Shown here: in pieces, positions 1 through 64,000 of the stretch
Layout of the letters: each line of letters starts with the position of its first letter
Position numbering within the stretch: position 1 is the first letter of the stretch
Source of the DNA: Candidatus Wolfebacteria bacterium GW2011_GWB1_47_1
Lineage (GTDB): Bacteria; Patescibacteriota; Minisyncoccia; UBA6257; UBA9933
Length of the DNA: 64,000 bases
Direction: 5' to 3'
NCBI GenBank assembly: GCA_001029635.1
Contig: CP011209.1
Coordinates: 16,983 to 80,982 of the forward strand
Program-made: the position numbers and the translations under genes
Notes under the pieces: model-generated
Database searches by the model: none
What the model was told of the DNA's origin: nothing
What the model saw: only the letters and a program-made list of their open reading frames with translations

Positions 1-3000
1 GCTTACCCAGTCATCTGCAAATAACTCCGCCTGCTTAAGAATAGTTTCGGTTGCTATAAGCTGTTTATCGGGCGGGTAACCAAACTTTGTAAGCGTGCGC
101 CTTACTAACACGCGTAACTTTGCTTTTACATTTTCCCTAATCGTCCAATCAACTGTTGCGCCACTACGCACCTTCTCTACTAATACCCGCGCAATCTCTC
201 GAAGTGTTGCGTCATCCATTACCTCTCGAGCACTCTCATTATTAGCGAGTGCATCATAAAACGCGAGCTCGTCATCACTCAACCCTAAATCCTCCCCTCG
301 TGCGTCTGCTATTCTTATTTCCTTTGCGAGCTCAATAAGCTCCTGTATTACTTCCGCCGCGGTAAGGAGGTTATTCTGATACTTCTTAATTGTCTTCTCC
401 AGCATTTCTGATAACTTCTTCCCTTGAATGAAGTTCTTTCGCAAACGGCCTTTAATCTCGTCATTTAAAATGCGCTTCAAAAGCTCCATTGCTACATTTT
501 GGTGCTTCATCCCCTTAACTTCTGCAAGGAAGTCGTCCGAGAGAACAGAGAGATCCGGTTTTTGAATACCGGCTGCCGCAAAAATATCTACTACTCCTTC
601 TGCCACAATCGCCTTGTCCACTATCTGTCGTATAGCTGTTTCGATATCTTCCTGCCGATTTTCAGGATTTGGATCAAACTTTATAAGTCGTGCTTTTATC
701 GCTTGAAAAAATGCTACCTCTCCTCGTATAGCAAGTGCCTCCTCGTGAGGTACTGCAATTGCAAAAATCTTTGATAATACTGTAACCTCGTGTGTAAACC
801 GTTCCTGCGCGCTCTGTGGTTTTTGCGCCTTCTTTTTAGGGCTTCCCGTTTCTTTCCCTTGATCCTTCGCGAGAATATGTTCCTGCGCCTCTAAAATAAC
901 CCCCAGCTTGCCGTAGGTATCTAATGTAAAGTAACGGCCATAATCAAAGCCGTGGAACATTTGCTTCACCACCTCATACTTCTCCAGCATTACTTCAACC
1001 GCTTTTTCCTGTGTTATAGTTGGGTCTCCCGTTCCTCCACTTTGGGTATATACTGCAAGCGCCTTTTGTAAATCAGACGCAAAGCCGATATAGTCCACAA
1101 TCAATCCTCCCGACTTATCTCGGAATACTCGGTTTACGCGCGCTATCGCCTGCATAAGATTATGCCCGCGCATCAGCTTGTCTATATACATCGTATGGAG
1201 ACACGGAATATCAAATCCCGTGAGCCACATATCACAAACAACTACCAGCTTAAGTGTATTGTTCGGGTCTTTGAAACGATCAGCGACACGGCGTCGCATT
1301 TCTTTATTTGTATTGTGTGGTTGAAACTCTTTCGGATCGGAAGAATTGGCAGTCATTACTACCTTTATCGCGCCCTTATCCAAATCATCACTATGCCACT
1401 CTGGACGAATAGCGACTATTTCTTCATACAGCTGTACTGCAATTCTTCGGCTCATCGCCACAACCATCGCTTTACCAACATTCACTTCTTGTCGCGCTTC
1501 AAAATGAGCTACGAGGTCTTTTGCAATCTCCTTCATTCGCTCTCTATTACCGACAATTGCTTCCAGTTGTGCCCATTTTGCCTTCGCCTTTTCTTTCGCA
1601 GTAAACTCCACCCCTTCGGCTACGGCTTCAACTTCTGCATCTATCTCTCTGCTCTTCTCTTCCGGTAGATGCACTTTCACTAATCGGCTTTCGTAATAAA
1701 TAGGGACGGTCGCTCCGTCTTTTACTGCATCTTGAATATCATATACATCAAGATACCCTCCAAAGACCGCCGGCGTTGATTTATCCTCGCTTTCGATTGG
1801 CGTACCGGTAAATCCTATAAATGACGCGTTGGGAAGCGCATCTCTCAGATATTTCGCATTGCCGTATCGAGTAATTGCTTCCTCGTCTTTAAATACCGTT
1901 CGCGCTGCAAATCCATATTGACTACGATGTGCTTCATCAGCAATAACAACAATGTTTTTCCTTTCAGTTAGCTGATCATATACCTCTCCCCCATCCTCGG
2001 GGAAAAACTTTTGAATAGTCGTAAACACAATTCCGCCTCCTGCCGTCTGTAATAGTTCTTTAAGATGTGTTCTGCTTTCTGCTTGTACGGGGTCTTGGCG
2101 AAGCAATCCACGGCTCCCCGCAAATGTCTCAAACAGTTGATCATCTAAATCATTTCTATCGGTAATTACCACTATGGTTGGGTTGTTAAGCGCAAGCACT
2201 ACTTTCCCTGTATAGAAAACCATCGAGAGCGACTTCCCCGATCCTTGCGTATGCCAAACAACGCCGATTTTTCGCTCGCCGTTTTCTTCTGTCGCTTGCA
2301 CTGTTGAGGCAATCGCTTTATTCACCACATAGTACTGATGATAGGCGGCGACTTTCTTAATACTTTCAACAACGACTAATCCCGTCTCTTTGTTTTCCTT
2401 TTTTGCCTTTTCAAATACCGTAAAGTTTCGGATCAAATCAAGAAGTACTGCCGGCTTGAGCATCTCCGTAACGATCGTTTCCATCTGTGGCTTTATGTTC
2501 TCGCCCTTACGCTTCTCATCCGGTGCGCGCCATACTACAAACCGTTCCCACGGCGCCGTGAGTGAACCTACGCGCGCATCTAAGCCGTCAGAAGCTATGA
2601 GGATGCCATTATAAACAAACAGCTGAGGTACAGCATCCTTATAGTTTTGCAGTTGGGTAAACGCCTTATGTACTGTCGCATTCTCGTCGGTTGCATTCTT
2701 AAGTTCTATGATTACGAGCGGAAGCCCGTTTACGAGGAGGACCACATCGGGACGCTTACTCGTATGGTCATAGGGAATGGTAAATTGATTGGCGACCACT
2801 AAGTCGTTATTTGTTATGGTATCAAAATCAATAAGATGTACTACTTCTCCCCGAGTACCCCCGTGTTCCGAGGCGACTTCCACGGTTACTCCATCGGTAA
2901 GCATTTTCTGAAACTCCTCATTACTCTCCACTAAGTGCTGTGGCAAAAGGTTAAACACCTTCTTAATGGCATCCTCCCGCGCTTCTGCGGATACAGAAGG

Positions 3001-3162
3001 GTTGATGCGAGCCACCGCCTGTTCCAAGCGACCACGTAAAATGACCTCTCGTAAGTCAGGGCGTTCAATCTCCTGATCGTCAGGCGATAAATAGGCATAG
3101 CCCTGCTTTTCCAGTATTTCTATAACCCACAGCTCTATGTCGTTTTCGTATATTTTGGTCAT
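1..3162 (-). CDS. hsdR: Type I restriction enzyme R subunit (HsdR); C-terminal end runs off the window start
   Basis: Not in the ORF track because the stop lies outside the window. Reverse translation from the ATG at ~3160-3162 gives MTKIYENDIELWV... with superfamily-2 helicase motifs (GSGKS Walker A, IADEAHRSQ DEAH box). The frame stays open to position 1. It lies downstream of hsdM/hsdS. Confidence 0.85.
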   Translation of the reverse strand, partial: MTKIYENDIELWVIEILEKQGYAYLSPDDQEIERPDLREVILRGRLEQAVARINPSVSAEAREDAIKKVFNLLPQHLVESNEEFQKMLTDGVTVEVASEHGGTRGEVVHLIDFDTITNNDLVVANQFTIPYDHTSKRPDVVLLVNGLPLVIIELKNATDENATVHKAFTQLQNYKDAVPQLFVYNGILIASDGLDARVGSLTAPWERFVVWRAPDEKRKGENIKPQMETIVTEMLKPAVLLDLIRNFTVFEKAKKENKETGLVVVESIKKVAAYHQYYVVNKAIASTVQATEENGERKIGVVWHTQGSGKSLSMVFYTGKVVLALNNPTIVVITDRNDLDDQLFETFAGSRGLLRQDPVQAESRTHLKELLQTAGGGIVFTTIQKFFPEDGGEVYDQLTERKNIVVIADEAHRSQYGFAARTVFKDEEAITRYGNAKYLRDALPNASFIGFTGTPIESEDKSTPAVFGGYLDVYDIQDAVKDGATVPIYYESRLVKVHLPEEKSREIDAEVEAVAEGVEFTAKEKAKAKWAQLEAIVGNRERMKEIAKDLVAHFEARQEVNVGKAMVVAMSRRIAVQLYEEIVAIRPEWHSDDLDKGAIKVVMTANSSDPKEFQPHNTNKEMRRRVADRFKDPNNTLKLVVVCDMWLTGFDIPCLHTMYIDKLMRGHNLMQAIARVNRVFRDKSGGLIVDYIGFASDLQKALAVYTQSGGTGDPTITQEKAVEVMLEKYEVVKQMFHGFDYGRYFTLDTYGKLGVILEAQEHILAKDQGKETGSPKKKAQKPQSAQERFTHEVTVLSKIFAIAVPHEEALAIRGEVAFFQAIKARLIKFDPNPENRQEDIETAIRQIVDKAIVAEGVVDIFAAAGIQKPDLSVLSDDFLAEVKGMKHQNVAMELLKRILNDEIKGRLRKNFIQGKKLSEMLEKTIKKYQNNLLTAAEVIQELIELAKEIRIADARGEDLGLSDDELAFYDALANNESAREVMDDATLREIARVLVEKVRSGATVDWTIRENVKAKLRVLVRRTLTKFGYPPDKQLIATETILKQAELFADDWVS

Positions 3163-3164
3163 AG

Positions 3165-5387
3165 TTAACTTTCAGTAATTGATTGCTTCAGTATATCAAA
3201 ATGCTCAGGAAATGTTGCATCCATCATCTCAAGTAAATATTTAACATTTTTTTGAGTTTCAGGTACTAAGGATGGGTCAAATCCGCCTCCCGTAATATGC
3301 GATTGATCATTTGTAAATTTATATATTGCAGTTTTCTTAATTTCATCAAAATTCAATCTTTTAAGCTTGCTGAATGTTTTCTCACTATTAGGAACCCTAA
3401 ACATTAAGAATGTTTCCAAGACCTTTCTTGCAACATTCGGTATATGATAGACAGAGACAATACTGCCGTCTATTTCTAGTTCAAGTAAAATCTTACAAAG
3501 GTAGTGATACTCACTTTCATGATCAATCAGCAGCGGATCTATTTTTTTAATTTCTGCTATTCTTTCATTGTTTAAAACTTTATTTCCTATCATAAAATAG
3601 GGCTTACTTTGCTTTTGATAAAAATAATTAAGCCAATTTATTAACAATCTAAGAAAATCAAAATTATGTGTAAATATAAATACCTGCTTTGCATTTTCCA
3701 CACTATTCTTTAAAAATGCGAATGCCTGAAATAGAGAGTTTGCATCCATACTAGAGACGGGATCGTCTATTACTATTATCCCATCTTTAACATTAAATCC
3801 CTGATCGTTTAGATGGACTGTAAAATATACAAATGCAATCGCCGTCTTCTCTCCTTCGCTTAAATTTTTTGCAATCTTACCACTTCTTTTAATTTCATAT
3901 CCCCCATGTGGAGATACTTCAAAAGTAATTTCCTTCCTCCCTAAAAATATTTCCAGTTTTCTATTTAATTCTTCGCATGCTTTATGCTCAGAAGATATAG
4001 TTGCCTTATTTTTTTCTATCTTTTGAGATAATTCTATTATCCCTAATACTTGTTCATCACCATCAATTATCTTCTTTATTTTTGTATCACAATTTTCAAT
4101 ACCCTTTTCTAAATCTTTTACTGTTTGAAAAATTTCACTCAAGTAATGGTTTTCTAGTTTCTTTTGAGCTTCATCTCGTTGGTTTTGGAAATTAGCAGTT
4201 TTTCCATTATGCCCTTGGATTGTTTTGTTTATTTCCTCAATACTCTTCTCAAGTTTGTTACTTATGGTAAACTCTAAATCAATCCTTTCGGTCGTTTTCG
4301 TTTTTTTGTCTTCGAGTATTCTAATTAAATCACCCAGCTCTCCCAATAAATTTATTCTTTCTTTGTTAAAAGTTGTAAGCCTAGATACATACTCTGTTTG
4401 AAATTCCGTATATAAATTTGCCTTATCAACAGGAACTATCTCCTCTATAAATCTAAAAAATCCCTTTATTTGTTCTATGCTCCTATTTAAGGAAGCCTTA
4501 AGCTCCTGGTCTTCTTTATTAAAATAATTGACCAATTCCTGCATTCGGCTCTCGGGCATGAATTGACCGCAAAATTCACAACTACCATTACCATGCTTTA
4601 AATGCAATGCAAGTCCATCTTCAACCCATCGCGAGATGTCGATGTTTTGTTTTAATCTTTCAATAACTAGAATTTCAACTGTTTGCGCACATAGATTTTT
4701 ACTTTCCTGAATAATAGGATTTAGTGCCTGAAGAAAGCTAAATGTGTCTATTTCTGGGATGCTCACTTTTTCTTCTTGCTTTAATGCAAGAAGACATCCA
4801 TTTATATCTTCGTCGCCTAAGAGTTCCGGCTTAATAAGGGCGGCAAATGCCTTTTCAGCATCCGGCTTTCGATAATTTCTCAACGAAGATCCACTTGTGT
4901 TCGCACCAATAACCTTTGCGACGTCGGTAAACTTATTACCTTTTTCGGTTTCTTTTTTCTCCTTTAGCTTTTCCTGTTCGTTTTTACTATTATTCAGCTC
5001 CTTTAATAAGGTTTCGTCCTTTTCTATCTGCTCAGCTATATCTTTGTTTTCTTCTCCTAAAATAAAGATGGGCTTTGTCTTAGATCCCGCAATTTCAATA
5101 TTATTTTCAATATAATCCTGATTAAAAACCCTAATTTTTTTATCAAACTTTTCACCGTTCTTAAACGTCGCCGTTTCTGAACTAATTTCATATTCTAAAT
5201 TTGGAAACTCTGATAATGATCCACTTTCTATGGCGGCAAATAATTTAGTTAGCGTTGTCTTTCCTGTTCCGTTCCACCCATAAAATATATTGTATCTCTC
5301 AAAATCAGCTAAAACCCCGCTATCCCATTGATAGTTCGAAAAAATGCCGAGATTTTTTATTTTTTTAATCTTTTTAATCATGCCCAT
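3165..5387 (-). CDS. AAA_13 family ABC-type ATPase, RloC/PrrC-like (putative anticodon nuclease) with a coiled-coil CxxC zinc-hook insert
   Basis: 740 aa. N-terminus MIKKIKKIKNLGIFSNY and Walker A YGWNGTGKTTL. LSEGEK signature followed by Walker B IVIDDPVSSMD. Central coiled-coil region containing CEFCGQ. C-terminal R-x3-E (ARKVLETF) with a His ~39 residues downstream. It sits between hsdS and hsdR, as prrC does in the EcoprrI locus. It is AT-rich relative to hsdR and hsdM. Confidence 0.7.
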   Translation of the reverse strand: MGMIKKIKKIKNLGIFSNYQWDSGVLADFERYNIFYGWNGTGKTTLTKLFAAIESGSLSEFPNLEYEISSETATFKNGEKFDKKIRVFNQDYIENNIEIAGSKTKPIFILGEENKDIAEQIEKDETLLKELNNSKNEQEKLKEKKETEKGNKFTDVAKVIGANTSGSSLRNYRKPDAEKAFAALIKPELLGDEDINGCLLALKQEEKVSIPEIDTFSFLQALNPIIQESKNLCAQTVEILVIERLKQNIDISRWVEDGLALHLKHGNGSCEFCGQFMPESRMQELVNYFNKEDQELKASLNRSIEQIKGFFRFIEEIVPVDKANLYTEFQTEYVSRLTTFNKERINLLGELGDLIRILEDKKTKTTERIDLEFTISNKLEKSIEEINKTIQGHNGKTANFQNQRDEAQKKLENHYLSEIFQTVKDLEKGIENCDTKIKKIIDGDEQVLGIIELSQKIEKNKATISSEHKACEELNRKLEIFLGRKEITFEVSPHGGYEIKRSGKIAKNLSEGEKTAIAFVYFTVHLNDQGFNVKDGIIVIDDPVSSMDANSLFQAFAFLKNSVENAKQVFIFTHNFDFLRLLINWLNYFYQKQSKPYFMIGNKVLNNERIAEIKKIDPLLIDHESEYHYLCKILLELEIDGSIVSVYHIPNVARKVLETFLMFRVPNSEKTFSKLKRLNFDEIKKTAIYKFTNDQSHITGGGFDPSLVPETQKNVKYLLEMMDATFPEHFDILKQSITES

Positions 5388-5397
5388 CCTTTTATAA

Positions 5398-6591
5398 TCA
5401 AAATTCCTTTACTCGCACTTCTCCACTTATCAGCTTTGGTAATAATACATCCCTAATATCGCCAAGCTGTTCCATTTGCAATGAGTTGCTTGCTATAGAC
5501 CTAAAGCAAGTTTCGACAAATCCAGCGAATATATCTAAAGTTTTCTTATCTGGCACAACTACTGGATAACCTCTGAGCATCTCTACTTGTACGCGCTGTC
5601 TACCCGATGTACCACTCATCATTTTTATTGCGAAATTGCGAAAAGAAGTATTGCGAGCAAGTAAATATCCATATTCCGAAGGAAGGGGCTTCTTTACTCT
5701 TATAACAATGAATTCGGTAGAACCCCATGCACTCACTCCCTCTGGCAAACACTGGATAAAAGCTGTTTTCCCATTTTCTAAACAGGGAGTGATCCGCGCA
5801 AAAAGAGTATCTCCATTACGAAATCTTGATCCCGAAGAAAATTTGCGCATCAATGGCTTCTCCGTCCAACTCCCTTGTATGGGCAATGCAGACATATCAA
5901 GATAAGGAATTTCCCCGTCCTTTTGAACCACTTCTGATGGATTTAGCTCAATAACATCTTTAAGTTGAGTTAAGTGCCACCCCTTTGGTAATTCTTTGCC
6001 TTTCTCAAACCATTCGTTAAAAATTGCTTGTGCGGTAGCTTCGAGAGTTTTGTTCTGTTTTCGTAGTAATTCTATTTTGTTATCCAAGCTTAAAAGTACT
6101 CCTGCTATTTCTTTTTGTTCTGTTATTGGAGGGAGTTTAATTTCTAAACTCCTCATTAAAGAAGCGGACGCCTCACTAAAAGTAGATCCTGATGAAAGTT
6201 TTTCTATACGATTGCTATTATTTTTTAGCCAATAGTAGATAAAAAGATAGTGCGTATTCTTTTCATCGCATATTATATTTTTAAACCCCTGATTTGTAGT
6301 TAGCTCATTACCCGCAATTGCTACGTATCCTATGGGCGCACGAGACGAAAATAAAACCGTATTTTTAGGAAGCATTTGCGCTGAGGAGTTTCTAATACCC
6401 TCTTCAGTTATATTCCTTTCTCCACGAGTAATATAAACGCCTTTAAAGCTTGAGAGATCTTTAGGCGTTATCCATGCGATATCTCCTCCCCAATATGTTA
6501 CCTCTTTTGTAGAGGGCGTAGCCCCACTAGCAATTTTAGCAACGTCCCCAAGTGTAGTTTCGACCCAATCGCCAATAGCTGCATTCTTCAT
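5398..6591 (-). CDS. hsdS: Type I restriction-modification specificity subunit (HsdS)
   Basis: 397 aa with two target-recognition domains separated by the conserved central helix [24 protein letters not shown]. It overlaps hsdM by 4 nt. Confidence 0.9.
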
Positions 6592-8153
6592 ATTTCAAAT
6601 CCAACCTTTTTTAATTGGTTTTTTATCTCCATATTTATATCCTCCTCCTCGGCAATTTGTCCCTTAAGAGTAGTGGTGAGGCGTTTCATTTTCTCTTCAA
6701 ACGGCTCACTGTCTATTTTTCCGTCTGCAATGCCCGCATATCTTCCGGGGGTAAGGACATAGCCGTGCTTCTGCACATCCGCAAACGTTGCTGACTTACA
6801 AAATCCTTTTATGTCTTCGTATTTATTGTCCTTCTGTCGCCATTCGTGATATGTTCCCGCGATCTTTTGTATATCTTCTTCAGTAAATTCCTTATGCGTA
6901 CTGTCTGCCATAAAGCCCATTTCCGACGCGTCAATAAAGAGAAGCTCTCCAGTTCGCTTTCTATCTCCGTTCCCTAAACGCTTGCGCGAAATAAACCAAA
7001 GACACGCAGGAATACCCGTATTATAAAATAGTTGCTTTGGAAGTGATACGATACAATCCACTAAATCCTCATCGACAAGTTTCTGGCGTATTTCCCCCTC
7101 CCCGCTTTGATTGGACGACAAAGAGCCGTTCGAGAGAACGGTTGCCATTACTCCTTTTGGTGCGAGGTGGTGGATCATATGCTCTATCCACGCAAAGTTT
7201 GCATTGCCGTCTGGAGGAAGCCCATATTTCCATCGCGCATCTCCTTTTAGAATATCCCATCCCCAGTCGCTTTGATTAAATGGTGGATTGGCGAGAATAT
7301 AATCTGCTTTTAAGTCCGGATGTGCATCTTTTAAGAATGATCCCTCACTATTCCAAGCTACTTGCGATCCATCTATACCACGCAAGGCGAGGTTCATTCG
7401 GCATAAGCGGTATGTGGTGTGGTTACTTTCCTGTCCGTAAATAGAAATATCTTCCATTCGTCCACGGTGTGCGACCACAAACTTTTCACTCATTACAAAC
7501 ATACCTCCCGAGCCACACGCAGGGTCATATACGCGCCCTGAAAGAGGCTCTATCATTTCAACCATAAGCTCAACGATGCTTCGTGGGGTATAGAACTGCC
7601 CGCCCTTTTTGCCTTCAAGAGATGCAAATTCACCAAGAAAATACTCATATACGCGACCGATAAGGTCTTTTGATTTCTCGCTTTCGATACCGAGCGCAAC
7701 ATCCGCGATAAGATCAACCAGTCCACCGAGTGCTGCTTTATCCAAATTCGGTTTTGCGTATTCCTTTGGCAATATCCCTTTCAGCGTTGGGTTTACCTTC
7801 TCGATAGCTTCCATTGCCGCGTCCAAGTCCTTACCGATACTCGGAAGCTTTGCCCGTGAGTGGAGATGCGTCCATCGCGCTTCTACTGGTACATAAAATA
7901 CATTTTCTGCTTTGTATTCATCCTGATCTTCGGGGTCTGCTCCTTCGTATTCACCTTTACCTTCTGAGAGTTTTTCGTAATGCACATCAAACGCATCCGA
8001 TATGTACTTTAAAAAAATAAGTCCAAGCACGATATGCTTGTACTCTGCTGCATCTATATTCTTTCTGAGCTTGTCGGCCGCCTTAAAAAGTTGGGCCTCA
8101 AAGTGCCCACTTCCTTGATTTGCATTCTTTTTAGTCTTCTTCTGTTCTTCCAT
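6588..8153 (-). CDS. hsdM: Type I restriction-modification N6-adenine DNA methyltransferase subunit (HsdM)
   Basis: 521 aa with a typical HsdM N-terminal domain, SAM motif I ([11 protein letters not shown]) and motif IV NPPF ([12 protein letters not shown]). Confidence 0.95.
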
Positions 8154-8242
8154 AAGGGTCTGAGCCCTTCTCTATTGGGGCTTAAAGTTCCTACTATTTT
8201 ACCACATTTTGCTTATTTTTTCCAGTGAAATATGGGGTGTGT

Positions 8243-8548
8243 TCACCTTTTCACTTCCCATCCTTTCCTCCTGTAGCACTCTCTCATCTCCTCAATAAAT
8301 TCACCCGTAGGGCGAATATGTCCTCCCATCTCTAAGGTTTTAATAGTACTGTATGCTTTCAATTCTTCGAGGCAATATTTTGCCTTTTCGGGTAATTCTC
8401 TTTTTTCTATTTTGGGTAGTTGAAGAAGAAACAATTCATATATAAGAAACCCCATCATTATAACAACCAACGCCAAAAGCCACATGACTGGGGCGCTCTT
8501 TACTCCCCCGCCTTCCTCTTCTGTGTTTTGTGGCTCTTTTGATGTCAT
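8243..8548 (-). CDS. hypothetical small membrane protein
   Basis: 101 aa with one predicted TM helix (WLLALVVIMMGFLIYELFLL). AT-rich block. Confidence 0.5.
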   Translation of the reverse strand: MTSKEPQNTEEEGGGVKSAPVMWLLALVVIMMGFLIYELFLLQLPKIEKRELPEKAKYCLEELKAYSTIKTLEMGGHIRPTGEFIEEMRECYRRKGWEVKR

Positions 8549-8568
8549 TATCTATCCCTTTAGGTCTT

Positions 8569-9108
8569 TTACATCGATGAATATTGATCGTCATTAGGAA
8601 TTGGCTGATGTTGCTCCTGAGTTCCTTCAAAAATATCCGCTCCGCCCCCGTAAGGTATATATGCCGATGATACTCGCTCCTCATCCTCCTTTGATCTTTG
8701 AGATGGTGCACTTGGGATTTCCGCAAGTTGCTCCTTGAGCCGCTGGAAAACTTCTTTCGGTGTATTCTTAATATCCCAAAATATAGGCTTTTGCTCCGGC
8801 TTTATCTGAGTTAACTCCTCCGATGTCATAGGTCTACGCCTACCCCACTCATCAAATCCTCGTAATTCGAGCTCTCTAATGACCGCAGGACTACTAAAAA
8901 CCTTATGTGGGGCATCAACAACACTTTCCCTATATCCTGCCTCTCTTAAGGCCTTTGCCTTGCTTTTAAAGCCACCTACTTGCCAGCAATCTAATGCTTT
9001 TATTTGCATTGGGCTTATTTTTCGTACGATCTTCTCCATATCATATATAGTACCACCTTTCGCTAAATATGCCTTTATCGTGTCGCGCTCTGCCCATTTT
9101 CCTACCAT
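8569..9108 (-). CDS. hypothetical protein; HTH segment resembles a phage terminase small subunit
   Basis: 179 aa. The segment W..GGFKSKAKALREAGYRESVVDAPHKVFSSPAVIRELE fits the Terminase_2 HTH pattern (..AIRAGYS......LL..P.V...I). The similarity is inferred and not verified. Confidence 0.5.
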   Translation of the reverse strand: MVGKWAERDTIKAYLAKGGTIYDMEKIVRKISPMQIKALDCWQVGGFKSKAKALREAGYRESVVDAPHKVFSSPAVIRELELRGFDEWGRRRPMTSEELTQIKPEQKPIFWDIKNTPKEVFQRLKEQLAEIPSAPSQRSKEDEERVSSAYIPYGGGADIFEGTQEQHQPIPNDDQYSSM

Positions 9109-9177
9109 TTCCTACCTAATACCCCCCCTATCTACTCCTCGATATTGCATAATTTAACCTCATAGGGTAGCGCCCTA

Positions 9178-9735
9178 TCATGCGTTAAATCCGCTGTTAA
9201 TATATTCGTACCCTTCAATCCTTCGCGCGTCAGTTATTGATGTGTGTGATTTTTCGAAGATTTTAGTAAGTGAATTGAGTATCAGCCATTCTGGATCCTT
9301 ATTTTCCTGCTTATAAATATATATGAGGGATTTGTATATATCCTGCTTCCACTCGCTTATCGCAGTCCATATATCTTGCAATCCTATACTATTCCCTTCT
9401 TTAAGAAACGTCAGCCGATATTGCGTAATGTCTTCCCCGAGAAAACCGCGTATTTGTTCAAACTCCATATCTAATAAGCCAAGGTCTATCTCTGTTTCTT
9501 CGGAGAAGTAGTCATTGTATGCATGTTTTGCAAACTCACCCACAATAACTGCCGTAGCAACAGCATACATAAAACTCGAAGCGCTTTCGGCTCCTCCTTG
9601 TATCAAGAACTGCTCGTTCTCTGAGAGCTTTTGCTCTACTTCGTAGCCCCATTTGGCACATCGACCAATAAGCTCCCCGTCAGAATAATCAAGGATTTCC
9701 CTGTATACCTTTTTGTATAATTCTTGTCCTTCCAT
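9178..9735 (-). CDS. hypothetical protein
   Basis: 185 aa ORF that tiles with its neighbours in the AT-rich block. No recognisable motif. Confidence 0.5.
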   Translation of the reverse strand: MEGQELYKKVYREILDYSDGELIGRCAKWGYEVEQKLSENEQFLIQGGAESASSFMYAVATAVIVGEFAKHAYNDYFSEETEIDLGLLDMEFEQIRGFLGEDITQYRLTFLKEGNSIGLQDIWTAISEWKQDIYKSLIYIYKQENKDPEWLILNSLTKIFEKSHTSITDARRIEGYEYINSGFNA

Positions 9736-9747
9736 AAAAGTGCATAT

Positions 9748-10701
9748 TTACTCACATCTAACGCTTGTTTGCGCTGTGCCATTCACAATACCACCGCTAT
9801 ATTGGGTGGTAGACCAACATTGAGTAGCCTTTTGTGGTGCTGGGATTTGTTGTGACTGCTGCTCAATTTGAAGCAACTGCTGACTTACAGACAAAAAAAT
9901 ACTCTTTGTAGCAACTAAACTGTCAATGTATTTCAATGACTGAGAAAAACTATCGGCTTTTTGCTGCTCAAATTTCTGCGCAGCAGTGTTAAACTTTATT
10001 ACCAACCCCAAGAAACGATTTATCTCCTCATTCCCCATAGACAGAACCTTTGATAAATTAGCAGGAGTAGTCCCCTGATCTATTATCCCTTTTATTTCTG
10101 AAGTCATTTCGTATTGCTTCTTTACCTCCGTCTCTAATGGCTCATACAGCGTATTGTAATCCGTTTGCGCACTTTGTATGTATTTTGTGAATTTATTTGC
10201 ATCACTTAGGGCGAAGTTCTTTATCCCTATATCACTTGCCGTATCCGCAAAATCATTTAACAAATCGGCTCTGGCTTGAGCGGAGCTTTTTGCATACGAG
10301 ATATAATTATTCTTAGTTGTTCGAATTGCCCTTAAGAGGGTGCCGAAGTCTTCAATCTGCTGATCTAATTGGCTCAATTTGTCCATATCAGACATCACTT
10401 CCTTTACCAAATCGTCTGCTTTTTTAGTATTAGTGCTCTCCTGCTTTGTGGGTGCGATAATTTTCTGCGTTCCCTGTTCTTTTATTATTCCTTCTCCGCT
10501 TTTGATTTCTTGTACAGCACCGGAAGTTGAGACCTCTTCGCGATTTAAGGGAACCGTGCTCAAAGCTGTCTTTTTATTTATTTCTTCTTGCTTACTATTC
10601 TTTGCCCCTACAAAATAATAGCTCGTTCCCAGTATGGCCAAAATGCCCACAGCCATAAGCACTACTACCGGAACCTGTATAAAACCTTTTATTGATTTCA
10701 T
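9748..10701 (-). CDS. hypothetical membrane-anchored or secreted coiled-coil protein
   Basis: 317 aa. N-terminal TM/signal anchor (VPVVVLMAVGILAILG), a Q-rich coiled-coil body and two C-terminal Cys. Confidence 0.55.
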   Translation of the reverse strand: MKSIKGFIQVPVVVLMAVGILAILGTSYYFVGAKNSKQEEINKKTALSTVPLNREEVSTSGAVQEIKSGEGIIKEQGTQKIIAPTKQESTNTKKADDLVKEVMSDMDKLSQLDQQIEDFGTLLRAIRTTKNNYISYAKSSAQARADLLNDFADTASDIGIKNFALSDANKFTKYIQSAQTDYNTLYEPLETEVKKQYEMTSEIKGIIDQGTTPANLSKVLSMGNEEINRFLGLVIKFNTAAQKFEQQKADSFSQSLKYIDSLVATKSIFLSVSQQLLQIEQQSQQIPAPQKATQCWSTTQYSGGIVNGTAQTSVRCE

Positions 10702-11038
10702 TATGGTGATTATTTGCTTACTATTACCGTTAATTTATTCCGGACGTGGGTAAACAAAAAACCCACCACCAGATAGGCCTTACGGCCATATGCAAGTTTC
10801 CCTGCATAACGCAACAAGCGATCCTGATGATGGGATCTTTAAGCTTGTTGCGATTTTGCACCATACCTATCGCCGAGGCGGTAGGGTTAGGCACTTGCCC
10901 TTGCGGGCTCTATTCGGTTGTTAGCTTGATTATACGGCAAAAAATACGCTTTGGGTATGTTTATAACTTTTTACACTAAACCTGCCTCTATTGGGCTTAT
11001 TTTGCCCGTACATAGGTATTGGAATAAAAAGAGGGCCA

Positions 11039-11434
11039 TTACTGATCCTCTCTTAAATCCCATAGCTTCCAATAGAGGTCGCTATTACCCCTTTCTAAAC
11101 GCGGGTCTTTTTTTAATTTTTTATAAATTTGATCCTGTATATAATAAGCATCACTCCAAATATGCTCTTTTGATAATGTCTCATTATCTATCCCCTCCCG
11201 ATATGGATTATCTATTTCAAACTCAATTTCTGACGTCTTTACGAGAAAATGTTCAATCCAGTGATAATCAGTATTTGTATGTTCTTGGTTCCAATATGTC
11301 TTTATTATTATAGGCAACTCATTAAGCACTACTTTTATCTCTGCTTTTTGATACTGCAAAAAATGCTTCATTCCGTCCTCATAAAGCTTTATCTGTTCAG
11401 GAGTTGGTTTTTCTTCAAAAGAAATTTTAGTCAT
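11039..11434 (-). CDS. hypothetical protein
   Basis: 131 aa ORF with no recognisable motif. Confidence 0.5.
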   Translation of the reverse strand: MTKISFEEKPTPEQIKLYEDGMKHFLQYQKAEIKVVLNELPIIIKTYWNQEHTNTDYHWIEHFLVKTSEIEFEIDNPYREGIDNETLSKEHIWSDAYYIQDQIYKKLKKDPRLERGNSDLYWKLWDLREDQ

Positions 11435-11447
11435 GTATTATGTATAT

Positions 11448-11972
11448 TTAATCAATATTCACATGATCCGTTCTGATGCAAACGACATTAAATATTTCTT
11501 GCGTAAAAAACCCGAAAATTCTCCCGCCTCCTGAATATTGAACCTCTAAAATCTCAACCTCAGGAGATAAATTTCTATACAAAAATTCATACTTGCCTGA
11601 ATTCCCCACTTTATCTCTTATTAGTCCGGATTGTTGCGCGTCAGATTTTGTAGTCGCATTTATTTCAGAAAATTTACGGATTAGCGACTTCGCAGCTTCT
11701 TTCTGAATTTCATCGATTTGCCTATGCTCTAAGCTTTTTTGTTTTAAATGAATTGAGATGTTTTTCCCCTCGGGATCATCTCCGGTTGGAATAGTGATAG
11801 CGTCTGGTATTTTTCCTGCAAATAAAGTTTGTTCGATTGCCTTAACGGCATGTTCTAAATAAGGGGAAATCTCCTTATCCTTATTTTCTTTCCCAAATCT
11901 TTCGATCAATTCAAAAGCCTTAGCCTTAAACCATTTACTGTCCTTTTTTGATTTCTTCGAGCCTTCTCCCAT
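11448..11972 (-). CDS. hypothetical protein; candidate toxin partner of the upstream Panacea-domain gene (possible RelE/ParE-like fold at the C-terminus)
   Basis: 174 aa. Its start overlaps the 3' end of the DUF4065 gene by ~38 nt. The C-terminus GKYEFLYRNL...GGGRIFGFFTQEIFNVVCIRTDH loosely resembles the RelE/HigB pattern (..YRI.Y.....V.VL.IGHR). Confidence 0.45.
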   Translation of the reverse strand: MGEGSKKSKKDSKWFKAKAFELIERFGKENKDKEISPYLEHAVKAIEQTLFAGKIPDAITIPTGDDPEGKNISIHLKQKSLEHRQIDEIQKEAAKSLIRKFSEINATTKSDAQQSGLIRDKVGNSGKYEFLYRNLSPEVEILEVQYSGGGRIFGFFTQEIFNVVCIRTDHVNID

Positions 11973-12417
11973 AATATTCTTTCATAAGATCGGTGTTGAT
12001 TTCGTTATTGCAATATTCATCAATTGCACAACCGCTTCTTGCCTTTTGCCACGGTTCTTCATTATGAGTGAGGAGTTCTAAATAGTCAGCATCAAACTTC
12101 CCGTAGGCACTCCATACATTATCAAGCAATTTCTCTTCTTTATCTGATAAGGCCTCAAAATCACTTTTATTTACAGTAATACTAATATTTCCAAATCCAA
12201 ATTTTTTAAATTCAAAATATATCAATGGAATTGCTGGCCCATGAACCCATGCCTCGATTTGGTCGTCAAAAATCTTCTCCCCATTAAAAACAAGGCTCCA
12301 TGCTTGCGCATAATATAACAACTTTTGTATTTTTTTGTTAGTAATCTCCTCACCAGCAATCTGACTTTTGCTGATAAAATATTCAGCAATCACTAAACTT
12401 TTTGATTTTTGCATCAT
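11935..12417 (-). CDS. Panacea domain (DUF4065, SocA/PanA-like) protein, putative antitoxin
   Basis: 160 aa. KIQKLLYYAQAWSLVFNGEKIFDDQIEAWVHGPAIP matches the DUF4065 signature (KLQKLLYYAQ.W.L......F...I.AW..GPV). Confidence 0.65.
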   Translation of the reverse strand: MMQKSKSLVIAEYFISKSQIAGEEITNKKIQKLLYYAQAWSLVFNGEKIFDDQIEAWVHGPAIPLIYFEFKKFGFGNISITVNKSDFEALSDKEEKLLDNVWSAYGKFDADYLELLTHNEEPWQKARSGCAIDEYCNNEINTDLMKEYYGRRLEEIKKGQ

Positions 12418-12607
12418 ATTTAAAATATATATGCCTCTAATTAATTATAGCATTAAAACAACTATTTAGAATGTGCATAACTTAATCCACTCTCTAACCT
12501 GATTTTAAGGCTAAATGGGATCCCTTTTATTTCTCCATTACCCCCATGGCCATGTCGGGTTGTGTCCCGACCATGCCTATGGATAGTTTCATAATTTCTA
12601 CTGTAGC

Positions 12608-12640
12608 AACAAAAAAAAGAGGGTGCAAGCACCCTCTTCG
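12608..12640 (-). terminator. Rho-independent terminator for the clpP-like gene
   Basis: Plus strand reads A-run then AGAGGGTGC-AAGC-GCACCCTCT. On the minus strand this is a hairpin followed by a T-run. Confidence 0.7.
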
Positions 12641-12646
12641 ATAGTT

Positions 12647-13201
12647 CTACGGGATCAGGTCGATCACCTCGTCGACAAATCCCCGTTCGAGCGCTTCATA
12701 GGCGCTCATGCACATCTCGAGCTTGGAAAACCTCGTAGCCTCCTCGATCGGCTTTCCGAGTTTTGATGCGATAATCCGATATAGCATCTGTTGTCGCTTA
12801 CGGGCGCTTTTAAGCACCTCTGCAAGCTCCTCTTCGCTGTCGGTCACGCGCACCTCTGCTCGTGTATCATGAAACAGAATTTCAGCGCTTGAAAACGCTA
12901 CCCGTTTATGACACGCCTGCAGCACGATCGCGGCCGTCGAGAATGCCCGCCGATACACTACTCCTCGCACCGAAATGCTGGAATTGCGTATTAGTTCGTA
13001 CATCTGCAACCCCGCTACAACAGATCCTCCTTGGCTGTCGATGATCAGATTAACCGTTTCAAACCGCTTTACTGCATCGAGCCACATCATCGCCTTTCCA
13101 AGCTGTTCTGCCATTCTTGGCGTGACCTCTCCGCTCAGGTAGATCACACCCTTTTCGAGCATGTCTCTGAGCATTTCGCCCTCCAGTGCCGCCACGTGCA
13201 A
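12647..13201 (-). CDS. ClpP-family (S14) serine peptidase-like protein, short form
   Basis: 184 aa. IDSQGGSVVAGL aligns with ClpP INSPGGSVTAGL, RRAFSTAAIVL with GQAASMGAFLL (catalytic Ser), and ILFHDTRA with VMIHQPLG (His). The Asp position is uncertain. It is more GC-rich than the upstream island. Confidence 0.7.
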   Translation of the reverse strand: MHVAALEGEMLRDMLEKGVIYLSGEVTPRMAEQLGKAMMWLDAVKRFETVNLIIDSQGGSVVAGLQMYELIRNSSISVRGVVYRRAFSTAAIVLQACHKRVAFSSAEILFHDTRAEVRVTDSEEELAEVLKSARKRQQMLYRIIASKLGKPIEEATRFSKLEMCMSAYEALERGFVDEVIDLIP

Positions 13202-13328
13202 CCCCTCCTTTCTTTCTTCTGTTGTCTATGTGCATTGCCCGGTTGTACCCGAGGCTGTTTTGCTGTATAATGTATACAATAAATATTTAAAAATGTCAAT
13301 GTCGTGACATTACAATCATTTCATTACC

Positions 13329-13595
13329 ATGTTTGAAAAATTCTTTTCAAAACCGCGCGCCGAACATGAGGCCGCAAAAATGCAGGAAAAAATAAAGGAT
13401 GCCGGCATCACTAAGCCCACTTCTGAGGATTACGACAAGGCCGAAGAGCAAGTCGAGCAGGATATCGCAAACCGCGAAGAAGCGGCGCACGGCGAGCGCA
13501 AATACTCCGTTGATGAAAAGGGTATGGTACTCACCGACGAGGAGCGCAAACAGCGTATTGAAGAGGGCCCCGAATCACATGCCAATCAGCGATAA
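13329..13595 (+). CDS. small acidic hypothetical protein
   Basis: 88 aa, rich in E/K, followed by a strong terminator. Confidence 0.5.
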   Translation: MFEKFFSKPRAEHEAAKMQEKIKDAGITKPTSEDYDKAEEQVEQDIANREEAAHGERKYSVDEKGMVLTDEERKQRIEEGPESHANQR

Positions 13596-13599
13596 TCAA

Positions 13600-13630
13600 C
13601 AAAAAAAGACCCATTCGGGTCTTTTTTTGT
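13600..13630. terminator. bidirectional rho-independent terminator
   Basis: AAAAAAAGACCCATTCGGGTCTTTTTTT between convergent genes. Confidence 0.8.
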
Positions 13631-13636
13631 TGATTA

Positions 13637-14095
13637 TCACAATCCCATTTTGCTTTTGATCATGTCGCTAACCGCCTTTGAATCGGCGCGTCCCTTGATC
13701 TGGGGATTGATCTCCGCCATGACCTTGCCCATATCCTTAATCTCCTTTGCCTCTGTCTTTTCAATCGCAGCCGTCACGATCGCATCGAGCTCTTCGGTCG
13801 AAATCTCTTCCGGCAAAAACTCCTTAAAGATCACTATTTCGGCAAGCTCTACGTCTGCCAACTCCTGCCGTCCCGCTTCGGCATATACCGTAGCCGATTC
13901 ATTGCGGCGCTTTACCTCCTTCATCAATACATCGATCACATCCTCATCGCTCAACTCACCCTCGATCCCCTTTCCGCGATTCTCCACCTGTCGGTTGTTG
14001 ATCGCGTTCATTGCGAGGCGCAAGATGTTTGTGCGCTCTGATGTCCCCGCCTTCATTGATTCCTTTATTTTTTCCATCAGTTGTTCTTTGATCAT
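13637..14095 (-). CDS. yqeY: GatB/YqeY domain protein
   Basis: 152 aa with the YqeY-like pattern (NILRLAMNAINN..., EIVIFKEFLPEE..., AKEIKDMGKVM). Confidence 0.85.
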   Translation of the reverse strand: MIKEQLMEKIKESMKAGTSERTNILRLAMNAINNRQVENRGKGIEGELSDEDVIDVLMKEVKRRNESATVYAEAGRQELADVELAEIVIFKEFLPEEISTEELDAIVTAAIEKTEAKEIKDMGKVMAEINPQIKGRADSKAVSDMIKSKMGL

Positions 14096-14170
14096 GCTTA
14101 TGTAAGTCGTTAGTTTGAATACTTTATTATATCACCAAACAAAAATGGCACCATAGCGGCGCCATTTTTA

Positions 14171-14380
14171 TTAGAAGGTTCCCAACTTCTTCGCTGTCTC
14201 TATCTCCGTACGCTTTTCATCGCGGTAGATCGCTGCGATCCTTCGTTTGTTCTTATTGACGGCGCGTCCACGAGTGCGTCGCTTCTTTGCCTCCTTCAAG
14301 ACGCCACTTTGTTGCATCTTCTTGGAAAAGCGGTACAGAAACGCGCTTACCGACTCACCTTCTCGACGTTTTAACTCCAT
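14171..14380 (-). CDS. rpsU: 30S ribosomal protein S21
   Basis: 69 aa basic protein (...GESVSAFLYRFSKKMQQSGVLKEAKKRR...KRR) matching the S21 pattern. Confidence 0.9.
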   Translation of the reverse strand: MELKRREGESVSAFLYRFSKKMQQSGVLKEAKKRRTRGRAVNKNKRRIAAIYRDEKRTEIETAKKLGTF

Positions 14381-14421
14381 TTGGATTGGTTAATTAAATA
14401 GTTATTGATTACTTTGATACC

Positions 14422-14829
14422 TTAAACGTTAAGGATGCGATCCTTAATGACCTTCAGCGACTCCTTAGGAGGATTTCCAACAACGCTATGGAGCGAACCC
14501 CCGCCGTCATCACGCCACCGAGGCATGATATGAATATGCAGATGGTCTATCGCTTGCCCAGCAACTTTACCATGGTTGATGCCGATTGTAAAGCCATCCG
14601 GCCCCAATGCCTTCTGCAAGGTCGCCGTCACCTTCCTAACCGCCGCAAATACCGGTTCCAGCTCTTTCTCGGGCAGATCGAGGATCGTTTCGGCATGTAT
14701 TTTTGGAATGATCATCGTGTGCCCCGGGGTGCGCGGGAAGACGTCTAATATCCCCACCACGTGGTCATCTTCATAGACGATTTCAGCCTCTCGGACCTTA
14801 TTCGCAATAGCGCAAAATAGACACTCCAT
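14422..14829 (-). CDS. HIT family (histidine triad) hydrolase
   Basis: 135 aa with the HIT motif HLHIHIMPR near the C-terminus. Confidence 0.9.
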   Translation of the reverse strand: MECLFCAIANKVREAEIVYEDDHVVGILDVFPRTPGHTMIIPKIHAETILDLPEKELEPVFAAVRKVTATLQKALGPDGFTIGINHGKVAGQAIDHLHIHIMPRWRDDGGGSLHSVVGNPPKESLKVIKDRILNV

Positions 14830-14918
14830 ATTTGTTGAATTTCTAATTACTAATTTATAATTTTTAAATGATCACCCAGATATTAGGTCATCCATTAATA
14901 ATCAAGCATTAGAAATTT

Positions 14919-16232
14919 TTATTTCAGTCGCTTTTTTACTTCTTCTACAATACGCTCCAAGGGTACGCTTTCTTGCGCACCCGTTTCCATATCTCTGACG
15001 ATAATACTCCCTTCGAATACCTCGCGCTGCCCCAAGATCAGAGACAACTGCGCCTGCTCCTTATCCGCTACGCGCATTTGCGACTTCAAGGAATCCTTTC
15101 CAAATGATTCGTTAATACGCACTCCGCTTTTGCGAAATTCCTCGATCAACGCTAACCCTCGCTTCTTCGCCTCATCTCCGATATGCACCAAAAACACCCT
15201 TGCGGCTCCTCTCGGCACTATGATTTTTCCACTCGCCTTCATTACTTCGATGATGCGTTCTGTGCCAAGTGCACTCCCTACTGCCGACAACTTCCCCAGC
15301 TTTAGCGTTTCAGAAAGATAATCATACCGTCCTCCTCCGCCAAGCGCAACAGAAAATCCTTCGCCAAAGAACTCGAATACCGTACGGTTGTAGTAATCCA
15401 ACCCGCGAACCAGGTACGAATCGATATAGTACGGAATCTTCACCTCATCGAGGTATTCCAATACCTTCGTGAAATGGGCTTTGCATTCCGAATCGAGATA
15501 ATCGAGAATGATTGGCGCTTCAGCCTTTACGAGCTGACATTTTTCTTCTTTGCAATCAAGAACTCGCAATGGATTTGTACTTATGCGATTTTTGCAATCC
15601 TTACAAATCTTCAACGCATTCTTTTTATAATGCGCTTCCAGCTTTTTAATGTATGTCGCGCGACACTTGTGACATCCGATGCTATTGATATGCACCGTTA
15701 CGTTTTTTATCTTCAACTCTTCAATGATCCTGAACGCGCTCATGATCGCCTGCGCATCATATACAGGATCACTTTCGGCTCCCAAAATTTCAAATCCTAC
15801 CTGATTGAACTGCCTATATCTCCCCGCCTGTGGCTGCTCATATCGAAATACCGGTCCTTCATAATAGAGCTTCATTGGTTGTCCGAACTGGCTCAACCCG
15901 TGCTGATAATAGGCACGCATGACCGCCGAGGTGAATTCCGGTCGCATCACAAGCTTATCGCCCCCCCTCGTCTTTATGACAAACATCTCCTTTTCGACAA
16001 TATCGGTCTTTGTTCCCAATCCCCGCTCGAATATGTCCGCACCTTCGAGTACCGGCGTATCGATGCGTTGGAAATTATAAAACTCACCGACGTGTTTTGT
16101 CGCTAAACGGACCTTATCCCACAATGGCTGCTCCTCCGGGAGAATGTCGTGCATCCCCTTTACGGTCTGATATGCCATCTTCTTCTCTCTCACCTTTTTT
16201 TCCTTTTTTGGAGCGGCTTCTTTTTCTGCCAT
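14919..16232 (-). CDS. hisS: histidine--tRNA ligase
   Basis: 437 aa with HisRS N-terminal motifs (GMHDILPEE, class II motifs) and an anticodon-binding domain. The true start may be M19 (~16178, MAYQTVKGMHD). Confidence 0.95.
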   Translation of the reverse strand: MAEKEAAPKKEKKVREKKMAYQTVKGMHDILPEEQPLWDKVRLATKHVGEFYNFQRIDTPVLEGADIFERGLGTKTDIVEKEMFVIKTRGGDKLVMRPEFTSAVMRAYYQHGLSQFGQPMKLYYEGPVFRYEQPQAGRYRQFNQVGFEILGAESDPVYDAQAIMSAFRIIEELKIKNVTVHINSIGCHKCRATYIKKLEAHYKKNALKICKDCKNRISTNPLRVLDCKEEKCQLVKAEAPIILDYLDSECKAHFTKVLEYLDEVKIPYYIDSYLVRGLDYYNRTVFEFFGEGFSVALGGGGRYDYLSETLKLGKLSAVGSALGTERIIEVMKASGKIIVPRGAARVFLVHIGDEAKKRGLALIEEFRKSGVRINESFGKDSLKSQMRVADKEQAQLSLILGQREVFEGSIIVRDMETGAQESVPLERIVEEVKKRLK

Positions 16233-16337
16233 AAATTCGAAATATGAAAAGTGGAATATGAAAAATAAAGAAATATAATCCGTAGATTCTTACCCTCTCT
16301 TTCCCTTTTTCATTTTCCGCTTTCCTTCATTCGTGTA

Positions 16338-16889
16338 TTAGTATACCGGCTTTTCGAATGCCATTACCTGATTCAGTGGCCATAATCGAACCCATACCGA
16401 TCCGACAACCTCCGATCTCTTTAATGGCCCCCATTGCCGCGAATCAAAGCTTGCGTCCCTGTTGTCTCCCATAACAAAAAACTCATTCTCACCCAATGTA
16501 ATATCCTTTTCCCCCACGGTCACCAATTCGTTTGGCAAGTATACTTCACTCATCAATCTCCCCTCTTCGTGCTCAGGGTTATAGACATATAGGTTTCCCC
16601 CCGTCACTACTACTCGCTCGCCTGGCAAGCCAATAATGCGCTTGATAAAAAATGTCTTTTCATCCCCTGGGTAACGAAACACGACAACCTCTCCCCGCTC
16701 TGGCTCTCTGAACCGATACGAAAGTTCGTTGATCAGGATGTAATCACCTCCATGAAATGTCGGCTCCATACTCGCTCCACTTACTAAAAATGGCTGTACC
16801 AAAAAACTCCGGACGCCGAACACGACCAGCACTGCAACCAACACTATCTCTATAATCTCGCGAAGCGCGTAAAGGAATGATTTCATCAA
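16338..16889 (-). CDS. lepB: signal peptidase I
   Basis: 183 aa with the S26 catalytic segment GASMEPTF and GDYILINE. Confidence 0.9.
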   Translation of the reverse strand: MMKSFLYALREIIEIVLVAVLVVFGVRSFLVQPFLVSGASMEPTFHGGDYILINELSYRFREPERGEVVVFRYPGDEKTFFIKRIIGLPGERVVVTGGNLYVYNPEHEEGRLMSEVYLPNELVTVGEKDITLGENEFFVMGDNRDASFDSRQWGPLKRSEVVGSVWVRLWPLNQVMAFEKPVY

Positions 16890-16962
16890 GTTTGCTAATT
16901 TGTTAACTTCATTTTAGTATAAACGTAGGCAATGTCAAACAGACATTTTTCTTATTTTTTCT

Positions 16963-17472
16963 ATGCAAAAGACCATTTCGTTCGCCGATCTCGATATCAT
17001 TATTGCGCTCGGCAATCCCGGCCCCGAATATACCGACACCTACCATAATGCAGGCACTCTCTTTATACGATTTCTCCGAGAATCTTCTTTCGCTACCCCT
17101 CCCACCATTGAATCACTCGGTACATTCATGAATGTCTCCGGTCCCGCTGTTGCTAGATTTCTCAAAAAGGATGGTATCAAGCCCGATCACTTTATCTTGG
17201 TCCATGACGATGTTGATATTCCCCTTGGCGAATACAAATTTTCCTTTGGGAGCGGCGCTGCTGGACATCATGGCGTGGAATCAGTCATCAACTCGCTCGG
17301 GACTAAGGACTTTTGGCGATTGCGCATCGGCATTGCAAAGCATATTACAACGCCCGATGGTACTATAATCAAAAAGAAGGCGGATACGTATGTACTCAAG
17401 CCTATTTCTCAGAAAGATCTCGAACAAATGCAGATTGTATTTGAAGAAGCGGCGAAGCAACTACAAGAATAG
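16963..17472 (+). CDS. pth: peptidyl-tRNA hydrolase
   Basis: 169 aa with the Pth signature IIALGNPGPEYTDTYHNAGTLF. Confidence 0.95.
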   Translation: MQKTISFADLDIIIALGNPGPEYTDTYHNAGTLFIRFLRESSFATPPTIESLGTFMNVSGPAVARFLKKDGIKPDHFILVHDDVDIPLGEYKFSFGSGAAGHHGVESVINSLGTKDFWRLRIGIAKHITTPDGTIIKKKADTYVLKPISQKDLEQMQIVFEEAAKQLQE

Positions 17473-17479
17473 ACCGGGC

Positions 17480-17542
17480 TGTCATTCCCGCGGATGCGGG
17501 AATCCAGATATTATATAGATTCCCGCCTCCATGGGAATGACA
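17480..17542 (-). repeat. hairpin repeat copy A (composite, two hairpins bounded by TGTCATTCCC / GGGAATGACA)
   Basis: TGTCATTCCCGC-GGAT-GCGGGAATCCAG ... GATTCCCGCCTCCATGGGAATGACA. The first half is the reverse complement of the CTGGATTCC-stem-GGAATGACA unit. Confidence 0.65.
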
Positions 17543-17551
17543 ATTTGATTT

Positions 17552-17585
17552 AAAATCCCCAGGGTTAGACCCTGGGGATTTTGCT
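17552..17585. terminator. bidirectional terminator
   Basis: AAAATCCCCAGGGT-TAG-ACCCTGGGGATTTTG between pth (+) and the minus-strand gene ending at 17624. Confidence 0.75.
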
Positions 17586-17623
17586 CAACTTTTTACTAAC
17601 CTCGCAGACCTGTCGGCCCGGGT

Positions 17624-18085
17624 CTACGCGAAGGCAGTGGTCCCGGCGAATAAGGCTCCCTGGTCAAAACTAGCGACAATGTCGCAGCCGGGGCTCTCCC
17701 GCCCTGCCGAATTAATGGTGCCGATGGCCCGTATCATGGTCCCGGTGGCGCCGGAGAATCTTTTCTCAATAGAAGACCCTGCCGATGCCGCAGCCACGGC
17801 CGTTATAGCCGGCACGTTAACTGTTGCCTCTCCCCTGCCGCCGATTGCGATGATGGCGGTGCCTTCGCTCTTGAAGTTCGCCAGGATGACGACCCCTACT
17901 TTGAGGGTCGATGCCTCCGTATGGTTGAGCTGCGCGCTCGCCATCGCCGGGCCGGACTCTCGCTGGTCCGCCTGCTTATAAGCGATCTCCTTCTTTGACC
18001 TCTGGTCGGTAGCCACCGACGCCCATGCCGCACTGGCGAAAGCAAGTGAAACCATAAAGCACAGTAGCATGAGTACTTTTCCCAT
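17624..18085 (-). CDS. secreted protein, possibly GlcG/HbpS-like (DUF336)
   Basis: ORF trimmed to M18 (MGKVLMLLCFMVSLAFASAAWA signal peptide) with GAGGAGG 7 nt upstream. The Gly/Ala-rich core AIGTINSAG resembles the DUF336 AIGVSGG motif. It is clearly more GC-rich than its surroundings. Confidence 0.45.
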   Translation of the reverse strand: MGKVLMLLCFMVSLAFASAAWASVATDQRSKKEIAYKQADQRESGPAMASAQLNHTEASTLKVGVVILANFKSEGTAIIAIGGRGEATVNVPAITAVAAASAGSSIEKRFSGATGTMIRAIGTINSAGRESPGCDIVASFDQGALFAGTTAFA

Positions 18086-18242
18086 AAATGCCTCCTCGCT
18101 TGATAACTTCTTCGGATAGGAATTTCTACAACCCAAAACCTCCTTTTATGTTAGTGGTCGCCTTGAGCGAGCGACTACTTTTGTAAAAGACCATAATTGA
18201 ATGTATCTAATACTACATAATACATATTCCCCGGTCAAGCAA

Positions 18243-18276
18243 ACAAAAGGCCCAGGTATCATACCTGGGCCTTTTC
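18243..18276 (-). terminator. terminator for the SDR-like gene
   Basis: GGCCCAGGTAT-C-ATACCTGGGCC flanked by A/T runs. Confidence 0.7.
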
Positions 18277-18293
18277 GCCGTTATGGCGAAATA

Positions 18294-18986
18294 CTACTTA
18301 GACGCAAAAAGGTTGAGATCCACATACCCCGTAGACATATTGATCGCTTGAGCGACTGCCTCGACGATCTCGGATACCGGGACCATCCGTTGCGGTAACA
18401 GTTCCGTCGCAGCCCCTTCATAAAAGGGGCTTCCTTCCACCGATCCCGGTGCGATGCGATGCACGTGGATGTTCCTCGGCGTGGTGAACAACGTATCCGC
18501 CCGCATCCATTTGACGAGCACCTCCTGGGCCGCTATGGAAGCGCCATACAATCTGTCGCTCAGATAATACGGAGGCTTCTCCGTTCCATCCACCGAACTG
18601 ATCACGACGATATGCCCGTCGTCGGTCATGTGCGGCACCAGCTTTGTCGCCACATGCAGAAGACCAAGACCATAAACTTCGGCGTTTTTCATGAATACCG
18701 CCGGGTCCGTATCTCGTTTTGACGTCTTCATCTCGGCCTTAAACCCTCCGGGCTCGCGATTGCCTGCCGCGTAGATGATGACGGAGGGGTTTATTTCGTT
18801 CTTCATTAACCACTCCGAGAAATCTTCTACGCTCGTTGCATCCGTTACGTCGAGTCGCAGATGTCCAAACCTCCCGCTCCTACTCGTGCCAAAGACCAGA
18901 CTTCTCCGGTCCTCTTCCTTAAGCAGTCGGTGTGTAATCGCGGACCCGATAAACCCGCCAGCCCCAATAACCAAAATGTGTTTCAT
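18294..18986 (-). CDS. NAD(P)-binding Rossmann-fold oxidoreductase (SDR/epimerase-like)
   Basis: 230 aa with an N-terminal VIGAGGFIGSAI dinucleotide-binding motif. Confidence 0.75.
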   Translation of the reverse strand: MKHILVIGAGGFIGSAITHRLLKEEDRRSLVFGTSRSGRFGHLRLDVTDATSVEDFSEWLMKNEINPSVIIYAAGNREPGGFKAEMKTSKRDTDPAVFMKNAEVYGLGLLHVATKLVPHMTDDGHIVVISSVDGTEKPPYYLSDRLYGASIAAQEVLVKWMRADTLFTTPRNIHVHRIAPGSVEGSPFYEGAATELLPQRMVPVSEIVEAVAQAINMSTGYVDLNLFASK

Positions 18987-19077
18987 CTTTTACCTCCCTT
19001 TCAATACGTAATGATACTGATTTGTTTATAAACCATATTATTATATTAGTCAAAAAAAGCCCTTGTATTCGGCCTTC

Positions 19078-19105
19078 TGTTATTCCTGCGGATACGGGAA
19101 TAACA
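19078..19105. repeat. hairpin repeat copy B (degenerate, fully palindromic flanks)
   Basis: TGTTATTCC-TGCGGATACG-GGAATAACA. It retains the GGAT loop of copy A. Confidence 0.5.
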
Positions 19106-19110
19106 ATTCA

Positions 19111-19138
19111 TAAAAAACCACTCACATATGAGTGACTT
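19111..19138 (-). terminator. terminator for the LCP gene
   Basis: On the minus strand: hairpin CACTCA..TGAGTG followed by TTTTTTAT. Confidence 0.65.
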
Positions 19139-20041
19139 CTACTTCTCTACCTTCGATTGAATGTAATTGCGCATATCTTCATATTTCCCCGAGCCAAGTC
19201 GTGGAAGTAGTACATACGCCATAGCATTGCCGTATTCCACTTCTGAGCTTTGCAAAATTCCCGTCTTGAAATCAACAACGATTGTATTAAGCCGCACTCC
19301 GCCAAACTGCCGCAACGTCGGCAACAGCTCCTTGAAGTCGATGTTTGTATTTAAATTTCCCAACTCCGGAGTCATCTTAAACAAGAATGCCGTCTTTTCC
19401 ATCGCACTCAATGTCTTAAATTCCTTCAAGACAGCACGGACCACCTCTTGCTGATTCTTTTCCCGGAAAAAGTCCCCCTCCGGCGCGTGTCTATTGCGAA
19501 CCAACCAGATCGCCTGGTCGCCATTGATATGGTTCTCTCCCGCCGGGATAGTGTATCCGCTCACGCCATCTACTACCTTGTCTTTCAATGTCAGGTCTAC
19601 ACCCCCCATCTCATCGACAACTTTCTTTAATATGTCGACGTTTACCACAACATATTTGTCCGTCTTAAGTCCCGTCATCTGTGGCAATGCCTCCATAAAC
19701 TCATTTAATTTCCCCCGTCGTAGCGCTTCATTTAGCTTAAACGACTCACCACCGAACGTTACAAATAGATCGCGAGGTAATGAGATCAGGTTCACCACGC
19801 CGAGCTTTGGACGATATTCGACCAAGATAATACTATCGGTCAGATCGGGCGCGTTACTCCATCCTAATGCCCTCCCCGTTTCTCCAAGCAATAAAAAACT
19901 AATCCGATCTTCGCTCATTGGGTTATCGTCGTTCTCCGCAAAGATTGATATCTTCTTTTGATAACTCATCAAAAATCCGACCCCCACGATTGCGGCGATT
20001 GTGACAAATACTTTTGCGATTGTTTTTACTTTTGATGGCAT
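19139..20041 (-). CDS. LytR-CpsA-Psr (LCP) family cell-envelope phosphotransferase
   Basis: LCP core (LISLPRDLFV...GYTIPAGENHINGDQAIWLVRNRH). Start trimmed to M44 (MPSKVKTIAKVFV, TM anchor), because the upstream 43 codons of the track ORF are a translation of a hairpin-repeat element. Confidence 0.85.
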   Translation of the reverse strand: MPSKVKTIAKVFVTIAAIVGVGFLMSYQKKISIFAENDDNPMSEDRISFLLLGETGRALGWSNAPDLTDSIILVEYRPKLGVVNLISLPRDLFVTFGGESFKLNEALRRGKLNEFMEALPQMTGLKTDKYVVVNVDILKKVVDEMGGVDLTLKDKVVDGVSGYTIPAGENHINGDQAIWLVRNRHAPEGDFFREKNQQEVVRAVLKEFKTLSAMEKTAFLFKMTPELGNLNTNIDFKELLPTLRQFGGVRLNTIVVDFKTGILQSSEVEYGNAMAYVLLPRLGSGKYEDMRNYIQSKVEK

Positions 20042-20070
20042 GCCGACTATTTTTATTGTTCCGTTTTTTT

Positions 20071-20169
20071 GGTTAACGCGTTGATGGGTTAACGCGTTAA
20101 ATCCCTCTGTCATCCTCCCCGAAGACGCGCATCTATATACTCTGGATTCCGGCCTTCGCCGGAATGACA
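20071..20169 (+). repeat. composite hairpin repeat copy C: two GTTAACGCGTT(R)A palindromes, a TGTCATCC..CGAAG arm, and CTGGATTCCGGC-CTTC-GCCGGAATGACA
   Basis: Lies between the true LCP start (20041) and the folD stop. It accounts for the artefactual N-terminal extension of the track ORF 19139..20170. Confidence 0.7.
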
Positions 20170-20179
20170 TAAGTGGCGC

Positions 20180-21004
20180 TTATTTATTCAAGATGTAGTA
20201 ATTTTCCATCAACTTTGCGATCAATATCGGGCCCGTTCCTCCGGGAGTTGGCGTGTAGAATGCATGAGGCACCAGAGATGCGGAATGAGGAATAAGAGCG
20301 TTATCGAAATCACCTTGGATCTTTCCTTCACTATCAAATGAATATCCAAAGTCTACGACACTTGCGAAATCCCTTATCATCTCCGGCGTAATGAGTCCCG
20401 CCTTGCCAACGCCGGTGATGATTATGTCCGCCCGTTTAAGTATTTCCAGGTCGCTCCCCTGGTCGAGTGCGTATACTTCCTTCGCCTTTTTCATCAACCA
20501 AAGCGCGATTGGCTTCCCTACTAATATGCCCAACCCCACAACTGCAACTTTTTTCTCGCGAAGGTCTATTCCCTTTCTTATGAACAATTCTTCGCACGTT
20601 GCCACCGATGGCGGCGCCACCGAACTCCTATTGTTATAGAATGCGCCGAGTGTCCGTTCGCTTAATGCATCCACATCCTTCTCTGGTGGGATCATATTTA
20701 AGACATAGTGCGCATTGCAATGCGCGGGCAGGGGTAGTTGCACTATTATTGCGCCGACGCGAGACATCCTAGCGATCCTCCCTATCTCTTTGCGTAATGA
20801 ATCGTTTGTACTTGTTTCCGGAAATCGATAGATGCGAAAGTCGAGACCCAACTCCTTGGCCACTTTTTCCTTCTGCTTCACAAAACTCTCGCTCGCCGCG
20901 TTGTCGCCGACCAAAACAGCCGCAAATATCTTGTGCGGTGCTGGCTCGCTCTTGAGTCGTTCAATTATTTCTTTCGCAATCCCCTTTCCGTCGATCGCCT
21001 TCAT
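20180..21004 (-). CDS. folD: bifunctional methylenetetrahydrofolate dehydrogenase/cyclohydrolase
   Basis: 274 aa with a typical FolD sequence (VLVGDNAASESFVKQKEK..., VVGLGILVGKPIALWL). Confidence 0.95.
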   Translation of the reverse strand: MKAIDGKGIAKEIIERLKSEPAPHKIFAAVLVGDNAASESFVKQKEKVAKELGLDFRIYRFPETSTNDSLRKEIGRIARMSRVGAIIVQLPLPAHCNAHYVLNMIPPEKDVDALSERTLGAFYNNRSSVAPPSVATCEELFIRKGIDLREKKVAVVGLGILVGKPIALWLMKKAKEVYALDQGSDLEILKRADIIITGVGKAGLITPEMIRDFASVVDFGYSFDSEGKIQGDFDNALIPHSASLVPHAFYTPTPGGTGPILIAKLMENYYILNK

Positions 21005-21110
21005 TACTGTATTGTATCAGATTTTATTCTTCTTACTATATAACGACGCTAAGCGTGGCTTGTTTCCGTATTAGTATTCCTTGATTCCCATCATTATTAT
21101 TCATAAGCCA

Positions 21111-21154
21111 TTGACATGATCACTTTAAACTAGTATTCAATAATCAGCTATTAT
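21111..21154 (+). promoter_or_regulatory. promoter and palindromic operator of paralog cassette 1
   Basis: TTGACA-N17-TATTCA followed directly by ATAATCAGCTATTAT. GAGGAGG SD 5-6 nt before the ATG at 21176. Confidence 0.6.
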
Positions 21155-21175
21155 CACCTGTTTTGAGGAGGCTCT

Positions 21176-21553
21176 ATGTTTAGCAAACTACGAGTGGATC
21201 CACACAAGAAATGCTTGGTCAACCTACCGGAAGGATGGGTCACGTTGTTCCTAGCAAGAACCCGCGAAAGTGCATTCCTTTTCGGAGCCGTTATTGGTCT
21301 CCGGGATAAATGCCTCCCGACAGACGAGGGCATACAACGCGAAATAGGAGGATTCGCTAAAGTTCTCCAGTTCACTGTGGAAAATATCCACGTCCTCGAT
21401 GTTTATCATGGTCATAAATACCCTCAAGGTGGAGGCCTGGTTGACGTTAACCTTCTAGACAAATCTGTGATCTGGGCAGGCGTAGACGAATGCGGGCGCA
21501 ACGAATTCTTCGGCGAACGCATTCCGCTTGCTGACGTTCTCGTTACCCTCTAA
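21176..21553 (+). CDS. hypothetical protein, member 1 of a tandem three-paralog family
   Basis: 125 aa. Shares GLP.GWVTLFLA, CLP, HGHKY..GGG and W...DECG...FGERI.P.DVLV.L with the two downstream paralogs. Confidence 0.65.
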   Translation: MFSKLRVDPHKKCLVNLPEGWVTLFLARTRESAFLFGAVIGLRDKCLPTDEGIQREIGGFAKVLQFTVENIHVLDVYHGHKYPQGGGLVDVNLLDKSVIWAGVDECGRNEFFGERIPLADVLVTL

Positions 21554-21572
21554 GCACTTCTCCGTTTCATCT

Positions 21573-21602
21573 GGAGCCCTCCTTCTCGGAGGGCTTTTTT
21601 TA
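21573..21602 (+). terminator. terminator of paralog 1
   Basis: GAGCCCTCC-TTCT-CGGAGGGCT followed by TTTTTTT, which runs directly into the next TTGACA. Confidence 0.8.
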
Positions 21603-21603
21603 T

Positions 21604-21647
21604 TGACATGCATTCGATAACTTGGTATTCAATAATCAGCTGTTATC
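21604..21647 (+). promoter_or_regulatory. promoter and palindromic operator of paralog cassette 2
   Basis: TTGACA-N17-TATTCA then ATAATCAGCTGTTAT. GGGGAG SD before the ATG at 21669. Confidence 0.6.
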
Positions 21648-21668
21648 AAACGTTTACGGGGAGACTTT

Positions 21669-22037
21669 ATGAACTTGCGCATCGTCAATGATACTATCGT
21701 CGGATTGCCTGACGGCAATACTGTTTTCTTCCTCGCCAAGGCGAACCTACACGGGGTTATCTACTGCTACGCCATATTCGGTCCCACCGCCACCTGTCTT
21801 CCAAAACCGGGAGAAACCTTTACCGAGCTGTTCGACGCAAAGGTTGCCGTCTTTCGCACCGATGGCAGCATGTACGCATTGTACTACGCACATCATGGGC
21901 ACAAATACGCCCTTGGTGGCGGTATGGTCGAGATTATCTCCGGCCGTTCCATCGTCTGGACCACTCCTGATGAATGCGGCTGTACGCGAATCTTCGGCGA
22001 GCGCATCCACCCTCGCGATATCCTTATCGCACTCTAG
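21669..22037 (+). CDS. hypothetical protein, paralog 2
   Basis: 122 aa with the same conserved blocks (FFLAKA, CLP, HHGHKY.LGGGM, TPDECG..RIFGERIHPRDILIAL). Confidence 0.65.
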   Translation: MNLRIVNDTIVGLPDGNTVFFLAKANLHGVIYCYAIFGPTATCLPKPGETFTELFDAKVAVFRTDGSMYALYYAHHGHKYALGGGMVEIISGRSIVWTTPDECGCTRIFGERIHPRDILIAL

Positions 22038-22040
22038 CTC

Positions 22041-22069
22041 AAAGCCCCGCGTATGCGGGGCTTTTTTGT
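22041..22069 (+). terminator. terminator of paralog 2
   Basis: AGCCCCGC-GTAT-GCGGGGCT followed by TTTTTTG. Confidence 0.8.
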
Positions 22070-22112
22070 TGACATCGTTTTTATAATCTGGTATTCAATA
22101 ATCAGCTATTAT
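22069..22112 (+). promoter_or_regulatory. promoter and palindromic operator of paralog cassette 3
   Basis: TTGACA-N17-TATTCA then ATAATCAGCTATTAT. GAGGAGG SD before the ATG at 22134. Confidence 0.6.
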
Positions 22113-22133
22113 AAAACGCTTTGAGGAGGGTAT

Positions 22134-22514
22134 ATGTTTAAGCACCTACGCGTAAACGAACAAACAAAGTGTATCGATGGCTTGCCGAAAGAATGGGTTA
22201 CTCTTTTCCTGGCAAAGGTCTCGGCTCGGTATGGTTTGCTCACCCATTGCGCCGTCATATGCCCCGACGTACTCCTCCCTGAAAAGAATCAGTTTTACTC
22301 CTCGATCGTAGGTGCTAAAGTCGTCCTATTTAACGGAAGAGCATTCAACTTGATCGACATCATCGAAGGATACAAGGTTCGGAAAGGCGGATGCCGCGTT
22401 CAGTATATAAAGAAAGGCCTCGTCGACTTTCCAGGAGAAATCCATAGTTATGACGGGGAGCATACCTTCGAAGATCGTCTTCTTCGCCCACAGGATGTTC
22501 TTGTCGCACTTTAA
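22134..22514 (+). CDS. hypothetical protein, paralog 3
   Basis: 126 aa. The most diverged copy (GLPKEWVTLFLAK retained, GHKY replaced by EGYKVRKGG), ending in QDVLVAL. Confidence 0.6.
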   Translation: MFKHLRVNEQTKCIDGLPKEWVTLFLAKVSARYGLLTHCAVICPDVLLPEKNQFYSSIVGAKVVLFNGRAFNLIDIIEGYKVRKGGCRVQYIKKGLVDFPGEIHSYDGEHTFEDRLLRPQDVLVAL

Positions 22515-22535
22515 TCTCCTCCCCGTTTCACCCAA

Positions 22536-22562
22536 AAGCCCCGCTTGCGCGGGGCCTTTTTG
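22536..22562 (+). terminator. terminator of paralog 3
   Basis: GCCCCGC-TTGC-GCGGGGC followed by CTTTTTG. Confidence 0.75.
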
Positions 22563-22774
22563 CTTCTCTTGATTTAATCTTGCATTTCATCTGCGAGCTG
22601 TAAAAATAGGGGGTTAAATAGGCGAAGAAAATCTCCTCAAAAATAGAGAATCTGGGTCCCGTCCGAAGTATGGGTGATTCTCGATTTTGTTAGAGATTTT
22701 TAAGCCTATTCCCTATTTTTAATTCGCTCGCGCTTTTTGGCCTACTTTTACTAAAAAAGTAGGGAAAAGAAAAG

Positions 22775-24469
22775 TTACATCTGTTCCAATGTTTTCAACC
22801 CAAGCAACTCCAGTCCTGTCTTCAGTGTCTGGGCCGCTGCGGCGATTAGCGCCAAGCGCGCGTTGCGCTCGGCTTCATCGGCCTTCAATATCTGTACCGC
22901 TTGGTACATCGTATTTACATCCTTTGCTAGTACATAGAGATAATCAGACAAGTGATGCGGAAAATAATTTTTTGTTATCCCCTCTATCACCTCTGGAAAT
23001 TCTTGCAATCGCAAAATCACCTGCAATTCCGATTCATCCTTCAGCATATCGACGTTGAATGCCGCTACTTTTTCGCCCTTGCGTAAAATGCTCTTTAATC
23101 GCGCGTAGGCGTATTGCAAATACGGCCCTGAGTTTCCTTCGAAACTCAACATGCGATCCCAATTAAATGCGATGTCGGACTGTCTATTCTGCGACAGGTC
23201 GTTGTATTTTACCGCGCCTAATCCTACTGCCTCGGCTATCTGCTGGCGTTCTTCCTCTGACATGTCGGGTTGTTTTTCATCGACAACTTTTCGTGCCCGA
23301 AGTATAGCCTCCTGCAACAGATCAAAGAGTGATACAGTCTTACCCGCGCGAGTCGAAAACTTCTTCATATCCTCTCCGAGCATTAATCCAAATTTCACAT
23401 GGACCAACGTTTGATCGTCAACGATCTCGAGTTTCTTTGCAGCCTTAAATAGTTGCTCGAAATGCAACGATTGTTCATTACCGACGACATACACGATTCT
23501 ATCCGCATTCAGATCACTAACCCGATGACGCAGCGTTGCGAGGTCCGTGGTCGGATACAGATATGCTCCATCCGACTTCCTGATGATCATCGGCGCTTCG
23601 TATCCCTCGATCGGAATGACGATCGCCCCCTCGCTCTCTTTCGCAATCCCCTTTGTAAGCGCCTCCTCTACGATTCCGGGAAGTTGCTCGTTGTAAAAAC
23701 TTTCACCCTGCACATGATCAAATGATACATTTAATAGCGCGTACATTCGATCGAACTCGGCAAGACTGACATCATAAAACTTCCTCCAAATGGCCAGGTT
23801 CTCTTCATCTCCATCTTGTAACTTTTTTACTTCCTTTCTTGCCACCTCACCTAAGGTCGGATCTTCTTTCATTCGTCCACTAAAGCCGACGTATAACTTC
23901 ATCAAATAATCAATCGTCACCTCCTCTGGCATGCCATCTTCCTTGTATGCCGCGATCAATACGCCGAATTGCTTCCCCCAATCCCCAAGGTGATTATCGC
24001 CAATAGCGTTCCACCCATTGAACTTGAATATATTGTAGAGCGCTTGCCCGATAACAGTCGACCGTAAATGCCCCACCCCCATTGGCTTGGCGATGTTTGG
24101 AGCACTATAATCAACGACCACAGTCTTTAATCGTTCCGCAGCCTCGTGCATAGGACGACCCCAATTTTCCCCTGTTTCGTATATTTCTTTAAAGCTTGCT
24201 TGAATAGCCTCCGCAGTCAACCAGATATTCACAAATCCCGGGCTTACCGCTTCTATTTTTTCGAAGAACCCTTCGGGGGTAGCTGATCGGAGCTTTTCTG
24301 CAATATCCTCGGCAACTTCCATCGGACTCTTACCTCGCGCCTTTGCCAATCGCAACGCGACATTGGTCGAAAAATGTCCGAACTGTGCATGTTCGGGGAT
24401 AGTAATCTCGATAATTTGTGCGTCTGAGATCGCAGACCGCAAATACTCTTCAATATTCTTCCGCATCAT
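22775..24469 (-). CDS. argS: arginine--tRNA ligase
   Basis: 564 aa with an ArgRS N-terminal add-on domain, a class I HIGH-like segment (PNIAKPMGVGHLRST) and a C-terminal DALR anticodon-binding domain ending ...LEQM. Confidence 0.95.
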   Translation of the reverse strand: MMRKNIEEYLRSAISDAQIIEITIPEHAQFGHFSTNVALRLAKARGKSPMEVAEDIAEKLRSATPEGFFEKIEAVSPGFVNIWLTAEAIQASFKEIYETGENWGRPMHEAAERLKTVVVDYSAPNIAKPMGVGHLRSTVIGQALYNIFKFNGWNAIGDNHLGDWGKQFGVLIAAYKEDGMPEEVTIDYLMKLYVGFSGRMKEDPTLGEVARKEVKKLQDGDEENLAIWRKFYDVSLAEFDRMYALLNVSFDHVQGESFYNEQLPGIVEEALTKGIAKESEGAIVIPIEGYEAPMIIRKSDGAYLYPTTDLATLRHRVSDLNADRIVYVVGNEQSLHFEQLFKAAKKLEIVDDQTLVHVKFGLMLGEDMKKFSTRAGKTVSLFDLLQEAILRARKVVDEKQPDMSEEERQQIAEAVGLGAVKYNDLSQNRQSDIAFNWDRMLSFEGNSGPYLQYAYARLKSILRKGEKVAAFNVDMLKDESELQVILRLQEFPEVIEGITKNYFPHHLSDYLYVLAKDVNTMYQAVQILKADEAERNARLALIAAAAQTLKTGLELLGLKTLEQM

Positions 24470-24512
24470 TGCATTGAGTGTATCGCAAACAGTTCAAAAA
24501 CTCAAAAAATCC

Positions 24513-25682
24513 TTATTTTGTGGCATTGTACATCACCTCAATCTCATTGCCCGAAAGTGGCCTATTATATACCCGCACATCATCCACCTTCCCGGTTGTC
24601 CAATATGAACCACATCCGTGCGCACCCATGCACAAATTTGCACTTACCGTGTCCGCTCCCGTGATTGCTAACGTCCCATCTAATACGCCGTTTATGTAGA
24701 CCTTTACGCCTGTATTGTCATATACTCCGACAATATGATACCAATTACCCATCGCGAGCGACGTTGCCCCATTTATGCTTTTCTGGGTACCTCCGACCGA
24801 CGCAGAATGGAAAGCCCTATTCCCCGATACATGCGTTGATAAATAAGGCAACCCAAAACTAAGGAATATATTCGCGTTTACCGCAAGTGACCCAGGATTA
24901 AACCACGCCGCCATCGTGTGTCCTTTTGAAAAATCAACGCCCGTACTTACTCCCGGGGCATTCACGGCACTGCTTCCATTAAAGCTTATCGCTCCATCCA
25001 CCTTACCGGCCGTCCACGTAGGCGATCCTATAGAAAGGATTCCATCATGCCCCCTGCCGCTACCGTCAGCTGCAACAGCGCCATTGGTTTCATCAAATGC
25101 CCAGTACCCAACAAGCCCAGACGCTTGCGCCAATAAGGATAAATTCGACCCCTGTTCGAACCGGGAAGGATCAACCCCTCCATCCTTCGCCCCATTTTGA
25201 TTGAAGTATTTATCGGATTCCAAGGTCGCAGACAATGCATATCCGCTTCCGGCAACATATGTATAATACAGTCCTTTTGTTCCGCTATTTGTCGGGTCTA
25301 TTGGCAATGTTCCTTGCGAAGCCCCCAAGCTCGCAATATCCACCGGAAGCCACCCACTTCCATCTGTCTTGAGGTAGTTTGCTGCTGTTTTACACGCATA
25401 GCTCCAAGTCGGAGGCAAGGTTGGAAGGCTCAAGTTTGCACATATCGCAGATGTATCCGGCGTTGAAACATAAACCACGTTCGCCGTCCCCATTGCCATA
25501 TTTCTGTTTTTTGCCTCCGCCAACGAAAGGGATAGTATCTGGATGTCGACGACTCTTTTCCCGTCTCTCGACTGCCTCAGCTGCTCTACTGGATTAATAG
25601 ACAGTACAGCTACGGTTGAGATGATCGCTATAATGCCAATCGAAATCAAAAGTTCCAATAATGTGAATCCGTTCCTACTCAT
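24513..25682 (-). CDS. type IV pilin-like (prepilin N-terminal methylation motif) protein with a LamG/concanavalin-like domain
   Basis: Prepilin leader and cleavage motif MSRNG|FTLLELLISIGIIAII. C-terminal LamG-like jelly-roll (GNWYHIVGVYDNTGVKVYINGVLDG). Start trimmed to M39 of the track ORF. Confidence 0.8.
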   Translation of the reverse strand: MSRNGFTLLELLISIGIIAIISTVAVLSINPVEQLRQSRDGKRVVDIQILSLSLAEAKNRNMAMGTANVVYVSTPDTSAICANLSLPTLPPTWSYACKTAANYLKTDGSGWLPVDIASLGASQGTLPIDPTNSGTKGLYYTYVAGSGYALSATLESDKYFNQNGAKDGGVDPSRFEQGSNLSLLAQASGLVGYWAFDETNGAVAADGSGRGHDGILSIGSPTWTAGKVDGAISFNGSSAVNAPGVSTGVDFSKGHTMAAWFNPGSLAVNANIFLSFGLPYLSTHVSGNRAFHSASVGGTQKSINGATSLAMGNWYHIVGVYDNTGVKVYINGVLDGTLAITGADTVSANLCMGAHGCGSYWTTGKVDDVRVYNRPLSGNEIEVMYNATK

Positions 25683-25824
25683 ATAACCTATTGTACCATA
25701 TCTTCTTCTTATGAAGTGCATAGTAAGACCCCTCGTACCAAAACAAATATTGACAATATTTATATTATATGATATAAATATATCAGATTCTTTCACTCTT
25801 CAGTAGTTAAAAAAGGAGACTTTT

Positions 25825-26124
25825 ATGAAATCGGAGCTCGTTATTTCGATCGACACAGGAACCCATACCAACGCAATCGGCATGAACCTTTCTCTGTTAC
25901 TGATGGCCGCAGACGGCGTCGAATTCACCGACCCTAGCAACAAAGCAGAGGAAAAGGGTCTTTCGCAGGACCTGATCAACCTCAAAAACGACCTCTTCAG
26001 AATTGTAGGGGTCAAGCGGATCTTCTTCTCGCAGAAGTCGATCACTATCATAAAAACTGACGCACCCAACAGGAAGGGTATCATCTCCGCCGCTAAACGG
26101 CGCATCCACAAATATCCCTTCTAA
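25825..26124 (+). CDS. Nfu/NifU N-terminal (Nfu_N) domain protein
   Basis: 99 aa. LFRIVGVKRIFFSQKSITIIK matches the Nfu_N core (LF.I.GVKSVFFG.DFITVTK). Confidence 0.65.
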   Translation: MKSELVISIDTGTHTNAIGMNLSLLLMAADGVEFTDPSNKAEEKGLSQDLINLKNDLFRIVGVKRIFFSQKSITIIKTDAPNRKGIISAAKRRIHKYPF

Positions 26125-26133
26125 GCCTCACCC

Positions 26134-26169
26134 CCAAGGGCCACGCACATGTGTGGCCCTTTTTTTTAT
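26134..26169 (+). terminator. rho-independent terminator
   Basis: AGGGCCAC-GCACATGT-GTGGCCCT followed by TTTTTTTT. Confidence 0.8.
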
Positions 26170-26195
26170 CCCTTATTACCCATATACTCTACTTT

Positions 26196-26633
26196 ATGGA
26201 GGCCATAACCAACAAACGTGCCTATTTTGACTATGAGATCCTCGAAACCTTCGAGGCGGGCTTGGAATTGCTCGGAACGGAGGTGAAATCGGTCAAGGGT
26301 GGACGTATAAACCTTTCGAGCACCTATGTACTCCTCCGGGACGGCCAGCCAACCCTTTTTAATGCCGATATCCCACCCTATCAACCCAAGAATGCGCCTA
26401 AAGATTACAACCCCACTCGCACCCGTCGGCTCTTACTTACAGCCAAAGAAATCCAGTATTTAACAGGCAAAATCGAGGAGCGAGGGTTGACATTAGTGCC
26501 TTTGAAAGTATATACTAAGCATCAGCGAATTAAGGTTCTCGTCGGTCTCGCAAAGAGCCGAAAGGAACACGACAAGCGCGAAGCCATCAAAAAGCGTGAA
26601 GATTGGAAGCAAATCCGCAAGGATATCTTCTAA
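26196..26633 (+). CDS. smpB: SsrA-binding protein
   Basis: Starts at M16 of the track ORF (MEAITNKRAYFDYEILETFEAGLELLGTEVKS...), a canonical SmpB sequence. Confidence 0.95.
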   Translation: MEAITNKRAYFDYEILETFEAGLELLGTEVKSVKGGRINLSSTYVLLRDGQPTLFNADIPPYQPKNAPKDYNPTRTRRLLLTAKEIQYLTGKIEERGLTLVPLKVYTKHQRIKVLVGLAKSRKEHDKREAIKKREDWKQIRKDIF

Positions 26634-26639
26634 CCCATG

Positions 26640-26981
26640 GGGATGGCAGGCTTTGACAAAAGCGGCTCGTTGAAAAACTGCAGACCGGTCGTCATACCGC
26701 AACCTGACAAAAACCAATAACTGCCAACAAAACAGCAGTTCCTGCATTCGCTTTCGCGTAATGCAGTGTCGCCCCACCCTAAGCTTGTACGGTGGACGCG
26801 GCATCAACCCACAAGCTGGTTCAGTATCCGTGCCGTAGGCGCCTGAACGAGATTCAAATCGGCAAACTCAGTGGCGATTCGTCGGATTTTCTGCTTCTGT
26901 TTTACACTAACCCGACTATGTCTGTAGACGTCTTTCAATAACTCTTTTGGACGGGAGTTCAATTCTCCTCATCTCCACCAT
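26640..26981 (+). ncRNA. ssrA: tmRNA (SsrA)
   Basis: Lies immediately 3' of smpB. 5' GGGGATG pairs with 3' CATCTCC-ACCA, giving a 7 bp acceptor stem with a G3:U70 wobble (Ala identity) plus an encoded CCA. T-arm GGGAG-TTCAATT-CTCCT. Internal tag ORF GCC AAC AAA ACA GCA GTT CCT GCA TTC GCT TTC GCG TAA encodes ANKTAVPAFAFA* (~26724-26762). Confidence 0.75.
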
Positions 26982-27005
26982 CATTCACACTAACCAAACA
27001 CTGAT

Positions 27006-27512
27006 TTGGAACAACCACTTCGACTTAACCATCAAATAAAGGCACCTGAATTACGCGTCGTTGACGAGCAGGGAGAATTCCTCGGTATATTCTCACTCTC
27101 GGAAGCATTGCGGATTGCGGACGAAAAGGAACTTGATCTCATCGAGATCGCCCCGAATGCAAAACCGCCAGTCGCAAAGATCATCGACTTCGATAAATTC
27201 CGGTATCAGCGTGAGAAGGAAATGAAGAAGCAGCGCGCTCAACAAAAGACGAGCGAGCTGAAACAGATCAGATTTGGAGCCCGCGCGGCAAAAAACGATA
27301 TGGAGATCAAAATCAAGCAGATCGACAAATTCGTAAACGATGGCCATAAAGTAGAGATCATGCTCGTCCTCAAGGGACGCGAGAAGTACAACAGGGAATG
27401 GGCCTTCCAACGATTAAAGGAGTTCCTTGCCATGATCCCGTTTGAATATAAAACCATCGTCGAGCCGAAATTCGGCGGAAGAGGGCTATTGACCCAAATC
27501 ACCAAGAAATAA
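27006..27512 (+). CDS. infC: translation initiation factor IF-3
   Basis: 168 aa. HQIKAPELRVVDEQGEFLGIFSLSEALRIADEKELDLIEIAPNAKPPVAKIIDFDKFRYQ matches IF-3. It has a non-ATG (TTG) start, as is usual for infC. Confidence 0.9.
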   Translation: MEQPLRLNHQIKAPELRVVDEQGEFLGIFSLSEALRIADEKELDLIEIAPNAKPPVAKIIDFDKFRYQREKEMKKQRAQQKTSELKQIRFGARAAKNDMEIKIKQIDKFVNDGHKVEIMLVLKGREKYNREWAFQRLKEFLAMIPFEYKTIVEPKFGGRGLLTQITKK

Positions 27513-27520
27513 TAACCACC

Positions 27521-27691
27521 ATGAAAAAGACCATCTCAAAGCGATTGCGCATCACATCGACCGGAAAGGTCCTCCGACGCGCCATGGGTCTCGGTCATAA
27601 CCGATCCCGCAAAAGTTCAACCCAGCTCCGAAGAAAGGCCAATATGCGCCTCCTTGGTGGCGCAGCATCATTGATCAGACAAAACATGTAA
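27521..27691 (+). CDS. rpmI: 50S ribosomal protein L35
   Basis: 56 aa ORF not in the track because it is under 60 aa: MKKTISKRLRITSTGKVLRRAMGLGHNRSRKSSTQLRRKANMRLL... It sits between infC and rplT in the canonical operon position. Confidence 0.8.
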   Translation: MKKTISKRLRITSTGKVLRRAMGLGHNRSRKSSTQLRRKANMRLLGGAASLIRQNM

Positions 27692-27798
27692 ATTCACGGA
27701 TATCGAAGAATGGAAAACGGAATATAGGGGGTTCACTGGTTATATTTACAAACACTCCCCCCCTATTCCCTATTTCATAATTCATATTCCCTATTCTT

Positions 27799-28143
27799 AT
27801 GACACGAGTAAAACGAGGCGTACTAGCCCACAAAAAAAGAGAGAAGTTGCTCACCTACGTAAAGGGATTTAAGTGGGGACGCAAGACAAAAGAACGCGCA
27901 GCCAAGGAAGCATTGCTCCACGCTTGGAGCCACGCATTCCAGGGGCGCAAGCAGAAGAAGCGTGATTACCGAGCCCTCTGGGTGGTGCAGATCAACGCAG
28001 CTCTCCGCAACCTCGGAACGACCTATAGCAAGTTCATCGACGGAACAAAGAAGGCAAATATCCAGATCGACCGCAAGGTTCTCTCTGAGATAGCCAAGAC
28101 CGCTCCTAATACGTTTGCAAAGATCGTAGAGCAGGCAAAATAA
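27799..28143 (+). CDS. rplT: 50S ribosomal protein L20
   Basis: 114 aa, MTRVKRGVLAHKKREKLLTYVKGFKWGRK..., canonical L20. Confidence 0.95.
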   Translation: MTRVKRGVLAHKKREKLLTYVKGFKWGRKTKERAAKEALLHAWSHAFQGRKQKKRDYRALWVVQINAALRNLGTTYSKFIDGTKKANIQIDRKVLSEIAKTAPNTFAKIVEQAK

Positions 28144-28147
28144 TAAA

Positions 28148-28182
28148 AATACCGACCGCTATTGTGGTCGGTATTTTTATTC
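28148..28182. terminator. bidirectional terminator between rplT and the nucleotidyltransferase gene
   Basis: ATACCGACCGC-TATT-GTGGTCGGTAT followed by TTTTAT. Confidence 0.8.
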
Positions 28183-28185
28183 ATT

Positions 28186-28851
28186 TTATTCCCTCGGGAG
28201 AAAACTTGTATCTCCAAAATGTCTCAGCGCTTCATCGTTTAATATTCGCATCGCGTGAGGTTCTCTAGCTATCCATTCACCTATATACCGCTTTACTTTA
28301 TCGGAAAATAAGAGGTTCCACTGTTTTTTTATCCTGTATGCCCGCACGATATTTAATACATGTGGCTGATCGGCCAATGACCCACCTTTTAGTGGTATAT
28401 CGAGCTGCATCGTCCTCATTGCATCGTTAAATCCTTCGCATACAAAACTATTATCGGATAAATTTATACAAATGGCGTCTATGTTATAAAATGCACCATC
28501 AGCTATCTGTTCTTTCTCTTCGTTGATAATGCCCTTCTTAACTGGCCAGTGATCTTCGATACTCCATATATCAAATATGCGATCATCTATTCGCATCTTA
28601 TATCCTCCAAATCTATTCTTTGTAGCGGAGCTACCCTTCATGCACTCCTGCAAATCAGCTCCTTTACAGCACACGATCATATCAAAATCCCTTGGCTGCT
28701 TATTCTTTAATGCAATATCGCGTACTGCACCGCCAATCAAGATCACATCGCCACGGTCTTCAATGCTCCTCATAACCGCATCTAGTCGCTCATTCTCTCT
28801 CATTTTTGCAATATATGCTACAACTTTCTTTGCGTGTTCCGATGTAAACAT
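28186..28851 (-). CDS. minimal pol-beta nucleotidyltransferase with a CCA-adding/poly(A)-polymerase-type head domain only
   Basis: 221 aa. ILIGGAVRDIALKNKQPRDFDMIV matches the class II tRNA-NTase head signature (GGAVRD...D.D). No recognisable neck/body or RNA-binding domain follows. Confidence 0.65.
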   Translation of the reverse strand: MFTSEHAKKVVAYIAKMRENERLDAVMRSIEDRGDVILIGGAVRDIALKNKQPRDFDMIVCCKGADLQECMKGSSATKNRFGGYKMRIDDRIFDIWSIEDHWPVKKGIINEEKEQIADGAFYNIDAICINLSDNSFVCEGFNDAMRTMQLDIPLKGGSLADQPHVLNIVRAYRIKKQWNLLFSDKVKRYIGEWIAREPHAMRILNDEALRHFGDTSFLPRE

Positions 28852-29012
28852 GCCCTATTATACAATTCCTTGCGCACATTACAACGTCATTTGTAAAAAA
28901 TCTATATAGACACCCAAAGAGCTAATCCTCAAGACCTTTATTATTCCTCTTCTCCTTGATGATCAGAAACAATCAAATACTTTACCCTCTATACTAAGAC
29001 GAAAAACGGCGC

Positions 29013-29780
29013 TTATGCGCCATTTTGTTTTCGTTCTATCGGTTGTCCTTCGGATTGAGATCGATACCCTCCCCCTTGCTGTGGACGTCCCTGGTCTCGT
29101 CGTTGAGGAAACCGAGGTTGTTGCAAGGGCTGTCGTTGTAGCGGCCTTCGCTGGTCGCCTCCGCGCTGCTGTGACCCTTCCGCACGTGGACGTGGCGTCT
29201 GCGCATCTTGTTTTGGCGACGCCTCGCGCACTGGTTGCTCTCCATCTTCTTTACGCACTCCTCCTCCGATGCGCGCCGCCCGTACTCCCTGCTGTGGTCG
29301 CCGTGGGCGAATTGCCCCCTGCTTACGCAACTCGATGTTCCTCAAGAAATTATATGCCTGTTTCAAAACACGCTGACTATCTTCCTTGGTTAGTACTTTG
29401 AGCGCTTCCTTGTAGGTAAACCATCCATATCCTTCATGCTTCTCCCCTTGCGCATCGGTTTGCTCTGGTAGTTTTATCCGCTGCTGGGCCGTTTCGGCAA
29501 GATAAAATACGATCGTTTTATAGATCTTTTCCTTATTCCTCCAGAATGTGAAATTCTCCGATGTCTTGAAATTCTCATTGAATCGGAGGTCATTTCGCGT
29601 AAGGCCTGTTTCTTCCCTCACTTCGCGAACCGCTGTTTGGAAGCTTTTTTCTTCGCTTTCAATTTTCCCCTTCGGGAAGTTCCAATAGTTGTGTCCGTGA
29701 TATAAAATCAGAAAACGAGGGCCCTCCGCAGTTGTTCGGTACGCTATGATACCCGCGGAAATTTCTCGCATATTGCACAT
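29013..29780 (-). CDS. Nudix hydrolase with a ~105 aa Arg/Gln/Pro-rich low-complexity C-terminal tail
   Basis: Nudix box GKIESEEKSFQTAVREVREETGL (G-x5-E-x7-REUxEExGU). The tail (RPRRPQQGVRAARIGGG...QRRPLQRQPLQQPRFPQRRDQGRPQQGGG) is GC-rich. The start may be M4 (~29771). The terminator hairpin overlaps the stop. Confidence 0.85.
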   Translation of the reverse strand: MCNMREISAGIIAYRTTAEGPRFLILYHGHNYWNFPKGKIESEEKSFQTAVREVREETGLTRNDLRFNENFKTSENFTFWRNKEKIYKTIVFYLAETAQQRIKLPEQTDAQGEKHEGYGWFTYKEALKVLTKEDSQRVLKQAYNFLRNIELRKQGAIRPRRPQQGVRAARIGGGVRKEDGEQPVREASPKQDAQTPRPRAEGSQQRGGDQRRPLQRQPLQQPRFPQRRDQGRPQQGGGYRSQSEGQPIERKQNGA

Positions 29781-29825
29781 ACTATAGCATAGATCTGGCG
29801 GGGATACAAATTGTATAGGTTAGTC

Positions 29826-29879
29826 GGTTAACGCGTTAACGGGTTGGTAAATGCAGAAATACTGGATTCCGGAATGACA
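29826..29879 (+). repeat. composite hairpin repeat (copy D): GGTTAACGCGTTAAC palindrome plus CTGGATTCCGGAATGACA
   Basis: Shares both modules with copy C at 20071-20169. Confidence 0.7.
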
Positions 29880-29891
29880 CCGTGGGAACAT

Positions 29892-29920
29892 AAAAAAGGG
29901 GCGGATTCTCCGCCCCTTAC
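29892..29920 (-). terminator. terminator T1 of the small-gene array
   Basis: On the minus strand: AAGGGGCGGAGAATCCGCCCCTT followed by TTTTTT. Confidence 0.75.
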
Positions 29921-29923
29921 GTA

Positions 29924-30124
29924 TTACCTGTGATTACCCAGTGCCAACTCGGTCTGTTTTTGGATCTCCTTGGAGGCTCCCAAAATATCGGACAGTTCGT
30001 TCTCGAGCCTTGTTCGCTCGAACCGAAGCGCCTCCTCTTCTCCCGCGATCTCTCCGAATCGCTGTTCTATTACAACCACCCTCGCCTGTATCCTTTTTAC
30101 ATCTTCATCCACTAGACTTACCAT
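29924..30124 (-). CDS. small coiled-coil hypothetical protein (paralog of 30236..30451)
   Basis: 66 aa, charged and heptad-like. It has its own promoter/terminator module. Similar to the next small gene (IEQRFGEIAGEEEALRFERTRLENEL vs IASRLKGIEEEIRQRNTERDNLLLEL). Confidence 0.45.
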   Translation of the reverse strand: MVSLVDEDVKRIQARVVVIEQRFGEIAGEEEALRFERTRLENELSDILGASKEIQKQTELALGNHR

Positions 30125-30193
30125 GTCGATTACCTCCCGCCTCTCCTGTGGTGCATTTTAAATTTCTATCGTTTGTATACCACTTTTCTATCA

Positions 30194-30232
30194 CTTTTGC
30201 AAATCAAAAAAAGGCGGATACTCCGCCCCTTT
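30194..30232 (-). terminator. terminator plus promoter module T2 (reiterated intergenic unit)
   Basis: On the minus strand: GGGGCGGAGTATCCGCCTTTTTTTGATTTGCAAAA (hairpin plus T-run) then TTGCAA-N17-TATACA (promoter for gene 29924..30124). Confidence 0.65.
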
Positions 30233-30235
30233 GTC

Positions 30236-30451
30236 TTATGCCTGCGTCTCGAATATCTTATTCACCTGAATCCCTATCTGGGCAACGGACCTCCTTGTCT
30301 CCTCCAGCTCAAGTAAAAGATTGTCCCGCTCAGTGTTGCGTTGCCTTATTTCCTCTTCGATTCCTTTCAAACGAGATGCGATGGTCGTAATGCGATCTCT
30401 TACCGCTTGCGCCTCTACACTGGCGGGCGATCCAGGCCGTGTACTCGACAT
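30236..30451 (-). CDS. small coiled-coil hypothetical protein
   Basis: 71 aa, paralogous to 29924..30124. Confidence 0.45.
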   Translation of the reverse strand: MSSTRPGSPASVEAQAVRDRITTIASRLKGIEEEIRQRNTERDNLLLELEETRRSVAQIGIQVNKIFETQA

Positions 30452-30520
30452 AAAAAATTCCTCCCCTAAGATTGGACCCCTAATTTAATTTACTATATTT
30501 TATATATCATTCCTTTGCCG

Positions 30521-30558
30521 ATTTTGCAACAAAAAAAGGGCGGATCACTCCGCCCCCC
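30521..30558 (-). terminator. terminator plus promoter module T3
   Basis: GGGGGGGCGGAGTGATCCGCCCTTTTTTTGTTGCAAAATCGG on the minus strand. It shares the ~38 nt core with T2 and T4. Confidence 0.65.
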
Positions 30559-30568
30559 CTGCTACCAC

Positions 30569-30931
30569 CTAACGTATCCCGAAGGACGCAATCCTACTGA
30601 GATATAGGATCCCATAAACATCTTCGCGCATCTTTTTAGACCCCCTCCCAAGACGCACCTGCCTGAATCTTTTTTCAAATTCTTCAAGCTCAGCTACCAG
30701 CGTCCAGGTTTCGTTCCAAATCTTCCGCAGCTCGTCTTCCCCGTCATCATCGTCCCAGGTCCCTTCTACAATTCGTTCCCAATGAATAGTAACCCGCCTG
30801 TCTGTGAGCCTGTACCGTCTCGAGTTTATCGCCTGCAAGACTTGCACTAGCTCGTCGAACCCGCCACCACCCGGCTCCAGGTTGTTAGTGGCCCTTCTTA
30901 ACAAGATTACACTGTCATATAATTCCGCCAT
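30569..30931 (-). CDS. hypothetical acidic protein
   Basis: Trimmed to M45 of the track ORF (MAELYDSVILLRRATNN...). The upstream 44 codons translate the T4 terminator/promoter/SD repeat (AAAGGAGGAG lies 6 nt before this ATG). Confidence 0.5.
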   Translation of the reverse strand: MAELYDSVILLRRATNNLEPGGGGFDELVQVLQAINSRRYRLTDRRVTIHWERIVEGTWDDDDGEDELRKIWNETWTLVAELEEFEKRFRQVRLGRGSKKMREDVYGILYLSRIASFGIR

Positions 30932-30991
30932 AGCAGACTCCTCCTTTTCGCTTTTATTAATTTCTACCTTCTCTATACCAACTTTCTCCCT

Positions 30992-31030
30992 TTTTTGCAA
31001 ATCAAAAAAAGGGCGGATCACTCCGCCCCG
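30992..31030 (-). terminator. terminator plus promoter module T4
   Basis: Minus strand: GGGGCGGAGTGATCCGCCCTTTTTTTGATTTGCAAAAAAGGGAGAAAGTTGGTATAGAG, i.e. hairpin, T-run, then TTGCAA-N16-TATAGA. Confidence 0.65.
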
Positions 31031-31035
31031 TTCCC

Positions 31036-31563
31036 TTACTTGCCCATGCGCCCCGCAAAGCAACTACGGACGTTCGCAATGGACTCGTCTACCGCCGCCT
31101 TTTCACTCTTGCGCGCGGCTATCTTTTCACCGAGCAATGCATACTCCCTTTCCAATTCCGGAATCAACCGGCACAGGGCCGTGTAGTAGTCCTCGGGGGT
31201 CTCCTCCTCCGCGACTACGGGCTCGATCGCGATAGGCTTCTTGCCCACCTTCCGAGGACGCTGCTTGATCGTGACAATCTCGTAGGAGATGAATATCCCC
31301 TGGTGCCATTGGTACAGCCCCGACTTCATGCGCTGGCCCGGAGCCTTGTTGAACTCGATCAACTCAAGCACCTTAGCCTCCGCAAGCACCTGGATCGTCG
31401 CCGTTACCAGACTATGGCACGGCCTGTTCTCCATCTTTGCATCCAGATGCGCATGGATCCCACGTATCCGCGATGTTGGCATTTCTTTTAGCAGTTCGAT
31501 GATCATCGCCATAACGCGCTGCTGTTTCATCGTCATACCCAGTTGCTTCTTTGCTTCGGTCAT
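31036..31563 (-). CDS. hypothetical protein with an N-terminal winged-helix-like segment (putative regulator)
   Basis: 175 aa. QQRVMAMIIELLKEMPTSRIRGIHAHLDAKMENRPCHSLVTATIQVLAEAKVLELIEF resembles wHTH DNA-binding domains. It is the first gene of the array that follows rpsJ. Confidence 0.45.
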   Translation of the reverse strand: MTEAKKQLGMTMKQQRVMAMIIELLKEMPTSRIRGIHAHLDAKMENRPCHSLVTATIQVLAEAKVLELIEFNKAPGQRMKSGLYQWHQGIFISYEIVTIKQRPRKVGKKPIAIEPVVAEEETPEDYYTALCRLIPELEREYALLGEKIAARKSEKAAVDESIANVRSCFAGRMGK

Positions 31564-31635
31564 CTATCCCTCCAATATTCCATAATGTGTAGTGCTTTTT
31601 CTTTTGTACAAATAAACAGCCCCTTTGTCAATCCA

Positions 31636-31664
31636 AACAAAAACACCCCGAAGGGTGTTTTTGA
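31636..31664. terminator. terminator after rpsJ
   Basis: AAAAACACCCCGAAGGGTGTTTTTG. Confidence 0.8.
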
Positions 31665-31668
31665 GCGA

Positions 31669-31995
31669 TTATTTCATTTTGATCTCGATATCAACTCCCG
31701 AAGGCAGGTTGAGTGTGCTCAAAGATTCAATGATCTTTTGGCTCGGATTAACGATGTCGATAATCCGATTGTGCACACGCAGCTCGAACTGCTCACGCGC
31801 GGTCTTGTGGACGAACGTGGAGCGATTCACGGTGTACCGCTTGAATTCAGTCGGCAACGGAATCGGACCAACTATTTCTGCTCCGTTTCTGACCGCCGTA
31901 TCGACGATCTGCTTGATCGAGTTATCGATCAGCTTGTGGTCGTACGATCGTACGCGTAATCGCAATTTAGATTGTGCTTCTTCTTTCTTGGCCAT
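31669..31995 (-). CDS. rpsJ: 30S ribosomal protein S10
   Basis: Starts at M3 of the track ORF (MAKKEEAQSKLRLRVRSYDHKLIDNSIKQIVDTAVRNGAE...), canonical S10. Confidence 0.95.
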   Translation of the reverse strand: MAKKEEAQSKLRLRVRSYDHKLIDNSIKQIVDTAVRNGAEIVGPIPLPTEFKRYTVNRSTFVHKTAREQFELRVHNRIIDIVNPSQKIIESLSTLNLPSGVDIEIKMK

Positions 31996-32167
31996 TGTCA
32001 AAATACTTTAATGAATTAATCGCTTTTCTATTTTTCTCTCCGAAAAACGGTTGCATTCGGATGAAGTGCGAGGCACGGGGAAATCGATGAGGAAGCTGTA
32101 CAGAAGTACTGCGACCGAATCGATGGGGCCCCGTAACGAAGCAATTCGCCGAATGCAGACGTTTTTC

Positions 32168-33361
32168 TTATTTGATGATCTTAGTAACAACACCTGCCCC
32201 TACCGTTCGTCCACCCTCGCGAATAGCGAAACGGGTCTGGTCTTCCAATGCTACCGGAGCGATCAACTTAACCTTAAAGGTTACGGTGTCTCCCGGCATA
32301 ACCATCTCCATGCCTTCCGGAAGCTCTACTTCTCCGGTCACGTCAGTGGTGCGGATGTAGAACTGCGGCTTGTAGCCCTTGAAGAATGGCGTGTGTCGCC
32401 CTCCTTCTTCCTTAGTCAGGATGAGAACTTCTGCTTCGAACTCGGTGTGCGGGGTGACCGATCCCGGCTTTGCCAGAACCTGTCCACGCTCCACATCCTC
32501 CTTCTTCAAGCCACGCAAGAGCAAGCCTACGTTGTCTCCTGCCATACCCGAATCCAGTAACTTATTGAACATTTCGATACCGGTAACAACAGTCTTCGCG
32601 GTCGGTCGGATACCAACAACTTCGATTTCCTCGTTTACCTTGAGTACACCGCGCTCGATACGTCCAGTTACAACAGTTCCACGACCTTCGATCGAGAAAA
32701 TGTCTTCTACTGGCATAAGGAATGGCTTATCGGTTGCGCGCTGCGGCTCCGGAATGTAATCGTCGCATGCCTTTACCAAATCGTAGATCGGCTTCAATGC
32801 TTCATCATCGGCATTTGTTGCCTCTCCCGCCTTCAATGCAGATCCACGGATAACCGGGGTCTCATCTCCAGGGAAGTTGTACTTCTTCAGCAATTCGCGA
32901 ACTTCAGCTTCGACGAGGTCGATCAATTCAGGATCGTCAACCATATCGCACTTGTTCAAGAACACTACGATTGCGGGAACGCCAACCTGGCGGGCCAACA
33001 AGATGTGTTCTCGCGTTTGTGGCATCGGGCCGTCAGTTGCGGATACTACGAGGATTGCACCGTCCATCTGCGCAGCACCGGTGATCATGTTCTTGATGTA
33101 GTCTGCGTGTCCCGGAGCGTCGATGTGCGCATAGTGGCGCTTCTCTGACTCGTATTCTGAGTGGTGCAAAGCGATCGTGATCCCACGAGCTTTTTCTTCC
33201 GGAGCGTTGTCGATCTGATCAACGTTCTCCTTTTTCTTAGACCATCCCTTCAAGAAGGTGGCGTTGGTGATAGCTGCCGTCAATGTGGTCTTGCCATGGT
33301 CAACGTGACCGATGGTGCCGATGTTCACGTGCGGCTTAGTTCGTTCAAATTTTTCTGCCAT
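32168..33361 (-). CDS. tuf: elongation factor Tu
   Basis: 397 aa with [23 protein letters not shown] and NKCD motifs. Confidence 0.98.
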
Positions 33362-33537
33362 ATGTTATGGGCGCAACATGGTCACAGATTACTGCGACAT
33401 AGAAATACTGTTAAACGAATCGCTTAACTGCATTTCCCTGTCGCATGTCTCAGCTCCCTTGTCGCTTTTGATTGGTTAGTCGACTTGTTTGTTTAATATA
33501 TAGTATTTTACCTCTTTTCGTCAATATGCCGATCTAT

Positions 33538-33600
33538 TGTCATTCCGGCCTCCCACTACCATGCAAATGATGTGGGGATGTACTTTCGCAGGGATGACGC
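33538..33600. repeat. TGTCAT-terminated inverted-repeat element (copy H)
   Basis: TGTCATTCCGGCC...CGCAGGGATGACG with an internal hairpin CCCAC..GTGGG, in the tuf upstream region. Related to copy E. Confidence 0.5.
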
Positions 33601-33615
33601 TCGAGGCGACGTTCA

Positions 33616-33969
33616 TCAAGCAATGAACTCAATCGTTGCCATTGCTGAACCGTCTCGCATACGTGCTTCCGCAGACTTTACCACACGGAGATATCCACCT
33701 CGTCGCGCCTTATATTTCGGTGCAACTTCGTAGAAGATCTTTTCCGCGGCCTTCTTCGGAAGTCGGGCGATGAGCAAGCGCAAGCTTGCCGTATCCTGCT
33801 TCTTTGCGAGTGTGACCATCTTTTCCACTTCCGGCCTCAGCTCTTTCGCTTTTGCTTCCGTAGTTGTGATCTTCTCTTCAAGAATCAGGTTATTCGCCAG
33901 AGTCTTCATGAGCGCTGTGCGTTGACCAGTCTTCCTATGAAATTTTCGTCCTTTCGCTAAGTGTCTCAT
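33616..33969 (-). CDS. rplQ: 50S ribosomal protein L17
   Basis: 117 aa, MRHLAKGRKFHRKTGQRTALMKTLANNLI..., canonical L17. Confidence 0.95.
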   Translation of the reverse strand: MRHLAKGRKFHRKTGQRTALMKTLANNLILEEKITTTEAKAKELRPEVEKMVTLAKKQDTASLRLLIARLPKKAAEKIFYEVAPKYKARRGGYLRVVKSAEARMRDGSAMATIEFIA

Positions 33970-33978
33970 TGTAGTTCT

Positions 33979-34734
33979 TTATTTTTTCCCTTTCTTTTTC
34001 GGCTCTTCCTCTCCTTCTTCGTCTTCCGTTTCCACGGTAACGTCGGCGATCTCAGCGACCTTGGAAAAGTGATCCTTGAGAATATTCGATGCCTTATGCA
34101 ACGCGAGGGAAGGCTTTGTACTTCCGTCGGTCTCGATGGTGAGCTTTATCTTATTGAAGTCAGTCCGCTCTCCTACGCGCATGTTCTCAACCACGAAGTT
34201 TACATTCGTGACGGGGGTGAAGATCGCGTCGATGGCAATGACGCCAACCGGCAACTTCTCAACCTTGCGCACTTCGACCGGTACGTATCCAAGACCTTTC
34301 TCGACAGTTATTTCCATTGAGAATTCGGTCTTCTTCTCCGTAAGGGTTGCGATGTGCGATTCCGGATTGATAACTTCAACCTGCGCATTCGCCTTGATGT
34401 CCCCTGCGGTCACCACCTTCTCTCCTTTTACGTCGAGGGTGAGGACTTGCGGTTCGTCAGCGTGGAATGCAAAACGTACTTTCTTCATATTCAACGCGAT
34501 CTCTACGATGTCTTCCATGACTCCGTCGATCGTCGTGAATTCGTGTTTGACGTTCTTGATCTTGATCTGGGTTACACACGCACCCGGAAGCGATGACAGC
34601 AACACGCGGCGCAATGCGTTTCCGACGGTCAGGCCATAGCCCGAGTACAAACCGTCGATCTCGAACACTCCTTCAGTCGCAGTTTCCGAAATTGTTTTGA
34701 TTTTTACCGACTCGCTTAATCGTGTATATTCCAT
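33979..34734 (-). CDS. rpoA: DNA-directed RNA polymerase alpha subunit, N-terminal domain only (no alpha-CTD)
   Basis: 251 aa. The alpha-NTD is conserved (GNALRRVLLSSLPG...), but the protein ends in an acidic/lysine tail (ETEDEEGEEEPKKKGKK) 10 nt before rplQ. No ~80 aa alpha-CTD is present. Confidence 0.9.
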   Translation of the reverse strand: MEYTRLSESVKIKTISETATEGVFEIDGLYSGYGLTVGNALRRVLLSSLPGACVTQIKIKNVKHEFTTIDGVMEDIVEIALNMKKVRFAFHADEPQVLTLDVKGEKVVTAGDIKANAQVEVINPESHIATLTEKKTEFSMEITVEKGLGYVPVEVRKVEKLPVGVIAIDAIFTPVTNVNFVVENMRVGERTDFNKIKLTIETDGSTKPSLALHKASNILKDHFSKVAEIADVTVETEDEEGEEEPKKKGKK

Positions 34735-34751
34735 AGAAAAAGAAATTTAGA

Positions 34752-35366
34752 TTATTTTGAGTAGAAATCGACAACCAGGTTAATGTCATACGGAATCTCG
34801 ACATCGAACGGAAGGGATTTTACCTTGCCTTCGAGTTTTTCCCGTTCGATCTGGAGCCAGACCGGAGTTTCGTATTTCTTCAGGTTCTCGGAAAGATCTT
34901 TGAACAACGGGGTTGTCTTTGATTTTTCCCGAACTGCGACGATATCACCTACCTTTACCTGAAATGACGATATTGTCACCTTCCGGCCGTTGACTAGGAT
35001 ATGACCATGACTAATAAACTGCTTTGCCATGATGCGCGACGGGGCAAACCCCATGCGAAACACCACGTTATCAAGACGTCGTTCAAGCAGGTTCACGATC
35101 GTTGTCGTAATAGCCTCCTTTTTATGCAACGCTTCCTTAAAGATGCGTTCCATCGCCTTCTCCCTTAGACCGTAGCTAAACATGATCTTCTGCTTTTCAG
35201 CAAGTTGGAGACCGTATTCAGACAACTGCTTTCTTCGGGACTTTCCGTGCACACCCGGACGATATGGTCGTCGGAGCAATGCGCACTTACCGGAGCTGCA
35301 TCGTTCTGCCTTCAGGAAGAGATGCACTCCCAGCGCCCGTTCTTTTTTTTCTTTTGGACCCATCAT
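34752..35366 (-). CDS. rpsD: 30S ribosomal protein S4
   Basis: 204 aa, ...GPKEKKERALGVHLFLKAERCSSGKCALLRR...YGLQLAEKQK... Confidence 0.95.
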   Translation of the reverse strand: MMGPKEKKERALGVHLFLKAERCSSGKCALLRRPYRPGVHGKSRRKQLSEYGLQLAEKQKIMFSYGLREKAMERIFKEALHKKEAITTTIVNLLERRLDNVVFRMGFAPSRIMAKQFISHGHILVNGRKVTISSFQVKVGDIVAVREKSKTTPLFKDLSENLKKYETPVWLQIEREKLEGKVKSLPFDVEIPYDINLVVDFYSK

Positions 35367-35369
35367 ATG

Positions 35370-35473
35370 AATGACTCAGAACTTATAACTCATAACTTAT
35401 GACGAGATTCTTAGGGATAACCCTGCCCATCCGCCTTCTGTCATTAGTCAATAGTTATTGGTTAATAGTTATT
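35370..35473 (-). repeat. alpha-operon leader element, copy 1 (upstream of rpsD)
   Basis: ~100 nt, homologous to 36463-36570. Conserved CCGCCTTCYGTCATTAGT and AATAGTT blocks, a hairpin AGGG-ATAA-CCCT, and AACTT-rich repeats abutting the start codon. Confidence 0.7.
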
Positions 35474-35929
35474 TTAGATTCTTCGCGGCTTTTTCGGTCG
35501 CGGACCGTTATGCGGGATCGGCGTCACGTCCTTTACGGAAGTGATATTGAATCCCTGGTTTGCGAACGAGCGGATCGCTGAATCGCGTCCCGAGCCGACG
35601 CCTTTCACTACAACGTCAATTTCGCTCAAACCAACTTTCTTCAATTTTTCGACCAGTGCGGCCACTGCCTTTGATGCGGCAAACGGGGTTGCCTTCTTCG
35701 GACCAGCAAAACCAAGACTTCCTGCGGATACCCATGCGATAACATCGCCTCCTCTATTGGTGACGGTGATCATCGTGTTGTTATAGGTAGCGTTGATGAA
35801 TACCTTCCCTTGTTCGATTTTACGCGATCCCCCTCCCTTGCCCGAGACCTTCGTCATGGTCTTCTCGAGGTTGTCGCTCTCCTTGAGCACCTGCGCTTCA
35901 GTTTGTTTTATGACTTTTTTCTTACCCAT
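35474..35929 (-). CDS. rpsK: 30S ribosomal protein S11
   Basis: 151 aa. The C-terminus GFNITSVKDVTPIPHNGPRPKKPRRI is canonical S11, with an N-terminal extension. Confidence 0.95.
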   Translation of the reverse strand: MGKKKVIKQTEAQVLKESDNLEKTMTKVSGKGGGSRKIEQGKVFINATYNNTMITVTNRGGDVIAWVSAGSLGFAGPKKATPFAASKAVAALVEKLKKVGLSEIDVVVKGVGSGRDSAIRSFANQGFNITSVKDVTPIPHNGPRPKKPRRI

Positions 35930-35946
35930 AGTTAAAGGAGGTTAGA

Positions 35947-36330
35947 TTACTTCAATGATGTCTTACGTCGTCCGCTCGTAGCGGTCTTGCGTACGTTTCC
36001 GCGTACGGTGCGGGAATTGGTCTTCGTTCGCTGTCCGCGTGTCGGGAGCTTCTTCATGTGCCGAGTTCCTCGGTAGCAGTTGATCTCCTTCAAGCGCGCA
36101 ATGTTCGTTTTGATAACCTGTCGCAATTCACCTTCGACCTTGCAGTTCTTTTCAACGTATTCTTGAATCTTTTTCATCTCATCCTGCGTGAGATCCTTTG
36201 CTTTCTTATCTACCGGAATCTTCGTGGCAGACAAAATAGCATCGGCAGTCGTCTTTCCGATGCCGTGTACGTATGTCAAGGCATACTCGATCCTTTTATT
36301 ATCTGGAATGTTTACACCAACTAATCGCAT
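35947..36330 (-). CDS. rpsM: 30S ribosomal protein S13
   Basis: 127 aa, MRLVGVNIPDNKRIEYALTYVHGIGKTTADAIL... Confidence 0.95.
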   Translation of the reverse strand: MRLVGVNIPDNKRIEYALTYVHGIGKTTADAILSATKIPVDKKAKDLTQDEMKKIQEYVEKNCKVEGELRQVIKTNIARLKEINCYRGTRHMKKLPTRGQRTKTNSRTVRGNVRKTATSGRRKTSLK

Positions 36331-36345
36331 GGTATTGAATGATTA

Positions 36346-36462
36346 TTAACCCTGTCGCTGTTTATGCTTAGGATTTTTCTTGCAGATGATAAATACGCGG
36401 CCTTGTCGGCGTACGGATTTACAATCCTTACAAATTTTTTTAACTGAAGCTCGAACCTTCAT
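36346..36462 (-). CDS. rpmJ: 50S ribosomal protein L36
   Basis: 38 aa, [38 protein letters not shown]. The track ORF is extended 5' by read-through of the leader repeat. Confidence 0.9.
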
Positions 36463-36570
36463 AATAAATGACTTAGAACTTTTAACTTTTGACTTTTGAC
36501 GGGTTGCGGGGAATTCTCCCCATAGTCCGCCTTCCGTCATTAGTTATCGGTCAATAGTTTATAGTTTATT
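36463..36570 (-). repeat. alpha-operon leader element, copy 2 (upstream of rpmJ)
   Basis: Homologous to 35370-35473. The hairpin here is GGGGA-ATTC-TCCCC, a compensatory variant of AGGG-ATAA-CCCT. Confidence 0.7.
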
Positions 36571-36810
36571 TTACATTCTCCTCACAATCCTTCCCCGCGC
36601 ACCATCTGGACTCAATTCAAGTGTGACCGTATCACCGGGCAGTATCTTGATGTAGTGCATCCGCATCTTACCTGACAAATATGCAAGAATCTCTTCGCCA
36701 TTCTCAAGCTTCACTCGAAATGTCGTTGCCGGCAGCGATTCAACAACAATACCTCGTGCGAGTGGCTTACCTTGATCTTTTATTTGCCTCGGTTGTCTCC
36801 TTGGTCGCAT
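36571..36810 (-). CDS. infA: translation initiation factor IF-1
   Basis: 79 aa. [59 protein letters not shown] matches IF-1. N-terminal extension [13 protein letters not shown]. Confidence 0.9.
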
Positions 36811-37043
36811 GTAGGTTAGATAGTAGACTAAAATAGGTGAACAGTCAAGCCATGCACTACCAAACTTGCAAGTTTGGTGTGTAGGTAAAAGTAAATCACC
36901 GCGTTTGCGGCTTTTTCATGATTTGTTCACTTCGTGTGCAGCATTCCCGGCGGTATGCATATATAGTACACTGTTTCTCTATAAAAACAAGGCCGCTGCG
37001 CGCGTCCACGGTTAATAGTTCACGGGTCATAGAAATTCCGCAT

Positions 37044-37149
37044 TGTCATTCCGAGCGGAGCGGTACTCCGCGTAGTCGAGGAATCTGCAGTCTATACACT
37101 TCCCTGCTACAGATCCTTCGACCCCACTCCGTTGCGCTCAGGATGACAA
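37044..37149. repeat. TGTCAT-terminated inverted-repeat element (copy E), MITE-like
   Basis: ~106 bp with 14 bp terminal inverted repeats TGTCATTCCGAGCG / CGCTCAGGATGACA (2 mismatches) and an internal GCGGAG-CGGTAC-TCCGC hairpin. It lies in the 490 bp gap upstream of infA. Confidence 0.6.
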
Positions 37150-37274
37150 TACAGGCGCTTTTCATTCCCAAACACAGGCTCCCATATCGTGATACGTGTC
37201 CGTCATCTGGCGAATCCGAAGGGAATCCACTTCATTTTTTCGTCTTACGATGACGGAAAATTGAAGACACCTAT

Positions 37275-37301
37275 AAAAATCCGCCAAAATGGCGGATTTT
37301 T
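37275..37301. terminator. bidirectional terminator
   Basis: AAAAATCCGCC-AAAAT-GGCGGATTTTT downstream of gene 37304..37597. Confidence 0.8.
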
Positions 37302-37303
37302 GT

Positions 37304-37597
37304 TTACATTCCCGTACCGTAACTATCCGGCTTATTTTTACTCATTTTATGCGGGTCCCTATTTTCGATACTTATGATATCTTCGGCGTTTATCTTAAAA
37401 TCGGCGCCCCTATCTAAGGTTATTTCCGAACCAACCATTCGCTTAAACTCTCCGGCGATTGTTTCGGCGGCTCCCTCTTTTTTAAAATACACATGGACCA
37501 TATCGCCCAGAGCAATATCCTGCTTTTTAATCTCATTGGCTATCCGCTCAACTTTTTCATCCACCTGCTCCTCCGTCCTCCTCGGCAATCCTTCCAT
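37304..37597 (-). CDS. hypothetical protein
   Basis: 97 aa ORF with a terminator downstream. No recognisable motif. Confidence 0.5.
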   Translation of the reverse strand: MEGLPRRTEEQVDEKVERIANEIKKQDIALGDMVHVYFKKEGAAETIAGEFKRMVGSEITLDRGADFKINAEDIISIENRDPHKMSKNKPDSYGTGM

Positions 37598-37620
37598 ATT
37601 TTATTTGGGTTTAATTTTTG

Positions 37621-37658
37621 CTGGATTCCGTCCGTTCCCTAGCAGTCCGGAATGACGG
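37621..37658 (+). repeat. CTGGATTCCG..CGGAATGAC hairpin repeat (copy F)
   Basis: CTGGATTCCG-TCCGTTCCCTAGCAGTC-CGGAATGACGG. Same flanks as copy D, with a 17 nt loop insertion. Confidence 0.6.
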
Positions 37659-37711
37659 ATTATTTAGGCTCGACAGCCATTTTATTCCCCTTATTTTACC
37701 CCCCCCCGAAT

Positions 37712-37746
37712 CAAAACAGTCAACCCTCTAGTGGTTGACTGTTTTG
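37712..37746. promoter_or_regulatory. 14 bp perfect palindrome (possible operator or terminator)
   Basis: CAAAACAGTCAACC-CTCTAGTG-GGTTGACTGTTTTG, immediately upstream of an orphan promoter. Confidence 0.5.
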
Positions 37747-37753
37747 ATTGCTC

Positions 37754-37857
37754 TTGACACGCGCAAACGCACTGCTATACTTTCTTTATAAGAAATAAAT
37801 CCTCTCGCGTTGGGATACCGTAAGGCGTCTCGTTAAAGCGAGGGGTTTTCTTTTTTA
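37754..37857 (+). ncRNA. candidate small RNA: near-consensus sigma70-like promoter firing into a hairpin terminator with no ORF
   Basis: TTGACA-N16-TATACT at 37754-37781, then a ~70 nt transcript ending in CCTCTCGCG...GCGAGGGG followed by TTTTCTTTTTTAT. No start codon or ORF in between. It converges on the stop of the DUF3800 gene. Confidence 0.4.
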
Positions 37858-38484
37858 TCAGGGGAATAACTGGTTCTCTTCGACAATGACGTCTTTTATT
37901 AGCTCATAATATCCGCGATCCTCCTGCTCATATTTTCTAAAGATCGCCCACGAAACAAAGTCTACGGCCTGCAAACATTTTTCCGTATGAGACGGCTTGA
38001 TCTGTATGTTGACCCCGTCTCTCCTTCGCTTGATGAAACTTTCTTGCAAATATTTTTCAAAATTATCGCGCAGCGCTCGTTTCGTGTCCTTTTGGTCGAT
38101 ATAGAGATGGATCGGTTCGGTTATGCCTATTAGGCCATTATTATGCAGCCTGTCTAATAAAATATTGGCAGTATAATTGTACAGATAATTTTTCTGACCC
38201 CGAAGATCCACATACACCTTATCCTTATTCAAAACGATACACAGCACTTTCAGGTCTTCTTTAGCCAACAACTTCAAAACTTTTTTTCTAGTAGCTTCAT
38301 CCGCATGATACGCGTGCAATTCACTGACTCTCTTATATTTCTTACTTAAACCTCTATGCACTTTCTTGATAACCTTTTCTATTCGACGATGATCTTCGGT
38401 CAAAACGATCGTAAAGATAAACCATTTACTAGACCCCTTCTTGAATCCCAAATCTCCGCTTTCATCCAAAAATATGTGCGCCAT
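37858..38484 (-). CDS. DUF3800 family protein
   Basis: 208 aa. The N-terminus MAHIFLDESGDLGF matches the DUF3800 signature. Confidence 0.7.
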   Translation of the reverse strand: MAHIFLDESGDLGFKKGSSKWFIFTIVLTEDHRRIEKVIKKVHRGLSKKYKRVSELHAYHADEATRKKVLKLLAKEDLKVLCIVLNKDKVYVDLRGQKNYLYNYTANILLDRLHNNGLIGITEPIHLYIDQKDTKRALRDNFEKYLQESFIKRRRDGVNIQIKPSHTEKCLQAVDFVSWAIFRKYEQEDRGYYELIKDVIVEENQLFP

Positions 38485-38656
38485 CCCGTAATTTTACCAA
38501 ATTCTTATCCGCTTATAAAATAACCCCCGGCCTCCGCGCTCCGCGTGCCACCACTAAAGCTTCAGCGACACGCGGCTAGCCATAGCCCTTGGTGATGTGC
38601 GACCGGGGGGGGTGATAAATAAAAAAATCCATTCACCAGCTGGCGGCACTCAAATA

Positions 38657-38687
38657 AAACAGCCCATCTCTGTGAATGGGCTGTTTT
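38657..38687. terminator. bidirectional terminator
   Basis: AAACAGCCCAT-CTCTGTGA-ATGGGCTGTTT downstream of gene 38722..40521. Confidence 0.75.
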
Positions 38688-38721
38688 ATTTATCTGACCT
38701 CTTATCTCTTACTACTTGCCT

Positions 38722-40521
38722 CTATTTGAGCTCCACTTTTACACGATCCGGATCGCTCGGCACTCGCTTTACCCAAATAGGCCAAAGGGAAACATCCGCC
38801 TTTTCGATGTTTGATGAGCTAAAGATATAGGATTTCAACTCATTTTCATCCTTTCCAAAGGCATTTTTTTTGAATTCTTCGACATTGATCGGCTTCCAAA
38901 AGACTCCTTTGAAGTCAATTGGCAGCGATATCATCCCCGTCTTCTCGTCCACGGTTATGTCCCCGTAGGAAAGCGTGTGTTCACGTATCACATACCCATC
39001 TCCATTAACCTGCCGAGCTAATGCGGTCATCAGCTTTAATACATGTTCTTCCTTGAGTGTATCAACCCCTCCCTCTGCTTCTATATATATCGAGAAATTC
39101 CCTTGCTCGTCGACTGATTCGTTCACCGTTTCCTTGCTAATCGAAAACCGTCGGCTACTTTCTATCACTTTAAACCCTTCAGGCACTACCTGCGTTGCCA
39201 AGAATGATTCGATTACTTCCTTCATTTGTTTCCGGGCATCTTCCTTTGCGGTCGCTATGTCTTTTTCCGTTGGATATTTCCCTTCTCCGACAAATCCCCC
39301 TGTCATCGGATTCTTTGATTCGGCATAAAACTTTTCGAATTTTTCCGACCCTGCGAATCCCGGAATGGTGAATTTATTCACCGGGCTTATGTTATACGAC
39401 TCTCCCGCCTTGTCGGCAACCACTTCTGCTTCGATACTAGCCGGAACCAACTCTCCTCCGTCTGTCTTGGCGCCCGGCACGACGATCCGCTCCTTAAGTC
39501 TAAAGATTTTACCATCGGGAGTTTCGAACCGGGTGCCTGCAATGAGCGGCTGAGAGCTACTGTTATATTCGTTGTATACGGTTATCTTACCCGTTGCCTT
39601 ACGTTCGATACTTTTCCCCGACCCTGTCGCCGGATAGTGGAATGCATTTGTCTTCTTCTCGGAAAATACCGCAACCGGTATCTGCTTCGCCGTCGGATCG
39701 ATATCCGCGATCTTCGTACTTGCCCCGATCACATTTGCATATGAATCAGATGCGGGCCAGGTGACCGTCTTAGGCACTAGCACTATTTCAGCGCGTGGCA
39801 ACACTACCACAACGAGGTACGCCCCAAGCCCTAGTAATATGGACACTACGCTCCATGTGAATATTCCTCCTTTCTTTACCTTTATAATTTCTTTTTTCTG
39901 AGAACGCTCCCTTTTTTCGATCCGCTCCAGTACTCGCTTCTCCTCGCGGGTCGGCTTTTCCTTTGGTATGTATGCGATCGGCCGGTCCATTTCCAATGAC
40001 GACACCTCGGGTATAGTCATTGGTCGCTCTTCCATTTTTACTTCCTGCGTCGGTCGATACGCCGTTTGCGGCAATGCGTCCAGACGTGGCTCCCTTTCAT
40101 ACATCGCAGATCGTTCTTGTGCTTGGGTTTCGATCACTCGGGGTGTTTCTTCCTTTACTACTGGCACATACCCTCTTTCCTCTTCCTGTCGCTGGGCACG
40201 CACATCCAGCTCGACTCGCTCCCGTACGGCTGCCGTTTTCATATCTCGCAGTATCGCCTCCCGCGCGACCTGCTGCGGAGAGGTCGCGTGCAAGGGTGTC
40301 GTTTCAACAACAACACTCTTTCGCATATCCTCTTTTGGAGCACTTACGATTTCTTCCCGATGCAGTTCCGGCTTTTTTTCTATCGTAAATTTCACCTGCT
40401 CCTCCTTCGCCTTCCATGATGTAGGTGCGGCCGCTGTCGGCTTTTTACGCACAATGTCCATCATTCTTATTTTTTTCATCGGTGTTTTATCCATGAGGTC
40501 GATATACTCCTTATACTTCAT
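38722..40521 (-). CDS. hypothetical membrane-anchored protein with a disordered charged N-terminal region
   Basis: 599 aa. ~210 aa E/R/K-rich N-terminus, one TM helix (IFTWSVVSILLGLGAYLVVVVL), then a ~370 aa extracytoplasmic domain. Confidence 0.6.
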   Translation of the reverse strand: MKYKEYIDLMDKTPMKKIRMMDIVRKKPTAAAPTSWKAKEEQVKFTIEKKPELHREEIVSAPKEDMRKSVVVETTPLHATSPQQVAREAILRDMKTAAVRERVELDVRAQRQEEERGYVPVVKEETPRVIETQAQERSAMYEREPRLDALPQTAYRPTQEVKMEERPMTIPEVSSLEMDRPIAYIPKEKPTREEKRVLERIEKRERSQKKEIIKVKKGGIFTWSVVSILLGLGAYLVVVVLPRAEIVLVPKTVTWPASDSYANVIGASTKIADIDPTAKQIPVAVFSEKKTNAFHYPATGSGKSIERKATGKITVYNEYNSSSQPLIAGTRFETPDGKIFRLKERIVVPGAKTDGGELVPASIEAEVVADKAGESYNISPVNKFTIPGFAGSEKFEKFYAESKNPMTGGFVGEGKYPTEKDIATAKEDARKQMKEVIESFLATQVVPEGFKVIESSRRFSISKETVNESVDEQGNFSIYIEAEGGVDTLKEEHVLKLMTALARQVNGDGYVIREHTLSYGDITVDEKTGMISLPIDFKGVFWKPINVEEFKKNAFGKDENELKSYIFSSSNIEKADVSLWPIWVKRVPSDPDRVKVELK

Positions 40522-40603
40522 TTATCATAGCAAATTCTACATGAAATAAAAAATTTATATTTTTCGAATTCCTCCTGTCTGTCATTCTGCTTCGACAGAC
40601 CTT

Positions 40604-42181
40604 TTGTTTTCTATTACAATACAACATATGCAAACACGCAGAACCGTAATTCTTGTCATTATCGACGGGTGGGGTGTCGGACGATCCGATTTTTCCAATC
40701 CCATCCATACCGTCAATCCGCAAACGTTCGATTTTTTAAAGCATAACTTCCCCAATGGCACGCTCCAGGCATCGGGCATCTCAGTCGGTCTTCCCTGGGG
40801 AGAAGAGGGCAATAGCGAAGTCGGACATATGAACATGGGTGCCGGGAAAGTTGTCTACCAAAACTATCCAAAGATTACGCTTGCCCTTCGTAACGGCACG
40901 TTTTATACCAACGCCGTACTTAAAGAGTCGTTCGACCATGCCATCGCGAATAATTCATCCGTAAATATCATTGGACTCCTTGGTGAAGCGAATGTCCATG
41001 CGTCTTTTGAGCATCTTGATGCTCTCTTACGATATGCTGATCAGATCGCATTTCCTTCCGATCGCATCAATCTCCACCTTATCTCCGATGGTCGCGATAG
41101 CGACCCTCATTCCGTAATGAAGCTTATCGGTCGACTCCCCCATGTTGAACAACTTGCCAGCATTGGCGGTCGCTACTACGGCATGGATCGTGATAAACAC
41201 TGGGACCGAATCAAACCGGCCTACGACGTCATGACCGGCACATCCCCTTTGACGACTGATCTTTCATCATATGTCCAGCAATTTTATGACAAGAATCTCA
41301 ATGATGAATATATCGCGCCAACGCTAGTCGGAGCGACGGCACGCCCCATTCAAGACAATGACTCTGTCATCTTTTTCAATTTCCGTGAAGATCGCATGAA
41401 GCAAATTGTACGTTCTTTCACCGACCCCACCTTCAAGGAATTCCCCACAAAACAGTTTGCCAATATCCTATTCAGTTCCTTCATCGAATACGACCCGTCA
41501 TTCGCCATCCCCGTCATATTCCCTCCTGAAGAACTTGGTAATCCACTCGGCAAGGTTCTTGCTGATAATCACAGAACACAATGGCGTATTGCTGAAACGG
41601 AGAAGTACGCGCATATCACCTATTTCTTCAATGGGCTTCGAGAAAAACCATTTGACGCAGAATATCGTGTTCTCATTCCTTCAAAAAAAGAGTTCAACTA
41701 TGCCGAGCATCCCGAGATGCAGGCAGCCGAAGTGACGTCTCGTCTTGTGGAAGCGATTGAGGAAAAGGCATACGACTTCATCTTATGCAATTATGCCAAC
41801 GCTGACATCATCGCCCATACCGGTAATATGCAAGCATCTATTGAAGCAGTAAAAATCATTGATGCGTCCATCGACAAGGTGGTCAAAGCAGCACTCGACA
41901 CCGATTCGATTCTCATCATCACAGCAGATCATGGCAATGTGGAGCGTCTTGCTAACCCAATGACCGGCGAACCGGAAACAAAACATGATGCCAACCCCGT
42001 TCCGATCTATCTTGTCGCCAATGAATATAAGCGACCCCGGAGCGAAGAGGAGGTCAAATCATCTGAGCAATCCTCTATCGGTGTACTGGCGGATATCGCG
42101 CCCACTATCCTCGATCTCATGCATCTACCCAGACCCGAAGAGATGACGGCGCAAAGTTTGATCGATCTAATGGCAGACTAA
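40604..42181 (+). CDS. gpmI: 2,3-bisphosphoglycerate-independent phosphoglycerate mutase
   Basis: 525 aa with iPGM motifs (VILVIIDGWG, SEVGHMNMGAG, ITADHGN). Confidence 0.95.
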   Translation: MFSITIQHMQTRRTVILVIIDGWGVGRSDFSNPIHTVNPQTFDFLKHNFPNGTLQASGISVGLPWGEEGNSEVGHMNMGAGKVVYQNYPKITLALRNGTFYTNAVLKESFDHAIANNSSVNIIGLLGEANVHASFEHLDALLRYADQIAFPSDRINLHLISDGRDSDPHSVMKLIGRLPHVEQLASIGGRYYGMDRDKHWDRIKPAYDVMTGTSPLTTDLSSYVQQFYDKNLNDEYIAPTLVGATARPIQDNDSVIFFNFREDRMKQIVRSFTDPTFKEFPTKQFANILFSSFIEYDPSFAIPVIFPPEELGNPLGKVLADNHRTQWRIAETEKYAHITYFFNGLREKPFDAEYRVLIPSKKEFNYAEHPEMQAAEVTSRLVEAIEEKAYDFILCNYANADIIAHTGNMQASIEAVKIIDASIDKVVKAALDTDSILIITADHGNVERLANPMTGEPETKHDANPVPIYLVANEYKRPRSEEEVKSSEQSSIGVLADIAPTILDLMHLPRPEEMTAQSLIDLMAD

Positions 42182-42212
42182 AAAACCACCCGCGATGCGG
42201 GTGGTTTTTTAG
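42182..42212 (+). terminator. terminator after gpmI
   Basis: AAAAACCACCCGC-GAT-GCGGGTGGTTTTTT. Confidence 0.85.
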
Positions 42213-42273
42213 TCCTCCATAGAAATGATGTCTAACCCTAATTCTTTCAATTCTTCATCACACGTATTATTTT

Positions 42274-45255
42274 TTACTTCCACTCATCTACTTTGTAGAC
42301 ATATGTCTCTGTGTCTATGTCCGTATGGCTAATAGTCAGAATATCGTATCCGGTAGTATTTCGTATCAGTGCATAATACGCCCCAGACCCAGGCCAATAC
42401 CCTTCACGCACCTGTCCGGTCGTAGAAGAGTATACGGAGACTCGGTAAAACCTGTGGCTTTTCGAAGCAGCTTGAATATTAGCTATACCAGATACTTCCG
42501 ACCCACTATTTAAGGTGATAGATGATTCGGCAATAGTTACCCAAGTTTTACCCCCCAAGTTAGCAGCGGTTGTCTGTGTTGTCCCATCAGGGAATGTGAA
42601 TCCTCCACTCGAAGACCGAATCTGTCCCGCGACATCCAATTTATAGGACGGACTTGTATTCCCTATACCAACATTACCCGAGAAATACGTATTACCACTC
42701 GTTCCTCCCGAAATAGTCAGATATGCCGCATTATCGTTATGAATTCCTCCTCGTGCTTGAAGCGCTGCTGCCATATATACCGTCCCGCTGTTAAAGTAGG
42801 CGCCTCCCGGAGCAATAAAGTAGGAGGATGCGCTTATCGTCGGGTTTGCCACGTTGAAGGTAAGATTTCCTCCCAAGGTAATTGCCCCTGTATTGTATTG
42901 ATTTCCGCTATTATCCCAATACGACTGCCAGCTACCCGCTCCAGTAAGAAATCCAATTACATTGGAATTGGCGTGAATGGACTTTGCTCCCGACGTTGAT
43001 TCATCGTCGCGGAGATAGATGCGCGTCGACGCTAAAGGTCCAAATATGACATCCCCAACCACATCCAACTTCGCTCCTGGAGCTGATGTACCGATGCCGA
43101 CGTTGCCGGCGTTGTAATACGCAACTGTGCCACTTAATGAGAATGGCGACGCACCAGCAGGGCCGGTTGCTCCGGTAGGTCCTGCGGGGCCGGTCAAACC
43201 CGTCGCACCGGTAGCGCCCGTTGCACCAGTCGCGCCTGCGGGGCCGGCCGGCCAGCTCGCATAGCATGTTCCGCTAATACATAATGAAGATCCGTTAATC
43301 GAACCGTTTACATCAAGCTTGTATCCTGGAGTGGTCTTGCCGATACCGACGTTGCCGCCGTTAAAAAGAACACTTCCCGAGTTTGGAATATTGTTTGTTG
43401 CTGACGTATTGACGGATCCAATGACTGTTCCCCCTGCTCCACCGCAGGTGCCTGAAGCATTCCCTGTACAGATCGACCCGTATGAATAGATAGACGAACC
43501 CGCATTAAAGGTTGGTGCATTCACGCTTGCCCAATTCGAGCTTGATCCGCCATTGGCAACAATATTCCCGGCAGTCCAGATGCCGGTACCCAAGGCGGTC
43601 TGTGTAACGCCATTATTCATGACAAGGAGCTGATGATTGAGTCCCGCCTTTGATTGCGGGTTATTCCCAACCGAACCATAGTCGGGGTTGTATGACCAGC
43701 CAAGACCATACAATGTTCCATAGTTTGTCGTTCCACCTCCCGCAGGCAAAACATATGCGGGACCCATGGACCAAACTGCTTGCGTTTTGGTTGGATCGTA
43801 TGTGCCGATCGTACCGAGCCCTACATTACTAAAGGTTAGGTTACCACTCATTGTATCGCCCGTTTTGAGCACTTTAGTGTCATCGGCACTACTTGGCCAC
43901 GCAGTCTTATTAACGCCCCCCAGCGTAAGACCTCCCGTGCCGACGGTGATCGCAGGGCCTCCGCCTGCATTATTGAAATAGCCGGCAGGGCTTGTTGCGC
44001 TGTTGTTTTCTGCCTTGACGCCGCCACCGAACGTGGTGAGGCGATAGCTTACGTCGGGATTTGCCGTACCAATCCCAACATTGCCGGAAGTATTCGCAGT
44101 CAATAAATCTCCCGCAGAGGCATTCCACAAGCGAAATGTTACACCACTGGCATACCAAAGCCATGAAGATGAATCGTTCTTGAATCCGATCGCGGGGTAG
44201 TTATTCTTGAAGATACCGATACCTTGCGTTCCCGCCATTTGGGAAGTTGGATCTGTCGTACCGATACCGATATTGCCGCCATTCAAATAAGAGACGCCAC
44301 TCTGCGCCAAATGATACGCATTGGAATAGTTGGTCAATGCGCCATCTATGGCTGTTGTTTTATTCAAATAGAATGAGGGTCGATCGGTCTGGAAATGCGC
44401 ATAGCCTGCGTTCATCGCGCCAATATCAAGCACTCCGCTTCCGCTGTCGATGCGCAATGCGCCAGCCTGATCGCCTCGCACTGATCCGTTCACATGCAGC
44501 TTTACGGCAGGCGCGGATGTGCCGATGCCGACATTGCCCGTAACATACAGATTATTCGCAACACGTACGTGGTTGTCGCCATTGCCTACGGAAAGGATCT
44601 CCGTTGCGCCAGCGCGAGATGGATGGTCGTTATAAAAACGGGTTCCGCCATAGCTATAATATCCACCGATTTTAACACCGGTATGATAGCCAAAGATCAG
44701 ATCAGGATACGGGAACGCCCACGCGCCTCCCTCCTGATAGCCGAACTGATAGGCACGGTCGCCGGTGAGACCCGAATCAAATCCAACCCCGTTCGGGGTC
44801 ATAGTCCCACTCAGGGTTAGGTTACGCAATGCGGTAATATCATTGCCTGACATATTCAAGGCAGCGGTTGCGGTATGGTTGCCGAGATTGTCTCCACTCC
44901 CCCATGTTGTGCGATTCACACCTCCCAACGTAAGACCTCCCGTGCCGACGGTAATGGCAGGGCCTCCGCCTGCATTATTGAAATAGCCGGCAGGCTGGGT
45001 TGCGCTGTTGTTTTCTGCCTTAATACCGCCACCGCTGGTGGTGAGGCGATAGCTTGCATCAGGCGTTGCGGTGCCGATGCCGACATTGCCACCGGATACA
45101 TTTATCGCGTTAATACTGAGTGGCGGATTACTGGACGGGTTTGTCCAGGCAAATCCTTGTTGCGCAAATACAACGAGTCCGAAAGCAAAAATACTGCCGG
45201 TAATGAGCAATAAAAATTTATAGGGAGAAATCTTCATTACTAATAAGTATATCAT
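42274..45255 (-). CDS. large secreted repetitive surface protein with a collagen-like (G-A/P-T)n segment and tail-fibre-like Gly/Asn/Thr-rich repeats
   Basis: 993 aa. Signal peptide (LLLITGSIFAFGLVVFAQQ). The motif GNVGIGT.SP..KL.V.G recurs at least five times. The 39 aa block AENNSATxPAGYFNNAGGGPAITVGTGGLTLGGVN appears twice. Collagen-like run GPAGATGATGATGATGLTGPAGPTGATGPAG. Confidence 0.8.
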   Translation of the reverse strand: MIYLLVMKISPYKFLLLITGSIFAFGLVVFAQQGFAWTNPSSNPPLSINAINVSGGNVGIGTATPDASYRLTTSGGGIKAENNSATQPAGYFNNAGGGPAITVGTGGLTLGGVNRTTWGSGDNLGNHTATAALNMSGNDITALRNLTLSGTMTPNGVGFDSGLTGDRAYQFGYQEGGAWAFPYPDLIFGYHTGVKIGGYYSYGGTRFYNDHPSRAGATEILSVGNGDNHVRVANNLYVTGNVGIGTSAPAVKLHVNGSVRGDQAGALRIDSGSGVLDIGAMNAGYAHFQTDRPSFYLNKTTAIDGALTNYSNAYHLAQSGVSYLNGGNIGIGTTDPTSQMAGTQGIGIFKNNYPAIGFKNDSSSWLWYASGVTFRLWNASAGDLLTANTSGNVGIGTANPDVSYRLTTFGGGVKAENNSATSPAGYFNNAGGGPAITVGTGGLTLGGVNKTAWPSSADDTKVLKTGDTMSGNLTFSNVGLGTIGTYDPTKTQAVWSMGPAYVLPAGGGTTNYGTLYGLGWSYNPDYGSVGNNPQSKAGLNHQLLVMNNGVTQTALGTGIWTAGNIVANGGSSSNWASVNAPTFNAGSSIYSYGSICTGNASGTCGGAGGTVIGSVNTSATNNIPNSGSVLFNGGNVGIGKTTPGYKLDVNGSINGSSLCISGTCYASWPAGPAGATGATGATGATGLTGPAGPTGATGPAGASPFSLSGTVAYYNAGNVGIGTSAPGAKLDVVGDVIFGPLASTRIYLRDDESTSGAKSIHANSNVIGFLTGAGSWQSYWDNSGNQYNTGAITLGGNLTFNVANPTISASSYFIAPGGAYFNSGTVYMAAALQARGGIHNDNAAYLTISGGTSGNTYFSGNVGIGNTSPSYKLDVAGQIRSSSGGFTFPDGTTQTTAANLGGKTWVTIAESSITLNSGSEVSGIANIQAASKSHRFYRVSVYSSTTGQVREGYWPGSGAYYALIRNTTGYDILTISHTDIDTETYVYKVDEWK
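43150..43255 (-). repeat. in-frame collagen-like GXT/GXA triplet repeat (GC-rich microsatellite-like tract)
   Basis: GGn-CCn/GCn-ACn codon reiteration encoding (G-A-T)/(G-P-A) triplets. Confidence 0.7.
43913..44090 (-). repeat. intragenic ~180 bp direct repeat, copy 1
   Basis: Near-identical to 44925-45103. Both encode ...TPPxVRPPVPTV(I/M)AGPPPALLK on the antisense frame, which is why the track shows two spurious plus-strand ORFs. Confidence 0.75.
44925..45103 (-). repeat. intragenic ~180 bp direct repeat, copy 2
   Basis: See copy 1. The repeats are ~1 kb apart within the same gene. Confidence 0.75.
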
Positions 45256-45319
45256 AAAAACAAATACACACTATGCCATACGCTAAAAAAATCGACCGAA
45301 GCCGATTTTTATCAAATAC

Positions 45320-45922
45320 TTATTGCACAGGGGCAGGAGGAGCAATCGCCGGCAATGTCTGCACGGTAATAGTAGCAGCAACGAATTCCTTCGCCTCCTT
45401 GACGTTTTGCGTCGCACCCACCAAAATCTGGTCGCCCTTCTGTATTCCAGAGACTAGTATCTTTTCCTGCAAAAACATCTGCGGAGGAATTATGGCGCCT
45501 GCAGCAGGGCCACCGATGGACTGCTGTATTTTTTTATTATATTCCTGAACCTCTTTTTGATACGCAATTGGATCCTTTTGCACCGCACGATAAATTATGG
45601 TGTTTGCATCAATTTTCACAATACGCATATCCAGTTCTGGATCAGCAAGTGGCTCAAGTGGTCGAATTTTCAAAACAACCTCGTTCGAGCGCACTTCTAT
45701 TACCTCACCGCCCATGTGTAAGACTTCAATAGCTGCGGGCACTGCGTATCCAGAATCGGCGAGGCGCTTCTTGGCGGCATCCCACCCCGCCTGATAGGTA
45801 TTTTCGCCGGTCAACAATGGCCCTGTTGGATCAAATGCAACAGACCCGATCCAAATACCAATAGCTAGCGTAATCACGATGACTCCTCCAATAATAATTA
45901 TTTTCTTTATTTGTTCATTCAT
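45320..45922 (-). CDS. hypothetical membrane-anchored protein
   Basis: Start trimmed to M22 (MNEQIKKIIIIGGVIVITLAIGIWIG TM anchor). Pro-rich C-terminus. Confidence 0.55.
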   Translation of the reverse strand: MNEQIKKIIIIGGVIVITLAIGIWIGSVAFDPTGPLLTGENTYQAGWDAAKKRLADSGYAVPAAIEVLHMGGEVIEVRSNEVVLKIRPLEPLADPELDMRIVKIDANTIIYRAVQKDPIAYQKEVQEYNKKIQQSIGGPAAGAIIPPQMFLQEKILVSGIQKGDQILVGATQNVKEAKEFVAATITVQTLPAIAPPAPVQ

Positions 45923-46018
45923 TGATGTGTTGGGTTGTGTATTATTTACTTCTCTGCTCGCATATATATGCGGTAAGTATATCAAAAATAGCTGCGGAAG
46001 AATATGTAATTATATTCT

Positions 46019-46942
46019 TCATAATTCTTTTTTTGCCAACGCTTCAGAGATGTTTAGTACGGCTTTAATCGCCTCTCCGATAGCCGTATTAATCTGGTTG
46101 TATGAAGCGTCGGTAATATCCCCCGCAGCCCAAATGCCCTTGAGTGATGATTGGAATGTCGTCTTATCGACGATAATGTTTCCGTTCGGTGTAATATCGA
46201 CAAGATCACTAACAATACCCGAGTTGGGCTGCATACCAATAGCAACAAACACGCCCTCAACAGCAAGGTTCTTTTCTTCGTTAGTCGTGCGATCGACATA
46301 TGTCAATCCGCGCACAAATGTATCCCCAACGATTTCCTTCGTTTGCGCCTGCGTAACAATCGTTATTTTCGGGTCGCTGCGCAATAACTCTTGAGTAGTC
46401 ATGTCTCCCTTTAACATTGGAGCAAATTCCAGGATGGTAATGTGCGAAGCGAAGGGCAATAAGTCACGTGCCGCCTCAAGTCCGCTATTCCCTCCACCAA
46501 TGACCACAACGGCCTTATCCTGCATCAACGGTGCATCGCACGTCGCGCAGTAAAAAACACCCTTGCCGGAAAACGCACGTTCCCCGGGTATATTCAAATG
46601 TCTATAGATACTCCCTAATGTCACCAATATTGTTTTGGTATCATAGACCCGCCCTTTTGAATCAACAACTGAAAATCCTCCGTCAATCTTTGTTACACGC
46701 TCAACGGTTATGCCATCCGTGATTACGATGTGTTTCTGGGCACGAAGTTGGGTTTCAAGCACCTGAGCGAGTTCCAATCCGGAAATAGCGATGTGACCGA
46801 TAAAGTTTTCGATCTTTGCCGAAGTAATCGCCTGCCCGCCGAAATCCTTGGTCAGTAGCAATGCATTCAATTTTTTCCGGGATGCGTACACACCCGCTGC
46901 AACACCCGCAGGCCCACCCCCAATAATAATGAGATCATACAT
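46019..46942 (-). CDS. trxB: thioredoxin-disulfide reductase
   Basis: MYDLIIIGGGPAGVAAGVYASR FAD motif, CATCDA redox-active disulfide, and GGGNSGLEAA NADPH motif. Confidence 0.95.
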   Translation of the reverse strand: MYDLIIIGGGPAGVAAGVYASRKKLNALLLTKDFGGQAITSAKIENFIGHIAISGLELAQVLETQLRAQKHIVITDGITVERVTKIDGGFSVVDSKGRVYDTKTILVTLGSIYRHLNIPGERAFSGKGVFYCATCDAPLMQDKAVVVIGGGNSGLEAARDLLPFASHITILEFAPMLKGDMTTQELLRSDPKITIVTQAQTKEIVGDTFVRGLTYVDRTTNEEKNLAVEGVFVAIGMQPNSGIVSDLVDITPNGNIIVDKTTFQSSLKGIWAAGDITDASYNQINTAIGEAIKAVLNISEALAKKEL

Positions 46943-46992
46943 GATATGCATAGTATAAATCTTTTCCTAAAAAAAATCCCTTTCGGGATTTT

Positions 46993-47220
46993 TTATTTTG
47001 CCAAGGCCTTATCTATTTCCTCACGATCGAATCCGATAATGATGGTTCCGTTCACATCAATGACAGGCACACCAAGCTGATGCGTCTTCTCGACCATCTC
47101 TTTTGCGGCATCATGATCGGTCTGTACGTTCTTTTCGACGAATTCGACACCCTGCTTTTCAAAATATTCCTTTGCCATTATGCAATAAGGACATGTGTTT
47201 GTAGAATAGATGATTACCAT
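46993..47220 (-). CDS. glutaredoxin (NrdH/Grx-like)
   Basis: ~75 aa from M22 of the track ORF: MVIIYSTNTCPYCIMAKEYF, with a CPYC active site. Confidence 0.8.
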   Translation of the reverse strand: MVIIYSTNTCPYCIMAKEYFEKQGVEFVEKNVQTDHDAAKEMVEKTHQLGVPVIDVNGTIIIGFDREEIDKALAK

Positions 47221-47248
47221 AATTGTATTAAAAATATATACGCTCTGT

Positions 47249-47521
47249 TTATTTTTTAATTCCGCCCTCCAGACCTTTACCAAACAGGCCCCATAGTGTC
47301 AGAACAACGATACAGGCACCGGCGATAACATTACTCCATAATGCGAATGCGTAGCCCGAAAACCCAAGCACCCAAGGGGAGACAAATACCCAAACCCCGA
47401 GGATAAGCTTCGCCCAACTTAAATAGTTCATTTCTATAGTATACCCCGTTACAAAATTTAACGCTATATCGCGCATAGGTATAGTAAAAACATGCGCCAT
47501 ACTAGCAAGCAGGGCATACAT
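47249..47521 (-). CDS. SPW-repeat membrane protein
   Basis: VSPWVLGF motif and two to three TM helices. The start is uncertain (M18 or M25 of the track ORF). Confidence 0.55.
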   Translation of the reverse strand: MYALLASMAHVFTIPMRDIALNFVTGYTIEMNYLSWAKLILGVWVFVSPWVLGFSGYAFALWSNVIAGACIVVLTLWGLFGKGLEGGIKK

Positions 47522-47577
47522 TTTGTAACGAGGTACGCCGCAAAGAAAAACCACCGATCTGTGGTTTTTCAAATGAC

Positions 47578-48357
47578 TTATTTGAGATAGCTCTCGACCA
47601 ATACGGTCAAAGCCTGCTTGTCATACAACACGCGCGGATCAACCTTCTTACCGTTGATGTATACGGTAGGAGTCGAAATGCCGTCAGTCATAACTTCCTG
47701 CGCCTCCCGCATATGGGCTGCGGTCACTTCGATCTTCTTCCCGGAATTGAAGCACTCGGTAAATGCGTTCTGATCGAGTCCAATTTCCTTGCCAATTTTC
47801 GTGAAGAGATTAAGGTTCAAGTTTCCATTGTTCTCGCTCGATTCAATCTTCCGCGCGATCATCTGCTCAACTTCTTTGTATTCCGCAGTAAAGATCCCAT
47901 CGTGCATTTCCCAAAATTTCCCCTGCTCTTGAGCGCAAGCTACCGCGGTAGCGGAATTTTCCGATTCCTGCCCAAGAAATGCGAGTGGCTTATAAACCAA
48001 TTTTGCCTTGCCGGTATCGACAAACGCGCTCTTAATGAAGGGTGCTACATCATTGAAGAACTTACCACAGTACGGGCACTGAAAATCGCCAAATTCGATG
48101 ATAGTCACTTTCGCATCGGAATTGCCTCGTACAACATCTGCAGCAGTGATCTCCGGGGCCTTTCCGATGGCGCCCTGCTCAACAGTAGGAGCTGGATTAT
48201 TTGCTGCACCACTTGAATAGACGAAAGCGGCGGCAATCACCACAGCGGCAAATACAATGCTCGCAGGGAGCATCCACTCCTTTTTCTCCTCTTTCTTAAT
48301 AAACTGGGCAATTTCTTCCGCCTGGTTCATTTGGTTTTTCTCGTTAGTATGTTCCAT
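47578..48357 (-). CDS. DsbA-like thiol:disulfide oxidoreductase (thioredoxin fold) with an N-terminal membrane anchor
   Basis: 259 aa. TM helix, then FQCPYCGKFF CxxC active site and DsbA-family context. Confidence 0.85.
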   Translation of the reverse strand: MEHTNEKNQMNQAEEIAQFIKKEEKKEWMLPASIVFAAVVIAAAFVYSSGAANNPAPTVEQGAIGKAPEITAADVVRGNSDAKVTIIEFGDFQCPYCGKFFNDVAPFIKSAFVDTGKAKLVYKPLAFLGQESENSATAVACAQEQGKFWEMHDGIFTAEYKEVEQMIARKIESSENNGNLNLNLFTKIGKEIGLDQNAFTECFNSGKKIEVTAAHMREAQEVMTDGISTPTVYINGKKVDPRVLYDKQALTVLVESYLK

Positions 48358-48564
48358 AGTACACCTAGTTTACTACACCTAGTCCATCAAGTGCAACGTG
48401 AGTCTCTTGTCAAAACAACGGGTATGCATTTAACAAAATAGAATAAAAAATGAGGGGAACGAAATAAATCACCCCTCTCAGATATTTTACACATACGCGC
48501 GCGTTCCACCGCTACCACAGCGAAGAAAGGATGATTTACTCCACGCTATATACCGATCACATGA

Positions 48565-49905
48565 TCATTGCTCATTTACAAAGACCGTTTTGATCGTCTT
48601 AAGGATAATCAAAATATCCAGTACGAACGACATATTCTTTAAATAGTAGATATCAAATTCAAGCTTGCGATACGCGTCCTCCACACTCGATCCATATCGA
48701 TATCCTATCTGAGCCCACCCGGTAATCCCTGGCTGTACCAAGTGGCGAACCTCATAATACGGCACTTTCTTTTTGAGGTCGGCAACGAACTCAGGTCGCT
48801 CGGGTCGCGGACCAACGAACGACACCTCGCCCCGCAATACGTTAAAAAGTTGCGGAAATTCATCGATATGAGTCGCACGCAAAAACTTCCCCACTTTGGT
48901 CACTCGGTTATCCCCAGGCGCAGACCATTGCGCCCCATGTTTTTCCGCATCCACACGCATGCTTCGAAATTTATAAATTTCAAACAACTGCTCATTCTTC
49001 CCTACGCGCTCCTGTCGATAAATGACCGGCCCACGCGAAGTAAACTTCACCGCGACTGCCGCAAGAAGTATGATTGGGGAAAGAATAACCAGCATAACGA
49101 TCGCCAAAACCTTTTCAAACACCGCGCGGATAAACGCATACAGTGGCCCCATCGGACGAATGTGTTCGATGAACCAATTTTCCTCGATCTCCTTCAATGG
49201 GATCTGCTTGAATGCCAATTCGTAGAAATCGACAAAGTCGAAGATGCGCACACCCATCGGCAACAATTGATACACGATTTTCACAGTCGATGATTTCTTG
49301 ATGATGCTCGATTGGATGACGAGTGTGTTGATCCGTTCCCGCTCGATCATTTCCTTGAGATGGTCAAATCCGTCGTCTTCCTTTTGGATCCATTTGTTAA
49401 CCGAATATCCCACTTGCGGATTCTGTCGGATAAATTCAATAGTCGTTGCCATCTCGGGAGAATCACCAATAAATAGAATGGTATTACGCATCCCCCGCTT
49501 CACAAAGATTTGTCCAAGTCCCAAGCGGAACACATAATCAAGGACGGCAAACAGCGCGACAAAGATGAGGAGGTTTGTTTTTGGCGAAATTCCAAACACC
49601 GGAAGAAAGAAATAAAAGAGTGCGATAGAAACGGCAACATTAGTCGCAAGTGCCTGGGCGAACAAGGTGAATGTAGCTATATTTGGCTTGAAGTTCTTCT
49701 CCCGATACAGCTCGAAGAGGTAGAAAACAAGCAGCCATGGTAAAAGAATGAACGAAAAGACTTGTAGGTGCTGATACACGAGGCTATATAGTGCGCTGAT
49801 ATATTCACCACGGTAGCGGATTAATAACGTCAAAAACAGGGATGTATAAAACAATACGACATCCCCCAACACTATGGCGGTAATTTTTGTCCGAGAAATG
49901 TTCAT
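48565..49905 (-). CDS. polyprenyl-phosphate sugar phosphotransferase (WbaP/bacterial sugar transferase family), initiating enzyme of the glycan locus
   Basis: Multi-TM N-terminus. C-terminal sugar-transferase domain (...DEFPQLFNVLRGEVSFVGPRPERPEFV). Start trimmed to M19. Confidence 0.9.
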   Translation of the reverse strand: MNISRTKITAIVLGDVVLFYTSLFLTLLIRYRGEYISALYSLVYQHLQVFSFILLPWLLVFYLFELYREKNFKPNIATFTLFAQALATNVAVSIALFYFFLPVFGISPKTNLLIFVALFAVLDYVFRLGLGQIFVKRGMRNTILFIGDSPEMATTIEFIRQNPQVGYSVNKWIQKEDDGFDHLKEMIERERINTLVIQSSIIKKSSTVKIVYQLLPMGVRIFDFVDFYELAFKQIPLKEIEENWFIEHIRPMGPLYAFIRAVFEKVLAIVMLVILSPIILLAAVAVKFTSRGPVIYRQERVGKNEQLFEIYKFRSMRVDAEKHGAQWSAPGDNRVTKVGKFLRATHIDEFPQLFNVLRGEVSFVGPRPERPEFVADLKKKVPYYEVRHLVQPGITGWAQIGYRYGSSVEDAYRKLEFDIYYLKNMSFVLDILIILKTIKTVFVNEQ

Positions 49906-49906
49906 A

Positions 49907-50827
49907 TCAGAACCAGTCTTTCTTCGAGAAGATGGCGAACGCAATGGCAGATACGACAACGATCAACCCCATGACGCCCAAAAATGCCATCGGATTACTC
50001 TGCATCGGAAGAGGCACATTCATACCAAACACGCTTGCAATCATCGTCGGCAAGGTGAGCAAAATCGTCACACCCGCCAAGAATTTCATGGTCTTATTTA
50101 AGTCGTTCGTCAAAATGGTCGAATACGCCTCGCGAATGTTCGAAATAGCCTTGATGCTCGTATTGCAGATGTCGACAGCCTCTTCGTTACTCAGCATAAG
50201 GTCCTCCACAACATCGCTATCCTCCTTGATGAACGCAAGATACTGCTTCCCCAAAAGGGTCTTGTAGATCTTCCCTGCCGGGACCAATGAAGTAACGAAA
50301 TCGTTCATGACACGCTCTCGGTCAACGAACGCAATAATATCCTGGTTCGTGATCTTCGCAACGTTCGATTGCTTCACGCGAATGTCCTTATTAATGGCAT
50401 GCAGGTAGCTTTGGTACAGCAAATTGATCTTGATAAAGAACAGTAACAAAAACTTTTCCTTCTGTGTGGTCGCGAATTCAATCTTCCCGGATAGGAAGTC
50501 ATCGAAGATGGCCCTGCGTTCGCGCGCGACCGTGACAATAAAGTCTTCCGCGACGACAAAAAGAATCGGTGCGGTCTGGATAACCCCACGCTCTTCGTAC
50601 GGGAACCGCAAAAAGATATACATCATACTGCCCTCGACCTCAAAACGAGGAACCTCAAACGGGTCGAGTGCATCCGAAATATGCCCATGCTCAAGCTTAA
50701 GGTCGTCGGTCAGGAATTCCATTTCATGTTCGGATGGGTCGGTCACAAAGACCCAGCTCCCCTTCTGAACCACGCTACCCTTTTGAATATGAGCATCCTT
50801 TAATGATTTTCGGTAGATTTCGATCAT
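49907..50827 (-). CDS. corA: CorA-family Mg2+/Co2+ transporter
   Basis: Two C-terminal TM helices with a GMN-type motif (VFGMNVP). Start trimmed to M26. Confidence 0.8.
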   Translation of the reverse strand: MIEIYRKSLKDAHIQKGSVVQKGSWVFVTDPSEHEMEFLTDDLKLEHGHISDALDPFEVPRFEVEGSMMYIFLRFPYEERGVIQTAPILFVVAEDFIVTVARERRAIFDDFLSGKIEFATTQKEKFLLLFFIKINLLYQSYLHAINKDIRVKQSNVAKITNQDIIAFVDRERVMNDFVTSLVPAGKIYKTLLGKQYLAFIKEDSDVVEDLMLSNEEAVDICNTSIKAISNIREAYSTILTNDLNKTMKFLAGVTILLTLPTMIASVFGMNVPLPMQSNPMAFLGVMGLIVVVSAIAFAIFSKKDWF

Positions 50828-51007
50828 AGTAGTTCTATTTCCCCCCTCCTCCGTCTTGCTGTTGCGTATCTTTTTAGGAGACTGCGAAGATCGGCGGAGC
50901 AAGCACGAACCGAATATTCAACAGAATATTCGTGTGCTCCTAAAAAGACACGACAAAAGCAAATACTTCCCTTTAATTATGCCCTTAATTGCGGTAACAT
51001 TCAATCA

Positions 51008-52474
51008 ATGTTAAAACGGGTAAGATCACTTCTTCTGGAGAACAAAACAACCAGGCAAACAATAGCCAAAAACACCTTCTGGCTCTTTTTTGGTAACATC
51101 AGTTCGCGCCTCATCAAGGCGGGCATCATCATCTACGCGGCCCGCATTCTGGGCGCCGAAGACTGGGGCGTCTTTTCATATGCTCTTTCCCTCGCGGCCT
51201 TCTTCACCGTCTTCACCGATTTTGGGATGAGCACGGTCATCACACGCGAATCAGCAAAAGATCTTTCTGTGCAAGAAAAATACTTTGCAACTTCACTAGT
51301 ACTCAAGATAGCCATGACGATCGTATCGATCGCCGTGTTTCTCGCCCTCGCCCCGCTTATCGTAAAGCAAAAAGCGGTCATGGCACTGCTCCCCATCATC
51401 ATCCTGCTCGTAAGCCTCGATGGCATGCGCGACTTTGCCGCCTCGCTATCCCGCGCATGGGAGAAGATGGAGATCGAAGCCGCGATCCAAATCCTTACCA
51501 ATATCGCCATAGTCATCGGCGGATTTGTTGCGCTGTACTATTATCAGACCTCGTACGCACTCTCCGTAGGCTACACGATCGGGGTTGGTATTGGTATGCT
51601 CGCAGCATTTTATCCATTCCACCACTATTTCAAGAATCTCAAGCAAACCTTCGATCCGAAGCTCATCAAGCCGATCCTGCACGCAAGTTGGCCGATCGGC
51701 ATGCTCGGTCTCATGACGGCGACCATGCTCAACACCGACACAATTATGATCGGATGGTTCCGTGACATTTCAGAAGTTGGTTACTATTCGGCCGGTCAGC
51801 GCATTGCGCAGATCATATTCATGGTACCCGCATTACTGACAACGGCCCTCTTCCCCTCATTTGCAAAGTTCGCATTCGACAAAGAGCGCTTTGGCAAAGC
51901 AATCGAAAAGTCGCTCCTCATCCTCCTTATGGTCGGCATCCCCATGGCGATTGGCGGAGCCTTCCTTGCTAAGGACATCATGTACATTGTATACGGCGAT
52001 CAATATCTCGCCGGTTCGCTCGCTTTTGCAATCATGTCGCTCACCTTCATCTCGGGGTTCATAGCCCCAGTCTTAGGCAATGCGATATTCGCGCTTAACA
52101 AAGAAAAGCAATTATTCACCTATATCGCCTTGGGGATCGGCGGGAACTTCCTATTTAATCTGATTTTTATTCCCGTCTTTGGTATAGCAGGCGCAGCACT
52201 TTCGACACTCCTTAACCAAACCATCATCACGATATATTTATCGCATAAGCTCAAAAAAGAAGTGACGATCTCCATTCGCAAAAAGCTTGCAAATATTCTT
52301 ACGGCGTCATTCATCTTATTTGTCGCGGTATTTGGTCTATCACTCCTGGAGTTCAATGCGATTGTGATTATCATCGCCGCCGCAGCAGCATATGGATACG
52401 TCCTCCATCTCCTGCAAGAACCAATTTTTGTAGAAGTTGCCAATCCAATATTCCGCCGCATAAAAAGCACATAA
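51008..52474 (+). CDS. oligosaccharide flippase (Wzx/MOP superfamily)
   Basis: 488 aa with ~12-14 TM helices. N-terminal LLENKTTRQTIAKNTFWLFFGNISSRLIKAGIIIYAARILG is typical of polysaccharide-biosynthesis (PST) proteins. Confidence 0.85.
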   Translation: MLKRVRSLLLENKTTRQTIAKNTFWLFFGNISSRLIKAGIIIYAARILGAEDWGVFSYALSLAAFFTVFTDFGMSTVITRESAKDLSVQEKYFATSLVLKIAMTIVSIAVFLALAPLIVKQKAVMALLPIIILLVSLDGMRDFAASLSRAWEKMEIEAAIQILTNIAIVIGGFVALYYYQTSYALSVGYTIGVGIGMLAAFYPFHHYFKNLKQTFDPKLIKPILHASWPIGMLGLMTATMLNTDTIMIGWFRDISEVGYYSAGQRIAQIIFMVPALLTTALFPSFAKFAFDKERFGKAIEKSLLILLMVGIPMAIGGAFLAKDIMYIVYGDQYLAGSLAFAIMSLTFISGFIAPVLGNAIFALNKEKQLFTYIALGIGGNFLFNLIFIPVFGIAGAALSTLLNQTIITIYLSHKLKKEVTISIRKKLANILTASFILFVAVFGLSLLEFNAIVIIIAAAAAYGYVLHLLQEPIFVEVANPIFRRIKST

Positions 52475-52566
52475 CGGCGCATTGTCATGCTAAACCTATA
52501 TTGTTATTCTGACGAATATGGAAATCCAATATTTTTCTTAATTCTCTTATCGCATATCTCTATTCT

Positions 52567-53700
52567 ATGAACATCCTCATTGTGATAACCAAAGGAGAAG
52601 TAGGCGGAGCGCAGATATTTGTTTCCACGCTCGCAAAAAACCTGCATCGGCAAGGACACAAAGTCACTGTCGCCTATGGAGAAGGAGACTACCTGCGCGA
52701 TACGCTAGCGCCGGAAGGTATTGCGCTAGTGCGCTTCCACTGGCTTAGGCGCACGACCAACCTACTGTCCAACATCCGCTTTGGCCGGGAATTGCGTGCA
52801 TACCTCGCAACACGTCATTTTGACGTGATCCATTTCAACAGTTCAAATGCGCTCTTCGGCGTACTAGCCGCGCGCTTGATGCGCTCACATGCAAAAATCA
52901 TATTCACGCTCCATGGCCTTTCGGTCGTCGATCCAAACTACGCCGCATCGAACATCGCAAAACGCGCATATCGAGCATTATTTAAACTATTACTAATGCT
53001 TGTCGATGAGCCCGTATTTGTAAGTAAATTAAATTTCGAATACGCAAAGAAGATCGGGCTGATCAAACGCGGTACAGTAATCCCCAATGGCATCAACACG
53101 GAATCACTGGAATTTCTACCCCGTGAAGAAGCACGCATCACCTTGAGCGAAAAAATGGGGATAACCACCGCAGACTACTACATCATTGGATCCATTGGCC
53201 GCCTTGCCTATCCAAAGAATTATGAGTTTCTTATTAGAACATTTCCAAAAATCGTGAAGGAGATCCCAAACGCAATAGCCATTATTATTGGTGAAGGGCC
53301 AAAACGCGAACTATATGAACAAATGATCGAACAAAAAGAACTGACTAATAGGGTATTTCTCATTGGCGAACTCCCGGATGCCTATCGGTATATCAAAGCA
53401 TTTGATCTCTTCACACTCCCCTCAGAATACGAAGGGATGTCCATGACGCTCATCGAAGCAATGTTTGCAGAAGTGCCCATCCTCGCATCACGCGTTGGAG
53501 GTACACCAGAATTGCTCAATGACCCTACTCAGACCTACGCGCTCAATGACGTGGATAACTTTATCAAAAAATTGAACGAGATCCGCTCTAAGGAAGGTTT
53601 TACCTATACTACGGAACAAAGGAACCATCACTCCCAATTCAAAGGCGAAGCGATGGCAGAAAAATATATCAAGGTTTACGGGGAAACCCATTTTTCTTGA
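52567..53700 (+). CDS. glycosyltransferase family 4
   Basis: 377 aa. N-terminus ILIVITKGEVGGAQIFV, C-terminal GT4 motif EGMSMTLIEAMFAEVPILASRVGGTPELL. Confidence 0.9.
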   Translation: MNILIVITKGEVGGAQIFVSTLAKNLHRQGHKVTVAYGEGDYLRDTLAPEGIALVRFHWLRRTTNLLSNIRFGRELRAYLATRHFDVIHFNSSNALFGVLAARLMRSHAKIIFTLHGLSVVDPNYAASNIAKRAYRALFKLLLMLVDEPVFVSKLNFEYAKKIGLIKRGTVIPNGINTESLEFLPREEARITLSEKMGITTADYYIIGSIGRLAYPKNYEFLIRTFPKIVKEIPNAIAIIIGEGPKRELYEQMIEQKELTNRVFLIGELPDAYRYIKAFDLFTLPSEYEGMSMTLIEAMFAEVPILASRVGGTPELLNDPTQTYALNDVDNFIKKLNEIRSKEGFTYTTEQRNHHSQFKGEAMAEKYIKVYGETHFS

Positions 53701-54490
53701 TCAGGGCATACGGAGAAGATAATCCGAGTACGCCATACCAAACCAGTCGCGCAACTCCGCGCACCAATGCCCGCATCACATACGGGTATTGTTTTTTATA
53801 ATTCCAGATCAACCCCAATGTGATCAGATTCATCTTCCACTTCTTTTTGGCACTCACTGAGCCCGCACGCTGAGTCCAATTGATGCAAAATGTATCGAGA
53901 TTGGCGAACTTTCCAACAGCACCCATGCGTAGCCATAAATCATAGTCTTCAGCCAATCGCATATCCTTATATCCACCCAACTGCTGAAATACATCCTTGC
54001 GATAGAGTGCTCCCGAATGAGCGAAGCAATTGCGCCCCAAAATACTGGCACGAATTTGCTCATCATTCTTCGGATACCGTTGTTCAAATAAAATATTCTC
54101 CAATTCATCAACAACTCGCACGCAACCAGATCCAACAAGTACATATTCGGGGTGCGCTTCCAAAAAACCAACCTGCTCGCGTAACTTATTTGTATCTGGC
54201 CATTCGTCATCATCATCAATGACCGCAACGTAACCACCCTTCGCCTGGGCAACTGCAAAATTACGCGCCCTCCCCGGCCCCTCATTCTTCGCTCGATAAA
54301 AATACCTCACCCGCGCATCCCTACTCGCAATCGCATGTACGATATTTGCAGTGCCGTCGGTCGATGCATCATCGACCACAACAACCTCAAAATCTACACC
54401 CTCCTGTCGCAAAACACTGCGGATTACACGCTCGATGAATCGCTCTCCGTTTTTAGTTGCAATGATAACGCTGATCATAATCGTATCCAT
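53669..54490 (-). CDS. glycosyltransferase family 2
   Basis: ISVIIATKNGERFIERVIRSVLRQ and DDASTDGT (DxD). The start is M17 or M21 of the track ORF, abutting the stop of the upstream fucosyltransferase gene. Confidence 0.85.
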   Translation of the reverse strand: MDTIMISVIIATKNGERFIERVIRSVLRQEGVDFEVVVVDDASTDGTANIVHAIASRDARVRYFYRAKNEGPGRARNFAVAQAKGGYVAVIDDDDEWPDTNKLREQVGFLEAHPEYVLVGSGCVRVVDELENILFEQRYPKNDEQIRASILGRNCFAHSGALYRKDVFQQLGGYKDMRLAEDYDLWLRMGAVGKFANLDTFCINWTQRAGSVSAKKKWKMNLITLGLIWNYKKQYPYVMRALVRGVARLVWYGVLGLSSPYALIKKNGFPRKP

Positions 54491-55332
54491 TCGCTTGGCA
54501 CCGCATCGCTCGTATCGACGCGCGAATCGCTCACCCATTGCCTCGGAGCAATGACGATCTTATGGGGATTAGCATTAAGCCAAGCGCCCCACCAACTGAA
54601 GCTACTATTGGCAATGATGGCGTGCTTGCACTTGCTCATCAATATAAGCTCTTCATAATCTCTAATACCGCCATCGGAAACATATGTCGCGTTAGGGATT
54701 TCAATATGCTCTTTTACCCACTCGATATCATCAGAGAACACAAAAAATTTTGGCAGGTCAATGCGCTTCAAGATCGTGTCGATTGCAGCTCGGTAATATG
54801 CAGGCGAACAAATGCCATGGAATGCGCTCGCATTTTTATTATTCACATAATCACCTCGGCGAACATGTAAAGAAACCGCATTGGATTGCTCGATATCTTC
54901 CAAGACAGCATGCGCATCTCGACCCATAACATCCTTTAATTGAAATTCGTTACGAACAATAAATTCAATATCCTTGAAATAGCGCTCGCTCTGAAAGAAT
55001 CCTTCCATATACACGTCTCCCGTCTGCTCCAATATCTTTGGGTTAAATACATAACTCGTGATCGGCCGAAATTTATTAATGATCTTTTTGATCAACCTGC
55101 CAATAAGCGAATCACACATACGCCCCACCTCCTCCGCAGTGGCCGCTTGCGCAGAAATGGCAAAGTTGCTCAATGCGTACTGTCGCACAGTATCACTCGC
55201 AGGAATGCCACCAGGATCATACCAGCTCAAATCAAGACGCAATATATCATTGTTCCTTTCTGCCAAATGCTTCGCGCACGCATATTGGAACATCTGGTTC
55301 CCTAGCCCACCTTTAAGTTTGATGATAATCAT
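54475..55332 (-). CDS. alpha-1,2-fucosyltransferase (GT11 family)
   Basis: Starts at M12 of the track ORF: MIIIKLKGGLGNQMFQYACAKHLAE, the GT11 signature (GGLGNQMFQYA). The upstream 11 codons of the track ORF translate hairpin repeat copy G. Confidence 0.8.
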   Translation of the reverse strand: MIIIKLKGGLGNQMFQYACAKHLAERNNDILRLDLSWYDPGGIPASDTVRQYALSNFAISAQAATAEEVGRMCDSLIGRLIKKIINKFRPITSYVFNPKILEQTGDVYMEGFFQSERYFKDIEFIVRNEFQLKDVMGRDAHAVLEDIEQSNAVSLHVRRGDYVNNKNASAFHGICSPAYYRAAIDTILKRIDLPKFFVFSDDIEWVKEHIEIPNATYVSDGGIRDYEELILMSKCKHAIIANSSFSWWGAWLNANPHKIVIAPRQWVSDSRVDTSDAVPSEWIRL

Positions 55333-55338
55333 ATATCT

Positions 55339-55366
55339 GTCATCCCGGCGAAAGCCGGGATCCACT
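55339..55366 (-). repeat. hairpin repeat copy G with compensatory stem changes
   Basis: Reverse complement reads (C)TGGATCCCGGC-TTTC-GCCGGGATGACA, i.e. ATTCCGGC/GCCGGAAT changed to ATCCCGGC/GCCGGGAT. In the 5' UTR of the GT11 gene. Confidence 0.65.
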
Positions 55367-55405
55367 TCCCTATTCGCGCAGAACGCGCATATATAATATT
55401 CTGAA

Positions 55406-56131
55406 TCATTTCTTCACAAACCAAAAGCATCCACATCCGTACACCTCCCCATTTGCCTGATCCGCAGTCGCATTCACGATCATGGGGCCACTTTTTTCAG
55501 GAATAAGCGAAAACTCCCTTAGCTCAAGTTCACTAAAATATTCCTTGATCATACCATATGAATAAATACGATGCGCATTAAATTGGATCTTTGGTTTACC
55601 GATTGGCACGACAAACAATAACGATCCACCAGACGCAAGTACGCGCTGCAATTCTTTGATCGCCTTCAAGTCACCGTCCGGGTCAATAGGGTCACCATAC
55701 CTTCCAAGACCTACATGCTCAACGGTATGCATACATGAAAGCGACTTAATGCTATTGTCCGCAAAAGGCAGCTTCATAAGATCCCCCTTCTCACTCGCCA
55801 GGCCGCTCAATTGCAGGTCGGCAGGACGATAGTCATAAAATTTAACAGGTACAAAAGCCGAAACGATTGAGGAAAAATAAAGACTCGAGGAAATATCCGT
55901 ATGAAATTCCGACTTGATCTCCGCAACTTTACGCGCCGCCCAAGCCGTGTGATACACATAATGCCGGTCGAATCCAGTCATCACAGTCTTATCAAGCGGG
56001 CACGGATACATATCTGAAACAGCCAATGAAAATCTCCCTCTTTTGCCCGCCAATTTTTTAAACGCAAAGTAATCCTTCAATACAAAAGGAGCGAGAAGAT
56101 ACTGTCGTATTTTTTTGATCGTTCGTTTCAT
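55406..56131 (-). CDS. class I SAM-dependent methyltransferase (probable sugar O-methyltransferase)
   Basis: 241 aa. Glycine-rich SAM-binding region and LFVVPIGKP motif. The assignment is weak. Confidence 0.6.
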   Translation of the reverse strand: MKRTIKKIRQYLLAPFVLKDYFAFKKLAGKRGRFSLAVSDMYPCPLDKTVMTGFDRHYVYHTAWAARKVAEIKSEFHTDISSSLYFSSIVSAFVPVKFYDYRPADLQLSGLASEKGDLMKLPFADNSIKSLSCMHTVEHVGLGRYGDPIDPDGDLKAIKELQRVLASGGSLLFVVPIGKPKIQFNAHRIYSYGMIKEYFSELELREFSLIPEKSGPMIVNATADQANGEVYGCGCFWFVKK

Positions 56132-57063
56132 TGTGAAATGATAGAGAGATACCGTTCCGCCGATTTTCTATCCGTAAAATGTTCCAAGGCATATGCACGA
56201 GTCCGGAATGATCCCAAGCTGGCCATAAAGTCGCTAAGCACCGCAAGATCTTCCGCGCCTTTGAAGCGCATCCCACACGCATCCACAAGGTACGGAGCGG
56301 AGCTTGCCCCGCTCCACTCGCGGCCACCTCCAGTAAACAGCCCCCTATCCCAGACCAGCGTAGGTACCCCTCGGATCCATGCCTCGGCAAGCGCGAGCCC
56401 CTGACTCTCTGATTCAGTTAAATATATCATGCCTGACACCGTTTCCAAAAGCGCAAAGTAATCGCGTTGATCAAATGATCCGTATTCCAAGACCACATAG
56501 GGAATATGCGTGTCAGCCAAATGTCTTACGACTGCATCGAAGATATACTTAGGCGCATGCTTTTTATAGATCAATAATCCGCTACGCGCACCCTGCGGCA
56601 CTTCGCCCGGATCCTGCACGCCCGCGGCCCATACGGCGATCCGCGGAGCGAGCTCGGGGCGCAACGAGACCCATAGATCCTTTACCCATTGTGCCGGCAC
56701 CACAATAACATCGATGGCATCGTCTCGCATAATGTCTTGTACATCATCCGGAAATACTACAATGTTCGGGCCTGCGACTATCTTTTTCACCAGCCCTTTT
56801 CGCTTCCATTCGATCACCCTCTGTAATGCGCATGTCCCGCTTAATACACAGGCGACATCGATCGGTTCCGCGGGTTTCTTGTCGATGGCGACCTGCATAT
56901 CCAGTTCACGCAAACCACGCACAAGACTGTCGAACACCGCCCGCGGCCCACGACTTCCACGACCGATTAGATTTTTAATAAACGCCTTCACTCTGGAGAT
57001 AGCGCACGATTGCTCAGTATAGATGTGGAGAGACTCGGGGGTATATTGCATATTACAGTGCAC
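56128..57063 (-). CDS. glycosyltransferase (GT4-like C-terminal domain)
   Basis: 311 aa. C-terminal E-x7-E motif SESQGLALAEAWIRGVPTLV. Confidence 0.6.
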   Translation of the reverse strand: MHCNMQYTPESLHIYTEQSCAISRVKAFIKNLIGRGSRGPRAVFDSLVRGLRELDMQVAIDKKPAEPIDVACVLSGTCALQRVIEWKRKGLVKKIVAGPNIVVFPDDVQDIMRDDAIDVIVVPAQWVKDLWVSLRPELAPRIAVWAAGVQDPGEVPQGARSGLLIYKKHAPKYIFDAVVRHLADTHIPYVVLEYGSFDQRDYFALLETVSGMIYLTESESQGLALAEAWIRGVPTLVWDRGLFTGGGREWSGASSAPYLVDACGMRFKGAEDLAVLSDFMASLGSFRTRAYALEHFTDRKSAERYLSIISQ

Positions 57064-58105
57064 GTTTTCTAAAATACGCCTGCTTTGCTTTTTCTAATGT
57101 CTTGATTTGTTTAAATGGTTTGTATGCACGGGCAAAAAGCGCTCGCAACCGATTTCGTCGCGTGACATGTCTAACTATGACGAGTTCATTCTTCTCAAGC
57201 TCCTTCGCCCGTACAGGGTTAATCGTCCTTCGCTTCGCGGCGTCGAGCGGCTGATCAATAATGCGAATCAAAAAATTCTCAAATCCTTTTCGCACCAAAT
57301 CAAAGTCATATCCTTTGGCAACGACGGGCTCGTTGATAATACTCAGATAGAGATCATTATCGCGGTCTATTTCCTCAACCCGCTTCACTGCCGCATCAAA
57401 ATCCTTATACCTATGACAATTAATGAACCGCTTTTCATTGAACTCGCGCCCGATGTCGGGATTTCCCCAGTAGATCGGAATCGTCTTTGCCAAGAGAGAG
57501 CTGACAATCTTTTCCGTGGTATAACCGCTTCGAGAAGAATTTTCAAAGGCAATCGAAAATTTATGCTCCGCTTCGAATGCCAGTTTGTTAGCAACTTTGC
57601 CACCGACATTATTCAAATATCCGCCGCCTGCATGCACCTGCTTATACGCACTCAGCTTGTCAAAAAATGTCTTGCGCGCATCGCTCCCTAGATAATTCGA
57701 GTAGACAAAACTGCAAAACCCGGTCTTCTTCAGAAGATCTGTTTTGGTAAGAAAAACTTGCTTGGCAAAATCGGCATCCCCGATCATCTCCAACTCTTCC
57801 TTGCGGTAAAATATAGCCATCAAATACAGCGGCATCCGATAATACCGGTCCCCGAAATCCATATGATCAAATCCGAAGGCATAATCGCAAAGATTAAAAT
57901 CGGGACTGATATTCTCGCCAGTATAGAATATACGAATGCAATCGTGATCCAAATATTCATAGGTTGATTCGTGATAAAAAAGATAATCGGGTCGATCCGA
58001 CAATTCCACATCATAGTGCTTCGTCAGAAGGTCATAAATATACCACCCGCGCGAGTCCTTGTTGCTCTTATCAAATTCACAGATTTTGATGCGTATCTTT
58101 TTCAT
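57053..58105 (-). CDS. alpha-1,3(/4)-fucosyltransferase (GT10 family)
   Basis: 350 aa. KFSIAFENSSRSGYTTEKI matches the GT10 motif (FxxAFENSxxxxYxTEK). N-terminal region typical of FutA-like enzymes. Confidence 0.75.
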   Translation of the reverse strand: MKKIRIKICEFDKSNKDSRGWYIYDLLTKHYDVELSDRPDYLFYHESTYEYLDHDCIRIFYTGENISPDFNLCDYAFGFDHMDFGDRYYRMPLYLMAIFYRKEELEMIGDADFAKQVFLTKTDLLKKTGFCSFVYSNYLGSDARKTFFDKLSAYKQVHAGGGYLNNVGGKVANKLAFEAEHKFSIAFENSSRSGYTTEKIVSSLLAKTIPIYWGNPDIGREFNEKRFINCHRYKDFDAAVKRVEEIDRDNDLYLSIINEPVVAKGYDFDLVRKGFENFLIRIIDQPLDAAKRRTINPVRAKELEKNELVIVRHVTRRNRLRALFARAYKPFKQIKTLEKAKQAYFRKRAL

Positions 58106-58111
58106 CGGTTA

Positions 58112-59047
58112 CTATATAATGGTCGAGATGATCTGGCTTGCATAGAGCGGATCGTCACAATCTTCCGGATTTCGTTCACCTATCTCATTGAAATACTTGT
58201 ACGGGACTTTTACAAGGGTCGCCTCTTTTCTTAAGAACATCTCGTACTCCATATCGATATGCCCCACATCAATGACCCGATATCCTGCCAAGAACAGGTC
58301 ATAGGCAAGCACCTTAGCCGCAGGCCCAAGCGAAACAAGTATCATCCTATCCTTTCCGACCTTCATCGCTTCTGTCTTTATCGCATCATACCGTTCAAAG
58401 GCATTTTCAGGCGGGCATAGTATTCTGCCCAATGACGCAACATTATTGAACATATCATTACCAACTCCCAGCCGACTTTTTGATCCTTCGATCAATACAA
58501 CATCTTTCCCTTCCCAAATGGAAAAAAGGTTTTTAAAAATATCCCCGCATTGAGACTTATCTACAGCCCCTAAGTAGGGGCGAGTTATGGATGCATTGCC
58601 GTATAGTTGATCACGAGATAGCAACCGCTCCCATACATGTCCATATCTAAACAAATGATGGATAGTGAACCAAAAAGCCTGCTTTGTGATCCCGTCAAGC
58701 TTTCCCCAGTAGGCGGGGACACATATCAGGAGTCCATCCTCATTCAACTGCAGGACAGATGTAAGCCGCAAAGCTAATGCATTATTTTTTCCCTGAAAAG
58801 CGAGATCTCCATTATTAATAAGGGACATTTCCCCATCGCCAAATCGGACAACCGAAAGATTGTCTTTTTTAATACGATTGATGGTGTCGTTCATCGAGAG
58901 CACAGTCGGTACCCGCCTATTCTTTCGGATATACACGTTAGAAAAATAAACAGCATATCCAATAAGCGGCCCAATAGATTTCCGCGCCCAAAGCGGAGTA
59001 TATTCCCGCATCGTATCAATAATGACTCTGCTTAACGGTTTCTTCAT
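58112..59047 (-). CDS. GT-D type glycosyltransferase (DUF1792-like)
   Basis: 311 aa. The SVVRFGDGEM motif near the N-terminus is characteristic of DUF1792/GT-D enzymes. Confidence 0.55.
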   Translation of the reverse strand: MKKPLSRVIIDTMREYTPLWARKSIGPLIGYAVYFSNVYIRKNRRVPTVLSMNDTINRIKKDNLSVVRFGDGEMSLINNGDLAFQGKNNALALRLTSVLQLNEDGLLICVPAYWGKLDGITKQAFWFTIHHLFRYGHVWERLLSRDQLYGNASITRPYLGAVDKSQCGDIFKNLFSIWEGKDVVLIEGSKSRLGVGNDMFNNVASLGRILCPPENAFERYDAIKTEAMKVGKDRMILVSLGPAAKVLAYDLFLAGYRVIDVGHIDMEYEMFLRKEATLVKVPYKYFNEIGERNPEDCDDPLYASQIISTII

Positions 59048-59670
59048 AGACCTTTCAGCTTATAGTACGAATTATTTCCATCCCAAAAAACCTTCCGATA
59101 TCCAAAGCGCTTCAGCAGACTGTAGTTATCACCCTCCAGGCAGATAACCCGCGCCTTGTATTTATTCCAGTCATTACTCCTCAAAACCTCGTTTTCAAAC
59201 GTCTCGACATCGATCGAAATAAAGTCGACCAAATGCAAATCGTGTTCCTGAAAAACTTCTCGAAGCGGCTTGAGCGTAAGTCGCTTATGGGACTTCATTC
59301 CACGCAATTCGGCAAGCTCCCGCACGCATGTATTACCGGACGTATCATCGCCTCCTTCAAAATAGTCGATTTCCCCTTCGCCGATGGCGCAATTCAAATT
59401 CACATCCTCCGGCCTTTTTTCTACGAACAAGGCGTAGCCGGTTGGATCGGGCTCGATGTTTATTCCCCGCCATCCGCGCTCATAGAATAGTTTGGTATTG
59501 TTTATCCGATCGGGATGGTTCGCACCGATGTCGATATAGGTCCCCCTTTCCTTATGCCCGGTAAGCCAGTCGATAATCACATCTTCATTCAAGGAAGAGT
59601 AGGATGGCTTTTTATGCAGCCCCATGATTCGGACCATAATCCTGCCGAGGTAATATTTCAATTTCGTCAT
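59044..59670 (-). CDS. FkbM-family methyltransferase
   Basis: 208 aa with YIDIGANHPD and IDVETFENEVL motifs. Confidence 0.8.
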   Translation of the reverse strand: MTKLKYYLGRIMVRIMGLHKKPSYSSLNEDVIIDWLTGHKERGTYIDIGANHPDRINNTKLFYERGWRGINIEPDPTGYALFVEKRPEDVNLNCAIGEGEIDYFEGGDDTSGNTCVRELAELRGMKSHKRLTLKPLREVFQEHDLHLVDFISIDVETFENEVLRSNDWNKYKARVICLEGDNYSLLKRFGYRKVFWDGNNSYYKLKGL

Positions 59671-59683
59671 GTAATGATAGTGG

Positions 59684-60514
59684 TTATTTGAATTCTTTCA
59701 ACAAATCTTCCTTTGCAGCTCCATACGCGTTCTCGATCGTCTCCAACGTGATGCCGTGTTCAAGCTCATACAATTTAGCATAGGCCATGAGTCTGAAGAA
59801 GACGTAATGCAATACAATAATAAGACCCAGGATGCCAAGACGGTAGCTCTGCTTGCCGTAAATCCAGCAATACCGCGCCATAGCGGCGATCATGCGCAAT
59901 GCGCTGAACCGCTTTCCCGCCGCATGCTTTTCCGCAGCCTCTATTTCCGCATAGCGGAGATGGCCCGTCACGAACTTGTGTGTCTCATAGGTACTAAAGT
60001 GTCGCATGGCATACTTCTCTTTGTTCGGTAGTTGCAGCAACTGATCGGTACTGCCGGTAAACCTGCCCATCCCATGAATATGGTTGCCGGAGAAGTCGAT
60101 AAAATCCTTATGGAAAAACATGGGGATATACGCCTTAAGCGCATAGTGTTCGGTATTGCCCCATAGGTAAGTATAGAGCGGGATCAACACCTGCTTCACC
60201 TTGTCTTCTTTTGCGATCGCAGTCATCCTCTCCAGAAGACTCTTGGGAGCAAGCGTATCCGCAAATCCCCAGTAGATCCAATCGGTCTTTACATATTCCT
60301 TCACAAACGCAAACATCTCCGGATTTTCCGCGAGGATATCCATTTTGGGGCGCACAACATATTGAGCCCCCAATTGCTCGACGATCTCCTTAGTCCGATC
60401 GGTACTGCTATCGTCCATAACGATAACCTCTCCATAGGGAATGAAGTTCCGAACGACATACTCGATTCGCTTTTCCTCATTATAGGTAAAAATGACAAAT
60501 GTGATGGTGCTCAT
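59684..60514 (-). CDS. glycosyltransferase family 2
   Basis: ITFVIFTYNEEKRIEYVV...VMDDSSTD. Confidence 0.85.
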   Translation of the reverse strand: MSTITFVIFTYNEEKRIEYVVRNFIPYGEVIVMDDSSTDRTKEIVEQLGAQYVVRPKMDILAENPEMFAFVKEYVKTDWIYWGFADTLAPKSLLERMTAIAKEDKVKQVLIPLYTYLWGNTEHYALKAYIPMFFHKDFIDFSGNHIHGMGRFTGSTDQLLQLPNKEKYAMRHFSTYETHKFVTGHLRYAEIEAAEKHAAGKRFSALRMIAAMARYCWIYGKQSYRLGILGLIIVLHYVFFRLMAYAKLYELEHGITLETIENAYGAAKEDLLKEFK

Positions 60515-60520
60515 AGTTGA

Positions 60521-61504
60521 TTATTTCATTAAGGCGATAATCCGTTTTCTGGTATCCCGAATCAGAACGACCACCGGATTGGGGACGAAATAGATCATAG
60601 TCACCAATAGTAAGTATGGGATACTTGCGCCGCGCAGATTATCGTAGATATACCTCAAATTTGCAATGGTACATTGTAATCCATGTCCCTTCGCCCGCAA
60701 TAGGATAATAGGAATGCTTTTACTATTTACTCCCAAGGCATGTAAAATGCGATCCTTGTCAAAACCGAACGAGCTCATGCGTTGCAATAGAATGTTTGAA
60801 CTTACATAAGTAAAAAGTTCGGTGCCTCCTTTTACCCACTGGCATTCCTGCCCCGTTGCTACTCCTGGCTGCCGTATATACAAACTTTTTTTATGTGATG
60901 CTATAAGCACTCTCAAAACGGTCTCGTAGTAGAACCAATGCTCAAGAGCATCCTCTCTATCTGCGCATGAAAGCCACATATCGCGATTAAACATGAGAAC
61001 ACTGAACCCTCCCTGACAATAACCGAGAAAATAAAATTCATTGGGGTCATCAACTGCAATAGCCTCATTGGATAGAAATTCCCGCCTACTCGTAAGGTCC
61101 GCGATCTGCGGGATCGGGGTCGCCTCTATCGTTACGACATCATACTGATGATCCTTTATTTTATCCAAAATAAACTCAATTGCGCCATTAATGATGACGT
61201 CATCGTCAGCCATATACCAGCAATAATATCCGTTTGCCCGTGTTACAGCATTGAATATATTTCCGTTACAGCCGATGTTTGTTTCATTCCGAAAATACCT
61301 GATATTTTCAAATCGTTCCTGAAAACTCCTTACAATGGCGGCAGTTTCATCATCATCACCGTTATCAGATATAACCACCTCGACTTGCTCACAAACTCGC
61401 TCATCATTAAATTGACGAACAATACTTTCTAGAGTCTCCTGTAGACCATGTGGACGCTTATAGGTAGTGAGGCAGATGCTTAATAATGGCTTGTTACTTT
61501 TCAT
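60521..61504 (-). CDS. glycosyltransferase family 2
   Basis: LSICLTTYKRPHGLQETLESIVRQ...VVISDNGDDDETAAIV. Confidence 0.85.
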   Translation of the reverse strand: MKSNKPLLSICLTTYKRPHGLQETLESIVRQFNDERVCEQVEVVISDNGDDDETAAIVRSFQERFENIRYFRNETNIGCNGNIFNAVTRANGYYCWYMADDDVIINGAIEFILDKIKDHQYDVVTIEATPIPQIADLTSRREFLSNEAIAVDDPNEFYFLGYCQGGFSVLMFNRDMWLSCADREDALEHWFYYETVLRVLIASHKKSLYIRQPGVATGQECQWVKGGTELFTYVSSNILLQRMSSFGFDKDRILHALGVNSKSIPIILLRAKGHGLQCTIANLRYIYDNLRGASIPYLLLVTMIYFVPNPVVVLIRDTRKRIIALMK

Positions 61505-62816
61505 ACCTTTTTTTATTATTAATAATTATAGCAATAATCGGAATAGCGATATACGATATTAACGTAGCCAAGGCAGCACCACTAATCCCAAACTTAGGGA
61601 TTAAATACAAGTTCAACAAAACATTCATCGCCATGGAAAAAAAGTTCACAAAAAATACGGAGCTTGTCCTATGTTCAATAATCAGATAATTATTGACGAT
61701 AGCCGCCATACCGACGCCAATTCCTGCCCACACATAGATCCGTAGTACTCCAACGGCGGGCATATAGGCAACGCCGTACAACAACCTGATGATCAATGGG
61801 GCGAACAGATAGATCGGGAGCGCAACAGCGACCGAACCGAGGAATACATAGAGGGTTAATTTTATCAAACGATTCCGGTAAACCGCATGCCCGACTTTCT
61901 TGGCGTTCACAATCGCCGGGAAAACGGAGGAGATGATGATACTGGGAACAAAATACCATACTTCCGCGATCCGTACCGCGGCATCATACAATCCAACCGA
62001 GCGGATATCCATCAACTGCTTGATCATAACCTGATCGATACGACCGGCGATCGAAGCAAACGCGCTTGATAAAATAAGCGGCAAAGAAACGATAAACATA
62101 GACCTTGCAAGGTTGTGATCAAATTGCCATTGACTGATCTTCAATTGTTGCCGTTGGTAAACAAACCAATGCCCTAGAAAATATAAAATTGGCTCTAAGA
62201 ATAATACAAGCGCAATAAACAGCAGCCCTTTGTGAAGCCAGATAACGGACAACTTCATCGTCGTCAGCAATGCGGTGACAGTCAAATAAACGACGGTGGT
62301 ATGCTTGGAAAGCAGATTAGCCTGAAAAAAGTACTGAAAAACATTAAACGATTGGAATATAAGTGATGCGGCGATAATAATGATGATGAGATTAACGCGA
62401 GCATCATTATACATAAAAGGCAGCGCGGTAAAAATTGCTGCGATTGTAATAAGACTTCCGATTATTTTTAATCCAAGCGCCGTACCAAGTAGTTTATCTC
62501 GATCATGAGGACGATCAACCAGATCTCTGTATAAAATGGAATCAATCCCTAAGCTTGCCAAGAAGCCAAACAGGGCAACAAAGCTAAGGGCGTAGCTTAA
62601 CGCACCATTATTCTCCGGGCCCAAATAGCGGACCAGGTAGACCGAAGAATAGAACGAGATGGCCATGCCGCCAAGTCTGCCTAAAAAGAGCCACCCAGTA
62701 TTCTTAAAGTACCGCTTAAACCCCTCATGGGTTCGCATACGGCGAAAATCAGTCGTGAATAAATTCACCATTCCATAATATTGCAAAACAAGTTTTTCCT
62801 TGGCGCGGCGAATCAT
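61494..62816 (-). CDS. oligosaccharide flippase (Wzx/MOP superfamily), second copy in the locus
   Basis: 440 aa, polytopic, with PST-family architecture. Confidence 0.8.
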   Translation of the reverse strand: MIRRAKEKLVLQYYGMVNLFTTDFRRMRTHEGFKRYFKNTGWLFLGRLGGMAISFYSSVYLVRYLGPENNGALSYALSFVALFGFLASLGIDSILYRDLVDRPHDRDKLLGTALGLKIIGSLITIAAIFTALPFMYNDARVNLIIIIIAASLIFQSFNVFQYFFQANLLSKHTTVVYLTVTALLTTMKLSVIWLHKGLLFIALVLFLEPILYFLGHWFVYQRQQLKISQWQFDHNLARSMFIVSLPLILSSAFASIAGRIDQVMIKQLMDIRSVGLYDAAVRIAEVWYFVPSIIISSVFPAIVNAKKVGHAVYRNRLIKLTLYVFLGSVAVALPIYLFAPLIIRLLYGVAYMPAVGVLRIYVWAGIGVGMAAIVNNYLIIEHRTSSVFFVNFFSMAMNVLLNLYLIPKFGISGAALATLISYIAIPIIAIIINNKKRYEK

Positions 62817-62821
62817 AACTA

Positions 62822-63067
62822 TTACCAGTCTCGTGTTTTTTCCTTAGTCTTTGTCTTTACCTTCTGATATATCTCCGTCGCCTTCTCGTCAACAACTGGG
62901 GAAAGCAATCGTAATAGTTCATGCCCCAAAATCCGATATTGCCCTCCGACTTTATTAGCACGAATAAGCCCCTTCTTCAAAAGACGCTTCATCGTGCTAT
63001 TACTCACTTTTAGCAATACCTCTGCCTCACCGGTGGTATATACTTCGTTCGCTTTTATTTCAGCCAT
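62822..63067 (-). CDS. excisionase-family/MerR-like HTH DNA-binding protein
   Basis: 81 aa. YTTGEAEVLLKVSNSTMKRLLKKGLIRANKVGGQYRI matches the excisionase-family HTH_17 pattern. The upstream region carries direct repeats GGTGTCAC-TA-GGTGTCA and (A)ATCTCT x3. Confidence 0.7.
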   Translation of the reverse strand: MAEIKANEVYTTGEAEVLLKVSNSTMKRLLKKGLIRANKVGGQYRILGHELLRLLSPVVDEKATEIYQKVKTKTKEKTRDW

Positions 63068-63191
63068 AATCGTATTCCCCCTTAATCTCTTATCTCTAAT
63101 CTCTGACCTCTAGCTCATGAATTGTATCAAAAGGTGTCACTAGGTGTCAAAAATAACAAAAACAGCGCGATAAGCACTGTTTTTTACTTAC

Positions 63192-64000
63192 TCACTGGAA
63201 ATCAACCGCCGGCCACTGTCCCTTTTCAACCATCTCTTTCATTAAAAGGGCATTCTTTGATTGTTCAGTGTCAATTACCGCAAGCCGTTCGGCCGCTATA
63301 ATAAACCGTTCCTTATCTCTGTGCTCATACGCAGCTCTCAAAATGGCACGGTACAAGTTGCGCACAAATTCATCCCGCGAACCCGCAAGTGTCGACGACT
63401 GCATTGCGATCTCGAGCTCGCGTAAAGCCTCTTTGTAATCACCCCCGCTCCCCATAATGACAATTCCAAGATAATAATGTGTCTCGGGAGAAATCGAGTC
63501 CACGACCAGCTCATCGCGCAACAGCGTAATCGCCTCCTGGGCGCGTCCTTGGTACGAAAGATTGAGCGAATACGCATAAACGACATCCTGCCGCATTGGA
63601 GCAAGCCTAAGCGCAGTCTTATAATATTCTTCCGCCTTTTTCAGATATTGCTCATCCCCGGTTGTCTTTCCCATCCGGTCATACACACTGGCAATCGTAA
63701 CAAGGAATCGCGGGTTCATGCCTTCTCGTTGAATCAACTCCTCCATCTTTAGGAGCGAGAGGTCAAAAAGTGATTTCGCCTGCGGGTTGCTATAATTTGC
63801 AACACCGACGGTCAAAAAGTGCGATCGAATATCCTGTTGGGCAAATGTATACGGCTCAAATATTGCGCCCGGCTGCTGAACGATAAGCCCGAACTTTTGA
63901 TCCCTAATGGCGGCAAGGTAATTATTCATCTGCGACATCGGGACTAACGTCCAAAAGATAAGCCCCCACAAAAAGAATACTGTCGCGACCCCGGCAGCAC
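63192..64000 (-). CDS. TPR-repeat protein; N-terminus probably outside the window
   Basis: TPR-like helical repeats (AEEYYKTALRLAP..., YYLGIVIMGSGGDYKEALRELEIA). The track ORF begins with a TTG at 63971 and there is no upstream stop before the window end. Confidence 0.65.
   Translation of the reverse strand, partial: AAGVATVFFLWGLIFWTLVPMSQMNNYLAAIRDQKFGLIVQQPGAIFEPYTFAQQDIRSHFLTVGVANYSNPQAKSLFDLSLLKMEELIQREGMNPRFLVTIASVYDRMGKTTGDEQYLKKAEEYYKTALRLAPMRQDVVYAYSLNLSYQGRAQEAITLLRDELVVDSISPETHYYLGIVIMGSGGDYKEALRELEIAMQSSTLAGSRDEFVRNLYRAILRAAYEHRDKERFIIAAERLAVIDTEQSKNALLMKEMVEKGQWPAVDFQ

Follow-up and report, generated by a model that had tools for sequence, protein, structure and literature searches.

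An RloC-architecture gene in the hsdS-hsdR interval of a type I restriction-modification operon from Candidatus Wolfebacteria

A Candidatus Wolfebacteria genome carries four tightly packed minus-strand genes in the order hsdM-hsdS-X-hsdR, which form one operon, and, by its sequence, the product of gene X has the architecture of RloC, as opposed to that of a generic ABC ATPase, and carries every RloC-defining feature. Judged from its conserved ATPase, CxxC and triad residues, X appears to be an intact RloC-family anticodon nuclease. We favour, with a probability of about 0.7, the reading that it is an RloC with its own internal switch that occupies a defence-cargo slot of the type I operon, over an RloC silenced by the Hsd proteins. 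An RloC within a type I operon is uncommon and has been described before; the Wolfebacteria locus adds a member, not a new kind of system.

Layout of the hsdM-hsdS-X-hsdR operon

The window, the whole stretch of 64,000 nucleotides that was analysed, contains the locus at its first positions (Table 1). The gene order, coordinates and strand given by the first-pass annotation were borne out, as was the placement of X: it stands between hsdS and hsdR, in the slot taken by prrC in EcoprrI. HsdM matches the Pfam profiles N6_Mtase (E=8.6e-106) and HsdM_N (E=1.9e-25) and PADLOC MTase_I (E=3e-202); among solved structures, 3khk comes nearest to it (E=5e-138), and the M subunits of EcoR124II and EcoKI follow at 1e-39 and 4e-17. 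HsdS matches Pfam Methylase_S in two stretches (E=9.7e-42) and PADLOC Specificity_I (E=1.8e-105), while HsdR is recognized by TIGR00348 hsdR (E=9.6e-194) and by the Pfam profiles HSDR_N, SWI2_SNF2, T1R_D3-like and T1RH-like_C, with EcoR124I as the nearest solved HsdR (E=4e-35). The hsd system of this locus is distant from EcoR124I, the type IC prototype (E ~1e-35 to 1e-40). The hsdR gene had been regarded as incomplete at the edge of the window; it lacks its stop codon there, but its coding part is whole, because the 1054 stop-free codons in the window equal exactly the 1054 aa of HsdR in the public record.

Table 1. Features of the operon and of gene X (positions in the window)
Feature	Position	Strand	Remarks
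hsdR, restriction/translocase subunit	1..3162	-	1054 codons; stop codon beyond window
Gene X, rloC-type	3165..5387	-	740 aa from first ATG; probable start M3, 738 aa
hsdS, specificity subunit, two target-recognition domains	5398..6591	-	397 aa; two Methylase_S
hsdM, type I methyltransferase subunit	6588..8153	-	521 aa; N6_Mtase + HsdM_N
Candidate operon promoter 5' of hsdM	8196..8224	-	TGGAAA-17-TAAAAT, extended TG, 9/12 matches; weak evidence
X: Walker A / P-loop GWNGTGKTT, residues 37-45	5253..5279	-	G42, K43, T44, T45 invariant 70/70
X: helical (coiled-coil-like) insert splitting the ATPase head, ~112-482	3942..5054	-	AF2 secondary structure
X: CxxC zinc-hook motif CEFC, residues 270-273, about mid-insert	4569..4580	-	C270, E271, C273 invariant 70/70
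X: ABC signature-like motif LSEGEK, residues 509-514	3846..3863	-	L509, S510, E513 invariant
X: Walker B + D-loop IIVIDDPVSSMD, residues 537-548	3744..3779	-	D541, D542, P543, S546, D548 invariant
X: switch histidine, T573-H574	3666..3671	-	invariant 70/70
X: putative C-terminal anticodon-nuclease (HEPN-like) domain, ~595-740	3168..3605	-	motif spacing + conservation
X: putative nuclease triad R654, E658, H697	3426-3428, 3414-3416, 3297-3299	-	R654-K-V-L-E658; S696-H697 38 residues on

The stop codon of hsdM overlaps the start codon of hsdS (ATGA), 10-16 nt separate hsdS from X, and the TAA of X is followed by CT and then by the ATG of hsdR. This last 2-nt gap had been noted correctly and taken to imply co-translation; it reflects operon packing and possible translational coupling, and is no proof of co-translation. 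In the region upstream of hsdM, promoter-like sites are no commoner than in shuffled sequence. The length of 740 aa first assigned to X is that of the open reading frame from its first ATG. Translation probably begins at the second ATG (M3, base 5381) and yields 738 aa, because M3 is invariant in 70/70 homologues, an AGGA lies 6 nt 5' of it, and 738 aa is the length in the public record. The operon is probably part of an integrated island; according to the public record, a 549-aa serine recombinase is encoded ~3 kb beyond hsdR.

Relationship of X to RloC and architecture of the protein

Profile searches, the check named in the first-pass annotation, returned AAA_13 (PF13166) over the full length of X (E=7.7e-128; residues 16-718 on profile positions 5-711 of 713), PADLOC PDC-S06 (E=2.6e-249), and the PADLOC PrrC profile (E=3.2e-11) over residues 458-726. 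AAA_13 and PDC-S06, the top full-length matches, are database labels for the family of X that carry no mechanism, and in the literature PDC-S06 figures solely as a census item. Homologues of ~50-65% identity are named 'wobble nucleotide-excising tRNase' by JGI. Residues 4-737 of X align end to end with the RloC orthologue of C. metallidurans CH34 (30% identity, E=1e-102), listed as orthologue #37 in Table S1 of PMC2610378, with the CxxC, R-x3-E and S-H motifs in register; the likeness to GkaRloC is drawn from published features. With 738-740 aa, X falls within the RloC size range of 658-897 (PMC2610378), and like GkaRloC and AbaRloC it has the motifs of an ABC ATPase, a CxxC within a coiled-coil insert (in X, W-V-x-x-G...H...C-x-F-C) and the nuclease triad (in X, R-x3-E-x38-S-H).

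The predicted zinc hook and the C-terminal R-x3-E...H arrangement had both been anticipated from the sequence, and both stood up to comparison with 70 homologues (50-71% identity), in all of which C270, C273, R654 and H697 are invariant. In the AF2 model (pLDDT 83.8), the insert of ~370 residues contains long helices at 112-164, 291-315, 327-361, 378-442 and 450-482, and CEFC lies in a loop between the helices 249-265 and 279-288; the residues around it, W-V-E-x-G-L-x-L-H...C-x-F-C-G, agree with the RloC alignment of the PMC2610378 supplement and with the CH34 protein. The C-terminal domain also carries H628, K690 and N693. R654, H697, N693 and H628 show little or no variation, and the residue at 658 is acidic throughout (E in 40, D in 30), so that the motifs of X are beyond chance. 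The spacing R-x3-E-x38-S-H falls within the published RloC motif R-x3-E-x36-52-H (PMC2610378).

For the whole model, the structures that match best are the heads of Rad50 and SMC proteins together with their coiled coils (7zr1 Rad50, E=5e-7), besides cohesin and condensin heads, LmuB, AriA and PtuA; the sequence similarity to AriA is marginal (E=0.05). Like X, Rad50/SbcC, Lamassu LmuB, PARIS AriA and Septu/retron PtuA have an ABC-ATPase head that is interrupted by an insert of antiparallel helices, which in Rad50 bears a CxxC hook at its tip. They differ from X in lacking an RNase domain fused at the C terminus; they work with separate nuclease partners. When the fold search was run with the C-terminal domain (model pLDDT 86.1), the top matches were HEPN proteins, none of them significant (best E=0.28).

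These searches bear on the idea that X is not a nuclease at all, but a DNA-end-binding ATPase of the Rad50/SbcC kind that would aid the restriction enzyme by tethering or processing ends, its C-terminal domain being structural. The fold search with the whole protein, which returned only Rad50/SMC-type ATPases, the lack of a significant structural match for the C-terminal domain and the lysine at the presumed equivalent of EcoPrrC Arg349 speak for it. We nevertheless regard it as very improbable: the conservation of R654, H697, N693, H628 and acidic 658, the published triad spacing and the match of the PrrC profile to the C-terminal half point to a nuclease, triad mutation abolished nuclease activity in GkaRloC (PMC2610378), and the operon contains no Mre11/SbcD-type partner gene.

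Occurrence of RloC genes in hsd loci

The first-pass annotation had presented an RloC in an hsd operon as a hybrid architecture; that it would be a new one does not hold, since the name rloC itself stems from this context, and eight of 72 RloC orthologues were found in type I or III R-M loci in 2008 (PMC2610378). As related in PMC2610378, Miller et al. (2005) described Campylobacter jejuni rloC/rloE/rloG within type I loci, and these genes are called 'restriction linked orf' because they were found there; going by that description, they resemble X as RloC-type genes among type I hsd genes. Further R-M-linked RloCs, again likened by description (Table S1 of PMC2610378), are those of Shewanella putrefaciens CN-32, delta proteobacterium MLMS-1 and Nitrobacter winogradskyi, and a HEPN survey (PMC3710099) characterizes PrrC/RloC with the words 'often found in R-M operon'. 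X stands in a Patescibacteria (CPR) genome, and the hsd operon around it is intact; GkaRloC, by contrast, adjoins the relic of an hsdR gene, and AbaRloC has no hsd linkage.

That such linkage is rare, as had been assumed, agrees with the literature and with our genome survey, in which six of 80 relatives show the order M-S-X-R beside a homologous hsd system and ~90% lack hsd genes over a distance of 10 kb. The six linked loci carry one homologous hsd family (HsdR 49-62%; HsdM, found in five of them, 58-70%). Five of these loci are intact, and in four of the five X comes directly after hsdS. The hsd-linked X proteins are scattered over four separate positions in a tree of 69 relatives. Conversely, an X homologue was present in 0/80 loci of the closest HsdR relatives (51-81% identity), where 6 nt to 7.5 kb separate hsdS from hsdR and the interval holds Shedu SduA_C, PIN_12, Gabija-like OLD-TOPRIM + UvrD, AAA_21, subtilase + AAA, Schlafen or unknown genes. 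RloC is therefore one optional cargo of a variable slot.

Base composition had been offered as a further peculiarity. X is indeed AT-rich (GC 0.327, GC3 0.283) relative to hsdR (0.455, 0.435) and hsdM (0.444, 0.420), and hsdS is low as well (0.394, 0.312). Yet its GC lies below that of the flanks in 60 of 66 relatives, so the low GC characterizes the gene family and is nothing special to this locus. In every hsd-linked locus, the hsdS + X block is lower in GC than hsdM and hsdR, a pattern that also fits the proposal that X is a hitch-hiker in a recombination hot-spot for mobile cargo, tied to restriction by co-transfer only, and perhaps chiefly an addiction module that stabilises the island through a toxin punishing loss or DNA damage. 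The varying slot contents among HsdR relatives, the serine recombinase past hsdR, the large serine recombinases (9 loci) or other mobile-element genes that adjoin unlinked relatives, and the frequent occurrence of rloC as sole cargo of mobile elements (PMC3458546) fit it too. However, this proposal overlaps largely with an internally switched RloC in a defence slot, as a mobile gene can also serve in defence; moreover, the six insertions between hsdS and hsdR among 80 relatives are, by rough estimate, far above random gene placement, and the other slot cargo consists of defence genes too, which argues for selection of defence combinations. We consider it improbable as an explanation in its own right.

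Control of the putative anticodon nuclease

EcoPrrC, encoded in the type IC locus EcoprrI (prrA-prrB-prrC-prrD), occupies the same slot as X and has a homologous ATPase and nuclease with the same triad logic. PrrC proteins are always hsd-linked, are masked by the R-M complex and nick tRNA-Lys without wobble excision (PMC2610378, PMC3458546). They measure 341-416 aa, lack the coiled-coil/zinc-hook insert of X, and possess a PrrC box, dTTP control and a terminal Walker A arginine. This arginine is missing from X, as in RloC, and inspection by eye revealed no LARP-like motif (PrrC KYGDSNKSFSY) before H628. Position 690 is lysine in 68 of 70 homologues and would, if the EcoPrrC spacing holds (motif spacing, not an EcoPrrC alignment), be the equivalent of EcoPrrC Arg349, which is essential, the R349K mutant being inactive (PMC3025547); it is also a presumed difference between X and the RloC proteins of Geobacillus and Acinetobacter.

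By analogy, X might be a PrrC-like guard, bound and masked by HsdM/S/R and freed by a phage anti-restriction protein, with its zinc-hook switch as a second control layer and its embedding functionally required. The prrC slot suits such a role, as PrrC is held latent by what prrA, prrB and prrD encode (PMC3025547), and so do the tight packing with the 2-nt gap to hsdR and the single hsd family with its nearly constant gene position in the linked loci; an interaction with R-M proteins was left open by Kaufmann's group (PMC2610378, PMC3874168). Against it stand the ~90% of surveyed relatives that lack hsd genes within 10 kb, the filling of the slot by unrelated defence genes in HsdR relatives, the scatter of linkage over the RloC tree, the missing Walker A arginine and LARP-like motif, and the finding that AbaRloC's own, unlinked hsd genes serve neither to silence nor to activate it (PMC3874168). 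We therefore judge a guard of this kind unlikely, albeit the most serious of the alternatives.

An RloC with an internal switch is favoured because the linkage is facultative on both sides. The anticodon nuclease of GkaRloC is switched on by its own DNA-dependent ATPase, and zinc-hook mutations bypass this switch (PMC3458546). Several observations count against this reading: the hsd locus behind the Acinetobacter result is an unlinked one, a physical partnership could account for the constant position after hsdS and the single hsd family in six loci, K690 stands at the presumed Arg349 site, and the HEPN fold of the C-terminal domain is below significance.

The most likely role of X is that of an abortive-infection backup, self-regulated and activated by DNA ends. 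To judge from the Geobacillus and Acinetobacter RloC proteins, it would dimerise via its Rad50-like ABC-ATPase head, and its coiled coil and zinc hook would hold the C-terminal HEPN-like RNase off until DNA ends and ATP hydrolysis turn it on. Active X would then cut tRNA anticodon loops, presumably with the wobble nucleotide excision of the RloC type, so that translation stops and infection is aborted when restriction has been evaded or overwhelmed. Through co-transcription with the hsd genes, restriction as the first line of defence and tRNA cleavage as the second would be expressed, and transferred, jointly.

An RloC-type gene within a compact type I hsd operon

Four genes follow one another head-to-tail on the minus strand at positions 1-8153 of the window, in the order hsdM-hsdS-X-hsdR that the first-pass annotation had read from the sequence (X is the rloC-type gene between hsdS and hsdR, and also its product). 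Their spacing is an operon-like packing: hsdM and hsdS overlap in an ATGA sequence, the hsdS stop codon is followed after 10 nt by the first and after 16 nt by the second ATG of X, and the TAA stop codon of X is separated by CT from the ATG of hsdR, the 2-nt distance noted before. Searches against Pfam, NCBIfam and PADLOC identified the Hsd subunits and revealed a complete type I restriction-modification (R-M) set, with HsdM, an HsdS carrying two TRDs, and an HsdR comprising nuclease, SF2 motor and C-terminal domain, all encoded by intact ORFs. With regard to type IC, the class of the prr locus, comparison with EcoR124I, the nearest solved HsdR, gave E = 4e-35, and HsdM scored 1e-39 against EcoR124II, 4e-17 against EcoKI and 5e-138 against 3khk. 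The hsdR gene had been described as cut by the window; this is true of its stop codon, which lies outside, but the 1054 stop-free codons inside the window equal the length of HsdR in the public record (1054 aa), and the gene is therefore otherwise complete. A scan for promoters and terminators gave sites no more numerous than those in shuffled sequence, and among them was one weak candidate promoter upstream of hsdM. An antisense ORF inside hsdR, for which support as a gene was not found, is probably spurious.

Positions of genes and sequence motifs in and around the hsd-rloC operon (window positions for genes and regions, residue numbers from the first ATG for motifs of X)
Feature	Position	Strand	Description
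hsdM	6588-8153	minus	521 aa; N6_Mtase (E = 8.6e-106) and HsdM_N
hsdS	5398-6591	minus	397 aa; Methylase_S, two stretches
X	3165-5387	minus	740 aa counted from the first ATG
hsdR	3162 to base 1	minus	TIGR00348 (E = 9.6e-194); HSDR_N, SWI2_SNF2, T1R_D3-like, T1RH-like_C
Antisense ORF	1162-1668	plus	168 aa, inside hsdR
Walker A of X	residues 37-45		GWNGTGKTT
Zinc-hook motif of X	residues 270-273		CEFC
ABC signature of X	residues 509-514		LSEGEK
Walker B and D-loop of X	residues 537-548		IIVIDDPVSSMD; VIDDP...S-x-D at 539-548
Switch His of X	residues 573-574		T573-H574
Nuclease triad of X	residues 654-697		R654-KVL-E658, 38 residues, S696-H697
Codon of K690 of X	3318-3320	minus	presumed counterpart of EcoPrrC Arg349
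Small ORFs upstream of hsdM	8243-12417	minus	seven ORFs
174-aa ORF	11448-11972	minus	weak PADLOC NsnC match (1e-4)
SocA/Panacea gene	11935-12417	minus	160 aa; antitoxin domain (E = 2e-22)
ClpP gene	12647-13201		next to the small ORFs
Low-GC stretch	11000-12500		GC dips to 0.32-0.37

The true start of X is probably its second ATG (M3, base 5381), which would yield a protein of 738 aa, because M3 is invariant across 70 X homologues, an AGGA sequence lies 6 nt upstream of this codon, and the public annotation begins at the same residue. A Candidatus Wolfebacteria metagenome-assembled genome (MAG; record LCMT01000006.1) encodes a "hypothetical protein" that matches X at 100% identity. As anticipated for an ABC-type ATPase, the Pfam AAA_13 profile covers X over its whole length (E = 7.7e-128); the PADLOC candidate PDC-S06 matches it with E = 2.6e-249, and the PADLOC PrrC profile matches its C-terminal half (residues 458-726; E = 3.2e-11). 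Many of its homologues (about 50-65% identity) bear the JGI name "wobble nucleotide-excising tRNase", which is RloC, while the NCBIfam search with X was uninformative and yielded nothing beyond sub-threshold ABC-transporter and RecF fragments.

RloC proteins were originally defined through a screen for ABC-ATPase motifs, a CxxC sequence and an Arg-x3-Glu-x36-52-His triad, often with a Ser preceding the His, in proteins of 658-897 aa, roughly double PrrC's length (PMC2610378). X possesses all of these screening features, and its length of 738-740 aa falls inside the RloC range. The earlier reading of a CxxC hook and of an R-x3-E...H arrangement is thereby upheld: across 70 aligned homologues (50-71% identity), no sequence deviates at C270, C273, R654, N693, H697 or the core residues of the ATPase, and position 658 is acidic (E or D) throughout. 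The PADLOC PrrC profile and the RloC orthologue of Ralstonia/Cupriavidus metallidurans CH34 (792-aa ORF, #37 of Table S1, YP_587691, taken from the plasmid collection) served for comparison with RloC and PrrC. Residues 4-737 of X align with the CH34 protein at 30% identity (BLASTP, E = 1e-102), with CxxC, R-x3-E and S-H in register (ARRLLE...HSH in CH34), and the triad spacing is within the published limits. The hook context of X, W-V-E-x-G-L-x-L-H ... C-x-F-C-G, agrees with that in the RloC alignment supplementing PMC2610378. Sequence comparison thus confirms and strengthens the assignment of X to the RloC family.

Predicted structure of X and its comparison with PrrC

The AlphaFold2 model of X (pLDDT 83.8) exhibits an ATPase head split by a helical insert some 370 residues long (approximately 112-482), with the CxxC sequence positioned in an inter-helix loop near its middle. 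Compared with solved structures, the whole model best matches Rad50 (7zr1, E = 5e-7) and the heads of cohesin and condensin; Lamassu LmuB, AriA and PtuA also rank among the best fold matches. A sequence search of the PDB with X gave marginal ABC ATPases and AriA as its best matches, and neither this search nor the fold search with the X model found a solved PrrC or RloC structure. The C-terminal domain was modeled (pLDDT 86.1) as a beta-hairpin followed by helices. Its top Foldseek match is the HEPN toxin 7ae6_B (E = 0.28, probability 0.85), and five further HEPN or related chains are present among the top 30, none of them at E<=0.001. The modeled domain is consistent with the published assignment of PrrC and RloC to the HEPN superfamily (PMC3710099).

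PrrC proteins are 341-416 aa long, carry a PrrC box and lack a coiled-coil/zinc-hook insert; X is distinguished from them by its predicted insert with the CxxC sequence. The two proteins also differ in the Walker A motif, which ends ...GKTT-L in X and lacks the terminal Arg of PrrC, and in the residues preceding H628 of X (LLIDHESEY), which by eye bear no likeness to KYGDSNKSFSY, the LARP motif through which PrrC recognizes tRNA-Lys. The catalytic triad is R320/E324/H356 in EcoPrrC, the anticodon nuclease of the EcoprrI locus, and R692/E696/H737 in the Geobacillus kaustophilus enzyme GkaRloC; the predicted triad of X is R654/E658/H697. Meineke and Shuman found H295, R320, E324, R349, N352 and H356 of EcoPrrC to be essential (PMC3025547), and by motif spacing, as opposed to alignment, we infer that these residues correspond to H628, R654, E658, K690, N693 and H697 of X. 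Under this mapping, counted back from H697, the Lys at the presumed Arg349 position is the sole departure of X from the EcoPrrC essential set. Arg349 of EcoPrrC is strictly essential, and its R349K mutant is inactive (PMC3025547). Position 690 is a Lys in 68 of the 70 X homologues and an Arg in one; CH34 RloC, unlike X, has an Arg there.

Distribution and surroundings of RloC relatives and hsd loci

The first-pass annotation had regarded an RloC inside an hsd operon as a hybrid architecture, on the ground that RloC usually stands outside such operons. The rarity of the linkage is indeed stressed in the literature (PMC2610378, PMC3874168), which makes the premise understandable, but the conclusion drawn from it is not warranted, since eight of the 72 orthologues in Table S1 of PMC2610378 were already placed at R-M loci of type I or type III. 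The RloC of the window is found in an uncommon but documented context, here in a bacterium of the Candidate Phyla Radiation (CPR), and is no new kind of system.

When one genome per species was scanned, 451 relatives of X were found, and for the best 80 of them (36-66% identity) the loci were retrieved together with their 10-kb flanks. Six of these 80 loci possess hsd genes homologous to those of the window in the M-S-X-R order; they derive from a gammaproteobacterium (L001), a woesearchaeote with a very poor contig (L014), a member of the Methanosarcinales in which hsdM is not detectable (L019), Pelolinea (L024), an unclassified organism (L026) and a member of the Nitrospirota (L079). Their proteins are 58-70% (HsdM, which was identified in five of the loci) and 49-62% (HsdR) identical to those of the window. 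Among the five intact linked loci, X directly follows hsdS in four, and in three it also abuts hsdR or ends about 110 nt short of it (L024); L001 and L019 carry inserted genes for RhuM, an AAA_21-like ATPase and other proteins. The Woesearchaeota locus (MAG contig JBAZVA010000040.1, coverage 0.9x) was included with reservation: tblastn detects hsdM, hsdS, X and hsdR in order, but the 11.9-kb contig contains a single ORF of at least 100 aa, so that either the locus is heavily decayed or the assembly is very rich in errors. At 66% identity, L001 (MGXG01000005.1, Gammaproteobacteria bacterium GWE2_37_16, 5890-17849) contains the relative nearest to X. In this locus, whose HsdM and HsdR are 70% and 62% identical to those of the window, RhuM is encoded between hsdM and hsdS, two genes, one for an ATPase-like product of 425 aa and one for a product of 147 aa, separate rloC from hsdR, and the hsdR frame looks split (829 + 168 aa).

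In three or four more of the best 80 loci, a type I system in the vicinity is unrelated to that of the window, and about 90% of these 80 fetched relatives have no hsd genes in reach. Recurrent neighbours of the unlinked relatives are large serine recombinases (nine loci), ParB-methylase fusions (six), Dam-type methylases (five), SbcCD-like pairs (six to seven) and RhuM (three). The methyltransferases have an orphan-like appearance (ParB_N + N6_N4_Mtase fusions in six loci; Dam-type D12 enzymes encoded directly upstream of rloC in five); loci with methyltransferase or serine-recombinase neighbours include L004-L006, L009, L013, L017, L030, L032, L035 and L054 of the fetched set, and others. An SbcCD-like pair accompanies RloC in a Sphingomonas group. 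The hsd-linked X proteins occupy four separate places in a neighbour-joining tree built from 69 relatives, and a single clade of them was rejected on this ground.

In the reciprocal direction, 80 metagenomic loci with the closest HsdR relatives (51-81% identity) were inspected, and an X homologue is present in none of the 80. Their hsdS-to-hsdR distance varies between 6 nt and 7.5 kb, and the interval contains an unannotated 296-aa protein (13 loci; for example L098:2846-3736), Shedu SduA_C (five), Bro-N (five), PIN_12 (four), a subtilase with an AAA+ protein (four), a Gabija-like OLD-TOPRIM + UvrD pair (two), AAA_21 and Schlafen AlbA_2 proteins. By the two surveys together, the linkage is facultative both ways. 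In this hsd family the hsdM-hsdR stretch, and chiefly the interval between hsdS and hsdR, serves as a slot in which second-line defence genes alternate.

Of the seven small ORFs upstream of hsdM, only one has a Pfam match, to a SocA/Panacea antitoxin domain; beyond hsdR, a public record that reaches past the left edge of the window (L081, 15405-19914) contains five small ORFs, followed by a large serine recombinase of 549 aa and by YchF. In this setting, the hsd-rloC operon is probably part of an integrated island, some 17 kb in size, that lies between ClpP and YchF. The SocA/Panacea gene overlaps the start of the 174-aa ORF, and the two may constitute a PanA-type toxin-antitoxin pair.

The rloC gene is AT-rich relative to hsdR and hsdM, as had been observed, with a GC content of 0.327 (GC3 0.283) against 0.455 and 0.444 (hsdS: 0.394). 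This pattern is repeated in every linked locus, in 60 of 66 relatives X has a lower GC content than the flanking sequence (median difference 6 points), and Davidov and Kaufmann already noted the rare codon usage of rloC (PMC2610378). Low GC is a trait of the rloC family and nothing particular to the window locus. Recent transfer into the Wolfebacteria genome, as an explanation for it, was rejected, since the low GC is family-wide for rloC and the hsdS-cargo block.

Proposed regulation of an hsd-embedded RloC

Biochemical studies with GkaRloC and AbaRloC, the latter from Acinetobacter baylyi, established that the wobble nucleotide is excised from tRNA, that DNA ends and ATP activate the enzyme, and that it responds to zinc (PMC2610378, PMC3458546, PMC3874168); mutations in the zinc hook bypass the switch of GkaRloC (PMC3458546). 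By extension from these enzymes, a dimeric, Rad50-like head whose zinc hooks are intramolecular would keep the nuclease of X inactive, DNA ends and ATP hydrolysis would switch it on, and zinc-hook mutations in X would bypass this switch. X would then represent a self-regulated abortive-infection backup, co-expressed and co-transferred with the restriction system, a reading to which we give a probability of roughly 0.7 on the strength of this analogy. We favour it because of the switch features of GkaRloC and AbaRloC, and because the Acinetobacter RloC is activated by an inducer of double-strand breaks while deletion of its unlinked hsdR, hsdM or hsdS is without effect (PMC3874168).

The same deletions speak against a PrrC-like arrangement in which X is bound and masked by the HsdM/S/R complex encoded around it. 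This arrangement, which we consider unlikely, draws on the shared hsdS-hsdR position of X and prrC, whose locus is of type IC, and on the single hsd family common to all linked loci. DNA ends generated by the cognate HsdR could, speculatively, feed the switch of the self-regulated RloC without any protein contact. A combination of both types of control seems improbable to us: hsd-embedded RloCs would be double-gated guards, restrained at once by an internal zinc-hook/ATPase switch and through contact with the cognate type I complex, and firing when an anti-restriction protein disables this complex or when the ends from its DNA cleavage flood the cell. If this were true, they would stand, in evolution and in mechanism, between PrrC and the free-standing RloC, and the compact operon of the window, with all its motifs intact, would be a tractable case.

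The window locus provides a clean and intact example of a predicted RloC anticodon nuclease that is housed in a type I operon of functional appearance, in a host from the CPR, a group whose phage defence has been little studied. It also shows the hsdS-hsdR interval of this hsd family to be a swap-in slot for second-line defence genes, among them RloC, Shedu, PIN, Gabija-like and others. The compact four-gene operon is a suitable object for asking whether R-M-linked RloCs signal with the restriction enzyme like PrrC or rely on their internal DNA-damage switch alone, a question that dates from 2008.

Follow-up and report, generated by a model that had tools for sequence, protein, structure and literature searches.

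Hairpin repeats dispersed along a Candidatus Wolfebacteria chromosome are very probably copies of the CGTC-1 (dRS3/NTS) family

The short hairpin repeats scattered over a 64-kb stretch of a Candidatus Wolfebacteria chromosome (CPR/Patescibacteria, genome ~984 kb), hereafter the window, are very probably copies of the CGTC-tagged REP family CGTC-1, that is, the dRS3/NTS repeat of Neisseria and the Ssn-related motif. CGTC-1 is defined by a CGTC or TGTC (also CCTC) tag, an 8-bp stem beginning with AT, a 4-nt loop and a CCA tail (PMC3733652; Di Nocera, De Gregorio, Rocco 2013), and has been equated with Neisseria dRS3 (PMC3733652). The unit described here is oriented and has each of these parts, with TGTC or CGTC as the tag. 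Over the window and the 8.8 kb just past its end (~73 kb in total), seven copies reach E < 0.01 with a covariance model, every one between called genes; two of the seven fall within that 8.8 kb, and the density is about one copy per 10 kb.

The initial annotation of this DNA had described a dispersed, oriented, intergenic hairpin family of REP/MITE type, which is borne out, and its eight loci are all present where it placed them, except that G spans 55338-55365, one base off. It had been unable to place the repeats in a named family; both CGTC-1 (PMC3733652), equal to dRS3, and the NTS/Ssn-related motif (PMC11893778) fit. Membership of an already catalogued family, which that annotation had counted against its own proposal, is what the CGTC-1/dRS3/NTS match amounts to. 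As the family is already known, Wolfebacteria is a new host and not a new kind of element; the novelty lies in the host, a tiny candidate-phyla-radiation genome.

Repeat units in the window

The units, with their partners, are as follows.

A-left, 17480..17507, plus strand: intact CGTC-1 unit TGTC-ATTCCCGC-GGAT-GCGGGAAT-CCAG; left half of a tags-outside dimer
A-right, 17515..17542, minus strand: partly decayed partner; 6-bp stem ATTCCC/GGGAAT kept, inner stem lost
B, 19078..19105, no strand: symmetric variant TGTTATTCCTGC-GGAT-ACGGGAATAACA with a tag at each end
C-left, 20108..20137, plus strand: decayed partner of C, TGTCATCCTCCCCGAAGACGCGCATC...
C, 20142..20169, minus strand: intact unit TGTCATTCCGGCGAAGGCCGGAATCCAG, directly 3' of the FolD stop codon
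D, 29862..29879, minus strand: TGTCATTCC|GGAATCCAG; inner 10 nt deleted, the deletion lying between CCGG direct repeats
H, 33538..33600, no strand: decayed 63-nt tags-outside dimer TGTCATTCC...GGGATGACG
E, 37044..37149, no strand: 106-nt tags-outside dimer of a second subfamily, TGTCATYCYGAGC...TCGARGGATCTG
F, 37621..37658, minus strand: CGTC-tagged; only ATTCCG/CGGAAT kept, with a 17-nt loop (decayed or an insertion)
G, 55338..55365, plus strand: intact unit TGTCATCCCGGCGAAAGCCGGGATCCAC with a compensated C-G pair, 5 nt upstream of the GT11 start codon

The motif TGTCATYCC occurs seven times in the window against 1.02 expected, and none of 100 shuffles reaches seven, so that at the scope of the window there are more copies than chance would give. 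The Neisseria dRS3 pattern ATTCCC-N8-GGGAAT has two exact matches in the window (0 expected), A-left being an exact match; A-left and C each differ from the 28-nt Neisseria NTS consensus at 3 positions (25/28 matching; 0 expected), and the published SRM search string matches C and G (0.15 expected from shuffles). The C that follows the palindrome and the GTCAT bases upstream, both reported to be critical, are kept here. With a covariance model trained on 139 instances from other genomes only, the window copies being left out, five copies score significantly (E <= 2e-3): C (45.7 bits, E 1.4e-10), G (42.9 bits, E 8.6e-10), A-left (40.6 bits, E 3.9e-9), D (24.2 bits, E 2e-4, with 10 inner model positions missing) and A-right (20.7 bits, E 2e-3). 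Two are marginal, F (14.3 bits, E 0.13) and E (left arm 11.5 bits, E-value 0.78), and B matches in its core only (7.8 bits); B and H are derived or decayed relatives of the unit. In an Rfam scan of the window only tmRNA and LOOT reach threshold, and the repeat region gives sub-threshold matches only, such as WsnRNA46 at 27 bits against a gathering score of 65.

Folded as single-stranded DNA, the three intact units have a minimum-energy structure of exactly 8 bp and a 4-nt loop (A-left, -9.0 kcal/mol, z -4.2; C, -8.9 kcal/mol, z -4.75; G, -9.8 kcal/mol, z -5.3), with which the covariance-model alignment agrees. B folds at -7.1 kcal/mol (z -5.9). Folding is no better than that of shuffles for A-right, for D, where it is lost, for F (z -1.3), whose minimum-energy fold is not the canonical hairpin, and for H (z -0.9). 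The tag is TGTC in A-left, A-right, C, D, G, E and H-left, and CGTC in F and H-right; the 3' tail is CCAG in A-left, C, D and F, and CCAC in G.

Inverted dimers of the unit

The larger TGTCAT-ended elements E and H, which the initial annotation had considered relatives of the hairpins, are inverted dimers of the same unit and, like A and C, carry their tags outside. A-left and A-right form a 63-nt dimer (17480-17542) that folds at -21.1 kcal/mol (z -7.3), and C-left and C form one of 62 nt (20108-20169). H abuts the EF-Tu promoter, just 5' of its -35 box (TTGACG). The E dimer (-21.0 kcal/mol, z -4.0) has a tandem G.A in the stem, a CTG tail and an insertion in each loop; its subfamily occurs without insertions at foreign loci (L046, L055, L069 and L107) and in the related Wolfebacteria genome L131 (4954-5023 and 14489-14523). 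B we infer to be a collapsed dimer, left when a tags-outside dimer underwent a deletion between its two ATTCC direct repeats; L131 has a similarly symmetric unit at 1109-1134. Among the matches listed at foreign loci (at least 120), 54 pairs of neighboring units have their tags outside, 9 have them inside and 3 are arranged in tandem. Tags-outside (HH) dimers predominate among CGTC repeats generally, with TT rare and HT negligible (PMC3733652).

Covariation of the stem and the possibility of an RNA element

A pattern scan across genomes matched at least 120 assemblies from more than 25 phyla, with many CPR lineages among the matches listed. In the covariation sample (139 instances from ~120 foreign genomes), 95% of the cells at unconstrained stem positions are paired, and double-change cells number 130 versus 32.7 in shuffles, a count reached by none of 500 shuffles, while slid controls collapse. 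That compensatory changes keep the stem complementary, as the initial annotation had proposed, is supported. The paired change of G, from ATTCC/GGAAT to ATCCC/GGGAT, is as it had been read, and across phyla this pair likewise alternates, with covariation, between T-A and C-G (110 T-A, 26 C-G and 4 mismatched). The unpaired tag and tail are conserved across phyla as strongly as the stem.

Covariation of this kind would also follow from selection on an RNA hairpin, if the repeats were RNA-level cis elements such as a 3'-UTR stabilizer, a processing site or an attenuator. The placement of several copies is in keeping with this: A lies between the Pth stop codon (17472) and its separate terminator hairpin (~17550-17581), C comes directly after the FolD stop, G precedes a start codon by 5 nt, all three standing inside transcribed spacers, and a copy in the relative L132 sits between the ArgRS stop and its terminator; many REPs are likewise found downstream of ORFs and plausibly transcribed (PMC3733652). 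However, orientation relative to transcription is mixed, C reading from tag to tail on its mRNA and G the reverse, and B and D come after a terminator and before the next promoter. The tag and tail, conserved like the stem, are needed for the reported DNA recognition by Ssn (PMC11893778), not for an RNA stabilizer. Moreover, G-T is not favored over A-C among the non-Watson-Crick stem cells, and a T-run follows no copy. We regard an RNA-level role as unlikely.

Terminators, reading frames and an unrelated palindrome

The initial annotation had offered an mRNA-stabilizing or terminator hairpin, or a recombination site, as possible roles. The terminator idea fails, since no unit is followed by a T-run and separate canonical terminators adjoin A, B, D and E; a terminator scan of 17000-21000 picked out a site beside B but none of the repeat units. 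Of the earlier suggestions, a recombination or other DNA-level site comes closest to what is known for the CGTC-1 family.

The LCP gene is called through copy C at 343 aa versus 300 aa in three relatives, which confirms the spurious N-terminal extension suspected there. For GT11 the suspicion holds only for the mechanical ORF that reads through G, as the gene starts at a downstream ATG in the public annotation.

The 14-bp palindrome GTTAACGCGTTAAC, which had been linked to C and D, is indeed present (perfect at 29827, with one mismatch at 20088 and two at 20072). Since neither the relatives nor any of the foreign loci examined have it, the palindrome does not belong to the repeat family; the link is coincidental to this genome, and the palindrome is a separate, genome-specific feature.

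Turnover between related Wolfebacteria

Related Wolfebacteria, compared at 73-78% ArgRS identity, share some sites and lack others, and copies are thus gained, lost and decayed between related genomes. In L132 and L133 the orthologous spacer between L17 and EF-Tu lacks H and has unrelated hairpins in its place, and the copy after ArgRS occurs only in L132. Upstream of NUDIX, L132 has an intact copy with an identical CCAGTATT flank, the window has the internally deleted D, L131 has a symmetric form and L133 has none. The FolD-LCP spacer, which holds C in the window, is occupied in L132 by an intact dimer (14181-14240) and in L133 by an element of 97 nt with GTCAT ends.

More than half of the window copies are decayed. 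The repeats might on that account be passive relics, or docking sites for another DNA transaction in a lineage with no dedicated nuclease, candidates being an integration target for a Piv/IS110-type recombinase, such as dRS3 is reported to be in Neisseria, and a binding site for a nucleoid protein or gyrase. Such a reading would agree with the lack of an enzyme gene in the ~73 kb examined, with the citation of Neisseria dRS3 as a phage recombinase target (PMC11893778) and with the frequency of the motif in viral contigs. Against it stand three perfectly intact units and new lineage-specific copies (H here, the post-ArgRS copy in L132), which together argue for recent activity, and no recombinase or prophage junction adjoins any window copy. 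We consider it improbable, much like the RNA-level role.

Least likely of all is mobilization as a classical REP/REPIN by a RAYT (IS200/IS605-type Y1), or as a MITE by an IS transposase acting on the TGTCAT terminal inverted repeats: the 62-63 nt tags-outside dimers (A, C and H) do resemble REPINs or MITEs and fold into long hairpins, and their presence differs between relatives, but the tag is CGTC/TGTC and not GTAG, no transposase was found in association with CGTC repeats (PMC3733652), no Y1, IS110 or other transposase domain is found among the genes of the window or at the relatives' loci, and, inverted ends notwithstanding, A, B, C, E and H all lack a flanking target-site duplication.

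Possible recognition by an Ssn-type nuclease

In Neisseria, a small GIY-YIG nuclease, SsnA, cuts NTS as single-stranded DNA, and both Ssn biochemistry and a transformation phenotype have been reported; mobilization of the repeats by Ssn is a hypothesis only, even in that work (PMC11893778). The system comprises a small single-domain GIY-YIG protein (cd10448, ~94 aa) whose gene is flanked by repeats, NTS-ssn-NTS (PMC11893778). The identity with NTS, including positions reported to matter for binding and cutting, points to Ssn-type recognition here. The explanation that we favor as a whole, CGTC-1 copies in a CPR host that would be recognized as single-stranded DNA in the Ssn manner, thus seems to us reasonably probable.

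In this model, the unit works at the DNA level: a single strand forms the 8-bp hairpin (first pairs A-T and T-A) with its 4-nt loop, and the unpaired 5' (C/T)GTC tag and 3' CCA tail give the hairpin its orientation. A small single-domain GIY-YIG nuclease of the Ssn family would recognize this hairpin as ssDNA and nick it; the gene for the nuclease would lie in another part of the genome, or the enzyme would arrive by horizontal supply. The same interaction may account both for how the repeat spreads and for whatever effect there is on ssDNA that is incoming or replicating. Copies no longer attended by the enzyme would decay by slipped deletions (D and B) or point changes (A-right, C-left, F and H).

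That such an enzyme acts on the repeat in this organism is a more tentative proposition, made by analogy, and one that we put at somewhat less than even. No GIY-YIG gene was detected in the window or the next 8.8 kb by regex, tblastn, HMM or gene calls. At foreign locus L040, units on both sides flank the gene for a GIY-YIG protein of 94 aa that shares Y6, Y17 and E64 with SsnA, and at L013 a unit lies 22 nt from a GIY-YIG gene, on one side. In the related Wolfebacteria L131 and L134, the small GIY-YIG gene has a different inverted repeat of 19 nt at its flanks instead of CGTC units; its product resembles the Ssn-like protein of L040 no more closely than it does a putatively YhbQ-like protein of L026, and the host chromosome is absent among the best 120 homologues of this gene.

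Comparison with known systems

With the GTAG REP/REPIN-RAYT systems the repeats share short tagged hairpins, an intergenic location, birth-and-decay dynamics and inverted dimers as the likely replicative unit, but the tag is GTAG there and (C/T)GTC here, and no association with a Y1 transposase is seen here. Rickettsia RPE-6/RPE-4 and Wolbachia CGTC-4 belong to the same CGTC superfamily (PMC3733652) and also reside in small, reduced genomes; many Rickettsia copies are intragenic, whereas all those seen here are intergenic. The likeness to Neisseria NTS/SRM lies in the 25/28 consensus positions of A-left and C and the fit of C and G to the SRM string. The differences are that no ssn gene or NTS-ssn-NTS unit occurs in ~73 kb here, and that copies stand at ~1 per 10 kb, without the large clusters of Neisseria. 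The likeness to CGTC-1 covers the unpaired CGTC/TGTC tag, the 8-bp stem from A-T, T-A, the 4-nt loop and the CCA tail, the predominance of HH dimers with spacers of 0-100 nt, heterogeneous stems with compensated changes, and an intergenic position between unidirectional or convergent genes. What differs from the CGTC-1 family as described is the host, here a CPR/Patescibacteria genome of less than 1 Mb, and the range, which the scan matches listed extend to more than 25 phylum-level groups.

Results

Repeat copies in the window

The dispersed hairpin copies described in the initial annotation are real, each locus carrying the sequence reported for it, and TGTCATYCC occurs seven times in the window against 1.02 expected. 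To avoid circularity, we built a covariance model (CM) without the window copies, training it on 139 instances, all from other organisms, and searched the window with it, its filters disabled. The copies considered are the following:

17480-17507 (+), left unit of A, CM 40.6 bits
17515-17542 (-), right unit of A, CM 20.7 bits (E 2e-3)
19078-19105, copy B, matched by the CM through its core only
20108-20137, decayed partner of C
20142-20169 (-), copy C, CM 45.7 bits
29862-29879, copy D, CM 24.2 bits (E 2e-4)
33538-33600, element H
37044-37149, element E, left unit CM 11.5 bits (E 0.78)
37621-37658, copy F, CM 14.3 bits (E 0.13)
55338-55365, copy G, CM 42.9 bits
L264 (public locus running past the window's right end) 5312-5345 and 7379-7412, two further copies within the adjacent 8.8 kb, CM 28.3 and 46.5 bits

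Folded as single-stranded DNA (ssDNA), A-left, C and G each give a stem of exactly 8 bp capped by a 4-nt loop (free energies of -9 to -10 kcal/mol; z between -4.2 and -5.3), B forms a symmetric 10-11-bp hairpin (z -5.9), and dimers A and E reach -21.1 (z -7.3) and -21.0 (z -4.0), respectively; A-right, D, F and H fold no better than shuffles. From the CM scores and the folds, the window set thus comprises three intact units and one symmetric derivative, together with two dimers that fold and several copies in decay. Both L264 copies are situated between genes of the neighbouring polysaccharide cluster, giving a density of ~1 copy per 10 kb over the window and these 8.8 kb.

The larger TGTCAT-terminated relatives turned out to be inverted dimers of the same unit with the tags at their outer ends (tags-outside): A and H span 63 nt each, C with its decayed partner 62 nt, and E 106 nt. 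E represents a second subfamily, with a tandem G.A in the stem (CCGAGC...TCGAGG) and a CTG tail, which is also found in L046, L055, L069, L107 and the related Wolfebacteria locus L131. Judging from their sequences, B and the L131 copy at 1109-1134 would be dimers collapsed by deletion between two ATTCC direct repeats, and D a unit that probably lost its inner 10 nt by deletion between CCGG repeats. In the 120 listed foreign loci, neighbouring units are tags-outside in 54 cases, tags-inside in 9 and tandem in 3, with gaps mostly of 10-40 nt, which reproduces the bias published for CGTC-tagged REPs (PMC3733652).

The palindrome GTTAACGCGTTAAC, previously linked to copies C and D, occurs once in perfect and twice in imperfect form (20072-20101 and 29827-29840), preceding the LCP and NUDIX genes by 30-60 nt. 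As it is absent from the three related Wolfebacteria loci and from the 120 listed foreign loci, it is not part of the repeat family and the proposed link does not hold; it looks like a genome-specific operator or restriction-type site, separate from the hairpins. The suspected false N-terminal extension of LCP (LytR_cpsA_psr, 19139-20170, -) is confirmed: the public annotation reads through copy C to give 343 aa, vs 300 aa in three relatives, and a start near 20040 fits the latter. The repeat creates such false extensions and, across databases, seeds spurious small ORFs.

Stem covariation across phyla

We scanned one genome per species for TGTCATYCC-N8-12-GGRATCC and recovered at least 120 stretches from 120 different assemblies. 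The listed matches come from Proteobacteria, Bacteroidota, Chloroflexota, Planctomycetota, Nitrospirota, Verrucomicrobiota, Spirochaetota and Elusimicrobiota, from many lineages of the candidate phyla radiation (CPR; Doudna-, Uhr-, Nomura-, Magasanik-, Gracili- and Saccharibacteria), and from one Nanoarchaeota bin. Since we estimate several thousand chance matches to this pattern in 596 Gb, their number alone is no evidence, and the case for covariation is carried by the 95% pairing at positions that the pattern leaves free. Among the matches listed, the Y/R pair is T-A in 110 instances, C-G in 26 and mismatched in 4, and complementarity at each of the three inner pairs holds in 83-85 of the 88 canonical-length instances, with CG, GC, TA and AT as alternatives. 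Paired alignment cells amount to 95.0% vs 79.9% in shuffles, and cells changed on both sides to 130 vs 32.7 (0/500); with the 3' partner shifted one column, pairing falls to 37-54%. The compensatory change noted earlier in copy G is one case of this cross-phylum covariation. Overall, the hairpin is oriented, and different phyla conserve its tag and tail as well as the complementarity of its stem.

Two groups of loci are noted separately. L087, a 3.8-kb Nanoarchaeota MAG contig, carries three CGTC units (1505-1588 and 2724-2758), representing either a cross-domain occurrence or a misbinned CPR/bacterial contig in a DPANN bin. Among the matches listed, the motif is also frequent in IMG/VR contigs (six copies in L219, four in L215), which may be genuine phage genomes or host DNA flanking proviruses.

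Family assignment

The repeat consensus is TGTCATTCCCGCGAAAGCGGGAATCCAG. Di Nocera et al. 2013 (PMC3733652) define CGTC-tagged REPs by a tag of CGTC, or often TGTC, that stays unpaired, an 8-9-bp stem beginning A-T, T-A with a 4-5-nt loop, a tail of CCA, and dimers that are predominantly tags-outside ('HH'); these REPs occur in five phyla and have no dedicated transposase, CGTC-1 being the Neisseria dRS3, and CGTC-1/-4 the Rickettsia RPE-6/-4. A 2025 study of the Ssn nucleases (PMC11893778) extended dRS3 to the oriented 28-nt NTS, CGTCATTCCCGCGMAVGCGGGAATCYRG, which is bound and cut solely as ssDNA by SsnA, a single-domain GIY-YIG protein of 94 aa; binding depends critically on the C that follows the palindrome and cutting on the three bases that precede it, and donor DNA with NTS lowers transformation. 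Ssn homologues are found in many phyla, with 'Ssn-related motifs' (SRM) on their flanks (PMC11893778).

The window copies show every structural feature of CGTC-1. A-left and C are identical to the Neisseria NTS consensus at 25/28 positions, both halves of A match dRS3 exactly, and C and G match the published SRM string. The window repeats therefore very probably belong to the CGTC-1/NTS family, and the initial annotation is supported in part: the hairpin repeats stand, while the palindrome link and the unnamed family do not, CGTC-1 (Neisseria dRS3/NTS) being already catalogued. Of the Rfam families, tmRNA and LOOT alone reach their gathering thresholds in the window; at permissive E-values, the repeat region gives only chance-level hairpin matches (WsnRNA46, 27 bits vs 65; His_leader, 31 vs 49).

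Turnover among relatives

Apart from assembly gaps, L001-L003 and L129 are 100% identical to the window, so that strain-level comparison is uninformative on repeat mobility. The informative relatives are L131, L132 and L133, with 73-78% ArgRS identity and conserved gene order.

Repeat copies at corresponding sites of the window and three relatives
FolD-LCP spacer: window, dimer (C); L131, 85-aa GIY-YIG gene; L132, dimer; L133, dimer (97 nt)
Upstream of NUDIX: window, internally deleted copy (D); L131, symmetric copy; L132, intact copy; L133, none
L17-EF-Tu spacer: window, H; L131, not covered; L132, none; L133, none
After the ArgRS stop: window, none; L131, none; L132, copy; L133, none

These sites show that some copies are old and shared and others lineage-specific gains or losses. 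The stems of shared copies differ by compensated changes (CCGGC/GCCGG vs CCCGC/GCGGG). H lies directly 5' of a conserved EF-Tu promoter (TTGACG ... TATATATT; 33538-33620); at its position the relatives have a different, unrelated hairpin after L17 (L132 3239-3300; L133 5098-5160), which H may have replaced or may now stand in for.

Related Wolfebacteria commonly carry a small GIY-YIG gene of 85 aa as a compact cassette (L131 10620-10980; L134 2975-3320), which in L131 takes exactly the position of the CGTC dimer found between FolD and LCP in the window, L132 and L133. In both loci it carries a 19-nt inverted repeat (ACCCCGTTAGATGAAAATT / AATTTTCTATCAAACGGGGT) and no CGTC units, and its conserved 3' flank of ~75 nt reaches the start codon of the next gene. 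Hundreds of homologues in CPR, many on contigs of 0.5-1.3 kb, suggest a multi-copy mobile cassette. Remnants of it were sought in the window and none are present.

Gene content and search for a cognate nuclease

The host genome, from a Candidatus Wolfebacteria member (CPR/Patescibacteria), originates from Rifle groundwater; the window ArgRS is identical to AKM77784.1, and LCNK01000007.1 (GCA_001003095.1) is 100% identical to the window over 21.7 kb. The window has a GC content of 45.6% and encodes housekeeping, cell-envelope and glycosylation functions, with a type I restriction island at its left end; gene calls and Pfam matches, covering almost the whole window, include no transposase and no GIY-YIG nuclease. 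A LOOT RNA (Rfam RF03000; 10775-10893, -; 77 bits, the gathering score being 46.4) sits at one edge of the region with the type I restriction-modification genes, a SocA_Panacea gene and an AAA_13 protein; as this region runs into a serine recombinase on public contigs (L007), it may be a mobile island. The tmRNA gene (26639-26980, +; 118 bits) adjoins smpB and is ordinary. A 993-aa protein (42274-45255, -) has only a weak collagen-repeat match, and the three public contigs examined (two JGI, one ENA; L004-L006) stop within its gene at ~44.2-45.0 kb, suggesting internal repeats or population variation that break assemblies there.

A regex search, tblastn with four GIY-YIG proteins encoded in foreign loci and an HMM of 63 GIY-YIG proteins revealed no GIY-YIG gene in the window, and none was found in the ~73 kb that include the adjacent 8.8 kb. 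The best 120 homologues of the relatives' GIY-YIG protein include none from the source chromosome, which excludes a close orthologue only. NCBIfam has no specific model for small GIY-YIG proteins. The relatives' gene is as distant from the Ssn-like protein of L040 as from an L026 protein that we take to be YhbQ-like. In other genomes, a link between enzyme and repeat is supported by L040, where a 94-aa GIY-YIG protein with Y6, Y17 and E64 has repeat units on both flanks, and by L013, where a unit lies 22 nt from a GIY-YIG gene.

Discussion

By analogy with Neisseria, the hairpin would function as ssDNA and would be the site of an Ssn-type nuclease. Given the missing gene in ~73 kb, the relatives' GIY-YIG cassette without CGTC units and its equidistance, we propose only tentatively that this mechanism operates in the Wolfebacteria genome, and hold the family assignment far more firmly.

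The repeats are intergenic and in both orientations relative to transcription. The terminator role once suggested for them finds no support: no copy is followed by a T-run, A, B, D and E adjoin separate canonical terminators, and a terminator scan of 17000-21000 flagged a site next to B and no repeat unit. Stabilisation of RNA is possible for A, C and G, but leaves unexplained why tag and tail, though unpaired, are conserved, why the orientation is mixed and why there are copies outside transcripts. Less probably, the repeats may be relics, or docking sites for another recombinase. Mobilisation as RAYT-dependent or MITE elements fails on the wrong tag, the lack of a transposase among the genes of the window and of the relatives' loci, and the lack of target duplications around A, B, C, E and H.

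We regard it as quite improbable that this ~1-Mb genome maintains, and is still gaining, ~100 NTS/CGTC-1 hairpins with no Ssn-clade nuclease of its own. If it did, machinery of another kind would propagate or exploit the repeats. They might be processing or discrimination marks on ssDNA taken up via the competence apparatus, a route on which CPR bacteria presumably rely; alternatively, the CPR-specific GIY-YIG cassette may sometimes occupy the same spacers.

Finding nearly the Neisseria 28-mer in CPR and many other phyla widens the CGTC/NTS host range and enlarges the choice of organisms for studying the Ssn ssDNA nucleases, described only recently, and their sites. The Wolfebacteria copies reveal no new mechanism; what is new here is the host, a CPR bacterium with a sub-megabase genome, for a family already catalogued and with a cognate enzyme known elsewhere.

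Follow-up and report, generated by a model that had tools for sequence, protein, structure and literature searches.

In CPR bacteria such as Wolfebacteria, the genome is about 1 Mb long and a great many of its genes lack annotation. One such locus was examined in the window, the whole 64-kb stretch of contig CP011209.1 from Candidatus Wolfebacteria bacterium GW2011_GWB1_47_1, where an array of three small cassettes can be compared with described promoters and regulons. Promoters of Terrabacteria are known to have AT-rich discriminators and a conserved 3-bp "start" element (Kuo et al., NAR 2025, PMC12641261). The cassettes resemble housekeeping sigma-70-type promoters (PMC12641261) in their TTGACA, 17-bp spacer, and TG one base before the -10 element, and also in a 6-nt A/T-rich discriminator and a Y-R-R sequence (CAG) at the predicted start. 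The sigma-70-type clpP, tmRNA, and SDR promoters of the same genome have the same layout. Unlike generic promoters of this type, the cassettes have a -10 element that ends in A (TATTCA, TATTTA, TATTAA), are nearly invariant among paralogs from -15 to +10, and also conserve a leader from +3 to +19. Paralog regulons under a dimeric repressor are another point of comparison. As in such regulons, a near-palindrome lies over -6 to +9 in all three window promoters, but the dyad is not kept in other species, generic promoter sequence makes up half of it, and neither a repressor gene among the scanned neighbors nor an extra site in the window was found.

The three genes of the family, the only copies in the window, lie in tandem on the + strand and encode proteins of 125, 122, and 126 aa that are 30-36% identical pairwise. 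The parts of the array and its flanks, in window coordinates, are as follows.

20180-21004, - strand: folD, the left flank, divergent from cassette 1 (ORF, and THF_DHG_CYH Pfam domains in orthologues)
21111-21139, + strand: core promoter of cassette 1, with -35 TTGACA (21111-21116), 17-nt spacer, and -10 TATTCA (21134-21139)
21140-21175, + strand: cassette 1 discriminator ATAATC, predicted start A21146 (CAG), leader beginning AGCTATTATCACC, and SD GAGGAGG
21176-21553, + strand: paralog 1, "A type", 125 aa, with HGHKY..GGG and DECG; identical to NCBI hypothetical protein UY31_C0006G0021
21573-21602 (stem 21573-21597), + strand: intrinsic terminator 1, -17.4 kcal/mol, z -3.5; its T-run abuts promoter 2
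21603-21631, + strand: core promoter of cassette 2, with TTGACA, 17-nt spacer with TG at its end, and TATTCA
21632-21668, + strand: cassette 2 discriminator, predicted start A21638, leader AGCTGTTATCAAACGTTT, and SD GGGGAG
21669-22037, + strand: paralog 2, "B type", 122 aa, with HGHKY..GGG and DECG; identical to UY31_C0006G0022
22041-22068 (stem 22041-22064), + strand: intrinsic terminator 2, -19 kcal/mol, z -4.9; abuts promoter 3
22069-22097, + strand: core promoter of cassette 3, with TTGACA, 17-nt spacer with TG at its end, and TATTCA
22098-22133, + strand: cassette 3 discriminator, predicted start A22104, leader AGCTATTATAAAACGC, and SD GAGGAGG
22134-22514, + strand: paralog 3, "C type", 126 aa, in which HGH and DECG are lost and EGYKVRKGGC is found instead
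22538-22562 (stem 22538-22555), + strand: intrinsic terminator 3, -17.1 kcal/mol, z -2.4
22775-24469, - strand: argS, the right flank (ORF, and Arg-tRNA synthetase Pfam domains in orthologues)

The first-pass annotation had described three promoter-SD-terminator cassettes placed between folD and argS on the opposite strand, and the layout holds throughout: every element is found in its place, terminators 1 and 2 run into the next TTGACA, and both flanks are on the - strand with the cassettes on the + strand. The SDs (GAGGAGG, GGGGAG, and GAGGAGG in cassettes 1, 2, and 3) lie 4-5 nt 5' of the ATG. At all three terminator sites a G+C-rich hairpin with a stem of 7-10 bp is followed directly by a U-run (T5-T7 in the DNA), with energies of -17 to -19 kcal/mol and z scores of -2.4 to -4.9. 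A strain-level comparison with the related locus L015 gives 3 SNPs only, which is too few for dN/dS.

The promoter blocks begin with TTGACA at 21111, 21603, and 22069, followed by a 17-nt spacer, TATTCA, and then ATAATCAGCT(A/G)TTAT at 21140, 21632, and 22098. They share 17 invariant nt, and the invariant run GTATTCAATAATCAGCT is common to all three. The first-pass annotation read this shared motif as an operator and proposed a search for further copies; over the 64 kb, the 15-mer ATAATCAGCTRTTAT has 3 sites, all in these cassettes even with 2 mismatches allowed. The shuffle expectation is 0.28 and none of 100 shuffles reached 3.

Most of the shared "operator" is, on sequence comparison, the ordinary core promoter of the lineage. 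TTGACA with a 17-bp spacer, within the 16-18 bp expected of sigma-70-type promoters, is present in all three window cassettes and in nearly all cassettes of the relatives, and TG precedes the -10 element in 2 of the 3 window cassettes and 10 of the 11 cassettes tabulated. The -10 element TATTCA has A at position 2, but also A at position 6 (compared with TATAAT). A strict scan for E. coli-style sigma-70 promoters returned no sites at the cassettes, since the last base of TATTCA is A and not T; other consensus-like promoters of the same genome also have a -10 element ending in A (TATAAA, TATACA, TACAAA). The sequence ATAATCAG corresponds to an AT-rich discriminator plus a CAG start, as at the unrelated consensus promoters of clpP, tmRNA, and the SDR gene and at unrelated strong promoters of related genomes, in agreement with the published 3-bp start element (PMC12641261). 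In these unrelated promoters the -10 element and start context are TATACA followed by TTATACAGC (clpP), TATACT followed by AAGCATCAGC (tmRNA), TATAAA followed by CAAATCAGT (SDR gene), and TATAAA followed by TATATCAGA (ORF 25825). C-A-G occurs at the right distance for a predicted start in all cassettes and in 8-9 unrelated promoters, a small sample of 9 sites aligned by eye on AG. A weight matrix made from the unrelated promoters places positions -5 to +12 of the window cassettes in about the top 5% of AG-anchored background sites, and in the top 1% once the promoter of a 196-aa gene in L001 is included. The match is less clear for some of the relatives' cassettes, and the matrix does not account for +3 to +12, where the window cassettes fall at percentiles of 0.14-0.63. 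Much of an apparent operator can be a lineage's own core-promoter consensus, and the array is a natural data set for the make-up of strong promoters in an uncultured CPR lineage.

Conservation is distributed unevenly along the cassettes. Over 11 cassettes, identity is 0.97 in the -35 element, 0.82 in the extended -10 plus -10, 0.82 in the discriminator plus start, 0.69 from +3 to +11, and 0.45 in the spacer. The first-pass annotation's contrast between conserved regulatory DNA and diverged coding DNA is borne out, with the non-coding blocks far better kept (0.82-1.0) than the coding nucleotides (about 62%). It had attributed this to strong selection or gene conversion. Promoter elements that are 0.82-1.0 identical beside a spacer at 0.45 and coding sequence at about 62% point to purifying selection and not to recent gene conversion.

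The leader from +3 to about +19 is G-poor, with the consensus AGCURYUAUCA, extended by AACGUUU in some copies, and is predicted to be unstructured. The leader AGCUGUUAUCAAACGUUU is identical over 18 nt in three species (window cassette 2, L008 cassette 2, and L017), on genes that are non-orthologous paralogs: window cassette 2 is of the B type whereas L008 cassette 2 and L017 are of the A type. Among these three, identity is 1.00 from +3 to +11 and 0.88 from +12 to +19, compared with 0.43 in the spacer. Since three species keep the leader unchanged and the promoter spacer has drifted among them, +3 to +19 is, as far as the alignments indicate, the family-specific part of the block and under selection. 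A search of the region against Rfam gave sub-threshold chance matches only.

The array is found at the same position in relatives. The order folD, two or three cassettes, argS is present in L001-L005 and in L006/L007. L008 has three cassettes with one extra gene between them and folD, and its contig ends before argS; L018 has one family gene beside folD and also ends before argS; L016 has three cassettes on a contig without flanking genes. Orthologues of folD (72-77% protein identity) adjoin the array in L001, L006, L008, and L018, and orthologues of argS (75-77%) close it in L001-L007. The flanking proteins are 72-82% identical between species, compared with 41-56% for the best orthologue pairs of the family. 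All relatives' cassettes examined have a TTGAC-type -35 element and an SD, and those on contigs that extend far enough have an intrinsic terminator as well. A TG-extended -10 element and an AGCT start are found in most of them, the exceptions being L008 cassettes 1 and 3 and L016 cassettes 1 and 2. An alignment-based search for related loci with a narrow query found one GTDB species genome.

The explanation that we favor, and consider somewhat probable as a whole, is that of an old tandem array of complete monocistronic units, promoter to terminator, at a constant place in the chromosome beside folD in Wolfebacteria, with each unit producing one member of a lineage-restricted protein family. 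The conserved blocks would be mainly a near-consensus core promoter for the housekeeping sigma factor (TTGACA, 17-bp spacer, TG-extended TATTnA, AT-rich discriminator, CAG start), and each unit would further have a strong SD and an intrinsic terminator. Each copy would be under purifying selection for strong expression of its own, which would hold the promoter, SD, and terminator fixed and leave the spacer and coding sequence free to drift. The proteins change at about twice the rate of their housekeeping neighbors, and copy content varies by species. The G-poor family leader would also be selected, beyond the generic promoter. Transcription is predicted to start at the A of CAG, and the cassettes are probably highly expressed.

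Other origins of the array have less in their favor. If the cassettes had recently converted one another, the identity of promoter blocks within a genome would reflect concerted evolution instead of functional selection. The 17 invariant nt of the window cassettes would fit such conversion, as would the sharing of TTGACACTTCATTTATA and TAGCTACTCACAA by L001 cassettes 2 and 3 and the presence of one leader on different protein subtypes in different species. However, the 14-nt spacer flanked by the conserved blocks has an identity of only 0.48 in the window cassettes, which argues against conversion because a conversion tract would homogenize the spacer too. The blocks are also kept across species by array position, with window cassette 2 matching L008 cassette 2 and window cassette 3 matching L008 cassette 3 at the -35 junction, and all lineages have the same blocks together with drifted spacers. 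Recent conversion is very unlikely. Still less probable, to the point of being extremely doubtful, is that the three genes came in by horizontal transfer or form a mobile module (defense, immunity, or phage-derived) inserted between folD and argS. The strand opposite to both neighbors, the fast evolution of the proteins and their variable copy content, and a distant member (P0036) in a region rich in small ORFs, adjoining a DUF87-like ATPase gene, would suit a mobile origin. Against it, the folD-side position is kept in all related contigs that are long enough and argS closes the array where it is reached, the G+C of the cassettes (0.44-0.51) is that of the surroundings, and the only flanking repeats are the cassette repeats themselves. 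There is no PADLOC or PHROG match and no toxin or integrase gene nearby, and no relatives of the family were found in the phage, plasmid, and IMG/VR viral-contig collections. The idea of an inserted module, raised in the first-pass annotation, looks already refuted by synteny.

The regulation of the array allows for other readings, the weightiest of which is that ATAATCAGCTRTTAT is the palindromic operator of one dedicated dimeric repressor, lying over the transcription start, with a regulon of the three paralogs and possibly others. Positions -6 to +9 are typical for the operator of a repressor. In the window, the dyad ATAAT-N5-ATTAT is complementary at 5/5, 4/5, and 5/5 positions in cassettes 1, 2, and 3, and L016 cassette 3 has ATAAT-CAGCA-ATTAT. 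The center is a perfect 6-bp palindrome, CAGCTG, in window cassette 2, L008 cassette 2, L001 cassette 1, and L017, and a perfect palindrome, TAGCTA, in L001 cassettes 2 and 3 and L006 cassette 2. However, the change from C..G to T..A amounts to at most one independent compensatory event. The left arm and CAG (ATAATCAG) are also present at unrelated promoters, and the right arms in L001/L006 (GTTTT, ACTCA, ATTCA, ACTAT) are not complementary to the left arms; the conserved element is therefore directional and not dyad-symmetric. Of the palindromic operator first proposed, the near-palindrome is found in the three window promoters but its right arm is not kept in other species. As to the accompanying regulon under one repressor, no further copy of the motif occurs in the window at 2 mismatches and none of the 8 neighboring ORFs scanned is a regulator gene. 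In a metagenome set without the source genome, the promoter-anchored motif was found only in a GWE2_44_13-type genome and three unrelated short contigs. In favor of a repressor, an unrelated membrane-protein gene of L001 (196 aa, two TM helices), 7 kb away, has the exact ATAATCAGCTG after its -10 element; a regulator common to both, and not a generic optimum, could be the reason. Conservation from +3 to +19 goes beyond what the generic promoter accounts for, so a specific trans-acting factor may be involved. The dedicated repressor is unlikely on balance. Rather less probable is that the conserved leader acts at the RNA level, either by affecting stability or translation from the 5' end or as the target of an RNA-binding protein, perhaps in autoregulation by the barrel proteins. 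The element is directional and inside the predicted transcript, the same 18 nt precede non-orthologous paralogs in three species, the leaders are G-poor and predicted to be unstructured, and a C/U-rich 3'UTR motif with CCUCC, complementary to the SD, is present in 8 of 11 cassettes, all of which would fit such a role. Pairing between the 5'UTR and 3'UTR is nevertheless not significant overall (duplex energies are better than those of shuffles for 3 of 9 cassettes only), neither structure nor covariation is detectable in the leader, Rfam offers no match, the start site is a prediction, and nothing points to RNA binding by the proteins.

The family that the favored array of separate units would express appears to be almost confined to Wolfebacteria (CPR, Parcubacteria). 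Exhaustive searches gave 9 clusters among 5.8 billion proteins and 58 representatives among 1.84 billion, and a second protein search with 29 sequences added little. The first-pass annotation could not name the family, and scans of the three proteins against Pfam, PHROGs, NCBIfam, and PADLOC likewise gave no usable match; neither Pfam nor NCBIfam matched any of 29 family members. HGHKY..GGG is the core motif of the family, and a distant subfamily keeps its HGH and GGG without variation. The first-pass annotation suggested a metal or cofactor site from conserved His and Cys residues; such a site is putative, and paralog 3 lacks HGH and DECG. The proteins, of about 125 aa, have no signal peptide. 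The AF2 model of paralog 1 is all-beta (pLDDT 87.9, pTM 0.86), and the predicted fold is a small up-and-down beta-barrel. Foldseek, which the first-pass annotation had suggested, gave nothing with an E value below 0.29 against the PDB. Avidin/lipocalin (calycin-like) up-and-down barrels, the erythrocruorin linker barrel (4u8u), and DUF1842 (8t0b) show a resemblance of fold class only. Identity to avidin/lipocalin-type barrels is 5-10%, with no sequence-level link in Pfam, NCBIfam, or the PDB, and HGHKYxxGGG and W..DECG belong to the Wolfebacteria family and not to those barrels. Rieske-type [2Fe-2S] ferredoxins (BphF 1fqt; AndAb NF041683) give weak sequence matches in two libraries (E values of 0.17 and 0.18) that align the VAxF-hairpin, the xHG segment, and the C-terminal strand. 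Membership in the Rieske family (PF00355) was rejected: the C-x-H...C-x-x-H ligands are absent, the first Cys is unconserved, the family has a gap at the second motif, there is no significant profile or fold similarity, and the Pfam Rieske models give no match. Giant HYR-repeat proteins, which also came up as relatives, are spurious, as only profile positions of about 97-120 matched, many times over.

The family proteins are probably abundant. We propose that they may bind a small ligand or metal in the cytoplasm via the HGHKYxxGGG strand-turn, and that paralogs without the HGH motif may be diverged partners. An array that keeps two or three private units close to consensus at a syntenic core locus, with fast-diverging proteins, is a good candidate for an abundant, lineage-defining function. 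A more speculative reading, which we regard as improbable, is that of a Wolfebacteria-specific co-regulated set in which +3 to +19 would be a dedicated DNA operator or RNA leader, possibly bound by the barrel proteins, tuning a new HGHKYxxGGG class that captures a metal or host metabolite for reduced-genome episymbionts. If the leader element or the HGH motif is functional, the locus would represent a new small regulon or ligand-binding family; if neither is, it is an ordinary paralog array.

The array consists of three self-contained cassettes with near-consensus expression signals:

20180-21004, minus strand, folD (flank of the array)
21176-21553, plus strand, paralog 1 ORF (125 aa)
21669-22037, plus strand, paralog 2 ORF (122 aa)
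22134-22514, plus strand, paralog 3 ORF (126 aa)
22775-24469, minus strand, argS (flank of the array)

Upstream of each paralog ORF are TTGACA, a 17-nt spacer and TATTCA, then ATAATCAGCT(A/G)TTAT, and a Shine-Dalgarno sequence (SD; GAGGAGG or GGGGAG) lies 4-5 nt ahead of the ATG. A hairpin (-17 to -19 kcal/mol) and T-run stand 3' of each ORF, and the T-runs of terminators 1 and 2 run directly into the TTGACA of the next cassette. With 30-36% pairwise protein identity among the three, every element of the first-pass annotation's description (tandem diverged paralogs, each with its own promoter, SD and terminator) is present. A strict E. coli-type scan reported no promoter at the cassettes because TATTCA ends in A. 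The start-region motif is indeed above random frequency: its 15-mer has only three sites in 64 kb, even at two mismatches, versus 0.28 expected from shuffles (0/100 reach three). Transcription would be separate and strong for each copy and would begin at the A of CAG, the predicted start used for numbering here. Between stop codon and terminator, 8 of 11 cassettes carry a C/U-rich 3'UTR motif, CTCC(C)GTTT.A.CC (21554-21572 and 22515-22537 in the window; also the related loci L001, L006 and L008), which includes CCUCC, complementary to the same cassette's SD; the energies of the 5'-3' UTR duplex between them are better than shuffles in just 3 of 9 cassettes.

Paralogs 1 and 2 exactly match UY31_C0006G0021 and UY31_C0006G0022, hypothetical proteins in the CPR organism Candidatus Wolfebacteria bacterium GW2011_GWE1_48_7. 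Family members are very scarce: a search of 5.8 billion proteins gave 9 clusters, and one of 1.84 billion gave 58 representatives at E <= 1e-3, nearly all of 112-146 aa; a few giant HYR-repeat proteins among the latter, in which one short stretch matched many times, were rejected as spurious. The window holds no copies beyond the three. Pfam, PHROGs, NCBIfam and PADLOC gave no match, in keeping with the earlier statement that the family could not be named, and the proteins form an orphan family of CPR bacteria. A distant member, P0036 (156 aa; L019, 3080-3840), has a duplicated N-terminal segment and a different context, downstream of a DUF87/ResIII-like ATPase gene and upstream of many small ORFs, and is flanked by repeated AAATTTCGCATTTGCGAAAT palindromes.

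AlphaFold2 models predict one shared barrel fold: that of paralog 1 is confident and all-beta (pLDDT 87.9, pTM 0.86), and so is that of paralog 3, which has diverged most (pLDDT 80.4, pTM 0.77). A weak Rieske-ferredoxin signal was rejected, since the profile-profile test failed (21%) and the family lacks the cluster ligands. The core motif is V-x-HGHKY-x-x-GGG-x-V-E, whose HGH and GGG do not vary even in a distant subfamily; this motif and W..DECG are both present in paralogs 1 and 2 and both lost in paralog 3. Family proteins have no signal peptide, and two distant members are instead anchored by two N-terminal TM helices which, by the positive-inside rule, would place the domain in the cytoplasm. 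The proteins may be abundant in the cytoplasm and bind a small ligand or metal there by way of the HGH/GGG strand-turn; paralogs that lack the motif would be their diverged partners. Tandem paralog arrays and small beta-barrels are known kinds, of which the cassettes are a new example.

Gene order around the cassettes in related contigs
L001-L005 (GWE2_44_13 type): folD, three cassettes, argS
L006 and L007: folD, two cassettes, argS
L008: folD, an additional gene, then three cassettes; contig stops short of argS
L018: folD and a single family gene, then the contig end
L016: three cassettes; contig without flanking genes

The cassettes are held beside folD across related lineages, which contradicts their earlier description as an inserted module. 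A mobile origin is unlikely, since the array has the same position in every related contig long enough to show it, its G+C (0.44-0.51) equals that of its surroundings, and searches of viral contigs, phage records and plasmids gave no relatives. Copy content and order vary by species (A, B, C in the window; a divergent type, then C, then A in L001). The best family orthologue pairs are 41-56% identical versus 72-82% for FolD, ArgS and LytR of the same genomes, so the family evolves at about twice the rate of its neighbours. A strain variant of 22024-22877 (L015) has three differences in 854 nt, all in the paralog 3 CDS (one synonymous, D98A and H110Q) and none in non-coding DNA, a sample too small for interpretation. 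In L018 (5001-5423) the start of the called 140-aa gene is too far upstream; its first 15 codons span the conserved promoter and the leader (TGGTTCTTAATATTCAGCT...AGGAGG), and the true start codon is an internal ATG.

Mean pairwise identity of promoter segments (11 cassettes, several lineages)
-35: 0.97
14-nt spacer: 0.45
extended -10 plus -10: 0.82
discriminator plus start (-6..+2): 0.82
+3..+11: 0.69
+12..+19: 0.32

The first-pass annotation attributed the shared block to selection or gene conversion. Recent gene conversion between cassettes is unlikely as the source of block identity, because in the window the flanking blocks are 0.93-1.00 identical versus 0.48 for the spacer; invariant blocks on either side of a spacer that has diverged point to purifying selection on the promoter blocks. 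The block was also read as a palindromic operator through which a dedicated repressor controls the cassettes. It does stand at all three promoters, but unrelated consensus promoters share its A/T-rich discriminator and (T/A)CAG 6-8 nt past the -10, as do several more in L001 and L006.

Unrelated promoters (-10, then following sequence)
clpP: TATACA, TTATACAGC
tmRNA: TATACT, AAGCATCAGC
SDR gene: TATAAA, CAAATCAGT
ORF 25825: TATAAA, TATATCAGA

The proposed operator thus has a left arm and a centre that are not specific to cassette genes, and its right arm lacks complementarity in L001 and L006, so the dyad is not the conserved feature. With a weight matrix built from unrelated promoters and scored against AG-anchored background sites, -5..+12 of the window cassettes falls in about the top 1% of background (top 5% if the matrix omits the L001 promoter that has the exact motif). 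This agrees with the 3-bp 'start' element and AT-rich discriminators published for Terrabacteria (PMC12641261). Most of the apparent operator is the lineage's ordinary strong promoter. A dedicated repressor is a less likely but live alternative, and no regulator gene was found among the scanned neighbours of the array; the exact ATAATCAGCTG at the promoter of an unrelated L001 membrane-protein gene leaves some room for a shared regulator. That promoter (L001 12117-12079, minus strand; same in L011 and L012) reads TTGACA-17-TATAAA-ATAATCAGCTGTTT, lies 7 kb from the array and drives a 196-aa protein with two TM helices, of which the window has no orthologue.

Beyond this ordinary promoter, the weight matrix does not explain +3..+12 (percentile 0.14-0.63 for the window cassettes), and what stays specific to the family is a leader that is directional and poor in G. 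Window cassette 2, L008 cassette 2 and L017 all have AGCTGTTATCAAACGTTT without a single change, despite the non-orthologous paralogs encoded. The leader would add a family-specific control or efficiency element; the cassette leaders are unstructured, and RNA-level control is a somewhat less probable reading than a repressor. Experiment would be best spent on the conserved leader and on the HGHKYxxGGG motif.

Other features in the window:

10775-10893, minus strand, Rfam LOOT RNA match over the gathering score (77 bits, E 1e-12)
21005-21030, minus strand, folD extended -10 (TGATACAAT)
22592-22732, imperfect hairpin of ~140 nt between the cassette 3 terminator and the argS 3' end
24513-25796, minus strand, type IV pilin-like protein (N-terminal methylation motif, Laminin_G_3/LamG domain)
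26487-26516, tmRNA promoter
26639-26980, tmRNA gene (tag ANKTAVPAFAFA)

The hairpin (MFE -69 kcal/mol on the plus strand, z -5.6; -65 on the minus strand, z -7.0) may represent a small RNA, the remnant of a MITE-like element or a long terminator; the corresponding gap in L001, L006 and L008 lacks it, and the window has it only once. The folD -10 ends 6 nt before the ATG (start 21004) with no SD, which suggests a leaderless mRNA, and the arrangement is common to L001, L006 and L018. The pilin-like gene lies directly after argS, in the place where relatives have a small gene and smpB. The tmRNA promoter (TTGACA-18-TATACT, consensus) lies inside the smpB 3' end, and the same promoter is found in L001 at 8873.
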